Source: an uncultured Verrucomicrobiae bacterium | GTDB lineage: Bacteria; Verrucomicrobiota; Verrucomicrobiia; Chthoniobacterales; Chthoniobacteraceae | Direction of reading: 5' to 3' | Length of the DNA stretch: 64,000 nucleotides | Assembly: GCA_963769025.1 (NCBI GenBank) | Contig: CAVYKI010000012.1 | Coordinates: 537,151-601,150 of the forward strand | Shown here: positions 1 to 64,000 of the stretch, piece after piece | Layout: every line of letters starts with the position of its first letter | How positions within the stretch are numbered: position 1 is the stretch's first letter | The notes under the pieces: generated by a model | Told to the model about the DNA's origin: nothing | The model's database searches: none | The model's input: only the letters and a program-made list of their open reading frames with translations | Translations under genes and position numbers: made by a program

Positions 1-656
1 TGTTCAACTTTGCCAAAGCAGCGGGCTATCTTCCCAAAGGCGTTGCAACCGAGGCCGATGGACTCACGACACCCAAGGTGCAAGGCGCGGAGATCATCGC
101 CATCTTCACCCCGGAGGAAATGCAGAAGCTTTTGACCGGCAGCAAGGCGCACACCGCCACCGACGAGCACAGGCTATGGCTCGCACTCGGAGGCTTTGCG
201 GGACTCCGCACGGCTGAACTGCTACGGCTTGAGTGGGGAAAGCATGTGCAGATCGAGCGCGGCCTGATTCAAGTTTCCGGTGACATCGCGAAGACGAACG
301 GCAGGCGCATCATCACCATGCAACCAAACTTGATGGCATGGCTGGCACGTTTTGCAGGATGCACCGGCAAGGTGTTCACGCATCGAGCCGATGAACGATG
401 TCACCAATACGCAAAACGGATGGGAGTGGAATGGAAGGCGAACGGCTTGCGCCATTCCTTCATCAGCTACCAGTGCGCGACCGTGAAAAACCTGCCAGCC
501 GTAGCGATGGAGGCCGGAAACAGCGTCGCGGTGATCAACAAGCATTACCGTGAATTGACGACTGAGGCCGAGGGCAAGGCTTGGTTTGACATCGTGCCGC
601 ACGTGCACTTGGTCGCGAAAGGCTCTAGGCGAATTCGATTCCCGCGAAACAAATGA
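1..656 (+). CDS. Tyrosine recombinase/integrase, C-terminal part (5' end outside window)
   Basis: Motifs GLRTAEL, LRHSFISY and AGNS...KHY; the frame stays open back to the window start. Confidence 0.9.
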   Translation, partial: FNFAKAAGYLPKGVATEADGLTTPKVQGAEIIAIFTPEEMQKLLTGSKAHTATDEHRLWLALGGFAGLRTAELLRLEWGKHVQIERGLIQVSGDIAKTNGRRIITMQPNLMAWLARFAGCTGKVFTHRADERCHQYAKRMGVEWKANGLRHSFISYQCATVKNLPAVAMEAGNSVAVINKHYRELTTEAEGKAWFDIVPHVHLVAKGSRRIRFPRNK

Positions 657-873
657 CAGTAGGAAAATGATGACGGCAGCTAAAGGGGATTCAAAAACCA
701 TATGGGCGATGCACTGCAAGAGCGTGAGATGGCGCTACGCTTCGAGAACGGGATTGCGTGAGCCGAGTGCAGGGGGGGGTGGTGCAAGCATCGGTTTGTT
801 GCGTGAGCGCAAACGCCTGCGTCCGCGAAGCGGGGCCGTCAATTTGTGCCGGGCGCCATTGCGGCATCGCCGG

Positions 874-1989
874 TCAGAACCTCCGCGAGATGCTCGCCGC
901 GATGAAGAAATCCGCGAATGCCGCATCACCCGTGTGACTCACTCCCGTGAACCCGGAGATGCGTTTGTCCTCATTGCTCTGGATGCGGTTCCGGTAGAGC
1001 GCGACGGGCGCGGTCAGCGAGACAGTCCATCCGTTTTTCATCCACGTGATGCCGGGCTCGATGGAAATGGCGTAGCCGGGCCGCCGGAAGCCGTTACTCT
1101 CACCGAGTGCGTCTGTCGCGGGCACGCCATCAATGCGCGGGCCGAGGCTGATCGAGAGACCCCAAGACTGCACGGGTGTCCAAGCCACGCCGAGGCGCGC
1201 GTTGTATTGATCCGCGATGGAAGTGACCGACACGATGCCCGCCGGCCCTCCCGTTACCGCCACCCCGTTTGTGTCCTTTGGATTGAACAGGTAAAATCCC
1301 TGCAGGTATCCCTGCCACTGCGGCGAGAGTTCGCGGAACGCCAGAACCTCCGCTGCAAAACCGAACCCGCCGTCGCCTGGCTGGATGGACGGATCCACCG
1401 CGCGGACTTGCGGGCCGGTCACCGTATAAAAGGTGTCCTTCGCATTGTAATCGCCCGTGGGAAACTTCGGCCCGAGTCCGAGCGAGATGTTTCCTTTCGT
1501 ATTCTTTTGAGGGTCCAGAAGCCAGTAATACGCTGTGAGCCGCATGTCCCCGAGCCCGCTGGCCGACGTCTCGTGGCGCGTGCGATTGTCATGCTCGTAG
1601 GTCGTGGAGCGGGTCGAGTAGGAAAAGGGCAGCGTGAGTCCGATGCTGAGGCGTGGGGTCGCGGTGTACAGCACGGAGAGGTCGATGAATTGCTGGTCGT
1701 TGATGGGCTGCGCATCGAGCTGCGATGGAAGTGTGAATTCGCTGTCCTCCACGAAAAGGCGCTCGGAATGAATCCACCGGTAGTTCACCGACACCAGCCA
1801 GTCGCCAGCCTTTGGATAACCGCCTTCGTTGCCCGTCAGAAAACTCCCTCCCAAGGAACATTGCCCGCCTCCACGCACAGCGATGCAGCCTTGGCCGAAC
1901 GTGGCTGGCGTGCAAGCGAGCATGCCTCCGAGAACAAGGAGGAGTGCGGACCATCCGGGCATCCTGGGGACCGAGGAGTGGTTATTCAT
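874..1989 (-). CDS. Outer-membrane beta-barrel 'transporter' family protein (MetA-pathway/phenol degradation-like)
   Basis: Signal peptide followed by QGC, a GLGD motif, KFPTG, amphipathic strands and a C-terminal Phe. Confidence 0.7.
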   Translation of the reverse strand: MNNHSSVPRMPGWSALLLVLGGMLACTPATFGQGCIAVRGGGQCSLGGSFLTGNEGGYPKAGDWLVSVNYRWIHSERLFVEDSEFTLPSQLDAQPINDQQFIDLSVLYTATPRLSIGLTLPFSYSTRSTTYEHDNRTRHETSASGLGDMRLTAYYWLLDPQKNTKGNISLGLGPKFPTGDYNAKDTFYTVTGPQVRAVDPSIQPGDGGFGFAAEVLAFRELSPQWQGYLQGFYLFNPKDTNGVAVTGGPAGIVSVTSIADQYNARLGVAWTPVQSWGLSISLGPRIDGVPATDALGESNGFRRPGYAISIEPGITWMKNGWTVSLTAPVALYRNRIQSNEDKRISGFTGVSHTGDAAFADFFIAASISRRF

Positions 1990-2131
1990 CCGTCGCGAGC
2001 GGTGTGGCAAGGCCGCCCGTGACGCCCGCGAAGGAAGCGCCGGTGATAGGGTCTTCGTGATTTTCATTTTGTGTGCTCTGATGTTGTTGGTCTTCGTTGT
2101 GTGGAACGACGCGAGTTGCGGCGCTCGGGCT

Positions 2132-2161
2132 ATCAGAGCAGGCAATGAGGGCAATTATTCC
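2132..2161 (-). promoter_or_regulatory. ECF-type promoter motif, copy 1
   Basis: GGAATAAT-N15-CTCTGAT on the minus strand, upstream of the beta-barrel gene. Confidence 0.8.
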
Positions 2162-2240
2162 ACGGCAATGCTCAGCGCCCCGTGGTGGGTGCGCTTACGA
2201 CGTCACGCAGTGGTCGGATAGCGGTGAGATCTAAGGCTGG

Positions 2241-3017
2241 TTATTTCTCCGTTTGAGCTGCTTGGTTTCTTCCGGGCTGCAGCCCGGAAGCTGTGAGCTG
2301 GTTTCGGACGAGACAGGCTGTGGCTCGCAAGAGCGACGGGCAGTAATGTTCTACCCGGAGCAAAGAGGGCAGGTCGTCCACGTCCTCCATCCGCGCGAAA
2401 GTATGAACGCTCATGCCGTGCGAGCGGATGTTGCGCTGCGTCTGTTCGAAGACCGCCGGTGTGCTCCACGCGATGTCGTCGAAGACAAACGCGTGTGAGC
2501 CGCTAAGGCCGATGAGCACGTAACCGCCATCGGTTGCTGGGATGAGGACGAAACTGAAGGAGTGCAACGCGGCAGCCGCATCGCGAAGGCGTTCGGTCGT
2601 GAGTTGTGGGCAGTCGCCGCCTGCAAAGAGAATCTCCCTCGCGCCGCGAGTGATTGTGTCCGCCAAAGTCGCGCGTAGGCGTGCGCCGAGGTCGCCTTCG
2701 GCTTGGGGATGAAACGTCGTTTGATCCGGCAGCAGCGGACCTAGCCAGTCGTGCATTTCCGCTCCAGACTCGGCTGGTGTGAAGTGAACCTCCACGCGCC
2801 AATCGCAAGGGACTTCCGCTGCTTGATGCTCGACGAGGCGGCGATAGACCTGCACAGCGGCGTCGTTGCCGATGCTCGCGGCGAGGCGGGTTTTCACTGC
2901 GCCGGGACGAGGCGCTTTCAGCATCAGGCAGAGTGTCGGGGGCATGTGCAGGAGTTCTGGTTTCAAGGCGAGATCAAGCAGGTTGCGCATCATCAAGTCG
3001 ATTGGCGGGGCGTTCAT
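2241..3017 (-). CDS. TIGR04282/DUF2064 (CofC-like) glycosyltransferase associated with arsenosugar/rSAM clusters
   Basis: KAPRPGAVKTRL, QAEGDLGARL, GGDCPQL, PATDGGYVLIG, IAWST and DVDD motifs. Confidence 0.9.
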   Translation of the reverse strand: MNAPPIDLMMRNLLDLALKPELLHMPPTLCLMLKAPRPGAVKTRLAASIGNDAAVQVYRRLVEHQAAEVPCDWRVEVHFTPAESGAEMHDWLGPLLPDQTTFHPQAEGDLGARLRATLADTITRGAREILFAGGDCPQLTTERLRDAAAALHSFSFVLIPATDGGYVLIGLSGSHAFVFDDIAWSTPAVFEQTQRNIRSHGMSVHTFARMEDVDDLPSLLRVEHYCPSLLRATACLVRNQLTASGLQPGRNQAAQTEK

Positions 3018-4327
3018 GTGCCGGGTTCAGGGATGGCTATGGTGCGCGTGGCGCATAATTCGGATCGCCCACGAGGGTGACGGTAGAGGCGCCTCGAGAG
3101 GAAGCCCGCGACGAAGGGCAGCCAGATGAGCGCGCGCTCCCACCAGGACAGCGTCCAGACTTCGCCGATGCTGATGCGGTGGCACATGATGAAGTAAAGC
3201 GTGCCGGTAATGTTCAGCGCGATGGTGCCGCGATTGCGCGTGAGCGCGGCGAAAGGCAGCAGCCAGGTGAAATACCAAGCGTGCATCATGGGCGAGAGCA
3301 GGAAAGCGGAGAACAGAAACCACTCGGCGGCATTGGCGAAGCGGCGGCAGCGGAAGATCGCGACGACCCACGCGGCGAGCAGCGGGGGAACGAAGAGGGT
3401 GTTGATCCACTCCTTGCCGGTCACCGCATCGAGCACCGCGGGGATAAGTTCCGCGCTCCGGGCGTAACGTGCGAATTCCATCGGTGCGAGGCTTGTCGTC
3501 CACTCGCCGCTCCACGAGCAGACCATGGCCCAAGAGAGCGCGAAGGGCAGTGCGCCCGCAGCCATGAGGAGCGAGGAGCGCCGGAAGCCTGCGGTTGTCG
3601 ATGTCTGCCACGCCATCCACGCGACGAGCGGCAGGGCCAGCCACTTGAAGGACACGGCGGTGCCTGCGAGCGCGACGGCGAGGAATGCGCGGCGTGGATT
3701 TGCCTCCCAAACGAGCCATGAGCCGACCAGCGCGAGGACGAACAGGCTGTCGTAATGGCCGCCGCCGGCGAAGCAGTAGAGCACGAGCGGATTCCACGCA
3801 TACACCAGCGCGCGCCTGGTGCCGAAGCGTCGCGCAAGCAGTCCGCAAACGGCGAGGTCAGCAATGGCGAAGACCGCTTTCATGCCCGTGACACCCGCGC
3901 CGATCCGCGTGAGGACGGCGAAGGTCATTTCCGACAGCGGCGGATAAATCGCCGTGCAATGCGGATGGCCGATCTTCACCCAAGTCGCATCGTGCAGCAG
4001 GCTCAGTTCGGGCGCGCTTGGCGGATACACGTAAGGATTGATGCCGCCGCTGAGCGCGTGCCCTTCCCACAGATAGCGGAAAATGTCGTCGCCCGGCTCC
4101 ATCGCGAGCAGCGCAAGCCGCAGGCCCGCCCCGACGATCCAAAACATCGCGACAGAAAATTTGCCAACGCGCAGCGCAGCGAGATAGCCGAGGCTCATCG
4201 TGGCCAAGCCGGTGAGAAACGGCGGCACTTCTCCGAAGTGGAGCAAATCGCCATGCGGCAGAATCCACGCCGCTCCCGTGAGCAGCAGCGCGAGCGCCGC
4301 GACTTGCCAGACCCGCACCGCGTTCAT
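3014..4327 (-). CDS. GT-C fold membrane glycosyltransferase (GT87/DUF2029-like)
   Basis: DDIFRYLWEG, GINPY, YPPL and YAWNPL...GHYD motifs; many hydrophobic segments. Confidence 0.8.
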   Translation of the reverse strand: MNAVRVWQVAALALLLTGAAWILPHGDLLHFGEVPPFLTGLATMSLGYLAALRVGKFSVAMFWIVGAGLRLALLAMEPGDDIFRYLWEGHALSGGINPYVYPPSAPELSLLHDATWVKIGHPHCTAIYPPLSEMTFAVLTRIGAGVTGMKAVFAIADLAVCGLLARRFGTRRALVYAWNPLVLYCFAGGGHYDSLFVLALVGSWLVWEANPRRAFLAVALAGTAVSFKWLALPLVAWMAWQTSTTAGFRRSSLLMAAGALPFALSWAMVCSWSGEWTTSLAPMEFARYARSAELIPAVLDAVTGKEWINTLFVPPLLAAWVVAIFRCRRFANAAEWFLFSAFLLSPMMHAWYFTWLLPFAALTRNRGTIALNITGTLYFIMCHRISIGEVWTLSWWERALIWLPFVAGFLSRRLYRHPRGRSELCATRTIAIPEPGT

Positions 4328-5083
4328 GCGCCGCGCTGTCCTCCGTGCCAGAGCCGGCGCAGCCAAAGCCGCACGATGGTCGAGAGGATCACGCTGCCCG
4401 CGCGCAGCGTGCCCATGATGGCGCCGGAGATTTTCGAGCGGTCCGCCCTGCCGCCGCCGGTAGCGCACGGGCACTTCGACGATGCGCAGTTTTTCCTCCA
4501 CGGCGCGCACCTGCATTTCGACGGTCCAGCCAAAGCCACGGTCGCGCATGGCGATGCGGTCGAGCGCGTCGCGGCGGATGAGGCGGAGCGGACCGAGGTC
4601 GGGGTAGCGGTGGCCCCAGCCGAGTTCGATGAGCGCGACGGCGAGCGCGTTGCCGAAATTTTGTTGCGGAGTCATCGCGGCACGATTCGCCGGCAGACCG
4701 CGGCGGTTGCCGAGCACGAGTTCCGCACCGAGCGCCCCGGGCAAAAAGCCACTGCAATTCGCCCAAGTCATCGCTCCCATCCGCGTCGCAAAAGAGCACC
4801 CATTCCACATCGTCGTCGAAGTCGATCATCCCGCGCCAGCAGGCGGCGCCGTAGCCGCGCCGCGGTTCGCTCAACACATCCGCGCCGTGCTGCACGGCGA
4901 CTTGCGCGGTGCGGTCGCGGCTGCCGTTGTCCACCACGCGGATGCGCTCCAGGCCCAGATGCCGCAAGTCCGTGAGCACGCGCGGCAGTGCGGCTTCCTC
5001 ATTGAGCGCGGGGATGATGCGCACGTCCGGGCGACGATTTGATCGGCGCGGGCTTCGGGTTTGGAATGGACGACGGACAGCAT
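4324..5083 (-). CDS. GT2 family glycosyltransferase (polyprenol-phosphate sugar synthase-like), frameshifted
   Basis: IIPALNEE, VVDNGSRDRT, GYGAAC, DADGSD and GWTVEMQ motifs spread over several frames. Confidence 0.85.
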
Positions 5084-5087
5084 GACG

Positions 5088-5117
5088 ATGCGAGCGGAAG
5101 TGCAGCTTGATTATTCC
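5088..5117 (-). promoter_or_regulatory. ECF-type promoter motif, copy 2
   Basis: GGAATAAT-N15-CTCGCAT, 4 nt before the ATG at 5083. Confidence 0.8.
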
Positions 5118-5192
5118 ATCGCCGGACAAGGGGCGCGGAATAAAGCAGCTGCACCCGGCGTCGTGAGTCCGAGTCCGTTGTGGGAAATGCGG

Positions 5193-5222
5193 AGAATAAA
5201 ACGGCGTCCGTGCCGCTCTGAT
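5193..5222 (+). promoter_or_regulatory. ECF-type promoter motif, copy 3
   Basis: AGAATAAA-N15-CTCTGAT, 5 nt before the ATG at 5228. Confidence 0.75.
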
Positions 5223-5227
5223 GCTGC

Positions 5228-5979
5228 ATGAACCTCGATTCGATCTTCCGCCGATGCACTGCACTGGCTTTCGCTCTGCTCCTCACTTCGTGCGCCAACG
5301 CGGCCGATCTTCCCGTGGCCGGGAACGCTGTATCGAAGGAATACGCGGGGTTGCTCAAGACTTACGTCACAGCGGGTGGGGTGCGCTATGCGGCGTGGAA
5401 GCAGAACGCTGCGGACCTGGCCGCGCTTAAAAGCGTGGCGGATTTTTATGCCGGCACGCTGCCGCCGAAGGATCGCGACGCCTCGCTGGCCTGGCACCTC
5501 AACGCCTACAATTCGTGGATTCTGCACAACATCCTCGCGAAGTATCCGACCAAGGGGCCGCTCGTCGGGGAGCCGCTTTTTTTCACGGCAACCGGATCAC
5601 CATCTCCGGGCGCAAGATGAGCTTCAACGACTTGGAGCAAAAGGTCATCCGCCCGACGTTCAAGGAACCGCGCGTGCATTTCGCGCTGAACTGCGCGAGC
5701 GCGAGCTGCCCGCCGCTCGCCTCGCGACCGTTCGATGCAGCGACGCTGAACGACCAGCTCGACCAGCTCACACGCGCTTTCATGAACGTAAATCCGCGGG
5801 CCATTATAGGCAGTGGCGGAAGCATCGCGCTCTCGAAAATCTTCGACTGGTATAAGGACGACTTCGCCGCAGCGGGTGGCTCGGTGGCGTTCATCAACCG
5901 CTATCGCAAGGAACCGCTCCCGGCGGGTGCGAAGGTGAAGTTCATGGACTACGACTGGTCGCTGAACGAAACGAAGTGA
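5228..5979 (+). CDS. DUF547 domain exported protein/lipoprotein, frameshift near 5580
   Basis: LLKTYV..GGVRY, LNAYN, PRVHFALNCASASCPPL, SKIFDWY and YDWSLN motifs. Confidence 0.9.
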
Positions 5980-5996
5980 CGCCGGTTCGAGCAAAT

Positions 5997-6026
5997 GGAA
6001 TAAATCGCCGCGCCAGCCGCTCACTT
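5997..6026 (+). promoter_or_regulatory. ECF-type promoter motif, copy 4 (autoregulatory position)
   Basis: GGAATAAA-N15-CTCACTT, 10 nt before the sigma factor ATG. Confidence 0.8.
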
Positions 6027-6036
6027 CGGCACGCAC

Positions 6037-6582
6037 ATGGATTTCGAAGCCATCGTCAGCCTCTATTACGAGGACCTTTACCGGTTTGCGTTCAGCCTCG
6101 CGCGCAACCGCGACGAGGCGTGCGACCTGACGCAGCAGACCTACGCCGTGTATGCGGAGAAGGGCGGACAGGTGCGCGAGCAGGCGAAGGTCAAGAGCTG
6201 GCTCTTCACCACGCTTTACCGCGAGTTCCTGCGGCTCCGCGAACGCGGACGCCGCCTCGTGAGCATGGACGATGAGGAAACCAACGTGCCGGAGCAGATG
6301 GCCGCGTCGGACACCGAGCGGTCGGCGGAGCACGCCGGGCTGCTCGACATCCTCGCAAGCCTCGACCAGGGGCACCGCGAAATTCTGACACTCTTTTACC
6401 TCCAGCAGCACGCTTACAAGGACATCGCCGGAATTCTCGAAGCGCCCATCGGCACGGTGATGTCGCGCCTTTCCCGAGCCAAGGAAGCGCTCCGCAAGAA
6501 ACTCGACGCCGTCACCCAAGAAAAAGGAATAATTATCATCCCCATCGACTCGAATCAGAAACGCCCCGCGAAAAATGGATAA
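6037..6582 (+). CDS. ECF RNA polymerase sigma factor
   Basis: Region 2 ACDLTQQT...KSWLF and region 4 YKDIAGILEAPIGTVMSRLSRAK. Confidence 0.95.
   Translation: MDFEAIVSLYYEDLYRFAFSLARNRDEACDLTQQTYAVYAEKGGQVREQAKVKSWLFTTLYREFLRLRERGRRLVSMDDEETNVPEQMAASDTERSAEHAGLLDILASLDQGHREILTLFYLQQHAYKDIAGILEAPIGTVMSRLSRAKEALRKKLDAVTQEKGIIIIPIDSNQKRPAKNG
6526..6555 (+). promoter_or_regulatory. ECF-type promoter motif, copy 5, inside the 3' end of the sigma gene
   Basis: GGAATAAT-N15-CTCGAAT, 19 nt before the anti-sigma ATG. Confidence 0.65.
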
Positions 6583-7324
6583 CGACCGCGCCAAAATACT
6601 TCTCAGTGCCTACCGCTCCGACGGAGCGGATGCGAGCGACCCGGTTTTTGCCGAAGCGCTGGCGCAGGCGGAGCGCGACCCGGAGCTGACGCGCTGGTTT
6701 GCCGAGGAACGCGCGCTCGATGATCGGATGCACGCCGCGCTTCGTTCGGTCCGTCCGCCCGCGAATCTCAGGGACGCCCTGCTGCTCACGGCGAAGGTGA
6801 GCCGGATGCCTACGCCGCGCGCCTGGTGGACGCGCCCCGCGTGGCTCGCCATCGCCGCGGCCATCGTGCTTTTCGCCGGGCTGGCCTTTGTTGCGCTGCG
6901 CCCGCATTCCACGCCTTTCACGATCGCCGGAGTGACTTCGGAAATCGGGCGTCTGCACCGCGCGGAGCGCATCTCGCTCGGCGCGATGACCAGCGACCCG
7001 GAGCAAATTCAGCGCTGGCTGAAAGAGCACGGTGGCCCGCACGATTTCACCGCACCCACCGGGCTGACCAGCCAGATGCGCCTCGGCTGCCAGGTGCTCG
7101 ACATCAACGGCAACAAAGTCTCGCTCGTTTGCTTCCAGATCGAAGGCGGGCAGTTGGTGCATCTGCTCGTCATGGATCGCCGCCGCCTCGCCGACCCGCC
7201 GGTCATCGGGAAACCGATCATGCTCCAGGAAGGTGAACTGGCCTTTGCCACTTGGTCCGAGGGCGACCGCACCTACGTCCTGGCCAGCAAGATCGGAGCA
7301 GACGAGCTGCGCAAATTCCTGTGA
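6575..7324 (+). CDS. Putative transmembrane anti-sigma factor
   Basis: Overlaps the sigma gene; N-terminal cytoplasmic domain, one TM helix, and a periplasmic domain with GCQV...SLVCF. Confidence 0.8.
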   Translation: MDNDRAKILLSAYRSDGADASDPVFAEALAQAERDPELTRWFAEERALDDRMHAALRSVRPPANLRDALLLTAKVSRMPTPRAWWTRPAWLAIAAAIVLFAGLAFVALRPHSTPFTIAGVTSEIGRLHRAERISLGAMTSDPEQIQRWLKEHGGPHDFTAPTGLTSQMRLGCQVLDINGNKVSLVCFQIEGGQLVHLLVMDRRRLADPPVIGKPIMLQEGELAFATWSEGDRTYVLASKIGADELRKFL

Positions 7325-7374
7325 CGCCCGGCTGGCGGGAGCGAAGGCGCGCATTTCACTCCAAGTAGCGGGAC

Positions 7375-7404
7375 GGAATAAACCCCCGCGCCGTTTGCTC
7401 GGAT
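7375..7404 (+). promoter_or_regulatory. ECF-type promoter motif, copy 6
   Basis: GGAATAAA-N15-CTCGGAT, 5 nt before the ATG at 7410. Confidence 0.8.
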
Positions 7405-7409
7405 GACCG

Positions 7410-8948
7410 ATGCTCGCGGACTTCGCTGCCGCCGTCGGCACTTTTGCCGGCGGCCTCTATCTCATCGCCTCACTCCTGCTCGTGGCCTACGTGGCCAATG
7501 GCTACGTGCTGCTCGCGCGCTGTCTGTGGACGCGCGGGCGCTCGGAGCGCGAGCGGCGGAGGCTGTTCGCGGAAGGCGCGAAAATGCTGGTGCTTGGCCG
7601 TGGCGAAGGCACGGCGATTGTGACGCAGATTCCGCTCTACAACGAGGCGACCGTCGCCGGGCGCATCATCCGCGCGGCGGCGGCGATGGAGTGGCCGCAC
7701 GGACGGCACACGGTGCAGGTCCTCGACGATTCGACGGACGAAACACGCGGCATCGTGGATGCGGTGGCTGCGCAGTTGCGCGCGGAGGGCGCGGATGTCG
7801 TGGTGGTGCGCCGCGCGGATCGTGCGGGCTTCAAGGCCGGCGCGCTCGCCCACGGGATGACGCTGTGCGAGGCGGAGTTCATCGCAATTTTCGACAGCGA
7901 CTTCGTGCCGCCGCCGGACTTTCTGCTGCGTGCCGTGCCCGCGCTCGTCGCCGACCCGAAGCTCGGCTGGGCGCAGGGCCGCTGGACTCATCTCAACGCC
8001 GACGACAACGTGCTGACTCGCGCGCAAGCGGCGGGCATCGACGCGCACTTCATCATCGAGCAACAGGCGCGCGCCGCGGGCTGGTTCATGAATTTCAACG
8101 GCACCGGCGGAGTCTGGCGTCGCCGCGCGATCGAGGACGCCGGCGGCTGGAGCGACGCGACGCTGACCGAAGACCTCGACCTTTCCTACCGCGCGCAACT
8201 CCGCGGCTGGCGCGGCCTCTTTCTCCCGGAAGTCGCCGTGCCGGGCGAAGTGCCCGCCGACGCGGCGGCGTTCAAGTGCCAGCAATTCCGCTGGGCGAAA
8301 GGCTCGCTGCAAACGGCCCTGCGGCTGCTCCCCGCCGTGCTGCGCTCGGAGCGTCCGATCGTGAAGAAAATCCAGGCCGTCTTTCATCTCACGAATTACC
8401 TCATGCACCCGCTGCTCGTCCTGCTCGTGCTGATGACGCCGTGGATGGCGCTCGCCTCGCCCACGCGCGGTGCGCTTTTCGCGTCGAGCGGATGGGCGGT
8501 GTTCGTCGCCGCCACGGTGTCCGGCTTCACCTACCTCTGCGGTCAGGCGATGCTCGGTCATCCGTGGCGCGTCGCCTTTGCGCGGCTCAACAGCCTGCTC
8601 GCCGCCGGCACCGGACCAGCGCTCACGAACGTGCGCGCGGCAATCGAGGCTCTCGTCGGCCACCGCAGCGAATTCGTGCGCACGCCAAAACAAGGCGGCT
8701 TCAAAGCGCACCGCTACCGCGCCCGCGCCATCACGCCGCCGTGGCTCGATGCTGCGTTTGGAATTTACGCCATCGCGTCCGTCATCATCTGCATCGCGCA
8801 AGGCTGGCTGGCCGCCGTGCCGATGCTCATTTTCGCCGCCAGCGGCAGCCTGTGCATGGTGCTGAAAGGCGACGCCACTTCGCCCGAGCCTCGCGTGCAT
8901 TCGGAAGGGCGAACCGTTGCAGAAATGGATGCGGCCGTCGAAGTCTGA
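7410..8948 (+). CDS. Cellulose-synthase-like GT2 membrane glycosyltransferase
   Basis: QIPLYNE, VLDDSTD, GFKAGAL, FDSD, TEDLD and QQFRW (D,D,D,QxxRW signature). Confidence 0.9.
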   Translation: MLADFAAAVGTFAGGLYLIASLLLVAYVANGYVLLARCLWTRGRSERERRRLFAEGAKMLVLGRGEGTAIVTQIPLYNEATVAGRIIRAAAAMEWPHGRHTVQVLDDSTDETRGIVDAVAAQLRAEGADVVVVRRADRAGFKAGALAHGMTLCEAEFIAIFDSDFVPPPDFLLRAVPALVADPKLGWAQGRWTHLNADDNVLTRAQAAGIDAHFIIEQQARAAGWFMNFNGTGGVWRRRAIEDAGGWSDATLTEDLDLSYRAQLRGWRGLFLPEVAVPGEVPADAAAFKCQQFRWAKGSLQTALRLLPAVLRSERPIVKKIQAVFHLTNYLMHPLLVLLVLMTPWMALASPTRGALFASSGWAVFVAATVSGFTYLCGQAMLGHPWRVAFARLNSLLAAGTGPALTNVRAAIEALVGHRSEFVRTPKQGGFKAHRYRARAITPPWLDAAFGIYAIASVIICIAQGWLAAVPMLIFAASGSLCMVLKGDATSPEPRVHSEGRTVAEMDAAVEV

Positions 8949-8997
8949 GTTGTCCGATACTTTCTACTGCGAATATGACGACCAACACTGAAGCTCC

Positions 8998-9600
8998 ATG
9001 ATGAAAACAATCCTGCTCACCGCGCTGTCGCTCTTCACTGCGACCTCACTTCTTGCCGAAAACCCCGCCGCAGGCCTGGCGGTCGGCGCGACCATCCCGG
9101 ACGTCACGCTCCGCACCGACAAGGACAAGGCATTCAACCTGCGCCGGGAGGTGGCTGAGAAACCGGCGGTGCTCATTTTCTATCGCGGCGGATGGTGTCC
9201 ATTCTGCACGCGGCATCTCTCGGCGCTCGCGAGCATCGAGAAGGATCTCACCGCCGCCGGGTTTCAGCTCCTCGCAATCAGCACGGACGCGCCGGCGAAG
9301 CTGCGCGAAAAGCCCGACTATCAGGCGCTGACCTACACGCTGCTATCCGACAGCACGATGGATGCGGCCAAGGCGTTTGGCATTGCCTTCAAAGTGACCG
9401 ATGACGTGCTCGCCAAATACAAGGGCTTCGGCATCGATCTCGAAGCCGCCTCGGGCCAGACGCATCATCTCCTGCCGCATCCCGCCGTCTTCGTCGTCGA
9501 TCAGGCGGGCATCATCCGCTTCGCGCATGTGAACCCCGATTACAAATCGCGGCTCGACCCCGCGAAAATCCTCGAAGCCGCGCGCGACGCAAAGCCGTGA
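8998..9600 (+). CDS. Exported peroxiredoxin-like AhpC/TSA family protein
   Basis: Signal peptide, FYRGGWCPFC and LPHPAVFVVD. Confidence 0.85.
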   Translation: MMKTILLTALSLFTATSLLAENPAAGLAVGATIPDVTLRTDKDKAFNLRREVAEKPAVLIFYRGGWCPFCTRHLSALASIEKDLTAAGFQLLAISTDAPAKLREKPDYQALTYTLLSDSTMDAAKAFGIAFKVTDDVLAKYKGFGIDLEAASGQTHHLLPHPAVFVVDQAGIIRFAHVNPDYKSRLDPAKILEAARDAKP

Positions 9601-9720
9601 GTCGCCGCGTCTGCTCGACCGGCCCATGCTCGCCCGCGCACTCAAAGTCCCGCTCATCGTCGGCACGCTGTTGAATCTCATCAACAGCGGCGACGCGCTC
9701 CTCGCCGGGCACCTGCCGCC
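9597..9720 (+). pseudogene. N-terminal fragment of an NrtS-like small membrane protein
   Basis: RALKVPLIVGTLLNLINSGDAL, then abrupt loss of similarity. Confidence 0.55.
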
Positions 9721-9873
9721 AAGCGCGTCGCCGAGCTCATCGACCAGGGCGAACTCACCGCCACTGCCAACGACAACCTCAGCCCGATCAACGCCGAGAA
9801 CATCCTCGAAGGCCACCGCCGCCTCGAATCTGGCAGAAGCATCGGCAAGCTCACCATCTCAGGGTGGAAATGA
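9721..9873 (+). pseudogene. C-terminal fragment of a zinc-binding alcohol dehydrogenase/quinone reductase family protein
   Basis: KRVAELIDQGEL...PINAENILEGHRRLESGRSIGKLTISGWK*; no upstream part. Confidence 0.65.
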
Positions 9874-9906
9874 GCCCGATCTCTGACAAACCAAACAACG
9901 ACCACT

Positions 9907-10030
9907 ATGACCGCACTAACACTAACCATCGTCGCCAACATCAAGGCCGACTCGGACAAGATCGATTTTGTGAAAGCAGAACTGCTCAAGCTTATCGATG
10001 TCACCCCCGCCGAAAAGGGCTGCATCAATC
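9907..10030 (+). pseudogene. N-terminal fragment of a putative quinol (ABM family) monooxygenase
   Basis: LTIVANIKAD..KIDFVKAELLKLIDVT.AEKGCIN, then truncated. Confidence 0.65.
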
Positions 10031-10056
10031 GCTCCGCGCGCCATCCCTATTCCACC

Positions 10057-11414
10057 ATGAATCTTCTTTCGATCACCGCTGCCTTTCTTGCCCTGTGTCT
10101 CTCAATCCGCGCCGAGGAGACCGCCGCGACGAAGCTGCTCAAGGAGCGCTCGAAGGCGCTGCTCCCCACCGTCACGCAGGTTTCCAAGTCGGTGTATTGC
10201 GCTTCCGGCTACAGCCCGGCGAATATCTCCATGATCGTCGGAACCAATGGCATCGTGATTGTGGATACCGGGATGTTTCCCGATGACGCGCGAGCGGTGA
10301 TGAAGGAGTTCCGCAAGGTCACTCAATTGCCGGTCACAGGAGTCATCCTTACCCACGGTCACGGCGATCATACGGGCGGTTTGAGTGCGTTTATGGAGGC
10401 CGGCCCGAACGGATCGAAGCCAGCCGTCTATGGTCGCTCGCCTTTCAATACGGAGGGCGACGCGTTCAAGGCGGCGGGACTGACGATCAACGGCATCCGC
10501 GGGGCTCGGCAGGGAGGCTTCCTGCTGCCGCCGGAGAAGCGCATCAACAACGGAATCGCCGCGGCGTCTATCCTCCGAAGGATCGGAACGCTTTCGACAG
10601 CGGCGCCGCCCAGCCGACCGATACGTTTGGCGACGGACGGAAGAAGATCGCGGTGGCAGGCTTGGAATTGGAGTTGGTCGCGGCACCCGGCGAGACTTCC
10701 GATGAGCTTTACGTGTGGTTTCCGGCGGAGCGAGTCGTCTTTACCGGCGACAACTTCTATCGCTCATGGCCGAACATCTATGCCATCCGGGGCGCCGCCT
10801 ATCGCGATGTGCTCGAGTGGATTCACAGCCTCGAGATGATGCTCGCCGAAAAACCGGCGCACGCCGTCCCGGGACATACCCTCCCCGTGGTCGGCGAGGC
10901 GGAGACGATGGAGGTGCTGGGGAACTACCGCAAAGCCATTCGCTACGTCTTCGACGCCACGATTGCCGGGATGAACAAAGGAATGACGCCCGACGAACTG
11001 GTGCACACGGTGAAACTGCCCCCGGAACTCGCGTCGCAGGATTACCTCCGCGAATTCTACGGGAACGTCGAGTGGGCGGTCCGGTCCATCTTCGCGGGAA
11101 CTCTGGGATGGTTCGACGGCAATCCGACGCATCTCTTTTCGCTCCCACCAGCGGAGGAGGCAAAGCGCATGGCTGAACTCGCGGGCGGTGTTGAGCAACT
11201 CCAGGCTCGTGCGCGCAAGGCTCTGGAGGCGGGTGACGCCCAGTGGTGCGCGCAGTTGTGCGACCATCTCATCGCGCTGGACCCGAAATCGAAGGTGCCG
11301 AAATTACTAAAGGCAGATGCGCTCGAAGTGCTCGCGGAACATTTACTGACTGCCACCGGCCGGAACTACTACCTTACCGTTGCGCAACAGCTTCGTGCCG
11401 ACGCTGGCAAATAG
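10057..11414 (+). CDS. Alkyl/aryl-sulfatase, MBL fold (SdsA1-like), frameshift near 10570
   Basis: THGHGDHTGG, APGETSD, PNIYAIRG, PGH and GWFDGNP motifs. Confidence 0.88.
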
Positions 11415-11557
11415 GAGCCTCATTCTCGTTCTCGCCGCCGCCCGCCGGCGTTTTGCCCGGCACTACGTTCCGGACGACGACGTGCTGCTCGTGTGTGCGC
11501 GCTTTTTCTAAGCCTGCGAAGTTCGTGCGCCAGCCGCCACGATCACGCCGGCTTGGA

Positions 11558-11640
11558 TCAGCTCGCGCTGGCGAACTGTGGATCGAGCGGTGTGTGGGCG
11601 ATGTAGTTGGTGTAGTTCGACATCGTTTTGATCCCGACGT
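11558..11640 (-). pseudogene. C-terminal fragment of an AhpD/carboxymuconolactone decarboxylase family protein
   Basis: Minus strand reads VGIKTMSNYTNYIAHTPLDPQFASAS*. Confidence 0.55.
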
Positions 11641-11782
11641 GCAGGCGGAGGAGGAGCGCTGCTTCGGCCGGCACCAGACTGCGGATGCGCCGCAGAAACG
11701 CGATGCGTTCACCCCGGACGAAACCGCCTACATCGCTGCGCGCGACAGCTTCTACATGGCCGCGAAGAACAGCAACGGCTGA
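11630..11782 (+). pseudogene. N-terminal fragment of a pyridoxamine 5'-phosphate oxidase family protein
   Basis: DAFTPDETAYIAARDSFYMA, then stop. Confidence 0.55.
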
Positions 11783-11800
11783 GCCTACAACTGAGGCGGA

Positions 11801-13307
11801 TCAGCCGTTCGTCTCAATGGGTTTGTGGTGGTCTGCATGGGTCTTCACATGGGATGTCGATGAAAGTGCGCTCAACAAAACAGCGCGAATGGTTTCTTCC
11901 GCATTGGCGTGGGCCAGCACGCTCACTTGATCCCAACCACACAGTTGGGTGGAGCCCTTGGGAACCAGCAGGTCTTTTCCCCGTGTGATCAAGGTAATTA
12001 CCGAACCGGGGGGAAGCTTCAATTCGGCGATTGTCAGTCCAATCAGACTTTGAGGGCCGGGAAGTTCGACTACGATAATATCCAAGTCAGTTGCGGCCAT
12101 GGTAACGAGTTCCAGCTTGAACAGGGGATTTGGACGCGCGGGAACGGTCAGGTTGAGGCAGCGTGCCAAGGCTCCCAGTCGTGCTTCCCTGCACCGCGAC
12201 CGACAGGAGAACCGCGAAAAACACCAGATTGAATATCTCTTCTCCCACGGCAATGCCGGCCGCCATGGGATAGGTGGCCAGGACGATCGGCACCGCACCC
12301 CGGAGCCCCGCCCAGGAGATGAAGACCTTGTTTTTCCACCCTAAACGCATCCCAACTGTGGCGAGCCATACCGCGAAGGGGCGAGCCACAAAGGTCAACA
12401 CCAGGAAGAGCAGAATGCCTTCAAACCAAATGCCCGCCCATTGACGGGGAAAAACCTGAAGGCCCAGCAGGACGAACATGCCGATGTTGGCCATGGTGGA
12501 AAGGGCAGAAGAAAAATTCGCCACGCCCTGCTTGTGCACAAAGGAACGGTTGCCCATCACATAGCCGGCAATAAAGACCGCCAGCATTCCGCTGGATCCG
12601 ATCAGTTGGGCCAGACCATAGACCAGGAGGACGATTGCCAGGGTGAGCACGTAGTAGTGGCCGCGGTCCTGGGGTGTCAGGCAATTGAACAACCACAGGG
12701 CTCCGCGAGCCATCAGCCAGCCCAGCAAGGGCGCTGCTCCAAATTGCCAGAGAAAGGTCATGGCCATGACCGGCAGGGCTGGGCGACCGACGGTGAGTGC
12801 CTCCACCACGGCCACGGTGAGCAGGATCGCCATCGGATCGTTGGCGGCGCTTTCGATTTCGACCGTGGATGACAGTTTCTTCGACAAGGATTGCCGCCGT
12901 AGAATTGAGAAGATCGCCGCCGCGTCCGTGGAAGAGACGATGACTGCCAGCAAGATGGCCTTGTCGAACGCCCAGCCGAAAATCCCATACAGCACACCGA
13001 AGGTCGCCGCCGCAGTCAGGGCGACGCCCCAGGTGGCCAGCCCCCCGGCGGGCAACGCCACTTCCTTGAAGTCAGACCGCTTGGTGGAGAAGCCCCCGTA
13101 AAACAGAATGAAAACCAGGGCCAGGTTTGCGACCCGGTTGGTGAGGTCAATGTCGTCAAAGTGCCAGAGATTCAAAACGTCGCTGCCGAAACAAATCCCG
13201 GCGCCAAGCGCGATCAGGATGACCGGGACACTCCAGCGGTCCAGCCACACTGCGGCCAGGACAACGGCAATCAGGATAACTGGCCCAACAATATAGACAA
13301 CGTCCAT
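11801..13307 (-). CDS. nhaP2: K+/H+ antiporter (NhaP2/CvrA type) with TrkA_C domain, frameshift near 12175
   Basis: SSTDAAAIFSIL, IESAANDPMA, WAGLRGAVPIVLA; C-terminal ITRG..LLVPKGST. Confidence 0.9.
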
Positions 13308-13389
13308 GGGTCTTCTTTAGCTGCTGCGATTCATACTCTTTGAGGATACCCGCTCTGCCGCGTCAGGCATCACGCTTCTCCGACAATGC

Positions 13390-13530
13390 AACGCGCACCT
13401 CGCTTGTAGGTGCGATACGCATAATTCGAGGCGGAGCGCCCGGCCTTTGGCAGCAGCCCGACCCGCTCGTAATAATGTATCGTCTGCACGCCCACGCCGG
13501 CGTGCGCCGCCAGTTCGCTAACCTTCAAGA
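13390..13530 (-). pseudogene. MerR family HTH fragment
   Basis: LKVSELAAHAGVGVQTIHYYERVGLLPKAGRSASNY; no effector domain. Confidence 0.7.
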
Positions 13531-14952
13531 GAGATTCGATCCTCGCTTGGGCGCGAGCAGGAGTTGGTAGAGCATGTTGTCGGCGAAGGTCGGATCTTTG
13601 GTGAGGCCGAGGTGATTCTGCTGAAGGAAGGTGACGCTCGTCCATGGAATCGGAGACCGGATGGTGAGCTGCTGTTGATCGGCGCGACGCGTGTCGAAGA
13701 GCGCGCTGGATCGCAGCACCACGCCGTCGCCGGGCGCGTAGGTGTTGTCCCGAAGCGCTCCGTCGCGCGCGATGGACATGGCGGAGACGGTGGGCACTCC
13801 GTCGCCGGCGTAGAGGTGGAGGTAAAGACCGGAAGGAAGCTGGTGCGGGCGCTTCAGGGCTGCTCGAAAGGCCCGGCCTCGCGCCAGACCCTTGCGCAGA
13901 TGCGCGGTGGCGATGGCGGCGCGACGGGCCGGGTCCGGTTCATCGGGGATAAGCTCGGCGAGCACCGGGGCCGACGACGCGGAGGCGAGGCCCCAGCCTC
14001 GCCGCTCCCACTCGGAGGGGTCGAGGTAGTCGATCCGCTGGCCGGTTTTTTCATCCACGACAGTCTGGATTTCCGGGTCCGGCAGGAGTTGATAAATGGA
14101 CGGCATCGTCCCGAGCACCGCGGCGGAGTAACGGGGCAGAATGGACGCGGGCCGATAGCCGCCGATGAGTTCCTTGAGGGTCTCAACCGAACCGCCGTTC
14201 GGCGTGCCGATGAGCAGCACTTTGTTCACGTTTCGCGCTCCGGCCCAGGTCAGCGCGGGCAGTTCGCCATTGGGGCCGGGCTCGGCTTTTCCATACATGA
14301 GCATGTAGCGCGTGAGCAGTCCGCCCATCGAGTGCGCGACGATGTCGAATTTCACCGGTGCTCCGCTGCGTCCGAATCGTCGCAGATTTTCGGCTTCGAC
14401 CGCGCGGCGCTTTTCCTCGATGAAATCGTAAAGTCGGCGCGCGTTCTCGATGTTGTCGCGCCGCCAGTCGTAGGCGAATTGGAAGCAGGTGAAATGCACG
14501 CTGCCGTAGTCCACTTTCCGGAAGCTCGCATCGAGGTATCCGCCGGCTCCCAGCGTGCCGAGCAGCGCAGCGTAGGCGGACAAATTCACGGGAAGTCCGA
14601 GCACTCGGAGCCGCACGGAATCCAGCGCGCCCGTGGCTTTCACCTCATCCCGGAGGTCGGCAAATCGGGTGTCTCCCATCGGCAACGCGACGAGTCTGGC
14701 TCCGTCGGCGCGGCCCGGATTCGCACTGCCGCCGCCAAACGCTCCCCAGACGATTCGTCCGCTTGCGGAATCCTCCAGGCGCGAGCCGAGGATGCCGGGA
14801 ATGACGATGACCGGATTTGTCTCCGGCGTGTGATGGGAGGCGCTGCGGCTGTAGATGCCGCCGAGGTCCGGCATCGGCACGGATGCGCAGCCGCCGAGCA
14901 CCAAAGCGGCAAGCGTTCCGATCCAATGGGGGCCAGTGTGATTGGCTCTCAT
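13525..14952 (-). CDS. Alpha/beta hydrolase lipoprotein (LCAT/lipase-like)
   Basis: Lipobox LGGC, VIPGILGSRL, YDWR, AHSMGG and GDGVV; the ORF is open up to 15063. Confidence 0.85.
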   Translation of the reverse strand: MRANHTGPHWIGTLAALVLGGCASVPMPDLGGIYSRSASHHTPETNPVIVIPGILGSRLEDSASGRIVWGAFGGGSANPGRADGARLVALPMGDTRFADLRDEVKATGALDSVRLRVLGLPVNLSAYAALLGTLGAGGYLDASFRKVDYGSVHFTCFQFAYDWRRDNIENARRLYDFIEEKRRAVEAENLRRFGRSGAPVKFDIVAHSMGGLLTRYMLMYGKAEPGPNGELPALTWAGARNVNKVLLIGTPNGGSVETLKELIGGYRPASILPRYSAAVLGTMPSIYQLLPDPEIQTVVDEKTGQRIDYLDPSEWERRGWGLASASSAPVLAELIPDEPDPARRAAIATAHLRKGLARGRAFRAALKRPHQLPSGLYLHLYAGDGVPTVSAMSIARDGALRDNTYAPGDGVVLRSSALFDTRRADQQQLTIRSPIPWTSVTFLQQNHLGLTKDPTFADNMLYQLLLAPKRGSNLS

Positions 14953-15073
14953 GCGTGCGCCGCAAGCAGATTCATCCGGCGCTGTGATGGGTTTCAATCC
15001 GGGGACTTTCATGGCAAACAGGTCGCTGTCGTGTCCTTCGTATTCATGGTGTTCGATTGGCAAGGTTGTCAGA

Positions 15074-16246
15074 TCACTCCGGGCCGGCGCTGCATGGCGT
15101 GTTGCCGTATTGCTGGCGGTAGCCTTCGAGAAACCGCCGGTCGATCGTGTCCTTCAGCCACATGCTGGAGCGACCGTGCCACCAGAACGGCCCCCAGGTC
15201 GCCAGCCCGGTGCCGTCGCCGAGATTGAGGATGGCGAGATAGCGTTTCTGGGGCGTGTAGTTGGGTGAGCGGTTTGCCGTCGAGGCTGGCGAGCAGGTTG
15301 GCGTGGATGTGGCGGGCCTGGCGCACTCCGAAGACGCCCAGCTTGGGCAGATCGAATCCTTCCATGCGGCGCAGTCACCGCCCGCAAACACCCGCTCGTC
15401 GGCGATCGAGTGGAGGCTCGCGGTGACCCGCAGACCTTGTCCGGGAAGCGTCGGCAAGCCGATCTTCTCCACGAGCGGATTGGCTTCGAGCCCGGTGGCA
15501 AGGACGACAAGATCGGCAACGATGCGGCTGCCGTCTTCGGCGATGAGCGCCTCCCGCTCTCGCGGACGATCCGCGTGTTTGCAGGCGGATGTTCACACCG
15601 GCGCTCGCGAGGGTGCGCTGCAGCGAGCGGGCCGCGCCGGACGGAGCCTGCTGGATCAATCGGTCGCCGGGCGTGATCAAGGTCACGGGCATGCGTGACG
15701 GAATAAGCGGGCGGCCAGTGCGGCGAGATTTGCCGCAACCTCGGAGCCGGTCGGTCCGCCGCCAATCACCGCCACGCGCGGCGTTTCGCCTGCGCGAAAG
15801 CGCGCCTCCAGATGCTCGCGGAGCTTCCACAGATTGCTGATCGGCTTGACCGGCCACACGCTCGGGATCATTCGCCGCGCCGGGGATGGCGTCCACATTC
15901 ACGCGACTGCCGACATTGAGCGACAGATAGTCGTAGGCCAGCTCGCCGCCGCCCGCCAGGCGCAGCCGTCGTGCGGTGGGTTCCAGATTTCCTCGACCCG
16001 GTCCTGGATAAATTCGCCGCCGTGCGCCTCGATCAACGCCCGCGGGTTCACCTGATCCTCGGCGGGCTCGTAGCTGCCGCCCAGCATTCCGGTCGCCAGA
16101 CCTGAATACCAAAATTCCGACGGATCGATCAGGATCACTCGCGCCCCGCGCTCGACAAACTCTTCGGCCCGCGCCGCCACATGCAAATGGACGTGGCCCG
16201 CGCCGACGAGAAAGACGGTTCGAGGCGTGCCGGGCTTCATCAACAT
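15074..16246 (-). CDS. NAD(P)/FAD-dependent oxidoreductase resembling the SelD N-terminal partner domain, several frameshifts
   Basis: LVGAGHVHL, YSG..TGMLGG.Y, VIGGGPTGSE, FAGGDCA, GVFGVRQA and LKDTIDRRF motifs. Confidence 0.85.
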
Positions 16247-16249
16247 CGG

Positions 16250-17122
16250 TCACCTCCAGAACATCAAAAAGTCCAGCACGCGATCGCGGATCATCTTCGC
16301 CCGGCTGTAGCTTTGGCCGTTGTCGGACTGGTCGTTGAGGCCCCAGTTGTAAGGCAGGTAGCTGATTTCGTATTCGCCCGCTTCAAGAAAGCTCCGATCG
16401 GCATCCGGTCCGTAGCGGGCGAGGATTTTCTTCACGCCGCCTGCCTTCTCGAAGTCAACGGCGAACCATGTGAAGATGCTGGAAATCTGCGCGGAACTTC
16501 GGTGCGGCTCGAAATGGTTGAGATCGTTGCGACCGAGCCATTCGTGAAAGGCGTTGTCGATCTGCGAGTCGAGCGCGGACGCGTTGTAGGCAGAGCGCTG
16601 CAAAGGCGGGCAACTGCGCGCGGCGCAGACGAGCACTGCGTGTGCGCGGTAGCCGAGGAGCGGGCGCAGCGTGCCATGCTCGATGTCATTGAGCGCGACT
16701 TTCTGACCGCCGACCTCGTGCCGTCTCACGCCGAACGAATCGCTCAACGACTGGATGCTCGCGGTGGGATGGTTCTTGAGAATCCAACGGACGGTGAGCG
16801 CGTTGTAGAGATTGATGAGCGCCGCAGCCTTTTCATCGCCGGTCGCCGGCTGCGCGGGCTTCGGCTCGAACTGCCGCAGATAGTCGTCGAGCGCGCGAAG
16901 GTCTTCCGCGTTTGCTTTCCATGTGCCGTAGGCGACCAGGCCTTTCGCATCGACATATTTTTTCAAGAGCCGGTCGTAAGACTCGTTCGCGAGGCCCGCG
17001 GGCACTTCGATGGCGGAAGGCGGCGGCCCCGTCCGGCTGCGGAGAAACGCGCGCGTGCCGATGCCGGCGACGAACACGAGGACGACCAGCGCGATCAGCT
17101 TTTTCGTTTTGGTCAGTTTCAT
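16250..17122 (-). CDS. DUF547 domain protein (second copy)
   Basis: LLKKYVD, INLYNA, HAVLVCAARSCPPL, SSIFTWF and YNWGLND motifs. Confidence 0.9.
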   Translation of the reverse strand: MKLTKTKKLIALVVLVFVAGIGTRAFLRSRTGPPPSAIEVPAGLANESYDRLLKKYVDAKGLVAYGTWKANAEDLRALDDYLRQFEPKPAQPATGDEKAAALINLYNALTVRWILKNHPTASIQSLSDSFGVRRHEVGGQKVALNDIEHGTLRPLLGYRAHAVLVCAARSCPPLQRSAYNASALDSQIDNAFHEWLGRNDLNHFEPHRSSAQISSIFTWFAVDFEKAGGVKKILARYGPDADRSFLEAGEYEISYLPYNWGLNDQSDNGQSYSRAKMIRDRVLDFLMFWR

Positions 17123-17291
17123 TCGCGGAGCTTTTCTCCTTCGCCTTTGTCGGGCGAATGGGTGGCGTCACGATTCAGTCCCGCATCCTGCTGGAGTTGC
17201 GGGGAGGAGCCTTCGCGAGGCAGACCGAACCGCATGCGCCGGTCGCGCCAGAGCAATTGCAAATCCTCGGACAAGTGGCCGGGAGCTTCGG

Positions 17292-17480
17292 CTAATTGAA
17301 AACGACGGCGACGAAACTGCCGTCGCGCATCTGCACAAGGTTCGGCCACGCGCAGACGTTATCAATCGCGATGACACGGCGCGGCGGCTCCTGCGCGGAT
17401 GCGGCGGAGATGATGAATGCGAAGGCCAATGGGGAAAGCCAGCTTCGGTCGATGACGTTTCCGGGGGGATGCATGTTCAT
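17292..17480 (-). pseudogene. N-terminal fragment of an exported sialidase/BNR-like protein
   Basis: Signal peptide plus IAIDNVCAWPNLVQMRDGSFVAVVFN*. Confidence 0.5.
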
Positions 17481-17828
17481 GAAGGAGTCCCGAATCGAAC
17501 GAGAGTGTGTCAAGTTCATGGCGAGGTGAGTGGCGTCTCACTCCAGCCCCGGTGCGCGCAGCTCCTTCAGCGTGCGCGCGGTCACGGGCGATCGTGGCAT
17601 CGGCGCGCCGCCAATGGGTCGGGCTTTCAGCCCTCATTCCATCTCTTGCCCGGAACCAAGGGCGTTGCCCGCATAAGACGCCTACCGCCCAGTTCGGCAT
17701 GGGTTGCGCCGTTGATGCACAGGTGCGGCAAGGCGCGATGCCTTTCCGTAGAGTGTCGCGACAAATAATTAGTCCGGCCCTCCTCTCCCTCAAGGGTGAT
17801 TTGTGGCGGGTGCGTATGCGTTGCAGGG

Positions 17829-18707
17829 CTAAAAGTCCTCGGCCATCTGATCGAGTTCCTTGTTGATGCGATCCTTCCCGATGTCCGAGATGCCGCTTTG
17901 GAGAAGGGTGTCGAAGGTCTCGATGGCTTTGATTTTCTTGCCAGCGGCGAGGAGGGCCCGGGCGTAGGCTTCGAGGAGTAAGCATCGGGAGTGAGTGTTC
18001 TCGATCTTGTCGAAAGCGATGCCTTCAAACAGTTTTGCGGCTTCCATCGCCCGATGATCCTGAATGAGCAGGCGCGACAGGGCGACCAGGCTCGTGTTGC
18101 GCCACGCATAAGACGCGGGCGAGATTTCAAGGGCCTGGCGGAACATCTCCTCGGCTTTGCGGGTGTCTCCCTGTTTGAGGTAATGCTGGGCTGCATCCGT
18201 GGCGGCATTCCCACGCACGACGGTCTCCGTTCCGGGCGCGGCGATCGCTTTCAATCGGTGCTCTTGCGCGGATGCGTCATCGCCACGCAGTTGGTAGATC
18301 GTGGCGAGGATCACGTGGGCCTTGCCGCGACAACTCACAGGCCATTCGTCAATCTTCTTATCACGCACTCGCGCCAGAGCTTCGTCGTAGCGTTTGAAAT
18401 CTGACAACGCGCGGAGATTGGCATAGTCTCGTCGCGCGGGTTCCTTCACTTTGTCAGCGAGCGCCAGTGCGCGATCCGTGTCTTTCAGGGACCCCGAGGC
18501 AATTTCGATGGCGATGTCCAGATAGTGGAAGTTCTCGTCATCGTCGGTGGTCCGGGCCGCCATGGTTTCGAGTTTTTGAATGGCCTCATCGAAGCGCTTC
18601 TCGCCACGCAGTTGCTTCACGACCTTCAATTGCGTGAAGTCGAGTGCCGACGCTGCTCCGAGCTGAACAAGGAACACGATGATGGTGATGGAGGTGATGC
18701 GTTTCAT
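17829..18707 (-). CDS. Exported tetratricopeptide-repeat protein
   Basis: Signal peptide and repeated helical pairs (AEEMFRQALEISP, AIETFDTLL). Confidence 0.7.
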   Translation of the reverse strand: MKRITSITIIVFLVQLGAASALDFTQLKVVKQLRGEKRFDEAIQKLETMAARTTDDDENFHYLDIAIEIASGSLKDTDRALALADKVKEPARRDYANLRALSDFKRYDEALARVRDKKIDEWPVSCRGKAHVILATIYQLRGDDASAQEHRLKAIAAPGTETVVRGNAATDAAQHYLKQGDTRKAEEMFRQALEISPASYAWRNTSLVALSRLLIQDHRAMEAAKLFEGIAFDKIENTHSRCLLLEAYARALLAAGKKIKAIETFDTLLQSGISDIGKDRINKELDQMAEDF

Positions 18708-18717
18708 CTGCGAGCGC

Positions 18718-21348
18718 CTATTTGAAGGTTGCCTTGCCGAAGGAGGCATCGCTGGGGATGCGGGAGGCGTTGAGCTTGCCGGTCCACACGGACAACTCGC
18801 GTTCGTCCGTCTTTTTCGCGGCATCGGTGAAGTGAACACGACCGACATTGAGATACCACAGGTCGCCCTTCTTCGGCGCTGCCGTGCGGAGGGTTTCAAA
18901 GGGGATCACTGCCATGGATTCCCAGCGGTTCTTGTCGGGCCACAGCTTGGTCTCGAAGGTCCATTTACCGTTCCAGCTTTCGTCGTTCCAGCCATAGCGG
19001 GGATGCAGAACATCGGTGATGAAACCGTGCTCGGCGTCATTGAAGGAGGTCGGTTCGGGTTCATAGGCAAAGTAGAAGTAGCGGCTGCGATCCCCGGAGG
19101 GTGACACATTCACGATGATGCTTTCCTGGAGCCATAACTCAGCATCGCGTCCCCGGGCCACGAACTTCATCTTAGCTGCTGGCTGCTCGCCACTGACACG
19201 CACATAGAGATGACTGTCGTCGCACAGCACGCGAAAGGTTGTCTGTGCTTGCAGGGCCGTTGCTGCGGCTTCCACGGGACCGAGGGTGTGCTCCTCGGCA
19301 CTCTTCCAGAGCGGCGAGTCCAGCGTCAATGGCCCGGACACTTTCGCGATCTCCAGCGACTTGCTTTGCTGCGAGAGCTGCGCGGGATTGGCCCGCATCG
19401 TCGCGGTGTCCCAGTTGAAGGGAGCACGGTCCATGTAAGTCTGGAGGTATTTCAACTCGTGTTCGTTCCTTTGAGGGAAGGCGGGGTTTTTCCATTTTGG
19501 ATACTTGCCGTCGCCGTTCACCACTGCGGCCACAAACTTGTTACGGGCATCCACGGCGTCCAGCACCTGGTTCAGCGACGCTGCGTTGTTCATGGCCTGG
19601 TGATTCCGATAGGCGTTGATTACCAGGACGGTGTGCCTGAGGAAATCGAACTCGTAACGGACAATGTCCAAGCGCGTTTTCACCTCGGGCAGTTGCGCGT
19701 TTTTTTCGGCCTGCGCTAAGTCCTCCTCCATGGCATTGATCAGGTCTGGAGTGTATAAGGTTCCAAGCGTGAAGATCGGATCGCGATCCACCTTGGAAGT
19801 GTATTCCCTGAGGACCTCCAGGAGCGCCACCCGTTTTTGAAAGCTAGTGAAAAAACGACGCATCTGGGCTTCTGATTCCCGGAACGCGGCCTGCAGGTAT
19901 TCGTTGAAAAGCTCGTCCGCACTCTTGGTGAAAGGATCAATGCCCAGCCGCAAATAGATATAGATGTTGGGACCTTCGAGCCCCCACTCGCTTGACCGCG
20001 GGACGCCATTGACCTGAACGACGTGGACGTTGTTAGTTACCAGCCGACGGTTCTGCTCGGCAATCTGGGCGACGGTCAGCCCCTTCAGGTGCAGGGCACC
20101 CCAGTTATAGAGATAGGCCGAAAATCCGCCGGGCACCTTGATGGATTTCCAAGCTTCGAACGATTTTTCGGACGAATCCATCATCTCAATGATCGTGTTC
20201 GGCGGAAACTCGTTGAAGGTCCGCGGTGGCGGAGCGGCCACCGAATAGGCTGACATCATGATTCGCTTTCCGGGGCGGTCCTTCAGCAGGCGCAGCGCCA
20301 TATCGCGGTGCATGATCCAGAGCTTCTCGCCCCAAATGTTATAGGCCGAGCCGTCCGTGGGGACAGAGTCCGGAGTGACCCCATAGAGTTCGGCACATTT
20401 CGAACATTGGCACGACTTGAATCCATCGGCCTGACCCAGCTCCACAATGTCAAAACCTTCGTCGCATCGTTCGAGAATGTGTTTGTAAATCAGTTCACGC
20501 ACGTCCGGATTGGAGAAACAGAGCTGCCCTGCACCATCCTTCATCGTCAATGCGGGCTGCCGCACGCCGCCGGACAGGATGAAGTATTCCGGGTGGTCCT
20601 TTCCGTATTTGCTGATCGGGACGGCCGATGGGTGCTGATGCCCATACCGGGACCAGATGCGCTGGAATCTACCGCAATGGTTGGCCGTATAAAAGAGGTC
20701 GCGGGATTTGCTAAAGTCGTGCTCGATGAAAAACGGAGAGCCCTTTGTATCCAATTTGCGGGGGATATGAATGATCGAGGTCGGAACAAACGCGGTTCCG
20801 TGGTTGTCCGGCGCTAGGAATCGCGCCCCCGCATAGCGGTAAACGAATTCCGCCATTCCGAACAACGTCCCTTCATAGGGGATGGTCGCATCGTCGCGCA
20901 TCGTGGGGCGTTTTCCCACGAGCGTGTCCGGCGCATCATTGCCCGCGATGATGATGTGGCGACCCACCGCCTTGTGGACATAACTCCATCCGCCAAGGGT
21001 CTTCGCGTCCACGCCATTGGCCGCTGCAAACTTGGTCGCGCCGAGGTGAAACGCGGGCCGCGCAGCATCCGCCTCCGACTCCTTCTTCACCTCCAGCTTG
21101 ATCCCATTGGCGCTGAACGCCGCCTGCAAAAGCTCCGCCGCCCGCCCCACCGAGGCCGCCGCCGCTTCGTTCGGCATCGGATCAGGAACAACAATCTGGT
21201 ATTTCGACTTCCCCCTGAACCCCAGGATCAAGTCCTCATCGTCAGAGGTGACGGTCTCGCTGTTCGCTTTGCTCTCCTTTGCAGGATCTTCAGCGGCGAG
21301 TGGCGATGCCAGCAAGAGGACGGTGATGAGTGTGAGGGCGTGTTTCAT
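18718..21348 (-). CDS. DUF4838 domain protein with C-terminal CBM9-like domain
   Basis: HPEYF...QLCFSNPDV, DG..SCQCSKC; C-terminal WESMAVIPF..L...W.LNVGR. Confidence 0.8.
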   Translation of the reverse strand: MKHALTLITVLLLASPLAAEDPAKESKANSETVTSDDEDLILGFRGKSKYQIVVPDPMPNEAAAASVGRAAELLQAAFSANGIKLEVKKESEADAARPAFHLGATKFAAANGVDAKTLGGWSYVHKAVGRHIIIAGNDAPDTLVGKRPTMRDDATIPYEGTLFGMAEFVYRYAGARFLAPDNHGTAFVPTSIIHIPRKLDTKGSPFFIEHDFSKSRDLFYTANHCGRFQRIWSRYGHQHPSAVPISKYGKDHPEYFILSGGVRQPALTMKDGAGQLCFSNPDVRELIYKHILERCDEGFDIVELGQADGFKSCQCSKCAELYGVTPDSVPTDGSAYNIWGEKLWIMHRDMALRLLKDRPGKRIMMSAYSVAAPPPRTFNEFPPNTIIEMMDSSEKSFEAWKSIKVPGGFSAYLYNWGALHLKGLTVAQIAEQNRRLVTNNVHVVQVNGVPRSSEWGLEGPNIYIYLRLGIDPFTKSADELFNEYLQAAFRESEAQMRRFFTSFQKRVALLEVLREYTSKVDRDPIFTLGTLYTPDLINAMEEDLAQAEKNAQLPEVKTRLDIVRYEFDFLRHTVLVINAYRNHQAMNNAASLNQVLDAVDARNKFVAAVVNGDGKYPKWKNPAFPQRNEHELKYLQTYMDRAPFNWDTATMRANPAQLSQQSKSLEIAKVSGPLTLDSPLWKSAEEHTLGPVEAAATALQAQTTFRVLCDDSHLYVRVSGEQPAAKMKFVARGRDAELWLQESIIVNVSPSGDRSRYFYFAYEPEPTSFNDAEHGFITDVLHPRYGWNDESWNGKWTFETKLWPDKNRWESMAVIPFETLRTAAPKKGDLWYLNVGRVHFTDAAKKTDERELSVWTGKLNASRIPSDASFGKATFK

Positions 21349-21454
21349 GATCTTGGGGAGAAAGGTCGGTCCTTTACGTGCTCCACTTCCACGTAGAGCG
21401 CACGCAGTTTCGGCGCGTCAAGCGCCACGGCGCAGATATGGAACGAAGCGAGTT

Positions 21455-22849
21455 TCATGGAATGAACTGAAACGAAAATAAGTCCGCAGCCTTCATCGCG
21501 AAACGCAGGCGCACCGGGTGAGAGGCGTGCTTGCTCAAGTCGGCGCCGCTTTTCCAGGTGACTGCGTGCTCGGTGAAGTCTCCGGTGATGGGCTGGCAGT
21601 CGGCGAGGGAGAATCCTGGCAATGCCTTGCCATCCGCGTCTTGAAGCTCCACGCGGGTTTCGCCGGGGCTGACGAGATTCAGCATGAGCTTCGATCCCGT
21701 GAAGGTCATCGGTTTGGTGATCACGGTGGCAGGGTCAGAGGCATGGAGTGCGACGAAGCCATCGAGGCGATAGGTGAATCGGCGCAAACGTCCCGGCACG
21801 GGACGGCGGTAGCCCTCGGTCGCATAGCAGGACAACTCGTCGGGCTTGCCTGGCAGCGAGAGCAGGCCCCAAGTCATGTAGTTGCTGCGGTTGCCACTGC
21901 GATCCTGCGGTGCGGTCTCGGGGATGATGGCGTCGTTGAAGCGGCGGAAGTTCAGTCCGTCGCGGCTGTTCATGAAGATGGGTTCAACGTGCTCACCTTT
22001 GGGGAAGAAACGCGTGGGAAATCCAATGAGAAGATGCGGCGCGCGGAAGTAGGGCTGGATGGCATTGGTGTAGAGATGCTCCTGCGGTGTGCTCTCGGGA
22101 TATTGGAGAAACTGCGGTGCCTCCCAGGTAATGAGGTCCTTCGAAGTGGACGTGCCAATGGCGCGCACGGGGGTGTTGGAGATGCGCCAGTAGGTGCGGT
22201 ATTCGCCGCGATGTGCGTCGAAAAAGACGAGGTTCTGTGAGTCGAAGGTGCCCTTGCCGGTGAAAGATTTTGGCGATGCGACTGCCCAGTGAATGCCATC
22301 CGCCGACTGGTGCAGCACCAACGCGCCGCCGACCGCCTTGTAGCGCGCTTCGGGCGGACAGGCGGGATTGCTGTCTTTGAAGACCGTGAAGTTGTGCGCG
22401 CCCTTGCCGACCCAGACGATGTTGTTGGCCTTGGAACCTTCGAACTCGTGGATGCCCAGCTCGGGCTTTCGCCAAGTGATGCCGTCTCTGCTCTCAGCGT
22501 AACAGGTTACTTGAGGCGCCAGCGTCCCTTTGGAATGCGGCACCTCATTCGAGCCGCGATAATACATGCGATACAAGTCACCATCCTGGAACACGGTGAA
22601 ATAGGCCGAGGTCTTCCCCTCCCAAGGCGCATCCGTAGTGAACACGACTTCATGAGGCTGCGGCCGCTGCACTTTCAAGGCAGCGCCGTCCATGCTGGCG
22701 ATAAGATAATCATCCACGAACAACTCGCGCCGCGACCCGATGTCAATGGTGGCGAGTGTCGTCGTCGCTTGTGCGAGAGCGAGGGGCGAATGTTTTGCGG
22801 CAATCATTGATGCCGTAACAGTGGCGATGAATTGGCGGCGGGTCTTCAT
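21455..22849 (-). CDS. Tat-exported beta-propeller glycoside-hydrolase-like protein
   Basis: TRRQF Tat motif, ELFVDDYLI, YAESRDGITW.KP, SADGIHW and RLDGFV. Confidence 0.7.
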   Translation of the reverse strand: MKTRRQFIATVTASMIAAKHSPLALAQATTTLATIDIGSRRELFVDDYLIASMDGAALKVQRPQPHEVVFTTDAPWEGKTSAYFTVFQDGDLYRMYYRGSNEVPHSKGTLAPQVTCYAESRDGITWRKPELGIHEFEGSKANNIVWVGKGAHNFTVFKDSNPACPPEARYKAVGGALVLHQSADGIHWAVASPKSFTGKGTFDSQNLVFFDAHRGEYRTYWRISNTPVRAIGTSTSKDLITWEAPQFLQYPESTPQEHLYTNAIQPYFRAPHLLIGFPTRFFPKGEHVEPIFMNSRDGLNFRRFNDAIIPETAPQDRSGNRSNYMTWGLLSLPGKPDELSCYATEGYRRPVPGRLRRFTYRLDGFVALHASDPATVITKPMTFTGSKLMLNLVSPGETRVELQDADGKALPGFSLADCQPITGDFTEHAVTWKSGADLSKHASHPVRLRFAMKAADLFSFQFIP

Positions 22850-22973
22850 AGTGGTGAGTATTCTATTCTTTGTTCAGGTCCGCAACGTCTGTGGTTGCAA
22901 GCCCATGCCTCGCGGGAGGTAGCGAAAAGACCTGCCGGAAGTTGAATGGCATGGTGAATCGGAGGCATTCTAG

Positions 22974-23119
22974 GGAACCGCTGATTTAATCAGCGGTTCG
23001 CATCTTCGCGTGATTTTCAGCTCTCCAAGATGGCGTAAGAAGGATTTTGAATTCGGAGGAAGTTTTTGATGGTCGAAGCCGGGTTGAATTTTCTGGATGT
23101 CGATTAAATCAGCGGTTCC
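22974..23119. mobile_element. MITE-like element (146 bp) with 18-bp perfect terminal inverted repeats
   Basis: GGAACCGCTGATTTAATC at 22974-22991 and its reverse complement at 23102-23119; flanks CTAG and TTAG; no ORF. Confidence 0.75.
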
Positions 23120-23465
23120 TTAGCGATTTTGCTTCGCAAGACTGGCCACTTCGGCGGCCTTGCGCGTGCGCGCGTCGGTGATCCATTCGAGGGCACGGGC
23201 AAGATTGGCCTCGGCCTGCTTGGTGTCCTTGGTGATGCCGTAGGCGTGGCCTCTCGCAAAATAGCCGTCGCCGCCTTCAATCTCATGTATTTCGTCGGCG
23301 CGCTGATTTGCCTCGCCGAGACCGGGCGAGCGGAGCCCGCATCGGGGCCGCCGCGAGGGAATGAGTCGTGAAGCGGCGCGCGCCCTGCGGCCTGAGTTTC
23401 ATTAACGCGACCTGGAGCACGCGCTGCCGCAGCAGGGAGGAAAAGGAGGGAATGGCCGCGGAGAC

Positions 23466-23495
23466 GGAATAAACGTCAGCGCCGTTCGCTCATTT
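23466..23495 (+). promoter_or_regulatory. ECF-type promoter motif, copy 7
   Basis: GGAATAAA-N15-CTCATTT, 9 nt before the ATG at 23505. Confidence 0.8.
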
Positions 23496-23504
23496 CTACA
23501 CTGC

Positions 23505-24657
23505 ATGAAAACCGAAACTGCCGTCAAAGAACGTTACAGCGCCGCGGCCAAAGCGCCGGAAGCCGCGCTTTGCTGCCCGGTCGAATACGACACCCGCTAT
23601 CTCAAAATCATCCCGCCCGAAGTCATCGAGAAGGACTACGGCTGCGGCGATCCTTCGCGCTGGGTGCAGCCAGGCGAGACCGTGCTCGACCTCGGCTCGG
23701 GCACGGGAAAAATCTGTTTCATCGCCGCGCAGGTCGTCGGAGCGAAGGGCAGGGTCATCGGCGTGGATATGACGGACGACATGCTCGAAGTCGCGCGCCG
23801 CAACGCGCCCATCGTCGCCGAGCGCATCGGCTACGCGAACGTCGAGTTTCGCAAGGGCCGCATCCAGGACCTCGCGCTCGATCTGGAAATGCTCGATGCG
23901 GAATTGAAGAAGCGGCCCATCACGGATGCCGCGTCATTTCTCGCCGCCGATGAACTCGCCGACGAACTGCGCGTGCAGCCGTCCGCTCGTCGCGAGCGAA
24001 TCGCGTCGATGTCGTCGTCTCGAATTGCGTGCTCAATCTCGTCGAGCCGCGCGCGAAGCGGCAGCTCTTCGAGGAGATTTTCCGCGTGCTGAAAAAAGGC
24101 GGACGCGCCGTCATTTCCGACATCGTGGCCGACGAGGAAGTGCCCGACGCGATGCAGCAAGACCCGACGCTCTGGAGCGGCTGCATCTCCGGCGCGCTGA
24201 CGGAGGAAGGCTTTCTTGCAAGCGTTCGCCGACGCGGGCTTTTACGGCATCGAGCTGCTCAAGCGCGACACGCAGCCGTGGCAGACCGTCGAGGGCATCG
24301 AGTTCCGCTCCGTCACGGTGCAGGCGTTCAAGGGCAAACAAGGCGCGTGTTTCGAGCGCAACCAGGCGGTGATTTACCTCGGCCCGTTCCGCGAAGTGCT
24401 CGACGACGACGGCCATCGCATGGAACGCGGCGTCCGCTACGCCGTCTGCGACAAGACCTACCAGCTCTACCGCAAGGCGCCCTACGCGCGAGTTCTTCGA
24501 GTTCATCGAACCGCTCACCGAAGTGCCGCTGGAAAACGCCGCGCCCTTCGCCTGCGAGCGCACGACGCCGCCGCCACCCGCGCGAAACCAAGGGCCTCGA
24601 ATACCGACGCCACCACCGCCGCCTCGCAGTGCTGCGATGGCGGGAAGCTGCTGCTAA
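23505..24657 (+). CDS. ArsM-like SAM-dependent methyltransferase, frameshifted
   Basis: ALCCP, YGCGDP, VLDLGSGTG, SNCVLNL, LWSGCISGAL and a Cys-pair tail. Confidence 0.8.
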
Positions 24658-24677
24658 TATCACGCCTCACTTTCACC

Positions 24678-25134
24678 ATGCAAAACCAAGACAAACTGCA
24701 ACTGCTCGCCCTCGATCTCACCAAAGCCTTTCCGCGCAGCCCGCGGGAGACGCTCGCCGGCTACGTCATCGCCGGACGCACGCTCGACAAATGCCGCGCC
24801 GTCGTCGCCGGCACGAACGGCGAGTATCACTACGACTGCCCGCTGGACCGCCAGTTCCTCGGCTTCACCGGCATCGAGGCCGGCGCGTTCAAGGAATTCG
24901 TCGCGACCGGCGCCACCGATGCGGAGGTCGCCGACTGGATCACCGCGCACTCGAAGGTGAAGGACCGCGCGGAAATCGTGCAATGGAACAACAAGCTGCG
25001 CGCACATGCGCCCGTGCGACATGTCGCTGGAGTTGCAGCTTTTCCTCGAAGACTACATCCCGCAGTTCATCCGCAAGAACCGCCCGGTGTATGTCTGGTT
25101 CGATGTCTATGACATCGAGGAACAGCGCATCTGA
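24678..25134 (+). CDS. DUF5069 domain protein, frameshift near 25000
   Basis: PRSPRETLAGY..AGRTLDKCRA...GEYHYDCPLD..FL.F.GI. Confidence 0.8.
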
Positions 25135-25151
25135 TCGGCCAGATTCTTCCC

Positions 25152-26271
25152 ATGCTCGTCACCCTGCTCTTCATCGCCGTCTGTTTCCTCGCGTTCGCAA
25201 ACGGCGCGAACGACAACTTCAAAGGCGTCGCGAGCCTGTATGGCAGCGGGACGTGCGGCTATCGGAAGGCGCTCGCCTGGGCCACGGTGACGACGCTCGC
25301 GGGCAGCGTGGCTGCGCTCTTTCTCGCGCAGGCGTTGCTGGCGAAATTCAGCGGCAAAGGGCTGGTGTCCGCGAGCCTCGTGGCGTCGCCGCATTTCCTC
25401 CTCGCCGTCGCGCTCGGCGCGGGCGGCACGGTGCTGCTGGCCGCGCGGTTCGGCTTTCCGATTTCGACCACGCACGGACTTACCGGAGCGCTCGTCGGCG
25501 CCGGACTCGCCGCGGGCGGGGCGGTGAACTTCGGGCAGTTGGGCAGCGCCTTCGTCCTGCCGCTCGTGCTCAGTCCGCTGCTCGCCGTCGTGCGTGGGCG
25601 CGGTGGTGTATCTCGGCTTTCGATTCGCGCGGCTGCGGCTCGGCGTCACGAAGGAAATGTGCGTCTGCGCGGGCGTGGAAGAGCAGGTCATCGCGCTCCC
25701 GCAGCCCGGCGGGATTTTCGCCGCGCAAATGCTGCCGACGCTCTCGATCGCCGTGGACAATCCCGCAGCCTGCGCCCAGCGCTACGCGGGCCGCGTGCTC
25801 GGCGTGAACGCGCGCAGCTTGCTCGACTCGCTGCATTTTCTCAGCGCCGGTGCGGTCAGCTTTGCGCGCGGGCTGAATGACACGCCGAAGATTGCCGCGC
25901 TGCTGCTCGTCGCCGCCGCGCTCGATTTGCGCTGGGGCCTGCTCGCCGTCGCGGTGGCGATGGCGCTCGGCGGCATCCTCGGGGCACGCCGCGTCGCGGA
26001 AACGATGAGCCACAAGCTCACGGAGATGAACCCCGGCCAGGGCTTCGCCGCGAATCTTTCCACCGCGCTGCTCGTCACCACCGCGAGCTTCCACGGCCTG
26101 CCGGTGAGCACCACGCACGTCAGCGTCGGCGCGCTGCTCGGCATGGGCGCCGTCACCGGGCAGGCGCACTGGCGTCCCGTGCTCGGCGTGCTCGCCTCGT
26201 GGGTCGTCACGCTGCCGTGCGCTGCGCTCCTCGCGGCGCTCGCGGGCTGGCTGGTGCGCTCGATTTCCTGA
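25152..26271 (+). CDS. PiT family inorganic phosphate transporter, frameshift near 25594
   Basis: ANGANDN, FPISTTH, RGLNDTPK and LPVSTTH. Confidence 0.88.
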
Positions 26272-26275
26272 ACCT

Positions 26276-27261
26276 ATGAATCGCTTCGACGAAAAACTCT
26301 CCGCCCACGGCCTGAGCGCTCATGCGCTCGCGCTTGCAGACGCTGCAGATCAACGTGGGCCGCAAATGCAACCAGACCTGCCGCCACTGCCACGTGGATG
26401 CCGGGCCGTGGCGCACGGAGATGATGGATGAGCCGACCGCGCATCGCATCGGCGCATGGATTCGCGAGCATCGCCCGCCCGATCGTGGACATCACCGGCG
26501 GCGCACCGGAGCTGAGCGAGTTCTTTCGTTACTTCGTCGAGACGGCGCGCGCGTGCGGCGCGCATGTCATCGACCGCAACAACCTCACGATCATCGAAGA
26601 GCGCGAACTTCGCGCTGGCTGCCGGAGTATCTCGCGGAGCACGAGGTCGAGGTCGATCGCTTCGCTGCCCTGCTACTCCGCGGAGAATGTGAACGCAGCA
26701 GCGCGGCGACGGCGTGTTCGACAAAAGCATCTCCGCGCTCTGAAGAAGCTGAACGCCGTCGGCTACGGCACGCGACTGCCGCTGAACCTCGTTTACAATC
26801 CGCTCGGCGCGACGCTGCCCGGCCCGCAGGCGGAACTGGAGGCCGATTACAAGGAAGCGCTGCAGCGCGATTTCGGCATCGTCTTCAACCGACTTTTCAC
26901 GATCACGAACCAGCCCATCGCCCGCTTCGCCGAAGATCTGCGCGCGCAAGGCAAGTGGGACGAATACCTCGAACTGCTCGTCGAACGCCTTCAATCCCGC
27001 GACCGTCGAAGGACTGATGTGCCGCTCCACGCTGAGCGTCGGCTAGCGCGGCGAAGCTCTTCGACTGCGACTTCAACCAGATGCTCGGGATGCAATTGCG
27101 CAATGGCACGCCGCTGTTCCTGTGGGATGTGACGCCGGAATACCTCGACGGCCGGCACCATCGGCACCGGCGATCCATTGCCTCGCCTGCACCGCGGCTG
27201 CGGGAGCAGTTGCACCGGGGAGACGATCGACGCCATGCAGGCGGTCGCTGCTGCGGGATGA
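26276..27261 (+). CDS. arsS: Arsenosugar biosynthesis radical SAM protein (TIGR04167 type), frameshifted
   Basis: LQINVGRKCNQTCRHCHVDAGP, DITGGAPEL, SLPCY, LNLVYNP, DCDFNQ and C-terminal HC.ACTA..GSSC.G. Confidence 0.9.
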
Positions 27262-27294
27262 GTGTCTCGCGCGATGTTCACGGGGGGCGGGCAT

Positions 27295-28149
27295 CTATGA
27301 ACGCCGAGACGGACACAGCCAGCCCAACTCCATCCAAGTGGCGAACCAATCGCGGACTTTCGCGGCGGCTTCCTCGTCGCCGGTGTGCGATTTGGCGAAG
27401 GCGGACGCGCACGCGCCTTCGAGCGAGGCTCCGGCATTGAGCGCGGTGAGCAGCGGAACGCTTCGGGGTCGAGGCGCTTGTAATAAGACGGAGAGATTGA
27501 CGCGATGGACGGCGAGGTGGATCGGCGTGCGGCTCGGGCGCGCGGCGATGCGCGGGCCGGCGGCGCGTGACGTGGCGGCGACGGCGTTGCTGAACGTGCC
27601 GGTTTCGATCGTGGCTGTCCTTGAGCTTGCGCAGCAGTTCGTCGACCGGATGCGCGAGTTCGAGCAGCGTGAGGTAGGGCTGGAGGCCGAGGCGCAGCTG
27701 GTCCGCGGGGTTTGCGGCGAGCCTCGCCGGGTCGAGCGGCGGCCGCTCCGGCTCGTCGAAGGCGATGACGCGCGCCCATTCGACGCGCGCCATGTCGAGG
27801 GCGAGGGCGCGTGCGGCGCGGTGAGTTCGGGATGCGCGTTCGGAGGAAAGCCGGCAGAGCTGGCCCGAGGTCGCGCAGCGTCCACGACGTCGATCCGCAC
27901 GCTCTCGAGATACGCGACCGCGAGCCGGTCGAACTTCCGCTCGCCGAGCACGGCGCGCAGCCCGCGGAAGTCCTCGCCGAAACGAGCCGAGCAGCCGCCA
28001 CCAGTACTGCTGGTTGTAGATCTGGAGCCGCTCGAAGGACGTGAGCCGGTCGTTCGGCTTGATGAACCGCGCCGCCACGTCCGCGGCGGGCGAGCCGTCT
28101 TTCCAGCGTCGGCTGCATGCCGTCGTCCGGCAGCGAGCGGGCGCATCAC
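27295..28149 (-). CDS. bufC: DUF2063 MNIO partner protein (BufC/HvfC-like), frameshifted
   Basis: [29 protein letters not shown] and DMARVEWA; coupled to the DUF692 gene. Confidence 0.82.
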
Positions 28150-29057
28150 GGCGGCGGGCCATCAGCCGCTGGACTTCCGGCCGAGGCGATCGCGCGCGTT
28201 ACGCGGCGAGCGTCGCTGGCATCGGGCAGAAATCGGTTGGCCTTGAGCGCCTCGCGATGCACTTCGTCGAAGCTCGGGAATGCGGTCGTCCCATTCGAGC
28301 AGCGTGGCGGTGCGGCCGCAGCGCTGCGATGGCGTGCGCGTAGAGCTTCCACACGGGATCGAGCACCGGATGATCGTGCGTATCGAGGATGTAGCGCTCG
28401 AACTTCGTGTGGCCGGCGATGTGGATCTGCGCGACGCGCTCGCGCGGGCACGGCGTCGAGGTAGTCGTACGGATCGAAGCCGTGGTTCTTCGAGGAGACG
28501 TAGATGTTGTTCACGTCGAGCAGGATTCCGCAGTCGGCGCGCTCGACGACTTCGCTGAGGAATTCCCACTCGGTCATCTCGCGAGACGTGGAACTCCGCG
28601 TAGCTGCTCACGTTCTCCACCGCGACGGGGACTCCGAGAAAGTCCTGCACCTCGCGGATGTTGCGCGCGGTGCGCTTCGACCGCCTCCCACGTGTAGGGC
28701 ATCGGCAGCAGGTCGTGCGTGTAGCGGCCGTCGACGCTGCCCCAGCAGAGGTGGTCGGAGAGCCACGGCGTCTTCGTGCGCTTGGTCGAGCGCCTTGAGC
28801 TTGCTGCAGATGGTCGCGGTTCGGCCGCGCGGCGTTGCCGAAGTACATCGAGACGCCGTGCTGCACGACGCGGTACTGCTCGAGGATCTGGTCGAGCACG
28901 TGCGAGCGGGCGGCCCGCCATCGACCATGTAGTTTTCCGAGATGATCTCGAACCAATCGACGACCGGCTTCTTCTCGAGGATGTGCTGGTAGTGCGGGAT
29001 GCGCAGGCCGATGCCGATGCCGTAGTCGGTGAAGCCGTTGAAGCGGGTGGCGGGCAT
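28146..29057 (-). CDS. bufB: DUF692 multinuclear non-heme iron oxidase (MNIO, BufB-like), frameshifted
   Basis: [52 protein letters not shown] and LLEWD motifs. Confidence 0.92.
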
Positions 29058-29163
29058 GGGGAAAATGCGATGGCGACTGCGATTGGGCGCACGGCGATCA
29101 CCGATCGTGACTCGCGAGCGGGCTCCGGCGCGATGCGGAGCCAGAGCCTCGATCGGGGTCTGG

Positions 29164-29475
29164 TTACTTACAGCGTCGTGTGCGACCGGCTTGCCGTCCT
29201 TCACGGCGCAGCCGCCCTTGCCTTTGCAGGAGTTCTTGCCGGCGCAGCCGTTGTCGCCGCGTCTTGCAGCCGCCCTTGCCCTTGCAGGAGTTCTTGCCTT
29301 TGCAGTCGTGGGTTTCGCCTTTCTTTTCGTCGGCGAGGACGCCGGCCTGCTGGCTGTCGGCATTCTTCTTGAACGCCGTGCCGTTATTCGAGGCGGCATT
29401 GGCTTTGGCGGTAAAGCCGCCCATGAGGATGCCCGCGAGCGCAGCGCCAGCGAGCAGAGTCTTCGTGTTTTTCAT
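29164..29475 (-). CDS. Exported Cys-rich RiPP precursor (bufferin BufA2-like), one or two indels
   Basis: Signal peptide and two repeats, [13 protein letters not shown] and [13 protein letters not shown], directly upstream of DUF692. Confidence 0.85.
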
Positions 29476-29532
29476 TTGGTGTTGTGTACTTTGGTTTTGG
29501 TTTTAAACGACGCGGAATGCGGCGTTCGGGCG

Positions 29533-29562
29533 ATCAGAGCAGACAGCCTCGGGAATTATTCC
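29533..29562 (-). promoter_or_regulatory. ECF-type promoter motif, copy 8
   Basis: GGAATAAT-N15-CTCTGAT upstream of the RiPP precursor. Confidence 0.8.
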
Positions 29563-29690
29563 ATGCCGCCACCGCAGGAATTGAATCGCGGGCTGCCAGT
29601 TCATATCGGCGTTTGAAAACCTTATTCAAATCCACCGTCATCGCCGCGTCCGTCGCGGTCCGATGACTGGCACGAATCGAGCGCGCGGCG

Positions 29691-30336
29691 TGCGTGAGTC
29701 AGAGTGTTCGAGAGCGTGCATTAAGAGTGAGTAAGGAATCTTTTTCGAGCGAGCGCTCGTCACCTGGGTTGGGCGACCCTCACTCCAATTCCATGAGGGG
29801 CTGTTTTTTCAACCTTACACCTTTTTCGTCCCTCACGCGGCCTGATACGCGCCAAAAACGCGGCTACAACGTGTTTTACAGTAGTTGATTACATCGGATT
29901 CAGGCTTGTGAAAACGCGCCAAAATCCGGGCTCCAAAATGTGTAAGGTTGGGCCGTCACTTTACACCGACTTTACACCTGCCGTGCGGATGAAGGCGACG
30001 ATGCGCTCGATCATCGGCGCGGTGATCTGAAGCTCCGTGAGGCGGAGGACGCGCCAACCGTCCAGCGCCGCTTCCAGATACTTCTCGGCGTCCGCCGCAA
30101 AGCCCTGTGGGCGATTGTGGCGGCCCTGGATGTAGATCCCGCTCTCGACCTCGATGAGCGTGCGGCTTTCAACGTGAGCGAAGTCCGCACGCCACTTGCG
30201 CTCGGCGTGAAATCGAAACTCCCGATCCAGCGCCGGGCCGCCCAGCGACTGCCAGTAGAGCAGAAAGCTACGCTCTTGCCGTGAAGGCGGATTCTTGTCG
30301 CGGAAGCGGAGGCTCATCCGCATCGTACGTTGTCAA
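29691..30336. repeat. Diverged direct repeat, copy A (non-coding block plus nuclease gene)
   Basis: Homologous to 49808-50442; identical 29-bp and about 78-bp blocks. Confidence 0.9.
29961..30317 (-). CDS. Phage-type PD-(D/E)XK/DUF559-like small endonuclease, copy A
   Basis: EFRFHAERKWRADFA, LIEVE.G, GRH and KY.EA.L.GWRVLR. Confidence 0.75.
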   Translation of the reverse strand: MSLRFRDKNPPSRQERSFLLYWQSLGGPALDREFRFHAERKWRADFAHVESRTLIEVESGIYIQGRHNRPQGFAADAEKYLEAALDGWRVLRLTELQITAPMIERIVAFIRTAGVKSV

Positions 30337-30870
30337 GCGAGGCGCGAATGCCATCGGCGCTCGGCGGCAGCGCAGTAAAAATGAGGCATGTCCATCAACG
30401 AAAATCATGCGGCTCAACCCGCGACGACGACGTATGTTTTCGCGTTCTGATACACGCGCCAACCGCACGTGCAACCGAGGAGCGGATGGCCGCGGCGGTT
30501 ACCGAATCGTTACCGAATTTGAAAACGAGCACTGCCTCAAAAAGAGCGGGCGCGCTGGAAGCTAGGACACATGCGGCTTCCAAGGCGCTCAGGCGTCGAA
30601 AACCGTGCGTTGTGATGAAGCGCGCGGACGCGTCTTATCCGGTGCAGTTGCGGACGGCGACGGATGAATTCCGGGGCTGAATGAAGCACCGTTTCCTGAC
30701 GTAAAGGGAGATTGCCTCGGGTGGTGGTCGCGACCATCGCCACTGCAACGCTCTTTCGCCTGCTCGCCGACGCCGGTAATAGGGTTTGCTACGCCGCGAT
30801 GATTTCCGCCGCTCGGTGCGCGGAGGTGTCGGATTTTGCGTCGTGTCAGACGCACGTGGAAAGGTGGAGG

Positions 30871-31167
30871 CTAACTGACCGGCCCGCAGCCCTCATGACC
30901 GCAATCACATGCGTGCCCGTCGGCGAGGCACCGGGTGACGCAGGAGCTGAAACCGGGACGATTGCGGCATGCGACCACGCACTTGATGCGGCGGGACCAA
31001 AGCTCAACGGCTTTCGTTTCGTCCGCCGCTAGTTCGTCGGCGAGTTTGGCGACATCGTAGGTCTCGGAATAAACCGGTAGTCCTTCGACCTCGACGACGT
31101 ATTTGATGATGACCCTCATGTCTTTCGACAGCGGGGCCGTAGCGGTAAAAAGTCCGACGTCAGGCAT
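30871..31167 (-). CDS. Small hypothetical protein with Cys-rich C-terminus
   Basis: 98-aa ORF ending CVVAC...CVTRC...HACDCGHEGC. Confidence 0.55.
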   Translation of the reverse strand: MPDVGLFTATAPLSKDMRVIIKYVVEVEGLPVYSETYDVAKLADELAADETKAVELWSRRIKCVVACRNRPGFSSCVTRCLADGHACDCGHEGCGPVS

Positions 31168-31278
31168 GGTTAGTTAGTAGGTTTAAGCGGGAGTTTTTAT
31201 GGGTGTGAATATGTTGGAGAAGGCGGATACAAAATTACCTTCTGGAATCCATCGGCTGAGGTCGTCTCCCATGACAGG

Positions 31279-32912
31279 TCAGCCTTTGCGGATGGCGCGG
31301 GGGACGGCGTTTTTGCTGCCGGTGAGAGTGGCGTCCTGGCTAAAGACGGTGGGCGGGAGATCGGTCGCGGTGGCGCGGCCGGTGCGTTCCACCTCGATGG
31401 TCGAGTGCTTCTTCAAAAAAGCGAGCAGCGCTTCGTGCACGGTGAGCGGCGCGATCGCCGGGTCGGCCGCTCCCTCAGGCGGCAGATCATGTCGAGCGGT
31501 TCGCCGTCGCGCTCGCAGCCGCCGATGGTGAGCTTCGCATCGTCCGCCACGTCGGCGCCTTTGATCTGGAGCGAGACGAGCCGTTTACCGGGCGGATTCA
31601 TCGCCGTGAATTTCACCTTCATCGCCTCCGAAGCGCGGGGACCCCAGCCGCCGGAGAGCTTCCACGGGTCCTTGGAGAAAACGAGTTCGAGTTCGTTCTC
31701 CAGATAGTCGCGGAGCTGCCGGCCGGTGATCGTCCCGGACTTCATGCGCGTGTCGAGCGGCAGCATGTTCCATAGATCGCCGACGGTGATCGGGCCGGCG
31801 GGCAGCGGCGGGGCGAAGCGGAAGCCATTGGTGAAGCCGAGCGTGGTGCCGGTCATCTCGGCGACGGCATCGGCGATGAAGTTGTCCATGCTCGTCTCGA
31901 GCACGTCGTAGCGCATGAGCAGCTTCGTGGTTTTGCCGACGACGGTGTTCATCCGCTCGCGATGCGGCGCGAGCGCTTGCTCGACGAGCGCCTTCACTTT
32001 CGGGTCCTCGGGAAACTCGCTCGCGCGGATCGGGATGAGCCGGAACTCGTGGCTCGCGACGCCGCCCTTCTCGCCGAGCGTGATGTCGAGCCGGCCGAGG
32101 AATGATCCCATCGCGCCCGGTTCCACGATGAGGACTTTGCCTTCCACGATCGGCTCGATGGTGCGCTCGTGAGTGTGGCCGGAGAAGATCACATCGAGCT
32201 CGGGAATCTCGCGCGCAAGTTGCCGCGATACCGTGAGGCCGGAGTGCGAGACGATGCAGACGAGGTCAGCGCGCTCACGCTCGCGCGTGGCTTTGACGTA
32301 GTCGCGCAGGCCGTCCATCCGCGTGGAATCCAGGCCGCGCGTCTGCACCGGCGGCTGGCGCACGGTGGTCGTGGGATCCGCGATGCCGATGAACGCGACG
32401 CGCACGCCGTCCTTCTCGATCGTGACCGACGGCGCGAAGAGACGTTCGTTGGTCGCCTTGTCGTGGAAGTTGTAGGCCACGACTTTCGCGGTGAGCTGGC
32501 TCATCAACCACTTGAAGCGATCCGGTCCGTAAACGACCTCCCAGTTGCCCGGCACGAAGACATCGAGCCCGAGCGCATTCAGCGGCCTGAGCACCACTTC
32601 GCCCTCGCTCCACGCCGCAGGTCCGGAGCCCTGCACCGCGTCGCCGCTATCGACCAAAAAATGCGGACCGGCCGCGCTGGCGCGCTCGCGCTCGATCGCT
32701 GTCTTCAAGCGCGCAAACCCGCCCATTTGCTGAATCTCCGGCTGCTCGCCCGGCATGTAATCGGGATGCGTCTCAAGCTGCGCGTGGGTGTCCGCCATGT
32801 GCAGGAGCGTCACGCGGCGACGTGTGCCCGGCGCGGGCGTTTGAGCGCAAACGAGCGGTTGCGTGGCGAGAGCCGCGGCGGCGGCGGTCATGAGAAATTT
32901 CCGACGGTTCAT
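31279..32912 (-). CDS. Tat-exported SoxB-like metallophosphatase/5'-nucleotidase, frameshift near 31470
   Basis: NRRKFL, ADTHAQL, DSGD..QGS, PGNWE, SH.G, SGHTHE and GFRF. Confidence 0.85.
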
Positions 32913-32949
32913 GGGATGATGGGGTTGGAGGTTTGGATCAGGAAAAACG

Positions 32950-33030
32950 GTTCAATTCATCGCGATGATGAAGATGGCAACGGCGAGGACAAACCAAGCG
33001 AAGCCACACTGGAGTGGTCGGCTTTCGCGC
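32950..33030 (-). pseudogene. Possible C-terminal fragment of a TauE/SafE sulfite exporter
   Basis: LQCGFAWFVLAVAIFIIAMN*; no upstream part. Confidence 0.4.
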
Positions 33031-33068
33031 GGCCTGCGAAGGCTCTGCCGAGCGGCGTCATGGCGCGG

Positions 33069-33368
33069 TCATTGCGGGCGCGCGGATTGATTCGGATCGG
33101 ATATCTGGCGATCGCCAGAGCTGGGACTCACCCGCGAAAGTGCGGGAGGAGTCTCCCCCTTTTCATTCGGCGTGCTCCGGTCGTTCGAACTGAGCCCGAA
33201 GAGCAACCCGAGCATGCTGCCGTAGATGGCGCCCCGCCACCAAGTCGAGGTGAGCGGACAGGTGCCAGAGGTGCATTGGCCGAAATATCCGAGCGCGGCA
33301 CCGAGAAGCGCGCCGATGACGACGGCTAGGATAAGCGGTCCATAAGCTTGGAGAAATGACATTTTCAT
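33069..33368 (-). CDS. DUF6132-like small membrane protein
   Basis: GALLG...GY.GQCTSGTCPLTS.WW.GAIYG. Confidence 0.75.
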   Translation of the reverse strand: MKMSFLQAYGPLILAVVIGALLGAALGYFGQCTSGTCPLTSTWWRGAIYGSMLGLLFGLSSNDRSTPNEKGETPPALSRVSPSSGDRQISDPNQSARPQ

Positions 33369-33498
33369 GGGTGAGTAGAGTTTGGGTTCTGCATCCCCTC
33401 CGCGCTGGTCACGCATTTCGCGTTGCACCGGGAACGGGATTGGTTTTAAGTATATGACCATATAACCGCGTAGTTGTTCAGTCAAATTTCACGTTTTG

Positions 33499-33849
33499 AT
33501 GGCCCGCTTCAAAATCAAATCCATCGCCCTTTCGCCGGAGGCGCTCGAACTGGTCGCCGCCCGCTTCAAGCTGCTCGCCGAACCGATGCGCCTCCGCCTC
33601 CTCCAAGCACTGCACGAGGGCGAGCTGAACGTCACTCAGCTCGTCACCGCTAGCGGCGCCACGCAGGCCAATGTTTCCAAGCATCTCGGCCTGCTCTGCG
33701 ACGCCGGCATTCTCAGCCGCCGCAAAGATGGCATGCACGTCTTCTATGCGATCGCCGACCCGATGGTCTTCGACCTTTGCAACCTCGTCTGCAGCCGCCT
33801 GCAGGCCGACCTCCAGCGCAAGGTCACGCACTTCAAAACGCCCGCCTGA
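33499..33849 (+). CDS. ArsR/SmtB family regulator
   Basis: FKLLAEPMRLRLL, QANVSKHL and VFDLCNLVC. Confidence 0.92.
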   Translation: MARFKIKSIALSPEALELVAARFKLLAEPMRLRLLQALHEGELNVTQLVTASGATQANVSKHLGLLCDAGILSRRKDGMHVFYAIADPMVFDLCNLVCSRLQADLQRKVTHFKTPA

Positions 33850-33860
33850 CGCGAGCGGGT

Positions 33861-34349
33861 TCATCCGCTGCCGATCAGTTCCTTGACCTTCGCGACAAAG
33901 GCCGGCGGACCGCCCGGCGTGTAACCGAGCTGACCGAGAATTTTGCCGGTGGGACTCAGGACGACGATCGTGGGGAAGCCCTCGACATTAAACTGGCGGG
34001 CGAGCGCGTCATTCGCGGCCTGCTGCTCGGGCGGGAGGGGCTGGCGCCTTGGAAAATCAACTTCCAACAGGATGAGATGCTGCGCCGCGAAATCGGCGAA
34101 CTCCGGTTTGGAAAACACCTCCTTGCGCAGGCGCATGCACGGCGGGCACCAATCGGAGCCGGTGAAGTCGATGAAGAGCGGTTTGTTCTCGGCCTGCGAG
34201 CGCGCACGGGCAGTCTCGAAATCCGTGAGCCAAGGCAACGCCGCCACCGCTGCTTTCTCTTCCGGGGAAACGGAACTACGGCGTGCCTGCACGAAGATGA
34301 AGGCGATGAAGCCCAGCGTCAGGACCGCGATGACCGGGCCGCGCTTCAT
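33861..34349 (-). CDS. Thioredoxin family protein
   Basis: DFTGSDWCPPC and GFPT. Confidence 0.88.
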   Translation of the reverse strand: MKRGPVIAVLTLGFIAFIFVQARRSSVSPEEKAAVAALPWLTDFETARARSQAENKPLFIDFTGSDWCPPCMRLRKEVFSKPEFADFAAQHLILLEVDFPRRQPLPPEQQAANDALARQFNVEGFPTIVVLSPTGKILGQLGYTPGGPPAFVAKVKELIGSG

Positions 34350-35053
34350 TTTGCGTTTGTCGCCGGCGCGACTTTCTCAAAGCGCAGGAAATAGTTTTCC
34401 TTGAGCAAACCAGGCTGTTCTCCGACCAGCCGGAAGCCACTTCTCACGATCTCGCTGGTGAATACTTCCCGGCCGGCGCGCACGTGGCCAAGGACCCAGT
34501 CGGAGCTTTGTCCTTCGATGCGCTCGAAGTCGATGACCACCACCTGTCCGCCCGGTCGCAGGGCGCGATGGAGTGATTCCATGGTGCGCAATGGAAACTC
34601 GAAGTGGTGGTAAGTGTCGCAGATGAAGGCGAGGTCGATGGATGCAGCCGGGAGTTCGACGGATCGATCGGTGGCGACGACTCCCGTCACGTTTTTCACC
34701 CCCGCCTTGCGTGCGCTTTCTTCGATGTGCGCGACGAACTTCGGCGCGATATCCACCGCGTAAACACGCCCCTTTTCTCCGACGGCCGCCGCGAAGAGAC
34801 GCGTGAAAAGTCCCGTGCCGGCCCCCACATCGGCCATCGTCATACCGGGCTTGATCCCGCAGGCCTTTACGATTGCCTCGCGGTGGGCAAACACCTCGCG
34901 GCTCTCGATCTCGAACCGCCCGATGAACTCGTCGACCGACGGATTTTTGAACGCATCATTGATGCCCGGTTTGACGCTCTCCTCCTGCGCAAATGCCGAA
35001 GAATGAACCGCGAAGAAGGCGAGGATGAGCGGGCGGATGAGGGAGGATTTCAT
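34346..35053 (-). CDS. Exported class I SAM-dependent methyltransferase
   Basis: ADVGAGTG, YAVDI and DTYHHF; N-terminal signal peptide. Confidence 0.85.
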   Translation of the reverse strand: MKSSLIRPLILAFFAVHSSAFAQEESVKPGINDAFKNPSVDEFIGRFEIESREVFAHREAIVKACGIKPGMTMADVGAGTGLFTRLFAAAVGEKGRVYAVDIAPKFVAHIEESARKAGVKNVTGVVATDRSVELPAASIDLAFICDTYHHFEFPLRTMESLHRALRPGGQVVVIDFERIEGQSSDWVLGHVRAGREVFTSEIVRSGFRLVGEQPGLLKENYFLRFEKVAPATNAK

Positions 35054-35068
35054 GGTTTTGTCAGTGAC

Positions 35069-36580
35069 CTAAAGCGGTGGAGCTTCGATGCGGCCGCGCT
35101 TCTTTATCGCGGCCTTGATCGTTTCGTATTGGCTCTCGTGCTCGGTCACGTCGCGACCTTCGAGGAAGGTGCGGTAGTTGTGGCCGCCGTGGGCGAGCAT
35201 GGAGTTCGTGGCGACGGAATAGGTGCGCTGCGGATCGAGCGGCTCCTTTCCCACGGTGACCTCGTTCAGACGGCTGCCTTCGCGCGCTTTCGCATCGTAG
35301 GTGAAATGCACGCCGCCGGTTTGGATCATGCCGCCGACTTTGGTCTTCGGATCGTCGCTGAAGGTGTTGGTCAGCGCTTGTTCAAGGATCGCGCGGATCT
35401 GCGCGCCGGTGAGCTTCATCGTCACGACTTTGCCTTCGTGCGGGAGGAGATTACGCAGTTGCTCGGCGGTGATCGGTCCGGGCTGGAGAGCAATGCCGTA
35501 GCCGACGCCGGGAAGGAGCGCGAGGTCGCTGCCAGTCGTCTCGCGCAGCAGCTCGGCGAAGAGGTGATCGGCGGGCGATCGCTCGTCGCGTTTCCGCGCG
35601 TCCTGTCCCGCGAGGGTCTGGGCGCGAGGAATGATGACGGTAGCTTCGCCGACCACTTCATCGAGCTGCGCGCGAAACGGCTTTTCGATGCGCTTGATCA
35701 GCTCCGCCGTGGCGCGGTCGGAAGGCACGACCGCGTTGTCGAGCGCGATGAGTTGGCGCTCGTGTTTGGTGATGCGGCCGTCGGTCAGCGTGAGGTCGAG
35801 GCGTCCGACATCCGAGCCGTGCGCGCCGGCCTGGACGATAAGCGTGCGACCGACTTGCAAGGCTTCGCTCATGCGGTTGTGGCTGTGGCCGCCGACAATC
35901 ACGTCGATCTCCGGCACCGCTTCGGCGAGTTTTTTGTCCGCCCCAAGGCCGAGGTGAGTGAGCGCGATGATGAGTTGCGCGCCTTCGCGTTTCATCTCGG
36001 GGATGAAGCGCTGCGCTGCCTCCACCGCGGGACCGAACTCCACATCCTCGACGTTCTTCTTCCCAGTAGTCAGCGGCGTGTTCGGATACGCCAGGCCGAG
36101 GATACCGACTTTCACTCCACCGACATCGCGCACGACATACGGCTTGGTGAAAAGCTTCCCAGTGGCCCGCTCGGTGACATTGGCGGCGAGCACGGGAAAC
36201 TTTGCGCCGGCGATCCATTCCCGCAGCGCTGCCGACGTGAAGTCCGGCTCATGATTCCCGATCGACAGCGCGTCGTAGCCGACCGCGTTCATCAGCTCCA
36301 GGATCGCGCGGCCCTTGGTGAGGTCGGCAATCATGGTGTCGCCCAACGCATCGCCGGCATCGAGCAGCAGGACATTCGGCGCCTCCGCACGCACCTGCTT
36401 CACCACGGTCGCCATGCGGTCGAAGCCGCCGACCGTCTTACCGGCCAACTCGCCCTCCCAACCGCGCCACGGACGGATGTGACCGTGGAGGTCGTTAGTG
36501 TGCAGGATTGTGAGCATCTTCGTGTCCACAGCTTGCGCAGCGATTCCCGTGGCGAGCAGCGCGATGAGCAGCGCTTTCAT
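35069..36580 (-). CDS. Bifunctional metallophosphatase/5'-nucleotidase family protein
   Basis: HTNDLHG, LDAGD, GNHE, THLG and GGHSH. Confidence 0.9.
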   Translation of the reverse strand: MKALLIALLATGIAAQAVDTKMLTILHTNDLHGHIRPWRGWEGELAGKTVGGFDRMATVVKQVRAEAPNVLLLDAGDALGDTMIADLTKGRAILELMNAVGYDALSIGNHEPDFTSAALREWIAGAKFPVLAANVTERATGKLFTKPYVVRDVGGVKVGILGLAYPNTPLTTGKKNVEDVEFGPAVEAAQRFIPEMKREGAQLIIALTHLGLGADKKLAEAVPEIDVIVGGHSHNRMSEALQVGRTLIVQAGAHGSDVGRLDLTLTDGRITKHERQLIALDNAVVPSDRATAELIKRIEKPFRAQLDEVVGEATVIIPRAQTLAGQDARKRDERSPADHLFAELLRETTGSDLALLPGVGYGIALQPGPITAEQLRNLLPHEGKVVTMKLTGAQIRAILEQALTNTFSDDPKTKVGGMIQTGGVHFTYDAKAREGSRLNEVTVGKEPLDPQRTYSVATNSMLAHGGHNYRTFLEGRDVTEHESQYETIKAAIKKRGRIEAPPL

Positions 36581-36591
36581 AACGCGGCCAT

Positions 36592-37047
36592 CTATCCGCC
36601 GATCTTGATGTAGGAAAATCCGTCGCCCTGTTTGCGGATCACTTCGCCGACGCCGGAATCGACGGTGGTTGCCTGTTCGATGAGATCCTTCTTTTCGATC
36701 TTGTCGCGGCGCATCGTGTTTTCGCATGCGGCGAAGACGACGCCGTCCGCGTGGAGCTTCGCCAGCTTCTCCTTCATCTCGGGATGCTCCGCGGCGTTTT
36801 TGGCGATAAGCAGACCGAGGCCTTTGCCATGCGTGACGACCACGAGTTTGCCCGCCTTTGCGCCGAGCGATTTGTGCGCGTTCTCGACGTTGCGCAGGGC
36901 GCCCTGCCATTTTTCGGGGCCGTCGGAGGTGACTTCAAAGACGACTTGGTGGGTTTTGTTGGAGGCGGCTTTTTCGGATTCGGCAGTCATGGCAGTGAGA
37001 GGCAATAGGGCAAGGGCAGTGGCGAGGGTTTTGAGGAGCGTTTTCAT
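36592..37047 (-). CDS. Exported DsrE family protein
   Basis: VVFEV, ALRNVEN, FAACENTM, SGVGE and YIK. Confidence 0.85.
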   Translation of the reverse strand: MKTLLKTLATALALLPLTAMTAESEKAASNKTHQVVFEVTSDGPEKWQGALRNVENAHKSLGAKAGKLVVVTHGKGLGLLIAKNAAEHPEMKEKLAKLHADGVVFAACENTMRRDKIEKKDLIEQATTVDSGVGEVIRKQGDGFSYIKIGG

Positions 37048-37217
37048 GGGATGTTTTGGTTTTGGGATTTGGTGATGGAATCAGCGGAGGATGACTTCAG
37101 TTGGAGGCCGGTGATGGACCTCCATCGGGCGGAGGACCGAGCGTAAATTAGAGCTCCTCGGTGGCTCACGCGCCGCCGCACGCCCAGTCTGAGTGGTCGT
37201 GGTGGATGGGTTCGGAT

Positions 37218-39004
37218 TCATGCAGCGGGGATGAGTTGAGGTTCCGGCACCTCTTCCAAATCGCTGGCAGCGCACCCCAAGGCTCTCATGGCGTCATCCA
37301 GACTGAGGTGGATGCACTTTCGCCCGAAGTGCTCGGGAAAACCAGCGCGCTCCAGGCGGTCCATGACCGGGCCTTTTACCGCCGCGAGATGAAAGCCGAC
37401 GCCGGAGTCGCGCAGTTGCTCCACCAGTTTCTCGAGCGTCTCCAGCGCGCTGGAGTCGATGTGATTGATGGCGCTGCAATCGAGCACCAGATTCTCCAGA
37501 TCCTTCTGCTCGGCGATGAGCCTCAGCAGATGATCTTCGAGGTAGCGCGCATTCGCGAAGTAGAGGCTTTCATCCACCCGAATCGCGAGCACGCCGGGGC
37601 AGACGCGAACCTTGTGCCGGTGGACATTGCGGAAGTGCTCGGTGTGTCCAATGCGCCCCAGCACGGCGATGTGCGGACGGCTCGAGCGCCACAGAAAAAG
37701 GACCAACGCAGTGCCGGCACCGATGGCCACGCCGAGCTCCACGCCCGCGAAAAGGACGACGAGAAACGTGAGCGCAAACGAGGTGAAATCCGCCCGGCTG
37801 TAGCGCCAAAGCTGCGGCGCGCGTTTGAGATCCACGAGGCCGAACACCGCCACGATGATGATCGCGCCGAGCGCGGTGTGTGGGATGAAGTAGAAGAGCG
37901 GCGTCAGCGCGAGGACGGTGATCAGGACAAGCGCCGCGGTGATCATCGAGGCGAGCGGAGTCTTCGCGCCGGCGGCGAAATTCACCACGGAACGGCTGAA
38001 GCCGCCGGTGACCGGGTAACCGCTGGTCAGCGCGGCGCCGAGTTGGCCAGGCCCAGCGCCACGAGTTCGCGATCGGGATGCACGTTCTGCCGGCGTTTGC
38101 TGGCGAGCGCCTTGGCGACGGAGATGCTTTCCATGAAGCCGACGAACGCGATGGTCACGGCGGCGCCGAGCAACGGCTGGATGCGGTCCCAGGCCAGCGG
38201 CGGAAAGCTCAGCGGCGGCAGTCCCGCGGCGACGGTGCCGACGGTCTTGATGCCGGCGGATCGATCGAGGCCGAGCGCCCAGACGAGCAGCGTCGCCGCC
38301 GCCACGACGACCAATGGACCGCTTTGCGCGAGCGGTGTGGCGATCGACTCATCCACGCCGCGCTTGCGCAGCACAGGCCCGAGCGCTTTGCCAAAGAAGA
38401 GCAGCAGCGCGATCGCCGCGACACCCATCGCGAGCGTGACGCCATTCGTGGCTCCGAGCTGTTGGTAGATATTTGCGACGAGCTGATGCGTGTGTTCGGC
38501 GTGCGGAATCTGGATGCCGAGCAGGTGCTTGAGCTGGCTGAGGGCGATGATGATCGCCGCCGCGCTGGTGAAGCCTTTGATCACCGGGTGACTGAGGAAA
38601 TGGGTGAGCACGCCCAGTCGCGCGAAGCCCATCGCGAGCATCATGACGCCGACCAATCCGGCCAGCGTCAGCGCGGCGCTGAGCGCGGCGGCGCCTCCCT
38701 CCGGCGCGACCCGCTGAATCACTGACGCGGTCAGCAGCGAGACGATGGCCACCGGCCCGACCGCGAGCGTCCGGCTGGAGCCGAAGACGCCATAGAGCAA
38801 CAACGGCACGATGCTCGCGTAGAGGCCGATCTGCGGCGGAAGACCGGCGAGCATCGCATACGCCATCGCTTGCGGAACGAGCATGATCGCGACGATCACG
38901 CCCGCGATGGCATCGCCCGGAAGGTCCGCCGCGCGATAGGCCGGCGCCCATTGCGCCATGGGCACCCAGCGCTCCAGCCAGTTGGGCGCGCGGGTGCTCA
39001 TCAC
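37218..39004 (-). CDS. sulP: SulP family sulfate permease with STAS domain, frameshift near 38030
   Basis: PQAMAYAMLAGLPP..GLY, GPVA, GGFSRS.VN, LYFAN and IDSS. Confidence 0.92.
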
Positions 39005-39022
39005 CCGGCGATGCTGGTAAAA

Positions 39023-39778
39023 TCAGGATGCACCGGCGGGCCTCCGGTTGAGGTCACGCCGCACCGCGGAGATGGTCATCCACCCGGCGACGATGAAGAT
39101 CACCCCGGAGGCGAGGAACGCATAGTCATAGACAGACTGTCCGTGGCGCTCGATGACGTGATGAATGTGGAGGATGTGGTGATCGATGATTCCCTCCACG
39201 AAGTTGAACAGTCCCCAGCCGAGGAAGAGCGAGGCGACGAACGCTTTTCCTGACCACGGCACCTCGTCGCGACGCGCTCCGGCGCGCCACAGCAGCGCGA
39301 GGCCGACGACCGTCATGATCCACGTCATCGAGTGGAAGAGGCCGTCCCAAAACATGTTGATCTCCATGTTGGGAATCGTCGTCTTCGGAAACCGCGCGGA
39401 GAGCATGTTGTGCGCTTGCAGCAGTTGATGGAAGACGATGCCATCGACGAACCCGCCGAGGCCGATGCCAAGGAAGGTTCCGGCGATAACCAAGGGTTTT
39501 AGGTTGGTGGGAGCGTTCATTGGTGCGGTGTGTTTGAAGACAACGGGTGGCCTTCCTCTGCGGTGACGGCGGGAGCGATCGGACAACGCGTGGTTGATGA
39601 TCAGCACGGCCACCAAGAGGATCGGGAATGGCAGGAGAACCGTGAGAAGCGTGGAAAGGAAACCAGCGCCGAAGATGCCCGCGCGGACTTGTTCGCCGGT
39701 CGGCGTGTCGCAAATCGGGCAGGCCATCACTGCGGCCGGCACGACGAAGAAGATTGCGGGAAACAGATTGCGCCACAT
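39023..39778 (-). CDS. DUF2243 membrane protein (from 39520) with an in-frame N-terminal CPxC module
   Basis: GFVDGIVFHQLLQ.H, DGLFH and EGIIDHHIL.IHHV; upstream ACPICDT in the same frame. Confidence 0.8.
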   Translation of the reverse strand: MWRNLFPAIFFVVPAAVMACPICDTPTGEQVRAGIFGAGFLSTLLTVLLPFPILLVAVLIINHALSDRSRRHRRGRPPVVFKHTAPMNAPTNLKPLVIAGTFLGIGLGGFVDGIVFHQLLQAHNMLSARFPKTTIPNMEINMFWDGLFHSMTWIMTVVGLALLWRAGARRDEVPWSGKAFVASLFLGWGLFNFVEGIIDHHILHIHHVIERHGQSVYDYAFLASGVIFIVAGWMTISAVRRDLNRRPAGAS

Positions 39779-39795
39779 CGGTTTCGGAAGGTGCT

Positions 39796-40266
39796 TTAGC
39801 CGGCTCGATGAAGCTTCGCCTGCCGGAAGGCTTCGCGCGGATCGGAGGTCGCGGGTTGGAAGTCGCCGCGGATGATCCGCAACGCGGTCCGCTCGAGATC
39901 GATCTCCCGCGCGGTGCGCACTCCGCGCTTGCGAAAGATCGGCAAGGGCGGACACCAGCCTTGCAGCGCGTGCTGGAGCAGGAACGCCGCGATCACGACG
40001 GGGAAGAGGAACCACTTGCGATTCACGGAAAAGCCAAGGGTCAGCGCGACCAGCGCGAGGGTGGCCGCGTTGGCTTCGAGCGTGCGCTCGATGTCCCACT
40101 CGCGATCGAGCTCCTGCAGGCGGTTCGCGATGGCCTCCGATCCGAGCGCGGCGAGACGCACCACGTTCTCCTCGGTCGTTTGCTCGATCTGCCGGTTAAT
40201 CTCGTCCGGCGTGCTCTCCTCCACGCGAGTAGATGTGGCCGGGAGATTGTGCGTGAGCGTGCTCAT
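39796..40266 (-). CDS. DUF2892/YgaP-like membrane protein
   Basis: EWDIER.L and FLLQHALQGWCPP. Confidence 0.75.
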   Translation of the reverse strand: MSTLTHNLPATSTRVEESTPDEINRQIEQTTEENVVRLAALGSEAIANRLQELDREWDIERTLEANAATLALVALTLGFSVNRKWFLFPVVIAAFLLQHALQGWCPPLPIFRKRGVRTAREIDLERTALRIIRGDFQPATSDPREAFRQAKLHRAG

Positions 40267-40272
40267 CGCGGA

Positions 40273-40863
40273 TCACCTCGGATAGACGCGCTGGAGGAAG
40301 AACAGCCCGACCGACAAAAGGATCGCGGCCGCGTAAGCGAAAGGCAGGCGCGGGATGTGGAGCAGGTCGGGGATGGTCAGCTTTCCTTTCTCGCCCCACG
40401 TCTCGACGGTCTTCTTCAGCCAGCCGGACATCTCCGCGAACAGGTAGGAGCCAGCCATCAGCCCGGCCATGCCGAAGAGGACATCCCAGCTTCCCTGGCC
40501 GAGCGCCGCGGCGCCGGTGCCGGGGCAGTAAGCGAGCAACGCAAACCCAGCGCCGAAGAGCAGCCCGCCGATGGTCTGTGCGCCGATGCGGGTCGGCTTG
40601 ATGTGCAGGTTGACCTTCGCGAAGTGGTTTAGCGTGAAGATGCCGACCATGCCGACGACCACGGCGGTCATCATGATTTTCACGACCGTGAAATCCTGAA
40701 GCAGGAGCTGACCGATCAGGACGTTGTATTTGGCCACGCCGCCTTTCTGCAGCAGGAAGCCGAAGGCGAGACCGAACACGATCGCGGTCAGGATCTTCTT
40801 CCCGCTGGGGCCTTCGTTCGAAGGCTCACTCGACTCTTTCACTGCTTTGCCGGGATCGATCAT
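40273..40863 (-). CDS. YeeE/YedE family sulfur transporter subunit
   Basis: GLAFGFLLQKG, DFTVVKIM and GFALLAYCPGT. Confidence 0.88.
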   Translation of the reverse strand: MIDPGKAVKESSEPSNEGPSGKKILTAIVFGLAFGFLLQKGGVAKYNVLIGQLLLQDFTVVKIMMTAVVVGMVGIFTLNHFAKVNLHIKPTRIGAQTIGGLLFGAGFALLAYCPGTGAAALGQGSWDVLFGMAGLMAGSYLFAEMSGWLKKTVETWGEKGKLTIPDLLHIPRLPFAYAAAILLSVGLFFLQRVYPR

Positions 40864-41450
40864 AGGACGGTGTAGAGGAGCATCGCGGTGGCGATGCCGG
40901 CGATGAACATGCAGATGACGGTGAGCCAGGAGCCGACGTTGAGCTGGAGGGTGCCGGAGATGCCGTGGCCGCTGGTGCAACCGCCCGCGAGGCGCGCGCC
41001 AAAGGCCATCAGCAGGCCGCCCGCGAAGCCGATGATACCGCGCAGCCCCATGCTGTTTTCGCCGAACTTATCGACCCACATCGGGTGCAGCCATTCGTTC
41101 TTGAACTCGCCACCCGTCATCGCCGCGATCACGGCGCCGACGATGGTGAAGACGACAAAGATGAAGCCCCAGTCCACCGCCGGCGGATTGTCTTTGTAGT
41201 AAGGCAGTGACTCCGTGTGTTTCGGCGCAACGGTCTTTCCGACAAAGCCCGCGAGCGTGGCGTAGAAGGACGACGCGCCGATGGTTTTGTCGGCGAAGTA
41301 GAACGTCAGCCACGAGAGCACGCCGATCGCGCCGCCGACGATGTAAGGCGACCAGGCCGGGCCGTCGTAACTCGTCGCATCCACTCCGAAGTCTGCCGCG
41401 CGGGCAAGCGACGGCAGCACGAGCAGCGCAGCGATGAGCAGTCGGCTCAT
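40860..41450 (-). CDS. YeeE/YedE family sulfur transporter subunit
   Basis: WSPYIVG and FGARLAGGCTSGHGISG. Confidence 0.88.
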   Translation of the reverse strand: MSRLLIAALLVLPSLARAADFGVDATSYDGPAWSPYIVGGAIGVLSWLTFYFADKTIGASSFYATLAGFVGKTVAPKHTESLPYYKDNPPAVDWGFIFVVFTIVGAVIAAMTGGEFKNEWLHPMWVDKFGENSMGLRGIIGFAGGLLMAFGARLAGGCTSGHGISGTLQLNVGSWLTVICMFIAGIATAMLLYTVL

Positions 41451-42853
41451 TTTCCGTCTCCTCCCTCGATGGGATATTTCGCCTTCTTCCACGCCTGCCA
41501 GCTTCCGGGAATGTTGCAGACGCACTTGAAGCCTTCCTGCTTGAGGATGCTCGTCCCGATGCTCGCGCGGTAACCGCTGTCGCAATAGACCGCGGTCGGC
41601 TTGCGTCGCATCGAGTTCGCCGATCTTTTTTCGCAGCTCGGGCAGGAACAGGTAATGCGCGCCGGGCACGTGGCCGCTCTCCCATTCGGACGGCGACCGC
41701 ACATCGACGATCTGCAAGCGCGAGCCCGCGTCCTTCACCTCATGCACCGTCATCTGGCCGACTTCTTCCAACTCGAATCCTGCGTTATCCCACGCCTTCA
41801 TCCCGCCCGCGAGATAGCCGGCGAACTTGGTGTAACCCGTGCGCAGGTAGGGTTTCACGACCTCGTCGATCTTACTGTCGTCATCGATCACGAGCAGGAT
41901 TGGTTCGTCGGGCTCGAGCAACCAACCGGCCCAGATGGAGGCCATCGGCGAGTGGCCGATATTGAGCGCGCCTTTGATGTGACCGCCGCCGAAGGCGAGC
42001 ATCATCCGGGTATCGATGAGCACACCTTCCTTCTTCTCGATCGCTTCCTTGAAGGCCTTCGGCGGGAGCGCCGGGACGCGCGGCAGATTGCCGAGAATCT
42101 CGGGACCCTTGGCGTTCACCTTTTTCATCCGCGGATAATAGGTCGGCACCGGCGGCGCGCTGTCGTGGGCGTGCTTCTTGAACTTCTCGTAGTCCGGGAT
42201 CTGGAGATACGGGTTGAACTTCCGCTCGTGGCCGATGGTGCTTTGCAGGCGGTCGCCAATGTCGGCGCCGCACGGCGAGCCGTGACCGTGCGCGGGGAAG
42301 ATCATCACGCTGTCCGGCAGGGTGAGGAAGTAGTCGCGCAGCGTGTGAAAGAGCTGCTTCGTCAGCTTCTCCGTCTCGCTCGAGCCCAGCAGATCCGGTC
42401 GGCCCGCGGAGTTGACGAACAAGCGAGTCGCCCGTGAGCACGCCCCACGGCGTGTCGGCGTGATCCTTCTCCGCGACGACATAACTCACATGCTCCGGCG
42501 TATGACCTGGCGTGTGCCGGACGGTGACGATCGTCTTGCCAAAGGTGAACTGATCGCCGTCCGCGATCTTTTCATGATCGAAGCCGTATTTCGCGTCTTC
42601 CTCGTGGCTCACGAAAATCTTCGCGGACTTCACGCGATCGCAGAGTTCCCGCGCGCCGCTGACCAAGATCCGCGTGGATGTGCGTCTCGAAGATATGCGT
42701 GATCGAGACCTTCTTCTCGCGGGCCAGTTCGACGTATTTCTCCACATCGGGTGTGGGATCGAACACCGCTGCCACGCCGTCGCTATCGTCGCCGAGCATG
42801 TAAGAAAGCTCTGCGATGCCTTCGGTTTGGATGCGTTCAAAGATGAGTGCCAT
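41447..42853 (-). CDS. MBL-fold persulfide dioxygenase fused to two rhodanese domains, frameshifted
   Basis: ETHIHAD, HTPGHTPEH, GRPDL, PAHG.GS.CG and YCDSGYRAS. Confidence 0.88.
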
Positions 42854-42864
42854 GGGAGTTTTGG

Positions 42865-43426
42865 TTAGGGTTGCGAGGTTGCGGATTCGGGGTGAGAGCG
42901 GCGGGAGAAGAGGCGCAGAGCCACGGTCGCGAGCACGATGGCTCCGACGAAAATCCAGGGAGACAGTCCTGTGACCTGCGGCAACGTGACCTTGCCCCAG
43001 TCGCCCCACGCCTTGGTGAGCGATTGCAGCGCCGGGAACGCCGCGACATACGCGAGGGCGCCCACGAGCATGCCGCCGACGCCGACCATGGCATCGCGCC
43101 GCCCTTCCCCGCAGGCGGCGACACTGGTCCCGGGACAGTAGCCAAAGATCGCCATGCCGATTCCGAAAAGCACGCCGCCGATGATCACCGGCGCGAACGC
43201 CGCAGGCTTGATGTGCAGCGTGGTCCAGCCCATCTGGACCATCGCCCAGACTCCGACCGCGCCGACTGCCACGGCGGTGAGCATGATCTTCACGACCGTC
43301 CAATCCGTGAAAAGGAACTGGCCCATGATGACCCGGAACTTCGCCGCACGTCCCTTTTGCAGCAGGATGCCGAAGAGGATGCCCGGTGAACAGACCGAGC
43401 ACGAGTTTGAGAGGTTCTTCAAACAT
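42865..43426 (-). CDS. YeeE/YedE family subunit (second pair), frameshifted
   Basis: LFGILLQKG, DWTVVKIM and GYCPGT. Confidence 0.85.
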
Positions 43427-43962
43427 GGCTGCGGCCCTCCTTTCCATAGAGCGCGAACGCCGCCGCAGCGCCGCCCGCGAAGATCAGGACAGACAAAAAT
43501 CCAGCTCGATAAGGCCAGTTGCAGCGCCCCGCTGATCCCGTGTCCGCTCGTGCAACCCTGCGCCATCCGCGCGCCAAACATCATCAGCGCCCCGCCAAAA
43601 AACGCCCCGGCAAAACGCTTCCCAACGCTCGGCCCGAACCGCCAATTCCAAAGCGGCGGCACCTTCCGCTCCTCGCGATCATTCCCCATCCGCGCACTCA
43701 CCCACGCGCCGATGAACACGCCGATCACCAGCATCCATTCCCAGTCGATCTTCGGGGCCTTTCCTTCCGCCGTCTTCTTCTCGATCAGCGGCTCCGCAAC
43801 TGCCGGTGCAGCCGCGCGTTCAGTCAGCGCCGCTGTATTTTCAAACGCCGTGGTGACGCCGATAGGATGATTCGCCGTGGCGAACGCGAACCAGCTCAGC
43901 ACACCAATTCCCACGCCCACCACATAGGGCGACCACGATTTCATTTTTAGGGGATTCTGCAT
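43419..43962 (-). CDS. YeeE/YedE family subunit (second pair), frameshifted
   Basis: WSPYVVG and FGARMAQGCTSGHGISG. Confidence 0.85.
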
Positions 43963-44013
43963 AAAGATGTAGGGGTTCCTTTCTCAATATAACCATCGCG
44001 ACATGTAAGTATC

Positions 44014-44370
44014 GTGGCTGCAAAAAAAACGCCCTTAGACCCGAATCAGATTTCTCCTGACCTGCTTGAGTTCATCGCAGGCCGCTTCAAGCTGCTGTCA
44101 GAGCCGATGCGGTTGCGAATTTTGCACACACTCCAACGTGGCGAACGGAACGTGACGCAGATCATCGCGGCAACCGGCGCGAGCCAGGCAAACGTGTCCA
44201 AGCATCTCGCCCTCCTCAGCCGAGCGGAAATGGTCGGCCGCCGTAAGGAAGGCCTGAACGTCTTTTACTCGATCAGCGATCCGGTCATTTTCGAACTCTG
44301 CGACCTCGTCTGCAACAAGCTGCGAGACACCGTCGTCATTCGCTCCACCCGAACAGGGACCGGCAAATAA
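44014..44370 (+). CDS. ArsR/SmtB family regulator (paralog of 33499)
   Basis: FKLLSEPMRLRIL, QANVSKHL and IFELCDLVC. Confidence 0.92.
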   Translation: MAAKKTPLDPNQISPDLLEFIAGRFKLLSEPMRLRILHTLQRGERNVTQIIAATGASQANVSKHLALLSRAEMVGRRKEGLNVFYSISDPVIFELCDLVCNKLRDTVVIRSTRTGTGK

Positions 44371-44413
44371 ATCGGTTGTTCTGTCGCTGGGGGTTGACGC
44401 TGCGAGACTCTGC

Positions 44414-44623
44414 ATGAACGACACCGCTTCTGCGCCAACTCTCGTCCGCAAAAAGAAACTCGCCCAACTTCTCGGAGTATCGCCACGCACCGTGGATACG
44501 TGGGTGGCAAGTGGCGTCATTCCTTACCTCGCACCGAGTGCGCGCCTTCATCTATTCGACCCGGCACAGGTGAAGTCCGTGCTCACGTCGAAGTTCGGGT
44601 TCACGCCCAAAGCGACGAGCTAA
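44414..44623 (+). CDS. Excisionase-like helix-turn-helix protein
   Basis: KKLAQLLGVSPRTVDTWV..G.IPY; 69 aa. Confidence 0.75.
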   Translation: MNDTASAPTLVRKKKLAQLLGVSPRTVDTWVASGVIPYLAPSARLHLFDPAQVKSVLTSKFGFTPKATS

Positions 44624-44643
44624 GGCGACGACCATGTGCGACT

Positions 44644-44982
44644 CTATCGACCGTTACGTGAGCTCTCAGCGCGAATCTCACGGCCACCATCAGCGCCCAA
44701 CCGCTGGTAGATCTGCTCCAGGATCGCGGAGTTTTGGGCGATGATCTCGCTGCTCTTGGTCAGGGCCGCGACCATCTCGGCATTGGCCGTTTTGAGGTGC
44801 TGCTCAAACTCGGTGCGCGTCGCGACGATTTCTCGCTGAAGCTCCTCGACCTGACGCATGAAATACTGCGCGAGAAACCGGATCGTGATCAGGCCGATGA
44901 CCAGTAGCGCGATGAACATCCAGCGGTCGTCCTGATGGGAGGCGTGGTCGATGGTCTTGAGCGTTTCGTCGAGCGGAGGCAT
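44644..44982 (-). CDS. Hypothetical single-TM coiled-coil protein
   Basis: One hydrophobic helix followed by a heptad-like segment; preceded by TTGACA-N13-ATG. Confidence 0.6.
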   Translation of the reverse strand: MPPLDETLKTIDHASHQDDRWMFIALLVIGLITIRFLAQYFMRQVEELQREIVATRTEFEQHLKTANAEMVAALTKSSEIIAQNSAILEQIYQRLGADGGREIRAESSRNGR

Positions 44983-45131
44983 GACCGCGAGAGCGTGTCA
45001 AAGTGGGGCGCGAGCGCGCTGTGAGAGTCGCCATTTTTAGTTTCCCGAATTGCTGTGAAGCTCGGCGTTGCCGCGGCCTTTTACGCAAGATGCCACTCGC
45101 CCATTCCCGAATGCGCAGATAAACATTTAGC

Positions 45132-48100
45132 GTGCCTATTCCGCCAAATGCCAATTCAACGCCAGTCGCATCCGCGACCGCGCAAGATGGGCTTCCCGGA
45201 ATCGCGCCCGATGTGGGGGAGGAAGAACGGGCGGATGAGATCGACAACGCGGTGCCGGCGGCGGGTTATGGGATGCTGCCACTCGTCGGGCTGGGAGGTT
45301 CGGCGGGGAGCATCGGGGCGATTCAGGAGTTTTTTAAGTCGATGCCGACGGACTCGGGCATGGCTTTCGTGGTCATCCTGCATCTCTCGCCGGATCATGT
45401 GAGCACGCTGCCGGAGATGTTTCAGCGCTCGACGACGATGCGGGTGATCGCGGCCACGGACGGCGCAGCGGTGGAGGCGAATTGCGTCTATGTCATCCCG
45501 GCCGGGAAGCACCTCTCCTCGACCGATGGGCACCTGCGGCTCACCGAGGCCGCGCATCCGAACGGGAAGCGCGTGGCGGTGGATGTCTTTTTTCGCACGC
45601 TGGCGGATACGCACGGGCCGAGGTCGGTGGCGATTGTGCTTTCCGGGGCGGATGGCGACGGCGCGATCGGGATCAAGCGGATCAAGGAGCGCGGCGGGCT
45701 GACCATCGCGCAAGATCCGGACGAGGCAGAGCATTCAGGCATGCCGCGTTCGGCGATCGCGACGGGGATGGTGGATTGGGTGTTGAAGGTGCAGGAAATG
45801 CCGGCGCGGCTGCTTGCCTATCGCGAGCGCGGCGAGGGATTGAAGTTGCCGACGGAGGACGGGCCGCACCCGACCGAGAGTTCGGTGCCGCCGTCGAGCG
45901 TGGACGAAGCCGCCTTGCGCGACATCCTCGCGTTTCTGCACACGAAAACGGCGTGCGACTTCTCCTACTACAAACGCGCGACGATCCTGCGCCGCATCGC
46001 GCGGCGGATGCAGGTGAATGGGCTCGACGATCTGCCGGGCTACCTCGTCCACATGCGGACGCACACCGGCGAGGCCCGCGCGCTGTTGCAGGATTTGCTG
46101 ATCGCGGTGACGAATTTTTTCCGCGACCGCGATGCTTTCGAGGCGCTGGAGCGCATGATTCCGGCGCTCTTCAAAGACAAGGGTCCGGGTGACACCGTGC
46201 GCGTCTGGGTGGCGGCGTGCGCGACGGGCGAGGAGGCGTATTCCGTCGCCATGCTTCTCTGCGAATACGCGCGCACGCAGGAGGCGTCGCCGCAGCTTCA
46301 GGTGTTTGCCACCGATCTCGATGACGAGGTGATCCGCAGTGCACGCGAAGGTTTCTACCCGGAAACGATCTCGGCGGATGTGAGCGAAGACCGGCTGCGC
46401 CGCTACTTTGTCCATGAGGCGCACGGCTACCGCGTGCGGCGGGAGGTGCGCGAGATCGTGCTCTTTGCGCCGCACGATTTGTTAAAGGATTCGCCTTTCT
46501 CGCGGCTCGATCTGGTCACGTGCCGGAACCTTCTCATCTACCTGAATCGCGATGCGCAAAAGCGGGCGCTCGAAGTTTTCCACTTCGCGCTGCGGCCCGG
46601 CGGCGTCCTGTTTCTGGGTAACTCGGAGACGGTGGAAGATGGGAGCGCGCTCTTTGCGGTCACCGATAAAAAGCATCGAATCTATCTCCAGCGACCGGGG
46701 CCGCGCGGTCCACTGCGGGTGCCGGAGGGGGCAAGCACGCTGGCGCGGGCGCTGAAAATCCAGGAGCGAACGCGCGAGCGGCCGACCCTGCCGCGGCGCG
46801 TGACCGTGGATGGCGTGGGCACGGAGGCCGACGAGAGCGGCGCGGAGATCCTGGCTTCCGGCGTTTCGGCGGTTGACCTGCATCACCGCTTTATTGCGCG
46901 CCTTTCCCCGCCCTCGATCCTCGTCAATGCCGACCACGAAATCGTGCATGTCTCGGAGACCGCGGGGCGCTTCCTGCAATATCCCAGCGGCGAGCCGACG
47001 CGGAATGTGCTGCGCGCGGTGCATCCGGCGCTGCGCATCGATCTGCGGGCCGCGCTTTACGCCGCGGCGCAGAGCCGCGAGCCGGCCACGGCGCACGGCG
47101 TGAGTTTTGAGACGAGCGAAGGGCAGAGCATCGTGGACATCCGGGTGAGTCCCGCGGATGACCTTGCCGCGGATTTTCTGCTCGTCGCATTCATCGCCCA
47201 TGACGCGTCCAGCGGCGCGGCGCCGGGGGTGACGAGGAGTGCGGAGGTCGATGAAGTCTCACGGCATCTCGAGCACGCGCTGGAGACGACGAAGGGGCAA
47301 TTGCGCGAGACCATCGAGCAGGCCGATGCCTCCACCGAAGAGCTGAAGGCGAGCAACGAAGAGCTTCAGGCAATGAACGAAGAACTGCGCTCCGCGACCG
47401 AAGAACTGGAGACGAGCCGCGAGGAGCTGCACTCGGTCAACGAGGAGTTGACCGCGGTGAACCAGTCTCTGACGCAGAAGGTCGATCAGTTGGCCGATGC
47501 GAACAGCGACTTGAACAATCTGATGTCGGCGACCGACATCGCCACGGTTTTTCTCGATCGCGATCTGCGGATCATGCGCTTCACGCCATCGGCGAAGGCG
47601 CTCTTCAATTTCATCTCGACCGACATCGGCCGGCCGCTCTCCGACCTGAGCCGCAGGCTGGATTATCCAGAGATCGTCGCCGACGCCGAGCAGGCGATCG
47701 CTCATCTCAAGCCGGCGGAGCGCGAAGTCCGCGCCGGGGATTCGTATTTCCTCGCCCGGACTCTCCCGTATCGCACGGCCGACGATCGGATTGCAGGCGT
47801 CGTTTTTACCTTTCTCGACATCACGACGACGAAACAGTCCGACGAGGCGACAGCCAGGCTCGGCGCGATCGTGGAATCTTCCAGCGACGCGATCGTGGGC
47901 AAGGATTTGCGCGGCATCGTCACGAGCTGGAACGCCGGGGCGGAGGAGATCTTCGGCTACACCGCTGCTGAAATGATCGGGCAGCCGGTGGTGCGATTGA
48001 TTCCCGCGGAGCGGCAGGCCGAAGAAGTCGAGATTCTCCGGAAAATTGCGGCGGGTGAAACGATCAAGTCGTTCGAGACGGTGCGCGTGCGCAAAGATGG

Positions 48101-49727
48101 AACGAGCTTTCCGATTTCCGTCACGGTTTCCCCAATCAAGAATGCCGCGGGAAAGATCATCGGGGGCTCAAAGATCGCGCGGGATATTTCCGAGGCCAAA
48201 CACGTCGAGGACGCGCTGCGGGCGAGCGAAGAACGTTTCCGCGCCGCGGTGGCAACGGTGAGCAGCCTCATCTGGACGAACGATGCCGAGGGGATGATGA
48301 AAGGCGAGCAAGCCGGGTGGAAAAACTTTACCGGCCAGACGGAGCAGGAGTATCAGGATCACGGCTGGTCCCAAGCCGTGCATCCAGACGACGCGCAACC
48401 GACCCTCGACGCGTGGGAGCGAGCCGTAGCGGAGAAAAAAATGTTCGAGTTCGAGCACCGCCTCCGCCGTCGCGACGGGGAATGGCGGTTGTGCTCGATC
48501 CGCGCGGTGCCGCTGCTGGGGCCGGATGGCGCGATCCGCGAATGGGTCGGCGTGCATACGGACATCACGGAGCAGCGCCGGCAGGCCGACGCGTTGAAAG
48601 CCGCCAAGGAAGCGGCGGAAACGGCGAACCAGAGCAAGGATCGCTTTCTCGCTGTGCTCAGTCACGAGCTGCGGACGCCGCTCACGCCCGTGCTCATGAC
48701 GGTGAGCGCCCTGGAGCACGATCCCGATCTTCGGCCCGACTTGCGCGAAGACTTGATGATGATCAAGCGCAACGTCGAACTCGAAACGAAGCTCATCGAC
48801 GACCTTCTGGATCTCAGCCGAATTGCCAGCGGAAAGGTCGAATTGAAGAGTGAAGCGGTGGACCTCAACGACGCGGTGCGGCAAGTCTGCCGCATCTGCC
48901 AGCCGCAGCTCGTTGAACAAAACGTCCGTTTGGAAACGGATCTGGATGACGAGGTCTCCTGCATCCCCGCCGACCCGGCACGACTTCAGCAGGTGCTTTG
49001 GAACATTCTAAAAAACGCCGTGAAATTTACGCCGGCGGAAGGCGTCGTCCGCGTGAGCACGGCGCGGCTCGGTCCCGACCGCTGCGCCGTGCGTGTGCGG
49101 GACAGCGGCATCGGCATTCCGCCGGATGTCCTGCCGCGCATCTTCGACGCCTTCGAGCAAGGCGACGCGCACATCACCCGGCAATTTGGCGGCCTTGGCC
49201 TCGGCCTCGCCATCTCCCGCGCGCTCGTCGAACTGCATGGCGGCACTATCCGCGCCGAGAGCGAAGGACAAGGCAAGGGCGCTACTTTCATCATCGAACT
49301 CCCTGGCGCACCCGTTTTGCCCGCCAGCATCCCGACGGTCACTCCAGGCGGAACCAACGGCTCTGCGCAAATCCGCCTGCTCCTCGTGGAAGACCACACC
49401 GATACCGCGCGCACTCTCGCCCGGCTCCTGCGCGCGGCGGGGTTTGAAGTGGTGGCGGCGGCCGACGTGGCCAGCGCCATCGCCACCGCCGAGCGCGAGA
49501 AGTTCGACCTCCTCGTCAGCGACCTCGGTTTGCCCGATGGCGACGGCTACCAAATCATGCGCGCCGTCCGCGCCCGGCGGATCATCCCCGGCATCGCGAT
49601 GAGTGGCTACGGCATGGAGGAAGACATGCTAAAAAGTCGCGAAGCGGGTTTCACCGAACACCTCGTCAAACCCATCGACATCCCACAGCTCATTGCAGCT
49701 ATTCAAAGAGTGACCGATCGCGGGTAG
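45132..49727 (+). CDS. CheB/CheR-PAS-histidine kinase-receiver hybrid protein
   Basis: GGSAG, HLSP, ACATGEEAYS, CRNLLIY, EEL..SNEEL coil, PAS domains, SHELRTPL, GLGLGL and a C-terminal receiver. Confidence 0.95.
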   Translation: MPIPPNANSTPVASATAQDGLPGIAPDVGEEERADEIDNAVPAAGYGMLPLVGLGGSAGSIGAIQEFFKSMPTDSGMAFVVILHLSPDHVSTLPEMFQRSTTMRVIAATDGAAVEANCVYVIPAGKHLSSTDGHLRLTEAAHPNGKRVAVDVFFRTLADTHGPRSVAIVLSGADGDGAIGIKRIKERGGLTIAQDPDEAEHSGMPRSAIATGMVDWVLKVQEMPARLLAYRERGEGLKLPTEDGPHPTESSVPPSSVDEAALRDILAFLHTKTACDFSYYKRATILRRIARRMQVNGLDDLPGYLVHMRTHTGEARALLQDLLIAVTNFFRDRDAFEALERMIPALFKDKGPGDTVRVWVAACATGEEAYSVAMLLCEYARTQEASPQLQVFATDLDDEVIRSAREGFYPETISADVSEDRLRRYFVHEAHGYRVRREVREIVLFAPHDLLKDSPFSRLDLVTCRNLLIYLNRDAQKRALEVFHFALRPGGVLFLGNSETVEDGSALFAVTDKKHRIYLQRPGPRGPLRVPEGASTLARALKIQERTRERPTLPRRVTVDGVGTEADESGAEILASGVSAVDLHHRFIARLSPPSILVNADHEIVHVSETAGRFLQYPSGEPTRNVLRAVHPALRIDLRAALYAAAQSREPATAHGVSFETSEGQSIVDIRVSPADDLAADFLLVAFIAHDASSGAAPGVTRSAEVDEVSRHLEHALETTKGQLRETIEQADASTEELKASNEELQAMNEELRSATEELETSREELHSVNEELTAVNQSLTQKVDQLADANSDLNNLMSATDIATVFLDRDLRIMRFTPSAKALFNFISTDIGRPLSDLSRRLDYPEIVADAEQAIAHLKPAEREVRAGDSYFLARTLPYRTADDRIAGVVFTFLDITTTKQSDEATARLGAIVESSSDAIVGKDLRGIVTSWNAGAEEIFGYTAAEMIGQPVVRLIPAERQAEEVEILRKIAAGETIKSFETVRVRKDGTSFPISVTVSPIKNAAGKIIGGSKIARDISEAKHVEDALRASEERFRAAVATVSSLIWTNDAEGMMKGEQAGWKNFTGQTEQEYQDHGWSQAVHPDDAQPTLDAWERAVAEKKMFEFEHRLRRRDGEWRLCSIRAVPLLGPDGAIREWVGVHTDITEQRRQADALKAAKEAAETANQSKDRFLAVLSHELRTPLTPVLMTVSALEHDPDLRPDLREDLMMIKRNVELETKLIDDLLDLSRIASGKVELKSEAVDLNDAVRQVCRICQPQLVEQNVRLETDLDDEVSCIPADPARLQQVLWNILKNAVKFTPAEGVVRVSTARLGPDRCAVRVRDSGIGIPPDVLPRIFDAFEQGDAHITRQFGGLGLGLAISRALVELHGGTIRAESEGQGKGATFIIELPGAPVLPASIPTVTPGGTNGSAQIRLLLVEDHTDTARTLARLLRAAGFEVVAAADVASAIATAEREKFDLLVSDLGLPDGDGYQIMRAVRARRIIPGIAMSGYGMEEDMLKSREAGFTEHLVKPIDIPQLIAAIQRVTDRG

Positions 49728-49807
49728 ATGACAAAGAGTCGAGTCTGAGTAGAAAGGACGAGCGTTCGAGGCTCAGAGAGCGTTGTGTGCGTAACTGAGC
49801 GAGAATG

Positions 49808-50442
49808 TGCGTGAGCGAGTTCGAGAGTGTGAGAAGCAATCTTTTACGAGATCGAGTCCTCCACTTGGTTTGGGCGACAATCACTCCAATTCCATGAGGG
49901 GCTGTTTTTCGCGCTTTACACTTTTTCGACGCCCGGAACGAGCGCTGATACGCGCTCCACGACGCAAATTCCGCGTCTTCGTGCGAATCACCTACTCTGA
50001 CACCACTCGCCCGGCCTCGTGCGGAAATTCGGGCTTCCAGAAGTGTAAGGTTGGGCCGTCACTTTACACCGACTTTACACCTGCCGTGCGGATGAAGGCG
50101 ACGATGCGCTCGATCATCGGTGCGGTGATCTGAAGCTCCGTGAGGCGCAGGACGCGCCAGCCGGCCAGCGCCGCTTCCAGATACTTCTCGGCGTCTGCGG
50201 CGAAGCCCTGCGGGCGATTGTGGCGGCCCTGAATCCAGAGCCCGCCCTCGATCTCGATGAGCGTCCGGCTCTCGATGTGGGCGAAGTCCGCGCGCCACTT
50301 GCGCTCGGCGTGAAATCGAAACTCGCGCTCCAGCTCCGGTCCACCGAACGAACGCCAGTAGAGCGCGAACTTCGATTCGAGGCGGGAGGGCGGTGACTTG
50401 TCGCGGTAGCGGAGGCGGGGCATGGCCTCCGCGTGGCGTCAA
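49808..50442. repeat. Diverged direct repeat, copy B
   Basis: Homologous to 29691-30336. Confidence 0.9.
50064..50423 (-). CDS. Phage-type PD-(D/E)XK/DUF559-like small endonuclease, copy B
   Basis: EFRFHAERKWRADFA, LIEIEGG, GRH and GWRVLR. Confidence 0.78.
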   Translation of the reverse strand: MPRLRYRDKSPPSRLESKFALYWRSFGGPELEREFRFHAERKWRADFAHIESRTLIEIEGGLWIQGRHNRPQGFAADAEKYLEAALAGWRVLRLTELQITAPMIERIVAFIRTAGVKSV

Positions 50443-50445
50443 CAC

Positions 50446-50694
50446 TCAGAGCAGCTTCTGCTGCTGCGGGTCTTCGACCTCGCTTTCGATTTCGTCGGTG
50501 AACGTCTTGGCGATGCGGCACGTCACCTTCAGCTTCGTCGGCGATGCTCCGCGGTCGAAGGTGACTTTGAAGCCGATGCCGAATTTGCCGTCGTCGTCCT
50601 GGGCGTCCTGGGCTTCGCGCCAGTGGGCGCTCATCAGTTCGCGGATGTGGTCGAGGGCTTTCTGCTTGTTCGAGGTCTTGGAGGTCGTGGTCAT
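50446..50694 (-). CDS. Hypothetical protein
   Basis: 82-aa ORF translationally coupled to its upstream gene. Confidence 0.6.
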   Translation of the reverse strand: MTTTSKTSNKQKALDHIRELMSAHWREAQDAQDDDGKFGIGFKVTFDRGASPTKLKVTCRIAKTFTDEIESEVEDPQQQKLL

Positions 50695-51374
50695 AGTTGG
50701 TTGTGGATTTCGATGATGGGTTGAAGATCGCGTTTGAGGGCGGCGCGCTGTTCCTTGGTCGCGGTCTTGAGCCACCCGGCGGCGCGCATCCGTCCCCACC
50801 AGCCGACGAGCCGGTTCACGAACGGGATGTGGTTGCACGATGCCCGCGTCGGCCGGGTCGGGTCGCAGCTCCTCCACCGGCGATGACGCGCCCGGCCTCG
50901 ATGGAGCGCCGCAGTCGGCGGACGCTCATCCGCCGCCCGGCCTCGATCCTCGGCAGCGCGCTGTGGCGATCCATTGCTTCTGCTTCGGATTCGTCGAGCT
51001 TCGCGACGGCGCGGTGGTGCTCGAAGGAGAAAAGTTCGTGTCGACACGAACTTTTCACGTTGCGCGCGACGTAGGCGAAGTTGCGCAGGGTGGCTGAGTC
51101 GAGTTTCGTGGCGGCCAGCGCCGTCTCGTATCGCGCCGTGCGGGACGCGGCTGCGGCATGTCCTCGAAACCGGGCAGCGGCCGTTGTCCGGCGAACCGGT
51201 CGCCGTAGACCAGCCAGTCGCCGATGACGAAGCCGATCGAGCGGGCGGCGTCGCCGAGGTGCGGGGCGAGTGCGCTCCATTCGTCGAACGTCAGTTCCTC
51301 GGTGAACGTCGAGGCCGAGCGGGGTGACGCGGACTTTGGGGAGGATTCAAGGTGATGGTGGCCAAATCGTTCAT
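50691..51374 (-). CDS. LmbU-like DNA-binding protein, frameshifted
   Basis: LTFDEW, IGDWLVYG, TLRNFAYVAR and SFEHHRAVA. Confidence 0.65.
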
Positions 51375-51916
51375 GGTTTTGCGGGTTGAGATCTGGGCGG
51401 CCTGATAGGCGCGGCGGGCTGTCAAAGAGCGCATGGCGCGCGACGGCTGGAGGTTGAGGCGCTCGGTGAGCTCGACGCAGCGTTTGCTCACCGCCGCGCG
51501 GGTGACGCAGTGCCGGCGGGCGATGTCGGTCATCGTGCCGCCGAGGTAGGAAAAGCCCGTGGCCAGCGCGAGGCATTCGAGGCTGAGGCGGGCGTTTCGC
51601 TCGGCGATCAGCTCACCGATCAGCCGGCGCAGGATGTCGAGCACCTCCTCGTTCTCGATGGCGGCGACCTTGACCGGCAGCGTCGTCGGCTTCGTGCGGC
51701 AGGCTCGGGCGGCTCGGACGCCTCGTGAAACTCGGCCGCGTCGGTGCTGCCCCATGCCGTAGCCGTCGGCTTCGCGCAACGGCTCGTGCGAGGCCGAGCT
51801 GCCGCCAGACGCTGTCTGCTCCTCGGGCGGGAGCGACGGCGAACCACGCGCGGTATTCGCGAGTGTAAGCCTGCGTCCTTGATCGTCTGCCGGTTGGCGT
51901 AATCGTCCGCCATCAT
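51371..51916 (-). CDS. Hypothetical HTH protein (sigma region 4-like), frameshifted
   Basis: MTDIARRHCVTRAAVSKR. Confidence 0.6.
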
Positions 51917-53659
51917 TTTTCTCCCCAGCTCGCGCACACGTTGGCTTCGACTTCGACCGGCACCTGCGGGAACAGCGCCGCCATCGCCTCGACCATCACC
52001 GCCTCGACCGTGCGGCGGACGTACTCGGCTTCGTGCTCCGGCGCCTCGACGATGATCTCGTCATGCACCGTGCTCACGATGCGCGCGGAGGTCGGGAGCG
52101 CGCCGGCAAGCTGCACGAGCGCGCGCTTCATCCCGTCCGCGCAGCCGCCCTGGACCGGCGTGTTGACCAGCGCGGTGAAGCGTTCCCACGCCGATGCCTC
52201 CGGCGGGATGAGCCGCCGGCGACCGAGCACGGTGCGAACTTCGCTCACGCCTTGTTCGGCCCGGCGGTGACTCTCGCCATGCCACTGCCGCAGGCTGCCG
52301 TAGGTGCGGAAGAACTTCGTGCGGATTTCCCGCGCGTCGTCCTCGGGCAGCGTCACGCCGTAGCTCGATGCCGCATACTTCACGAGTCCCGGCGCGGACT
52401 GGCCGTAGAGCAGGCCGAAGTTCACCGCCTTCGCGAGCTGGCGATCTTCCTTGCGTGACCGCTTCGACGGGTTTGCCCGAGCACCGCGGCGGCGGTGCCG
52501 CGATGGAGATCCTCGCCGCGCTGATACGCCTCGATCATTTTCGTTTCACCCGCGATGGCCGCCGCCGCGCGCAGCTCGATTTGCGAGTAGTCGGCGACGA
52601 CGAGCTTGCTGCCTTCCGGCGCGATGAAGCATTCCCGCAGCGGCCCGCGTCCAATGTTTTGCAGGTTCGGCTCCTTGCTGCTGAATCGGCCTGTGGCGGT
52701 GCCGGTCGGATCGAACCGCCCGTGGATGCGACCATCGGCGGCGATGCACTCCAGGAGCGACTGCGCCTGCTGGGCGGTCTTCTCCGCCGAGCGATGCGCG
52801 AGGATGATCGGGACGAACCGTTCGTCGCCGCTCGCCTTGAGCGTTTCCTCGTTCGTGTTCGCGAGGGTCAGCCCCGCCTTCGCCAGCGCGGTCTGCAACT
52901 GCACCGGGCTCGACAGGTTGATCTGGCGGTCGCCGAGAGCATCCCGAAGCGCGGCCGTCTGCATCTCGCTCTCGGCCTTCGCCTGGTCGCGAATGGCTTC
53001 GAGCTTGGCGCGATCCACGGCGAGGCCGGCGGTTTCCATCGCCACGATGACCGGCTGAAGAGCCATCTCCAACCCGGCCACCTCGCCGAGCCCGCTCTGC
53101 TCCAGCTTGAGCGTGAGCACGTCGTAGAGCGCGTGCAGGTGCGCCACGTCACGGGCGGCGTAGGCAAGCTGGCCGTCGGTCAGGAACATGCCGCCCCAGT
53201 CGGATCGTGCTGTGATCGTCGGCGGGTTTGATCCCGAGGTAGCGCTCCAGGCATTTGTCGAGGTCGTTGCCGGGGCGCGTGCCGGCGCTGAGCAGGCGCG
53301 CGGCGACCAGCGTGCAGAAGACTCCGGCGGAGCCGGAGGCCGCACTTCACCGCGAGCCAGAGGGCGTCGAACTTCAGGTTGTGGGCGATGACCAGCACCG
53401 ACTCCAGGGCCGTTGACAGGGGACCGAGATCGTAGCCCGTGGCCTGCAAATCAATGAGCCAGGGCTCGCGGTCTGCGACCTTCAGCGAAAGCAGGCGCAT
53501 GTCGCCGCGCCACGGGTTCAGCGCGTCCGATTTCCGGGAGCCGAAGGTCTCCACGTCGAGCGCGACGGAGCCCGCGGCAGTGATCGCAGCGGCGATTTCG
53601 GCGAACGCGCCGAGGCTTCGAAATCGTGGAAGGTGGGGAAGGTTGGGAAGTCCCAACAC
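51913..53659 (-). CDS. Family A DNA polymerase with 3'-5' exonuclease, no 5' nuclease, frameshifted
   Basis: LDVET, HNLKFD, YAARD, TGRFSS..PNLQNI, DYSQIELR, NFGLLYG, NTPVQG and VHDE. Confidence 0.92.
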
Positions 53660-53773
53660 CTCCTTCTCCTACTCTCTCTTTTTAATTCTCCTCTTTTTTC
53701 TTTTTTCTCTTCGCATTTTTTCTTCGCTGACCAAATCACTGCTGTTGGACCTTCCCCACGTTCCCGACCTTCC
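53628..53773. repeat. Inverted 9-bp iteron arrays flanking a pyrimidine tract (putative replication origin)
   Basis: GGAAGGTGG/GGAAGGTTG/GGAAGTCCC on plus; GGAAGGTCG/GGAACGTGG/GGAAGGTCC on minus; 92-bp T/C-rich spacer. Confidence 0.75.
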
Positions 53774-56327
53774 AAAGACCGAGAGCATGATTTGCTGGTA
53801 GCGGCCCTGGTCGGCGCTGCCGGCGGCGCGGAAGCGAACCTGTTGGCGGTCGCCTTTGCCGCGCGCGTCGATTTCGAGCGTCACGCCGGAGAGTTCCCGT
53901 TCGCGGTATTGGCGCAGGGCCTTGCCGATGCGCGTCTTGGTGTCCTTGGATTGGCCGTCCTCAAAGCTGCCGAAGAACGCGAGGTCTTCGTCGTCGGTCG
54001 CGGCGACGAGCCGGAACAGTTCGCCTTTCTCGATCCAGGTGTCGGGGTGGCTCTCGAACATCAGCGCGTAGAGCGCCCGCATGGCCCTGTCCTGACGGTC
54101 GCCGCCGATTTCGCCGTCGTCGGTGGCGTGGGGCAGGCACGGATCGCCCAGGCCGCAGGCGTGCATGATGCCGCCGACGATGCGGCCCCATTCAGGGAAG
54201 GAATTGAACGGCGTCGGACCGGCCGGACAGCCGTCGTCGATCCAACGCTTCACGAGCGCGCCGACGGCGCTGAGCAGATCGGCGCGATGCTCCAGCACCC
54301 AGCCGTGCAGGTCCGGTTTGGCGAAATCGCGCCCGTTCGGGTTCTCCTCGAAGAGGACGAGGCCGATCTTGCGGGTGCGCGGCTCGACGTCTTCGCGGAA
54401 GGTGAGTCCCACGTTGGCCGAGATGCTGAACTCGATCTCGTTCGGCAGGGTGAGGTCGGCTTTCGCTTCGGTGCTGCCGAGGTTGCGGGCGCGCGAAGGT
54501 CTTCGAGGTGACGGCGCCGATGAAGGCCGCGTCCTGAATGTAGCCCTGGCAGTTGGCGAAGTGCATCATGCGCCGCCCGGCCATGAGTGCCGCCGTGATG
54601 CGTTTGCGCGTTTCCTCGCTCTCGCGCTCGAGCGGCGCGTCTTCGCAGGTGCGGCCCTCGTAGAGAATCTGCGTCACTCCGGCGAGGTAGTCCTTGCCGG
54701 CACGTGGGCGGTTGCCGCTGTAGTGCCAGAGCGGGAAGCGGGCGTCCCAGCCCATCAGTCCGCGGCAGAATGGCGTGATGATCCGGGCGAGCGCATGAAC
54801 GAGGCTCTGGCCGTCCTTCCAGCCGAAACTCCGCGTGAACCTCCTGCAGCAGCTCGATGGCGCGCTCAAGGGCATCGGGACGAATGCGCGGCGCTTCGGG
54901 ATCGAGGTAGCTGCGAAAGCGGGGGTCGTAGCCGGTCTCGGGAAAGACGATGCCGTCGCCTGGCGTCCGAATCGGCAGCGGGATGTCGAGGATGCGGATG
55001 ATCTCGGGCAGCTTTCGCCGGAACTGCGGCGCGGCCATGAGCTTGGCCGCACACTCGCGCGTCATCGTGTGACGCAGGAAGATCATGTCGCCCGATGGCT
55101 TGTCCTCGCGCAGCACGCCGGTCTGCACGAACTGCTCGGCGGCCGTGCAAGCCTCGACCGGCTGGACGGGATGGAAGGTGAGGGCGGTGATGTTCTCGCT
55201 GAAGCGCCGCATCGCCACGGCCACGACCGTCTCGGCTTTGTTGAACCAGACTTTGCGCGGGCCGATCTGCTGGCCCATCTCGGCGGCGAACTCGGAATCG
55301 GGCCGGTCCATCTCCGGCAGAAGCACACGCTGGCGACCGTCCGGCGATGCCTGGCCCTCGATCCAGACGCGCATCTCGCGGCAGTGGCGGTCCACGATGC
55401 CCGGCTTCTGATCATCGAGGGTTTCGAGCACGTCCTTCAGCGAACGCTCCGCGCAGTGGGCGTGCAGGCATTTGAATCCAGGCGGGCTGTCAGCCGATTC
55501 GCCTTGGAAGATGACGGTGTCGGTATCGCCACCGTTGCCTCCGTTCGCGCCGGAGTGATCGCTTTCCCACGGACAGCGCACCGACCACTTGCCGGCATCC
55601 GGGTCGATGCAGTCGCCGAGCAGATCGGCCTCGCGGCACAGCGCCACCGCGTCGAGCGTGTGGAGTGCTCCTTTGAAGCGCGCCCACCACGGCTTTTCTT
55701 TTGGCGGACGCCCACGCTTCGCTCCCGCCGGTTCCTCGAATCCGAACCATTGCCGGATCTGCGCCCAGCTCACCTCGGGAATCTCGCCCGTCACGTCCCA
55801 CACGTAGCGCGCGCCGCTTTTGTGAACCGAGGGGCTGACGCACGAGGTTCATGCCGTCGGCGTAGAACTCGGCGGTCACGGTGGCGTTCACCTGCGCGGT
55901 GATCGCTTTCTTCGCCTTCGCCACGTCTTCGGGCAGATCGCGGCAAACGAAGACGAGATGCGCACCGCCGCCGGTGCGTTCGCGCGGGATGGTCGCGAGC
56001 TGCGGCTGGGAACTCAGCCACGTCCGCACCGACTCACCGGCATCCGGCTTCGAGTCGAGGTCGACGTGGACGAATGGCCCGCGCACCACGACGCCGAGGT
56101 TGAAGTTGGAGCCGTTGGCGAAGTGTTCGCGCAGATAGTCCGGCGTGACCTCGGCGGCCAGTGTGCGAGCGCCAGCCTTTGGCGATCGGCTTCTTGCCGC
56201 GCTCGTGATCCTGGCCGCGATTCGGCGGGCAGAGCGCATGAATGGCCCAGCCCAGATCGCGGTGGTAGAACTCGGCGGTGCGCAGCCGGTCCCACGAGTT
56301 GATGTCCGCTGGAATCGAAAAGCTCAT
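53669..56327 (-). CDS. Prim-Pol type primase with C-terminal helicase-like P-loop domain, frameshifted
   Basis: GKKP...W, N.GVV...VDLD, RTGGGAHL, zinc-finger-like CPW..DH...CLHAHC and PRAGKD. Confidence 0.75.
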
Positions 56328-57556
56328 CCGCAGCCCGTGTAGAAATCAGTGGCGGCCTTGCTGACGAAGACGCCGGAGAACCAGTCCTTGAGATGTAGGC
56401 CCGACAGCTCGCGCAGCCGCGAGAGCGCGACGTAAGCCTGTCCAGGTTCGCGGGCGGCGCGCACGTCGATGTAGGCGGAGTCGAGCGTGAGCCCCTGCGA
56501 CTTGTGAATCGTCAGCGCGTAGGAAAGCCGGAGCGGGAACTGGCGGAACGTGGCGCTGCTTTTGTCGCGGCTGTCGTAGGCCCAGGTGAACGGCTCGACG
56601 ACGAACTGCCGGTCCTCGCATTCGACGGAGATCCGGCCCCGAGAGCAGTCCGTCACGATGCCGGTCTGCCCATTCACGAAGCCGCCTTCGCTGCTGTTGA
56701 CCGTGAACATGACGCGGGCGCCGCGCTTGAGTTCAAGCCGCTGCGGAGTGAGCAGGTTGTTGATGAGAAACTGCTGCTGGTGTTCCGGGCCGCTCAACGC
56801 GGCATCGAAGACCTCCGGCTCGCTGTCGATTTCGCCGAGCCGGTAGGCGTTCCATTTGTCCACCTGCGCATTGTGCGTGAACAGCCGCGTGAGGTTGGCG
56901 TCGGGAAACTTTGCGACGCGCGAGCGCAGAAGCTGGGCATTGCGCCCGGCGACGCGACCGAAGCGGAATTCCGACAGCGCGCCGACAAACGCCGCATCTT
57001 CCTGCCGATGAACTTTGGTGAGGTGGACGACCTTGAACCCTGCTTCCCGCCAGGCGCGTGACTCGAAGGCCCAATCGTAGGGCGCGGTCGGATCTTTCTT
57101 CACGGGCGGGAGCTGGAGGAAGTCTCCGGTCACGATCATCTGGATGCCGCCAAACGGGCGGTCATCGCGGCGCACTCGCTTGGCGAGGAAGTTCAGGAAG
57201 TCGAGCGTCCGGCCGTTGAGCATCGAGACTTCGTCGATCACGAGCGTCTCCGCGCTGCGGATGCGGTCGAAGCCCGCACGCACGCTGAAGCGTTTGTCCG
57301 CCATCAGGTGATCGAGATAGTCCTCGTCGCTCTCGCCGTTCTGCGGCCCGAGCATCATGCCGCTCCATCGGTGCAGCGTGAGGCCACCGATGTTGAGCGC
57401 GGCGATGCCGGTCGAGGCCGTGACCGCGAAGCGTGCCGGATTGCCGGCGATCAGTCGCCGCGTCCGGAAGCTCTTGCCCGTGCCGCCCGGGCCGGTGAGG
57501 CAGACGTTCTCGCCCGCGTCCACGAGCTGCTCGAAGGTGGTGTCGTCGTGAATCAT
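56324..57556 (-). CDS. Pif1-family SF1B DNA helicase
   Basis: GPGGTGKS, STGIAA..IGG.TLH, DEVSM, FGGIQ...GDFLQLPPV, TIHKSQG and QAYVALSR. Confidence 0.93.
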   Translation of the reverse strand: MIHDDTTFEQLVDAGENVCLTGPGGTGKSFRTRRLIAGNPARFAVTASTGIAALNIGGLTLHRWSGMMLGPQNGESDEDYLDHLMADKRFSVRAGFDRIRSAETLVIDEVSMLNGRTLDFLNFLAKRVRRDDRPFGGIQMIVTGDFLQLPPVKKDPTAPYDWAFESRAWREAGFKVVHLTKVHRQEDAAFVGALSEFRFGRVAGRNAQLLRSRVAKFPDANLTRLFTHNAQVDKWNAYRLGEIDSEPEVFDAALSGPEHQQQFLINNLLTPQRLELKRGARVMFTVNSSEGGFVNGQTGIVTDCSRGRISVECEDRQFVVEPFTWAYDSRDKSSATFRQFPLRLSYALTIHKSQGLTLDSAYIDVRAAREPGQAYVALSRLRELSGLHLKDWFSGVFVSKAATDFYTGCG

Positions 57557-57692
57557 GGATGGATGAAGCCGTGAACCGCCCAGCCGAGCGCGAAGCCGAG
57601 GAGCAGGAAGACGAACCGCCACGGCCATGTGTAGCGACGGCGGTTGCGCCGGCTCCCCACGTCAGTAAGCCGCAGGCAGAGACTTGGCGTTG

Positions 57693-58577
57693 TCATCGGA
57701 ATTGAATGGGTTGCGGGTTGAGCGGCAGTGGCACCGGCCCCGCGCCAGGTTCGTCGCCTTGGATCGGGCAGTAGCCTTTCATCCAGACCCAGAGGTTCCG
57801 GGCGTTGAGGAAGGCGCGGTAGTAGCCCTCCTGTTCCTCGCGCGGCCAGACCTTGGGCATCACCGGCACAGGCTCGATGGAGCTGATGACGAGCGACACG
57901 AGGTCGAGCGGCTGCTTGCGCGCGGCCTCAGCAATGATCGCCTGCCGGTAGGCTTCGAGTTGGAGCGGCCACGTCTCGTAGAACGTGGGCTTCAGCGCGC
58001 CTTTCGCGTCGCGCTTCACGCGCTGCGTTTTGAAGTCCACGACCGCCCAGGAGCCGGTGGTCTTGAGCTTCGCCACGATGTCCACGCGACCGCCGTAGCC
58101 CCACTCGTCGTGAGTGACGACACGCTCGATGCAGTCGATCCGCTCGATCTCGCGGTCGAACCATTCGCGCACCGGCGCGAACAGCTTGGCGACCTCCGGG
58201 TTCTCCGGCAGCTCCTTCGAGTTCGCATACACTTCGCAGGCGGTGTGGATGGCGCTGCCGAGATCGGCGGCCTTCTCGACCTGCTCGCCCATGTCGGAGA
58301 CGACGCGCTTGGCGAAGGCATCGAGCGATTTCGTCGTCGCGCTTCGCGGCAGGGTGAGCGCGGCGAGGATTCGCCTGCTCCTGCTTCCACGCGTCGAGGC
58401 CGGGTTTGGCGAGGATCGCCGAGGATGTTTGTCACGCTCGGGAATAGGCCGCACTTTCCGCGCGTCGCGCAGCGTGACGGAGCGCATCCCTTTGCCGTCC
58501 GCCCGTTCGACCTCGTGAAAGGGCGTGCGGTCCCGCAGATACCAATGGGAGGCGCTTTCGCGTTTGATCAGAATCAT
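57693..58577 (-). CDS. PD-(D/E)XK exonuclease (phage type), frameshifted
   Basis: VTNIL, GSAIH, YGGRVD, VDFKT and QLEAY. Confidence 0.85.
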   Translation of the reverse strand: MILIKRESASHWYLRDRTPFHEVERADGKGMRSVTLRDARKVRPIPERDKHPRRSSPNPASTRGSRSRRILAALTLPRSATTKSLDAFAKRVVSDMGEQVEKAADLGSAIHTACEVYANSKELPENPEVAKLFAPVREWFDREIERIDCIERVVTHDEWGYGGRVDIVAKLKTTGSWAVVDFKTQRVKRDAKGALKPTFYETWPLQLEAYRQAIIAEAARKQPLDLVSLVISSIEPVPVMPKVWPREEQEGYYRAFLNARNLWVWMKGYCPIQGDEPGAGPVPLPLNPQPIQFR

Positions 58578-58591
58578 GGTCGTGGTCCTCC

Positions 58592-59323
58592 TCAGTAGGG
58601 CTGGTTGTCCATCGGGATGTTGTCCTCGGCGTCGATCTCCGCCTTGGCTGCTTCGAGCGCGGCGATGAGCCGGCGGTCGTCAGCGAGCGGCTTGGCTTTC
58701 GCCTTCACCTCCGGGAGCCAATGCTGAATGAGTGCTGTCACCGCAGGGCGGTCGAGGTCACCGAGATCGAGACCCTTGTGTTTGCCGATGTGAACCTTCG
58801 TGCGGCGCCAGTCGGTCGTGTCGCCCGGATCGTCGGCCTGCTCGGCGCGGCGATACTCCGCGTCGGCGGCGCCATTGTTCGGCTCGCGATCCTTCACGCG
58901 CTTGAACTTGCCACTCGGCTTCATCGGCTTGCCGGTCTTGTCGGGCCGGATGAGCGCGATGTTCGCGTAGGTCTCGCCGGTGCGGCCTTCCTCGTGGACG
59001 ACGGTGATCTCGGCGGTCTTGCCGAGCAGAGATTCGGTGTCGAACTCGGCTTCCTCGGCGGCCGTGAGAGCGCGGCCAAACCATTTCCGGACGAACTGCG
59101 CGAAGGCCGCTTTTTCATGCAGCGACGGCGTGAAGCCGCGGCTCCACACGCAATAGGGCGTGCCGTCCTCGCGCAGCAGGGGAGTCTCGAAGACGATCTT
59201 GAACGTCTCCTTCGGCCCGTAGGCGGTTTCGACTTTCTTGAGCGGCGTCACATCGACGACGACGGCTTGGCCGGAAAACTCCGGGCAGGGTTCAAACGAT
59301 TTGCTGTTTTTGGTCAGTTTCAT
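58592..59323 (-). CDS. Putative phage single-stranded DNA-binding protein
   Basis: SLHEKA...W.GR..T.AE..FD.E.LLGK, YANI and an acidic tail; position in the replication module. Confidence 0.6.
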   Translation of the reverse strand: MKLTKNSKSFEPCPEFSGQAVVVDVTPLKKVETAYGPKETFKIVFETPLLREDGTPYCVWSRGFTPSLHEKAAFAQFVRKWFGRALTAAEEAEFDTESLLGKTAEITVVHEEGRTGETYANIALIRPDKTGKPMKPSGKFKRVKDREPNNGAADAEYRRAEQADDPGDTTDWRRTKVHIGKHKGLDLGDLDRPAVTALIQHWLPEVKAKAKPLADDRRLIAALEAAKAEIDAEDNIPMDNQPY

Positions 59324-59784
59324 GGTTGTTGTTGATTCAGGTTTTCCCGCCCGCGATTTGGTGATGCCTCCGGCCCGGCGAGCGGGGAGCGAACCGGAGG
59401 CGAAAGGCTTCAGGTTCGGTTGGGAACTCGCGGGCGAGATCCGCAGCGGCGCATTCCGCGTTATCGGTGTCCGCGTGCCGCGCGATGTCCTCGAGCTGCT
59501 GCTCGCGCTCGATGTCAGCTCCCTTGGTGCCCGCGGCCCGGAACCACTTCCTGACGATGTTCGCCTCGAAGCGGGTCAGGGCACCGACACGAACCACTGG
59601 CAGGCCCGCCCGGACTAGATTCCAGACGTGGCGCTCGCTGCACTGCGCGAACGCGGCGACATCGGCGACAGTCCAAAGGTTTCGGGCGGGAGCGGGGCGA
59701 CGGCTCGCGGACAGAATCGAGAGCTTCGGCTTGTGACTCGTTGCAGGCTGGTGCTGGCGGATTCATAGGTCTCACCACCCCATG

Positions 59785-59921
59785 TGCGACATGTCGCAAA
59801 ACGGCCCCTGAAAGCACCGCTCGCCCGCCCGCGAAGGCTGCATCTACGAGGGATGGCGCGCTGTGAGGGGCCGCCAAAAAAGTTGAAAAAAGATGTTTGG
59901 CAGCCTTGCGACATGTCGCAA
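59785..59921. promoter_or_regulatory. Two copies of the palindrome TGCGACATGTCGCA (putative operators)
   Basis: Exact copies at 59785-59798 and 59907-59920 in the divergent control region. Confidence 0.75.
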
Positions 59922-60005
59922 AATGGCGGGGTCTGGAGGGTGCATTTCTACTGCACAGGACTGAAAATGATTGACGCGGGGTGCAGCGTAAGCTCTCATG
60001 CTTAC

Positions 60006-60368
60006 ATGGCTGAAACCTTTGGACAGCACATCCGCGAATTGCGCCAGGCCGCAGGGCTCTCTCTGCGTGAGCTTGCGCGTCGCGTCGGCATCACCGCCCC
60101 CTACCTTTCCGACATCGAGTCGGGCTATCGTCACCCCGCCGACAAGAATCTCGCCGCCCTCGCCACGCACCTCGGCACGACCGAGGAAGATTTGCGACGA
60201 TTCGATCCGCGGCCCCCCACCAAAGAGATGGAGAGGCTGATCGACGAGAATCCGGCTTACAGTCTCGCGTTCCGTCAGGTCGTCGAGGCCGTGCGGGACC
60301 AGGGCATTGACCCGAAAGACATGCTCAAGCGATTCGCGAAAGCGCCCAAGAGGAAGGAAAAACCATGA
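60006..60368 (+). CDS. XRE family HTH repressor
   Basis: FGQHIRELR...GLSLRELARRVGITAPYLSDIESG. Confidence 0.9.
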   Translation: MAETFGQHIRELRQAAGLSLRELARRVGITAPYLSDIESGYRHPADKNLAALATHLGTTEEDLRRFDPRPPTKEMERLIDENPAYSLAFRQVVEAVRDQGIDPKDMLKRFAKAPKRKEKP

Positions 60369-61081
60369 AACGCTACCCGGCCAAGAAAGGACCGTTCTCC
60401 ATGCGCCTGTGGTTCGACGACGGCGAGATCGACAAGCTCTGCGTCGCCGAACTCCGGCGGCTTGATTTGCTGCCCGAGAGCCCGTCGCCCGTGGCCATTG
60501 ATGCGTTCTTCCCCCGGCGTCACCAGATCGACGAGACCTACGTGACGCTGAAACCGGGACGGCTCGGCGCGCTGAAGTTCAACGCGAATGGCGTTGAAGC
60601 ACTCTACGTCTCGCGGGAACTCGGCGAAGACGATTCGCCAGTTTCACAGCGCCGGGTGCGCTCCACCATTGCGCACGAGGGGGGTCACGCCCTCTTCCAC
60701 ACCGAGTTGTATGTCGAACGCATCGTCCGCCTGACGAGCCATCGCGATATGTTTGGCGAGGAGGCAGAGGCGACGGCGGATGTTGGCCGGGACACATTTA
60801 CCTGTGGAGGCGAGACAGGACCGGCGCCGAGGCCCGATGAGTGGTGGGAGTTTCAGGCGAACCAGGCGATGGCCGCCTTGCTGTTGCCATCACACCTCGT
60901 GCGCACCGCGATGGAGCAACTTGCACCGAACTTTGCCGGTCTCGATGTCGCTGCCCAGCAAGCCGCGATGCGTCGCGTGGACCGTGAGCTGGCCGAGGTC
61001 TTCGACGTGAACCCGATCATGGTCGCCTATCGCACGCGCGACTGGTGGGCCGAATCCGCGCAGCAACCCACGCTCTTCTGA
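60365..61081 (+). CDS. ImmA/IrrE family metallopeptidase
   Basis: RSTIAHEGGH and EFQANQAMAALLLP; coupled to the XRE gene. Confidence 0.88.
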   Translation: MKRYPAKKGPFSMRLWFDDGEIDKLCVAELRRLDLLPESPSPVAIDAFFPRRHQIDETYVTLKPGRLGALKFNANGVEALYVSRELGEDDSPVSQRRVRSTIAHEGGHALFHTELYVERIVRLTSHRDMFGEEAEATADVGRDTFTCGGETGPAPRPDEWWEFQANQAMAALLLPSHLVRTAMEQLAPNFAGLDVAAQQAAMRRVDRELAEVFDVNPIMVAYRTRDWWAESAQQPTLF

Positions 61082-61122
61082 TTTTTCTCTGACCGTCTGC
61101 TTACAAGCCAACAATCAATACC

Positions 61123-62268
61123 ATGAGTCGCCGCCATACTGTTCCACTGACCTTGCTCCGCCGTCTGAGCCCGGCGGCGTTACGGGATTTGATCGAGCCA
61201 CACGCCGCCTACCTTGCCGAGCGCGACTGGCGCTTGCCCACGTCACCAACGGATCGCGCCGATTACAATGGCCTCCATCGAATCCTGCTCACCGCTGGTA
61301 TGGACGCGCCCTCGGGCTTGGTGGATTGTTTCACGGTCGTCGAGCTGGTTGGCACGGATGAGGGCGTCGAGGAATTGTATGCCCTGCGTCCAGCATTGGT
61401 CGACGCGCAGCGGGCACCCGATGAGACGGCGGAGGACATCGCCGCCCGCCTCTGGAAGAACGAGCGCAACCTGCTCACGGCCGTCTTCGCCAAGATCAGC
61501 GTGCGGAAATTCGAGAAGACGGTGCATTGCTACCGGCTCAAGCCCGAGGCGCGGTTGGATTGGCCAACGCCCGAACTCTGCACGGCCATGGAGCGCACGA
61601 TGCAACCATCCTTCGACAAATTGGTGCACCGCGACGTGTGCAATGTCAGTTCGTTTTCCGACGCGGATGGATTCTCGATGCTCATCCGTCACGGGGAGCG
61701 ACGGCGCCGGTTTGGCGTGCTCGGCGACAACGACGAATCCGAGACCCGCGTCCTGCAGCCGGAGGGTTTTGACGTGGTCTTCTACAACGCTGCCGACCGC
61801 GAGCTTCGGATTTCCGGCCGCAGCACGCTGATTCAAAGGCTCTACCGGCAGACGCTCGGCGAGCACCTTTGCGGCGACCTGGAAGCGCTGCAACCGCATC
61901 GGCAATTCACTCTCGAACCGCTGTGGAGAGGAGCCAGTTCACTCGATCACCCGCTGCCGCTCGGCCTGAGCAGTGTCGAGCTTGCTGCAATCAGCGTGTT
62001 CGACCCGACGATGAACAATCGTCTCCAGCTTTCCGGTGCGAACGTCTTCGTTGCCCTCGATGCCCTCGCACTCAGGTTGTCACCCGAACTCGAAATCAGC
62101 GCCGCGCAATTTCATCTGCACGCCGCCGGCGGAGGGCGTCAACTGAACCTCAAGGTCTGCGCGGAGCGGGACACGGTCACCGGCGACTACCAGCATCCGC
62201 TCGTCGATGAATGGCTCCGCAGTTCACCCTTTGCCCATGCAAACCCTTCAATCCTGGCGCACGCTTGA
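61123..62268 (+). CDS. Hypothetical protein
   Basis: Intact 381-aa ORF co-oriented with XRE/ImmA. Confidence 0.75.
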   Translation: MSRRHTVPLTLLRRLSPAALRDLIEPHAAYLAERDWRLPTSPTDRADYNGLHRILLTAGMDAPSGLVDCFTVVELVGTDEGVEELYALRPALVDAQRAPDETAEDIAARLWKNERNLLTAVFAKISVRKFEKTVHCYRLKPEARLDWPTPELCTAMERTMQPSFDKLVHRDVCNVSSFSDADGFSMLIRHGERRRRFGVLGDNDESETRVLQPEGFDVVFYNAADRELRISGRSTLIQRLYRQTLGEHLCGDLEALQPHRQFTLEPLWRGASSLDHPLPLGLSSVELAAISVFDPTMNNRLQLSGANVFVALDALALRLSPELEISAAQFHLHAAGGGRQLNLKVCAERDTVTGDYQHPLVDEWLRSSPFAHANPSILAHA

Positions 62269-63268
62269 GCGATACGCGCTTTGCGGCGCGCCGCAGCGGG
62301 AATGGATTCGCTCTTCGGGCGTCCAATGGGCGGAGCTTTCCCGCTGGCTGAAACCGTGTCGTGCCTGTGCGCGATGGATCAGCGATCCGGAATTCACCGG
62401 CCATCGCCTCTCCGTCCTGCAAATCGGCGATGAGTTCCTGGCCACGAGCGAGCAGACGCCGCCGCACCGTTCCGCAATTTCACTCACGCTTGCGGACATC
62501 ACGCTATACGCACTCAACGTATCGGTGCTCGCCGAGTATTACGGAGAGCGCCTCGGCATCGCGTGGGATGCCCCTCGTCCACAACCGCATGGACTGTGGA
62601 AGATCGGGGTTTGGTCACGTCCGACCGAAGCTGCGAGGCCGGTGTTTTTCTTTCTGCCAGAATCCGTTCTTGGTGGTTGCCATGAACTTCGCCGAGCGAT
62701 TGGGACCCTGCGTGACTGCGTGCTCCTTTGCTGCACGGCGGAGAACCTGCACGGCGACACGCTTGAATTGGCACGTGAGCGAGACGTCCGCGCCCTTGTG
62801 CTCGCAGACATGGGACCGGAGCCGCTCCCGTTGGACAACCTGCGAGTCACCGCGCCGGTTTCGGTGAAGTCCGGGCCGAAAAAATTGAGGCAACTGCTCG
62901 ATGCTCCGCACGGCTGCGCCTGGAAAGAGGTAAACATCACCATACATCGCACCGGTGCCGTGACGATCCGCGTGCGAAAGGAAGAGAGGCGTCTTTCACT
63001 GCACCAACTCGGCCTTCGGGGCCGCGACAAAAACACTCCCTCCGCGTTGTTTTTGGACTTTTGCAGCGTTGCTGCGAAACAATGCTGGGAGCCCGATGAC
63101 GTGCGTGGTCGCACTGGCGAAAAGCGTCTCGAAAGACTGAAAAAACTACTGCGTAGCTGGGTCGTCGTCCGTGGCGATCCATTCGTGAAGAGCGGGCGGC
63201 AAGTTCTTCCGCATTTCGGCATCTCGCTTGGATGGCGCTACACCACGGAGCCCCATCCGGAATCTTGA
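62237..63268 (+). CDS. Hypothetical protein with basic C-terminal domain
   Basis: Intact ORF overlapping the previous gene. Confidence 0.7.
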   Translation: MQTLQSWRTLERYALCGAPQREWIRSSGVQWAELSRWLKPCRACARWISDPEFTGHRLSVLQIGDEFLATSEQTPPHRSAISLTLADITLYALNVSVLAEYYGERLGIAWDAPRPQPHGLWKIGVWSRPTEAARPVFFFLPESVLGGCHELRRAIGTLRDCVLLCCTAENLHGDTLELARERDVRALVLADMGPEPLPLDNLRVTAPVSVKSGPKKLRQLLDAPHGCAWKEVNITIHRTGAVTIRVRKEERRLSLHQLGLRGRDKNTPSALFLDFCSVAAKQCWEPDDVRGRTGEKRLERLKKLLRSWVVVRGDPFVKSGRQVLPHFGISLGWRYTTEPHPES

Positions 63269-63631
63269 GGACGAGGAAGAATCCGCCGACGACCAGCACG
63301 TGGACTACGCGGAGCTGAGCGGATTCAGCGTGAGCAAAGATCGGAGATTCTTCGATTGATTATGAAAATCGAGTCCACGAACCAAAACAGAGTTGGAATT
63401 TCCACCGCGCCGGCAAAGTGTGATCTGTCCGCCTTGGAGCACGCGAGATTCCTCGGCACAGGCGGTGCCGGTTATTGGGCGCTCTCGGACGTCAAGATTG
63501 CTTCCGCTTGAGGGCGTTCCGACGGCAGAAAGTTCATGGAGCACGAGGTCTAAATCTGATTGAACGCACTGGGCGGCAGCTCCACTCTCGAAATTCCAGA
63601 ATTCACTCCGCGGAGAGCGGATTTCGGGCAA

Positions 63632-64000
63632 ATGCGCCTCACCGTGTCAGCAAATCTTAAAACCAGTATCAGAACGACGATTCCGGGCCTCGATGCACGG
63701 GGACGCTTTCTCGCCCGCATCTCCTCGCGGTCAGCACTTTTTTCGGATTTTCAACTTCTGCTTGAGCGCGCGGACGATCGCTCGTTGGCTGGTTTTAGGC
63801 GTTTGGTGATTGATGAAAATCGCCTCAACCGAGCGTCCCTTTCAGCCCGATCCAAACTTTATACGGAGTTGAAGGGGCGGTATCTGCTGGACAAGGCGCG
63901 CCCACTTTTTGCGGCTTTTCTTGCCGAATGGATGTCGGCCGACTCGGATCAGGCCCGCGCGCTTACGATTTATCTCCTCTTTGCGCTCAACGATCGAACC
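63632..64000 (+). CDS. BrxA/DUF1819-like protein, partial (runs off the window)
   Basis: Open frame from ATG 63632: ARISSRSALFSD...VIDENRLNRAS.SARSKLY.EL..RY.LD...ALND. Confidence 0.5.
   Translation, partial: MRLTVSANLKTSIRTTIPGLDARGRFLARISSRSALFSDFQLLLERADDRSLAGFRRLVIDENRLNRASLSARSKLYTELKGRYLLDKARPLFAAFLAEWMSADSDQARALTIYLLFALNDRT

Follow-up and report, generated by a model that had tools for sequence, protein, structure and literature searches.

The window, a stretch of 64,000 nucleotides of verrucomicrobial DNA, raises the question of whether one ECF sigma factor could govern genes as different as a bufferin-type RiPP cluster, an ArsM/ArsS operon and four glycosyltransferases, as an earlier note had proposed from a motif shared by their upstream regions. 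The best explanation, to which we give a probability of about 0.72, is that this motif is read by the sigma factor encoded at 6037 (-35 GGAATA, -10 CTCnnA/T) and drives an envelope-stress, bufferin and ArsM/ArsS regulon. Computation gave the motif, the degree to which it is conserved, its tie to the sigma factor and its target set; transcription, sensing chemistry, inducer and pathway product are inferences.

A probable promoter motif with strict matches at one locus

The motif sites are:

2132..2161, minus strand: putative promoter of a decayed bufA paralog, whose remnant extends to about 1985, before the barrel gene
5088..5117, minus strand: putative promoter of the GT2-GT87-TIGR04282 operon (pattern, matrix, conservation in relatives)
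5193..5222, plus strand: putative promoter, AGAATAA variant, of the DUF547 gene (pattern, matrix, conservation in relatives)
5997..6026, plus strand: putative autoregulatory promoter of the sigma gene
6526..6555, plus strand: internal motif in the 3' end of the sigma gene, predicted to drive the anti-sigma gene
7375..7404, plus strand: putative promoter of the CESA-like glycosyltransferase and redoxin genes (pattern, conservation in relatives)
23466..23495, plus strand: putative promoter of the ArsM operon (pattern, matrix, ArsS-region survey)
29533..29562, minus strand: putative promoter of bufA-bufB-bufC (pattern, matrix, alignment with the 2161 copy)

All eight matches to RGAATAAW-N15-CTCNNWT were recovered with the coordinates, strands and 15-nt spacer first reported, G preceding CTC in seven of them. 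The 5.34 Mb genome contains no further strict match, and all eight lie inside 27.4 kb; the other ten spacer lengths between 10 and 20 gave no match genome-wide, and neither did 100 dinucleotide shuffles. Each site had been described as lying upstream of a gene: all eight are indeed oriented into one, but 6526 lies within the sigma gene and 2161 belongs to the bufA remnant. The cargo between 9.6 and 22.9 kb yielded no site, as had been stated. All motif boxes in the window are intact; many of the target genes are frameshifted. Tests of the strict pattern are partly circular because it was derived from the same eight sites; a non-circular matrix was assembled from other genomes, using 52 sites that precede related sigma genes there, plus eight hand-added C-variant -35 words. 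The genome scan with this matrix, a check that the earlier note had suggested, placed seven of the eight window sites within the top 8, site 5193 (AGAATAA) coming at rank 21. Rank 1 fell outside the window, upstream of a putative nfeD-like gene; since this site is missing at all nine nfeD loci of the same genus, it is probably due to chance.

Of 76 related sigma genes in other genomes, 52 have the GGAATA..CTC motif ahead of them, and 1.17 Mb yielded 71 forward sites against 0 for the reversed-pattern controls. Metagenomic relatives (~81% DNA identity) keep 86 of 88 box positions and 66 of 112 spacer positions, and the distance from the CTC box to the start codon peaks at 11-12 nt (33/105 sites). 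At the internal site 6526, GGAATA/CTC is invariant in 10 of 10 aligned genes, which were picked as site carriers, despite differing peptides, and it includes ATA, which is seldom used here for Ile (5 of 289). Very probably the motif serves as promoter for a stress ECF sigma factor of Verrucomicrobia.

The sigma factor and its anti-sigma

6037..6582, plus strand: ECF sigma factor of 181 aa; the residue of region 4.2 that reads -31 is Met
6575..7324, plus strand: one-TM anti-sigma, with a helical N-terminal anti-sigma domain, TM 89-107 and an outer alpha/beta domain

The 6037-type clade, mostly verrucomicrobial and widespread in Verrucomicrobiia, appears to be uncharacterised. The motif follows its presence. 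Of 41 genomes with the sigma, 20 have the motif in ArsS regions, against 0 of 16 lacking the sigma; the corresponding counts before msrB are 13 of 39 and 0 of 20, related genomes not being independent in these or any other two-by-two counts given here. The identity of one region-4 residue goes with that of the fifth base in the -35 box (Met with T, 78/78; Lys or Gln with C, 13/13), and this residue occupies the position found by Todor et al. to set -31 (PMC7776599); as two changes on the tree suffice to explain the Lys/Gln-C pairing, this pairing represents few independent events.

In the outer domain of the anti-sigma, Cys172 and Cys186 lie on neighbouring beta-strands of the structure model (pLDDT 93); among 149 homologs, 90% keep the former and 95% the latter, and the sequence contains no zinc motif. 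The two cysteines could simply form a structural disulfide. Transcription of the anti-sigma gene from the internal 6526 promoter is predicted to give negative feedback.

Glycosyltransferases and the ArsM/ArsS pathway

2241..3017, minus strand: TIGR04282 / DUF2064 'arsenosugar biosynthesis' transferase (167.8 bits, cut-off 134)
3014..4330, minus strand: multi-membrane GT87/MptA-like (GT-C) glycosyltransferase (Atlas 0.99, hydropathy)
4330..5083, minus strand: GT2, polyprenol-phosphate glycosyltransferase type, frameshifted (CTC box to start codon, 11 nt)
5228..5979, plus strand: DUF547 protein with a signal-like sequence at its N-terminus and a single frameshift around 5580
7410..8948, plus strand: CESA-like membrane GT2, the rarer subtype, neighbouring GT87 in 7/11 loci
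15074..17122, minus strand: second DUF547 and frameshifted TIGR03169-like FAD oxidoreductase, cluster-type genes with no motif of their own
23505..24660, plus strand: ArsM-like methyltransferase, frameshifted, with equivalents of CmArsM Cys72, Cys174 and Cys224
24678..25135, plus strand: DUF5069 protein, frameshifted (family match)
25152..26271, plus strand: PiT-family phosphate (arsenate?) transporter, frameshifted (family match)
26276..27261, plus strand: ArsS radical SAM enzyme, frameshifted (TIGR04167, DUF3641; CX3CX2C present)

The gene identities proposed earlier hold, TIGR04282 passing its cut-off and the GT87-like label coming from the Atlas only (cluster members PF26314 82-88%, GT87 23-34%); a Pfam search with this protein gave no hit. 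Assignment of the GT2 to TIGR04283 was rejected in favour of the polyprenol-phosphate type, and the ArsM-like protein scores below every ArsM cut-off. The glycosyltransferases had been taken for a separate arm of envelope glycosylation. This view is not supported. In other genomes, too, ArsM/ArsS share their neighbourhood with genes of the TIGR04282, GT2, GT87-like, CESA-like and DUF547 kinds, and the four glycosyltransferases and ArsM/ArsS are best read as one pathway, of arsenosugar type. The additional DUF5069, PiT, polyprenol-type GT2, GT87-like and CESA-like proteins suggest a lipid-linked product. In 688 kb of ArsS regions we found 39 motif sites against 1 control, and in 18 of the 20 motif-bearing genomes they aim into genes of the ars cluster. 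A second, intact ArsM-ArsS operon of the same genome, on C3, has no site, so the pathway would also work independently of the 6037 sigma.

Bufferin and redox targets

874..2000, minus strand: putative beta-barrel protein with signal peptide (label from the earlier note, no family hit)
8998..9600, plus strand: AhpC/TSA redoxin with a CxxC and a signal-like N-terminus, probably on one transcript with the CESA-like gene
27313..28249, minus strand: frameshifted BufC-like protein, a partner for the MNIO enzyme, homologous to the gene that follows bufB in L137
28236..29018, minus strand: BufB-like MNIO (DUF692) maturase, frameshifted (family match)
29164..29475, minus strand: Buf2-like precursor, signal-like leader, six Cys across two frames

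The barrel gene had been counted among the targets. The site before it, at 2161, belongs to what is left of the bufA paralog (its promoter, its leader and some 25 initial codons, aligning with 29562 from the -35 box), none of 26 other barrel loci has a site, nor does the paralog on C3 (72-75% identical), and the gene does not appear to be a conserved regulon member. Seven of 30 bufB loci carry the motif, every one in a genome with a Met-type sigma (7/9, a split chosen after the data were seen), compared to 0/11 with other sigma types and 0/10 without sigma; presence or absence of sigma alone gives no significant difference (7/20 vs 0/10, p=0.064).

The redoxin was missing from the first gene list; a 66% homolog lies in the sigma-ArsM-ArsS operon of L216. 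Clade-wide, the commonest other targets are Msr (methionine-sulfoxide reductases), thioredoxin-fold and DoxX proteins, which the original framing of metal chelation and arsenic misses. Because such proteins dominate, the regulon looks like one of envelope oxidant/thiol stress, which hints that the arsenic-sugar pathway may answer such stress, beyond arsenic alone. In the window genome itself, msrB has no site and msrA a loose match only. All three arms (arsM/arsS, bufferin, msrB) carry the motif in at least three other genomes (G381, G398, G440), so that the combination is more than a local coincidence, in agreement with the single predicted regulon of ArsM/ArsS, glycosyltransferases and Buf2-like cluster first put forward. 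Any one target is preceded by a site in only one third to one half of the sigma-positive genomes; the regulon is therefore loose.

Proposed mechanism and alternatives

At rest, as gene order and fold suggest, the one-TM anti-sigma would hold the sigma factor; by analogy with NrsF, oxidants or thiol-reactive metal(loid)s acting on its outer Cys domain would free it. The freed sigma would then transcribe its own gene and, through the internal promoter, extra anti-sigma as a brake, together with envelope redox and repair genes (redoxin and DUF547 here; MsrA/B, TlpA-like, DUF1223 and DoxX in relatives), the Buf2-like metal-binding RiPP and the arsenosugar-type ArsM-ArsS-glycosyltransferase pathway, from mRNAs that may often be leaderless or short-leader.

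In this genome the regulon probably sits on an acquired island, whose left edge is marked by:

78..656, plus strand: tyrosine-recombinase (integrase) fragment

The promoters might be real and the island nevertheless decaying, its combination of genes no longer functional here. At least ten genes are frameshifted in the assembly (among them GT2, DUF547, ArsM, DUF5069, PiT, ArsS and BufA/B/C), a bufA remnant is present, cargo splits the cluster, GT2 and CESA are also broken in some relatives, and the motif-less ArsM/ArsS operon is intact elsewhere. Yet the longer in-frame pieces of broken genes remain about 60-86% identical at the protein level (82-85% for the ArsM N-terminus), the promoter boxes are whole, and the flavoprotein of the C3 operon has a frame break too, as assembly indels would give. 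We regard decay as possible though unlikely; it would leave the clade-level regulon untouched.

In Caulobacter, SigF controls buf1 and buf2, which Cu induces (PMC11626156), and NrsF likewise has two periplasmic Cys (PMC3511200), in the portions of these papers available, which together with the motif at 7/30 Buf2-like loci could point to a copper/heavy-metal regulon carrying the ArsM/ArsS genes as passengers. This is improbable: bufB is absent from most ArsS genomes (match in 9/58), targets of the Msr and thioredoxin-fold kinds are more numerous than metal genes, the 41 annotated other targets include no copper efflux or multicopper oxidase gene, and ArsM/ArsS sites recur across many families, unlike passengers.

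An arsenic-specific response is doubtful as well. In it, As(III) on the anti-sigma Cys pair would induce the methylation/arsenosugar genes and PiT, the redox and bufferin genes mending damage. As(III) binds dithiols, the sigma gene sits inside 8 of 59 ArsS regions, PiT is part of the ArsM-ArsS operon in the window, as it is in several other loci, and no acr3 was found in the 83%-complete genome. ArsS, however, is present in only 62 of 301 class genomes whereas the sigma is common, and the motif occurs at msrB and bufA in genomes without a listed ArsS match (e.g. G173, G200, G282). In one study, moreover, Synechocystis arsM was induced by neither arsenite nor arsenate, an earlier report having differed, according to the accessible part of PMC4010505.

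That another ECF sigma of the genome reads the sites is very improbable: at least one, on C10, has Met at the same region-4 position, but the sites cluster near the 6037 gene and follow its clade's presence (0/16 and 0/20 where absent), and the invariant Arg62 of region 2 in this clade, Asn in SigH, may account for the unusual CTC box. Chance, duplication or coding bias, suggested by the post hoc pattern, the paralogous copies at 2161 and 29562 and the coding position of 6526, is refuted by the independent matrix ranking, the near-zero reversed-pattern controls, also in ArsS regions, and the greater conservation of boxes than spacer, and is opposed by the invariant internal site.

Comparison with known systems

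The preferred reading, control by the 6037 sigma, recalls several described systems. Haemophilus influenzae RpoE2/HrsE and Neisseria SigE (ECF13, now ECF293) run periplasmic MsrAB and a DoxX-DUF692-DUF2063-peptide operon, with HOCl as the inducer; their anti-sigma is small and soluble, unlike the one-TM protein with outer Cys-pair domain and no zinc motif found here, and the available text describes no ArsM/ArsS or glycosyltransferase arm (PMC7907618). Caulobacter SigF/NrsF (ECF16) and Azospira SigF control buf1, buf2 and a YedY-type reductase in response to Cu, Cr, Cd or reactive chlorine, and NrsF shares the two conserved periplasmic Cys; as far as the available accounts go, the promoter (GTAACC-N16-CGAA) and the six-TM DUF1109 anti-sigma differ, and arsenosugar genes are absent (PMC3511200, PMC11626156, PMC4436054). 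The 6037 sigma looks distinct from RpoE2 and SigF, with a similar regulon theme. Buf2 clusters were reported without sigma genes in the consulted part of PMC12452194, whereas here the sigma often adjoins Buf2-like clusters.

ECF26/ECF207 share the -35 GGAATAAA, autoregulation and a one-TM anti-sigma; in the text available their -10 is GTT or GTC in place of CTC, and ECF207 anti-sigmas bear an HX3CX2C zinc motif (PMC7826278). The gammaproteobacterial ECF28 group (DUF3379 anti-sigma) also has a one-TM anti-sigma, and the window shows weak similarity to DUF3379 and PRK12517, below both cut-offs (32.1 vs 33.2 and 82 vs 197 bits); the promoters of ECF28 are described, in the extract available, as non-conserved and its context as fatty-acid/aromatic genes. 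The earlier note knew of no description of the combination: the searched literature gave no account of the 6037 clade or of an ECF-run ArsM/ArsS arm, but ECF control of MNIO-peptide clusters together with Msr-type repair is already published (PMC7907618, PMC11626156, PMC3511200, each available in part). The cyanobacterial ArsM-ArsS pathway and the TIGR04167/TIGR04282/TIGR04283 set (ArsS chemistry reviewed in PMC12159101, available in part) share an ArsM-like methyltransferase, ArsS, TIGR04282 and DUF547 with this locus, which differs in its ArsM below the ArsM cut-offs, its extra DUF5069, PiT and glycosyltransferases, and its predicted ECF control.

A predicted promoter for a clade of ECF sigma factors

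All eight copies of a bipartite motif with a 15-nt spacer, listed in an earlier note, were present exactly as described. The elements concerned are the following.

874..2000 (-): putative beta-barrel gene, with a site at 2161 (-)
5117 (-): site before the GT2 gene 4330-5083
5193 (+): site before a DUF547 gene
5997 (+): site before the sigma gene
6037..6582 (+): ECF sigma gene (the window sigma)
6526 (+): site inside the 3' end of the sigma gene
6575..7324 (+): anti-sigma gene
7375 (+): site before the CESA-like glycosyltransferase gene
23466 (+): site before the ArsM operon
29562 (-): site before bufA, in a Buf2-like bufA-bufB-bufC cluster

With the strict pattern these were the sole matches in the 5.34-Mb source genome, and other spacers from 10 to 20 nt gave none. 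Since this pattern was derived from the same eight sites, a matrix was built from other genomes and supplemented manually with 8 C-variant -35 words. In the genome scan with this matrix, seven window sites ranked within the top eight and 5193 was 21st. A relaxed GGAAT...CTC site was located at most 200 nt upstream of 52 of the 76 related sigma genes (80 sigma loci minus four with too little upstream DNA); apart from the added words, the matrix was made from these 52 sites. The motif is thus bipartite, has a fixed spacer and lies 5' of the cognate sigma across orthologs, as expected of an ECF autoregulatory promoter, and we regard it as the predicted promoter of the window sigma's clade.

In metagenomic relatives whose DNA is about 81% identical, the motif is retained in front of GT2, DUF547, sigma, anti-sigma and the CESA-like gene. 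Over eight non-coding comparisons with these relatives, 86/88 box positions were identical, versus only 66/112 in the spacers. A loose pattern applied to 61 relatives matched in 58 of them and was too noisy to use. A start codon was found 11-12 nt from the CTC box in 33/105 sites, and likewise at window sites 5117, 5193 and 7375; this clustering predicts leaderless mRNAs. A Sigma-70 promoter scan of window positions 1-12000 returned none. In the metagenomic relatives (L432-L434), extra sites also precede DUF3179-like and short uncharacterised ORFs. GT2 is truncated and the CESA-like gene is split there, and ArsR-like and phosphate-ABC-like genes lie close by (labels judged from sequence). Elsewhere in the source genome, a candidate 17.6-bit site, weaker than the main ones, precedes a small exported CCxxC protein resembling a metal-binding domain (contig C9, position 679528, minus strand; L441). 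An nfeD-like candidate on the same contig was discarded, being conserved in 0 of 9 same-genus loci.

The window sigma passes TIGR02937 (70.5 vs 42.9 bits) and contains regions 2 and 4 only, as in group 4 ECF factors. Its relatives occur throughout Verrucomicrobiia (in Opitutales, Chthoniobacterales, Verrucomicrobiales and Limisphaerales, judging from record titles). A region-4 residue in the GTVxSR motif, presumably the equivalent of RpoE Arg171 (from a motif alignment with the RpoE sequence), covaries with the fifth -35 base. In a sample of 144 sigmas (48 without a site, 5 with an unread residue), Met accompanied T in 78/78 cases and Lys or Gln accompanied C in 13/13, the Lys/Gln state corresponding to two changes on a quick tree, so that the covariation reflects few events. 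The window sigma has Met. Arg171 of RpoE sets the -31 base, according to PMC7776599. A long-branch family member from a Photobacterium genome (L098) has a GGAAC-type site and a region-4 Lys. The neighbours of the 80 sigma loci, once clustered, were mostly housekeeping genes, and the regulon is usually dispersed.

By the features compared here, the sigma/anti-sigma pair does not fit ECF16, ECF13/293, ECF207 or ECF28, and has only the -35 box in common with ECF26. ECF16 (SigF/NrsF) combines a six-TM DUF1109 anti-sigma with a GTAACC-N16-CGAA promoter, whereas the window anti-sigma has one TM and no DUF1109 match, and the motif differs. In ECF13/ECF293 (Neisseria SigE, H. influenzae RpoE2) the anti-sigma at +1 is a soluble zinc-finger protein; here it is a 249-aa membrane protein whose N-terminal domain lacks Cys. 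ECF26 and ECF207 share the -35 GGAATAAA but have GTT/GTC at -10 instead of CTC, and the HX3CX2C zinc motif of ECF207 anti-sigmas is absent. As for ECF28, the DUF3379 anti-sigma model was a near miss (32.1 vs 33.2 bits) and the sigma stayed below the PRK12517 cut-off (82.4 vs 197 bits).

An internal site and the anti-sigma

In the subclade of the window sigma, 9/10 members have site 6526. All 10/10 aligned carriers share GGAATA and CTC unchanged, with differing peptides, and the site uses an ATA codon (5/289 Ile codons in clean genes are ATA). On these grounds we consider the internal site real; it would provide more anti-sigma and hence negative feedback.

The anti-sigma structure model (pLDDT 93) comprises a helical N-terminal domain, a single TM helix and, on the outer side, an alpha/beta domain. 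The N-terminal domain resembles MucA and RsiW (VIA matches, Z 5.3-5.5) and the outer domain gave a middling VIA match to MucB/RseB (Z 8, rmsd 2.8-3.7, 90-97 aligned); such fold matches, drawn from a model, show no function. A Foldseek search with the anti-sigma gave no match at E<=0.001. The anti-sigma has just two Cys, located on adjacent strands, with conservation of 90% and 95% across 149 homologs.

The ArsM/ArsS arm and its transferases

The window ArsM aligns with Cys 72, 174 and 224 of CmArsM; for Cys 44 the alignment is inexact, the nearest candidate being a Cys-Cys pair at a distance of 5-6 residues. Its intact paralog on contig C3 stays below the ArsM family cut-offs (337 vs 500, 209 vs 263 and 131 vs 400 bits). 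The frameshifted window ArsS retains CX3CX2C and a DUF3641 C-terminus, its pieces scoring 62 and 183 bits against 300 for TIGR04167, which the intact C3 paralog passes at 420 bits. The ArsM/ArsS/TIGR04282 gene set is already named in NCBIfam.

A phylum-wide ArsM search reached only 2 other genomes and was replaced by class-wide searches, in which ArsS was found in 62/301 genomes. The sample consisted of 59 regions from 58 genomes (the source genome, G384, G251 and G291 omitted) plus one G287 region. It contained 39 sites; the reversed DNA gave 1. Sites occurred in 20/41 sigma-positive and 0/16 sigma-negative genomes (Fisher p=0.0004, a significance inflated by kinship; G386, which has a site and whose sigma is split, was set aside). 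In 18 of these 20 the sites point into ArsM, ArsS, DUF5069, DUF547, transferase or flavoprotein genes or their operons; the G256 site points to msrB and that of G365 points away. The sigma gene itself lay inside 8/59 regions.

The earlier note had also placed four glycosyltransferases in the regulon as a separate envelope arm. Their sites are confirmed, but a separate arm is not supported, since these genes and DUF547 co-locate with ArsM/ArsS elsewhere and are best read as one arsenosugar-type pathway. The TIGR04282 transferase scores 167.8 bits (cut-off 134). The N-terminal piece of the GT2 fails TIGR04283 (34.6 vs 182 bits), AglJ-type models scoring higher, and this polyprenol-type GT2 with its GT-C partner suggests that the pathway may yield a lipid-linked product. 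The CESA-like subtype adjoins GT87 in 7/11 loci; as a conserved direct target it was rejected, with one strong and one weak site in those 11 loci and sites in 0/18 housekeeping paralogs, and the case for it is weak outside close relatives. The redoxin at 8998 is probably part of the 7375 operon. The cargo includes further cluster-type genes lacking the promoter motif (a TIGR03169-like oxidoreductase and a second DUF547 at 17122, upstream of which a hidden site was sought and none found).

The bufferin arm and the beta-barrel gene

The window precursor has a signal peptide (by eye) and six Cys and lies beside MNIO and BufC, as in Buf2 clusters, although these genes are frameshifted. NF050166 (BufA2, cut-off 60) had no match to the window fragment and gave 35 and 43 bits for intact homologs, while the maturase, in pieces, best matched NF050167 (BufB), whose cut-off was passed in 45/201 class genomes. 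Of the bufB loci in 47 genomes, the top 30 were examined and seven had a strong site; the opposite strand and the gene interior had none. These sites followed sigma type: 7/9 genomes with the Met type, 0/11 with other types and 0/10 with no sigma; presence versus absence alone gave p=0.064. Six bufB loci of one family without the window motif (L129, L132, L133, L136, L142, L143) have another ECF-like element upstream of bufA (GGAACCAA, about 14 nt, GCATCC), which suggests that Buf2 clusters there may have been rewired to another sigma.

Site 2161 can be aligned to 29562 starting at the -35 box and continuing over the leader and roughly 25 bufA codons. It is a bufA pseudogene remnant, which leaves seven independent sites. 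The adjacent beta-barrel gene, previously put forward as a regulon member, was dropped: sites were present in 0/26 other barrel loci (27 of 28 listed loci examined, the second piece of one split gene omitted).

Methionine sulfoxide reductases and other targets

When all loci were pooled we counted 173 non-redundant sites and 0 in reversed controls, 81 of the 173 preceding sigma genes and overlapping the training set. Forty-one targets were unlike the window genes: MsrB (8, one fused to MsrA), MsrA (1), TlpA-like redoxins (4), thioredoxin-like proteins (3), DUF1223 (4), DUF1440 (2), disulfide oxidoreductases (2), one each of DoxX, DUF417, AhpD-like, YHS, DUF3179 and DUF4142, two evident chance matches and nine without family. 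The DUF417 target corresponds to RclC. As the pooled loci are biased towards the surroundings of sigma, ArsS and bufB genes, msrB was tested directly. Sites preceded it in 13/39 sigma-positive and 0/20 sigma-negative genomes (p=0.0025, overstated by kinship; the test covered 75 of 80 matches, the other five being downstream tandem copies). An msrB site also occurred in 5/15 genomes with an ars site (G256, whose sole site is that of msrB, not counted), and ars, bufferin and msrB genes all had sites in three genomes of two families (G381, G398, G440).

Proposed mechanism

Oxidant or thiol-reactive stress at the envelope would release the sigma, and free sigma would switch on repair genes, chelation genes and the ArsM/ArsS pathway; we give this reading a probability of roughly 0.7, the identity of the inducer being, on our analysis, its weakest step. 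One stress regulon joining ArsM/ArsS, transferases and bufferin, as proposed in the earlier note, is kept as a predicted regulon, its inducer now read as most likely oxidant or thiol stress. Its targets are similar to those of the HOCl-responsive H. influenzae RpoE2 (msrAB and a DoxX/DUF692 operon; PMC7907618), Caulobacter SigF/NrsF (metals, two periplasmic Cys; PMC3511200; buf1 and buf2, PMC11626156) and Azospira SigF/NrsF (reactive chlorine; PMC4436054). Against the oxidant/thiol reading, the source genome's own msrB has no site, and any one target is preceded by a site in only 1/3-1/2 of sigma-positive genomes.

Control of the regulon by arsenic only is less likely, because genomes without an ArsS match use the sigma for msrB and bufA and because Synechocystis arsM showed no arsenic induction in one study (PMC4010505). 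A further reading, which we hold to be improbable, would make the 'arsenosugar' set an oxidant-stress route, arsenic detoxification not being its main role. ArsM, ArsS and the four transferases would build a methylated As- (or Se/S-) sugar or a glycolipid of this kind in the envelope, and this product would act as an oxidant sink that can be recycled, beside Msr repair and bufferin chelation. Such a role would explain why the set is wired to a sigma for envelope oxidant/thiol stress instead of an arsenic repressor.

ECF control of Msr and of MNIO-peptide clusters is already known. Our literature search turned up no account of this sigma clade or its promoter, nor of arsM/arsS being under ECF control, a statement that primary papers and regulon datasets may qualify. 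The predicted regulon supplies a consensus promoter, a residue for its recognition and a set of targets for an ECF clade that is widespread and unstudied; hardly any regulons have been mapped in the phylum. The regulon also offers a candidate regulator for verrucomicrobial Buf2 clusters, for which PMC12452194 reports no sigma genes, and puts the ArsM/ArsS pathway under one predicted switch with methionine and thiol repair. It points to a candidate inducer and bears on the purpose of bacterial arsenosugars and on the enzymes that finish the pathway, the four co-regulated transferases, DUF547, DUF5069 and PiT being candidates for the missing steps.

Genomic setting

On the quick tree the window sigma groups with sigmas of other orders and not with a 12-member same-genus clade; an AU test rejects its union with 11 same-genus sigmas (p=4.5e-5, the group having been picked after seeing the tree). 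An integrase fragment lies at 78-656 and phage-like replication genes at 51-63 kb. Together with a motif-less operon on C3, these features suggest that the regulon region is an acquired island. Frameshifts affect at least 10 genes, for which assembly error is a likelier cause than decay.

The C3 operon (189394-196335, minus strand; partly L114) is a second, largely intact ArsM-DUF5069-ArsS operon with no motif upstream. It encodes a MerA-like flavoprotein, ArsM, DUF5069, ArsS, desaturase-like and TVP38-like proteins and a fused TIGR04282-TIGR04283-like ORF, labels other than ArsM/ArsS being judged from sequence. A tRNA-Sec gene is present on contig C2 (89537-89633); in-frame TGA codons were sought within the ArsS matches and none was seen.

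Other parts of the window were as follows.

9907-15063: cargo with a frameshifted alkyl-sulfatase (perhaps with a short N-terminal fragment fused to it), a split K+/H+ antiporter and an LCAT-like lipase; among the fetched loci, the lipase has its sole homolog in an ArsS cluster (L227)
31413-43962 (-): sulfur-handling block without the motif: two SoxB-like metallophosphoesterases, DsrE, a DsbH-like thioredoxin, split SulP, rhodanese-YeeE/TsuA transporters, DUF2243 and DUF6132
50816-63268: phage/ICE-like genes: split DNA polymerase A, primase-polymerase, PIF1 helicase, PD-(D/E)XK nuclease, NGO0469-type replication protein, HTH and IrrE-like peptidase
45132-49727: intact 1531-aa CheB-CheR-PAS hybrid histidine kinase
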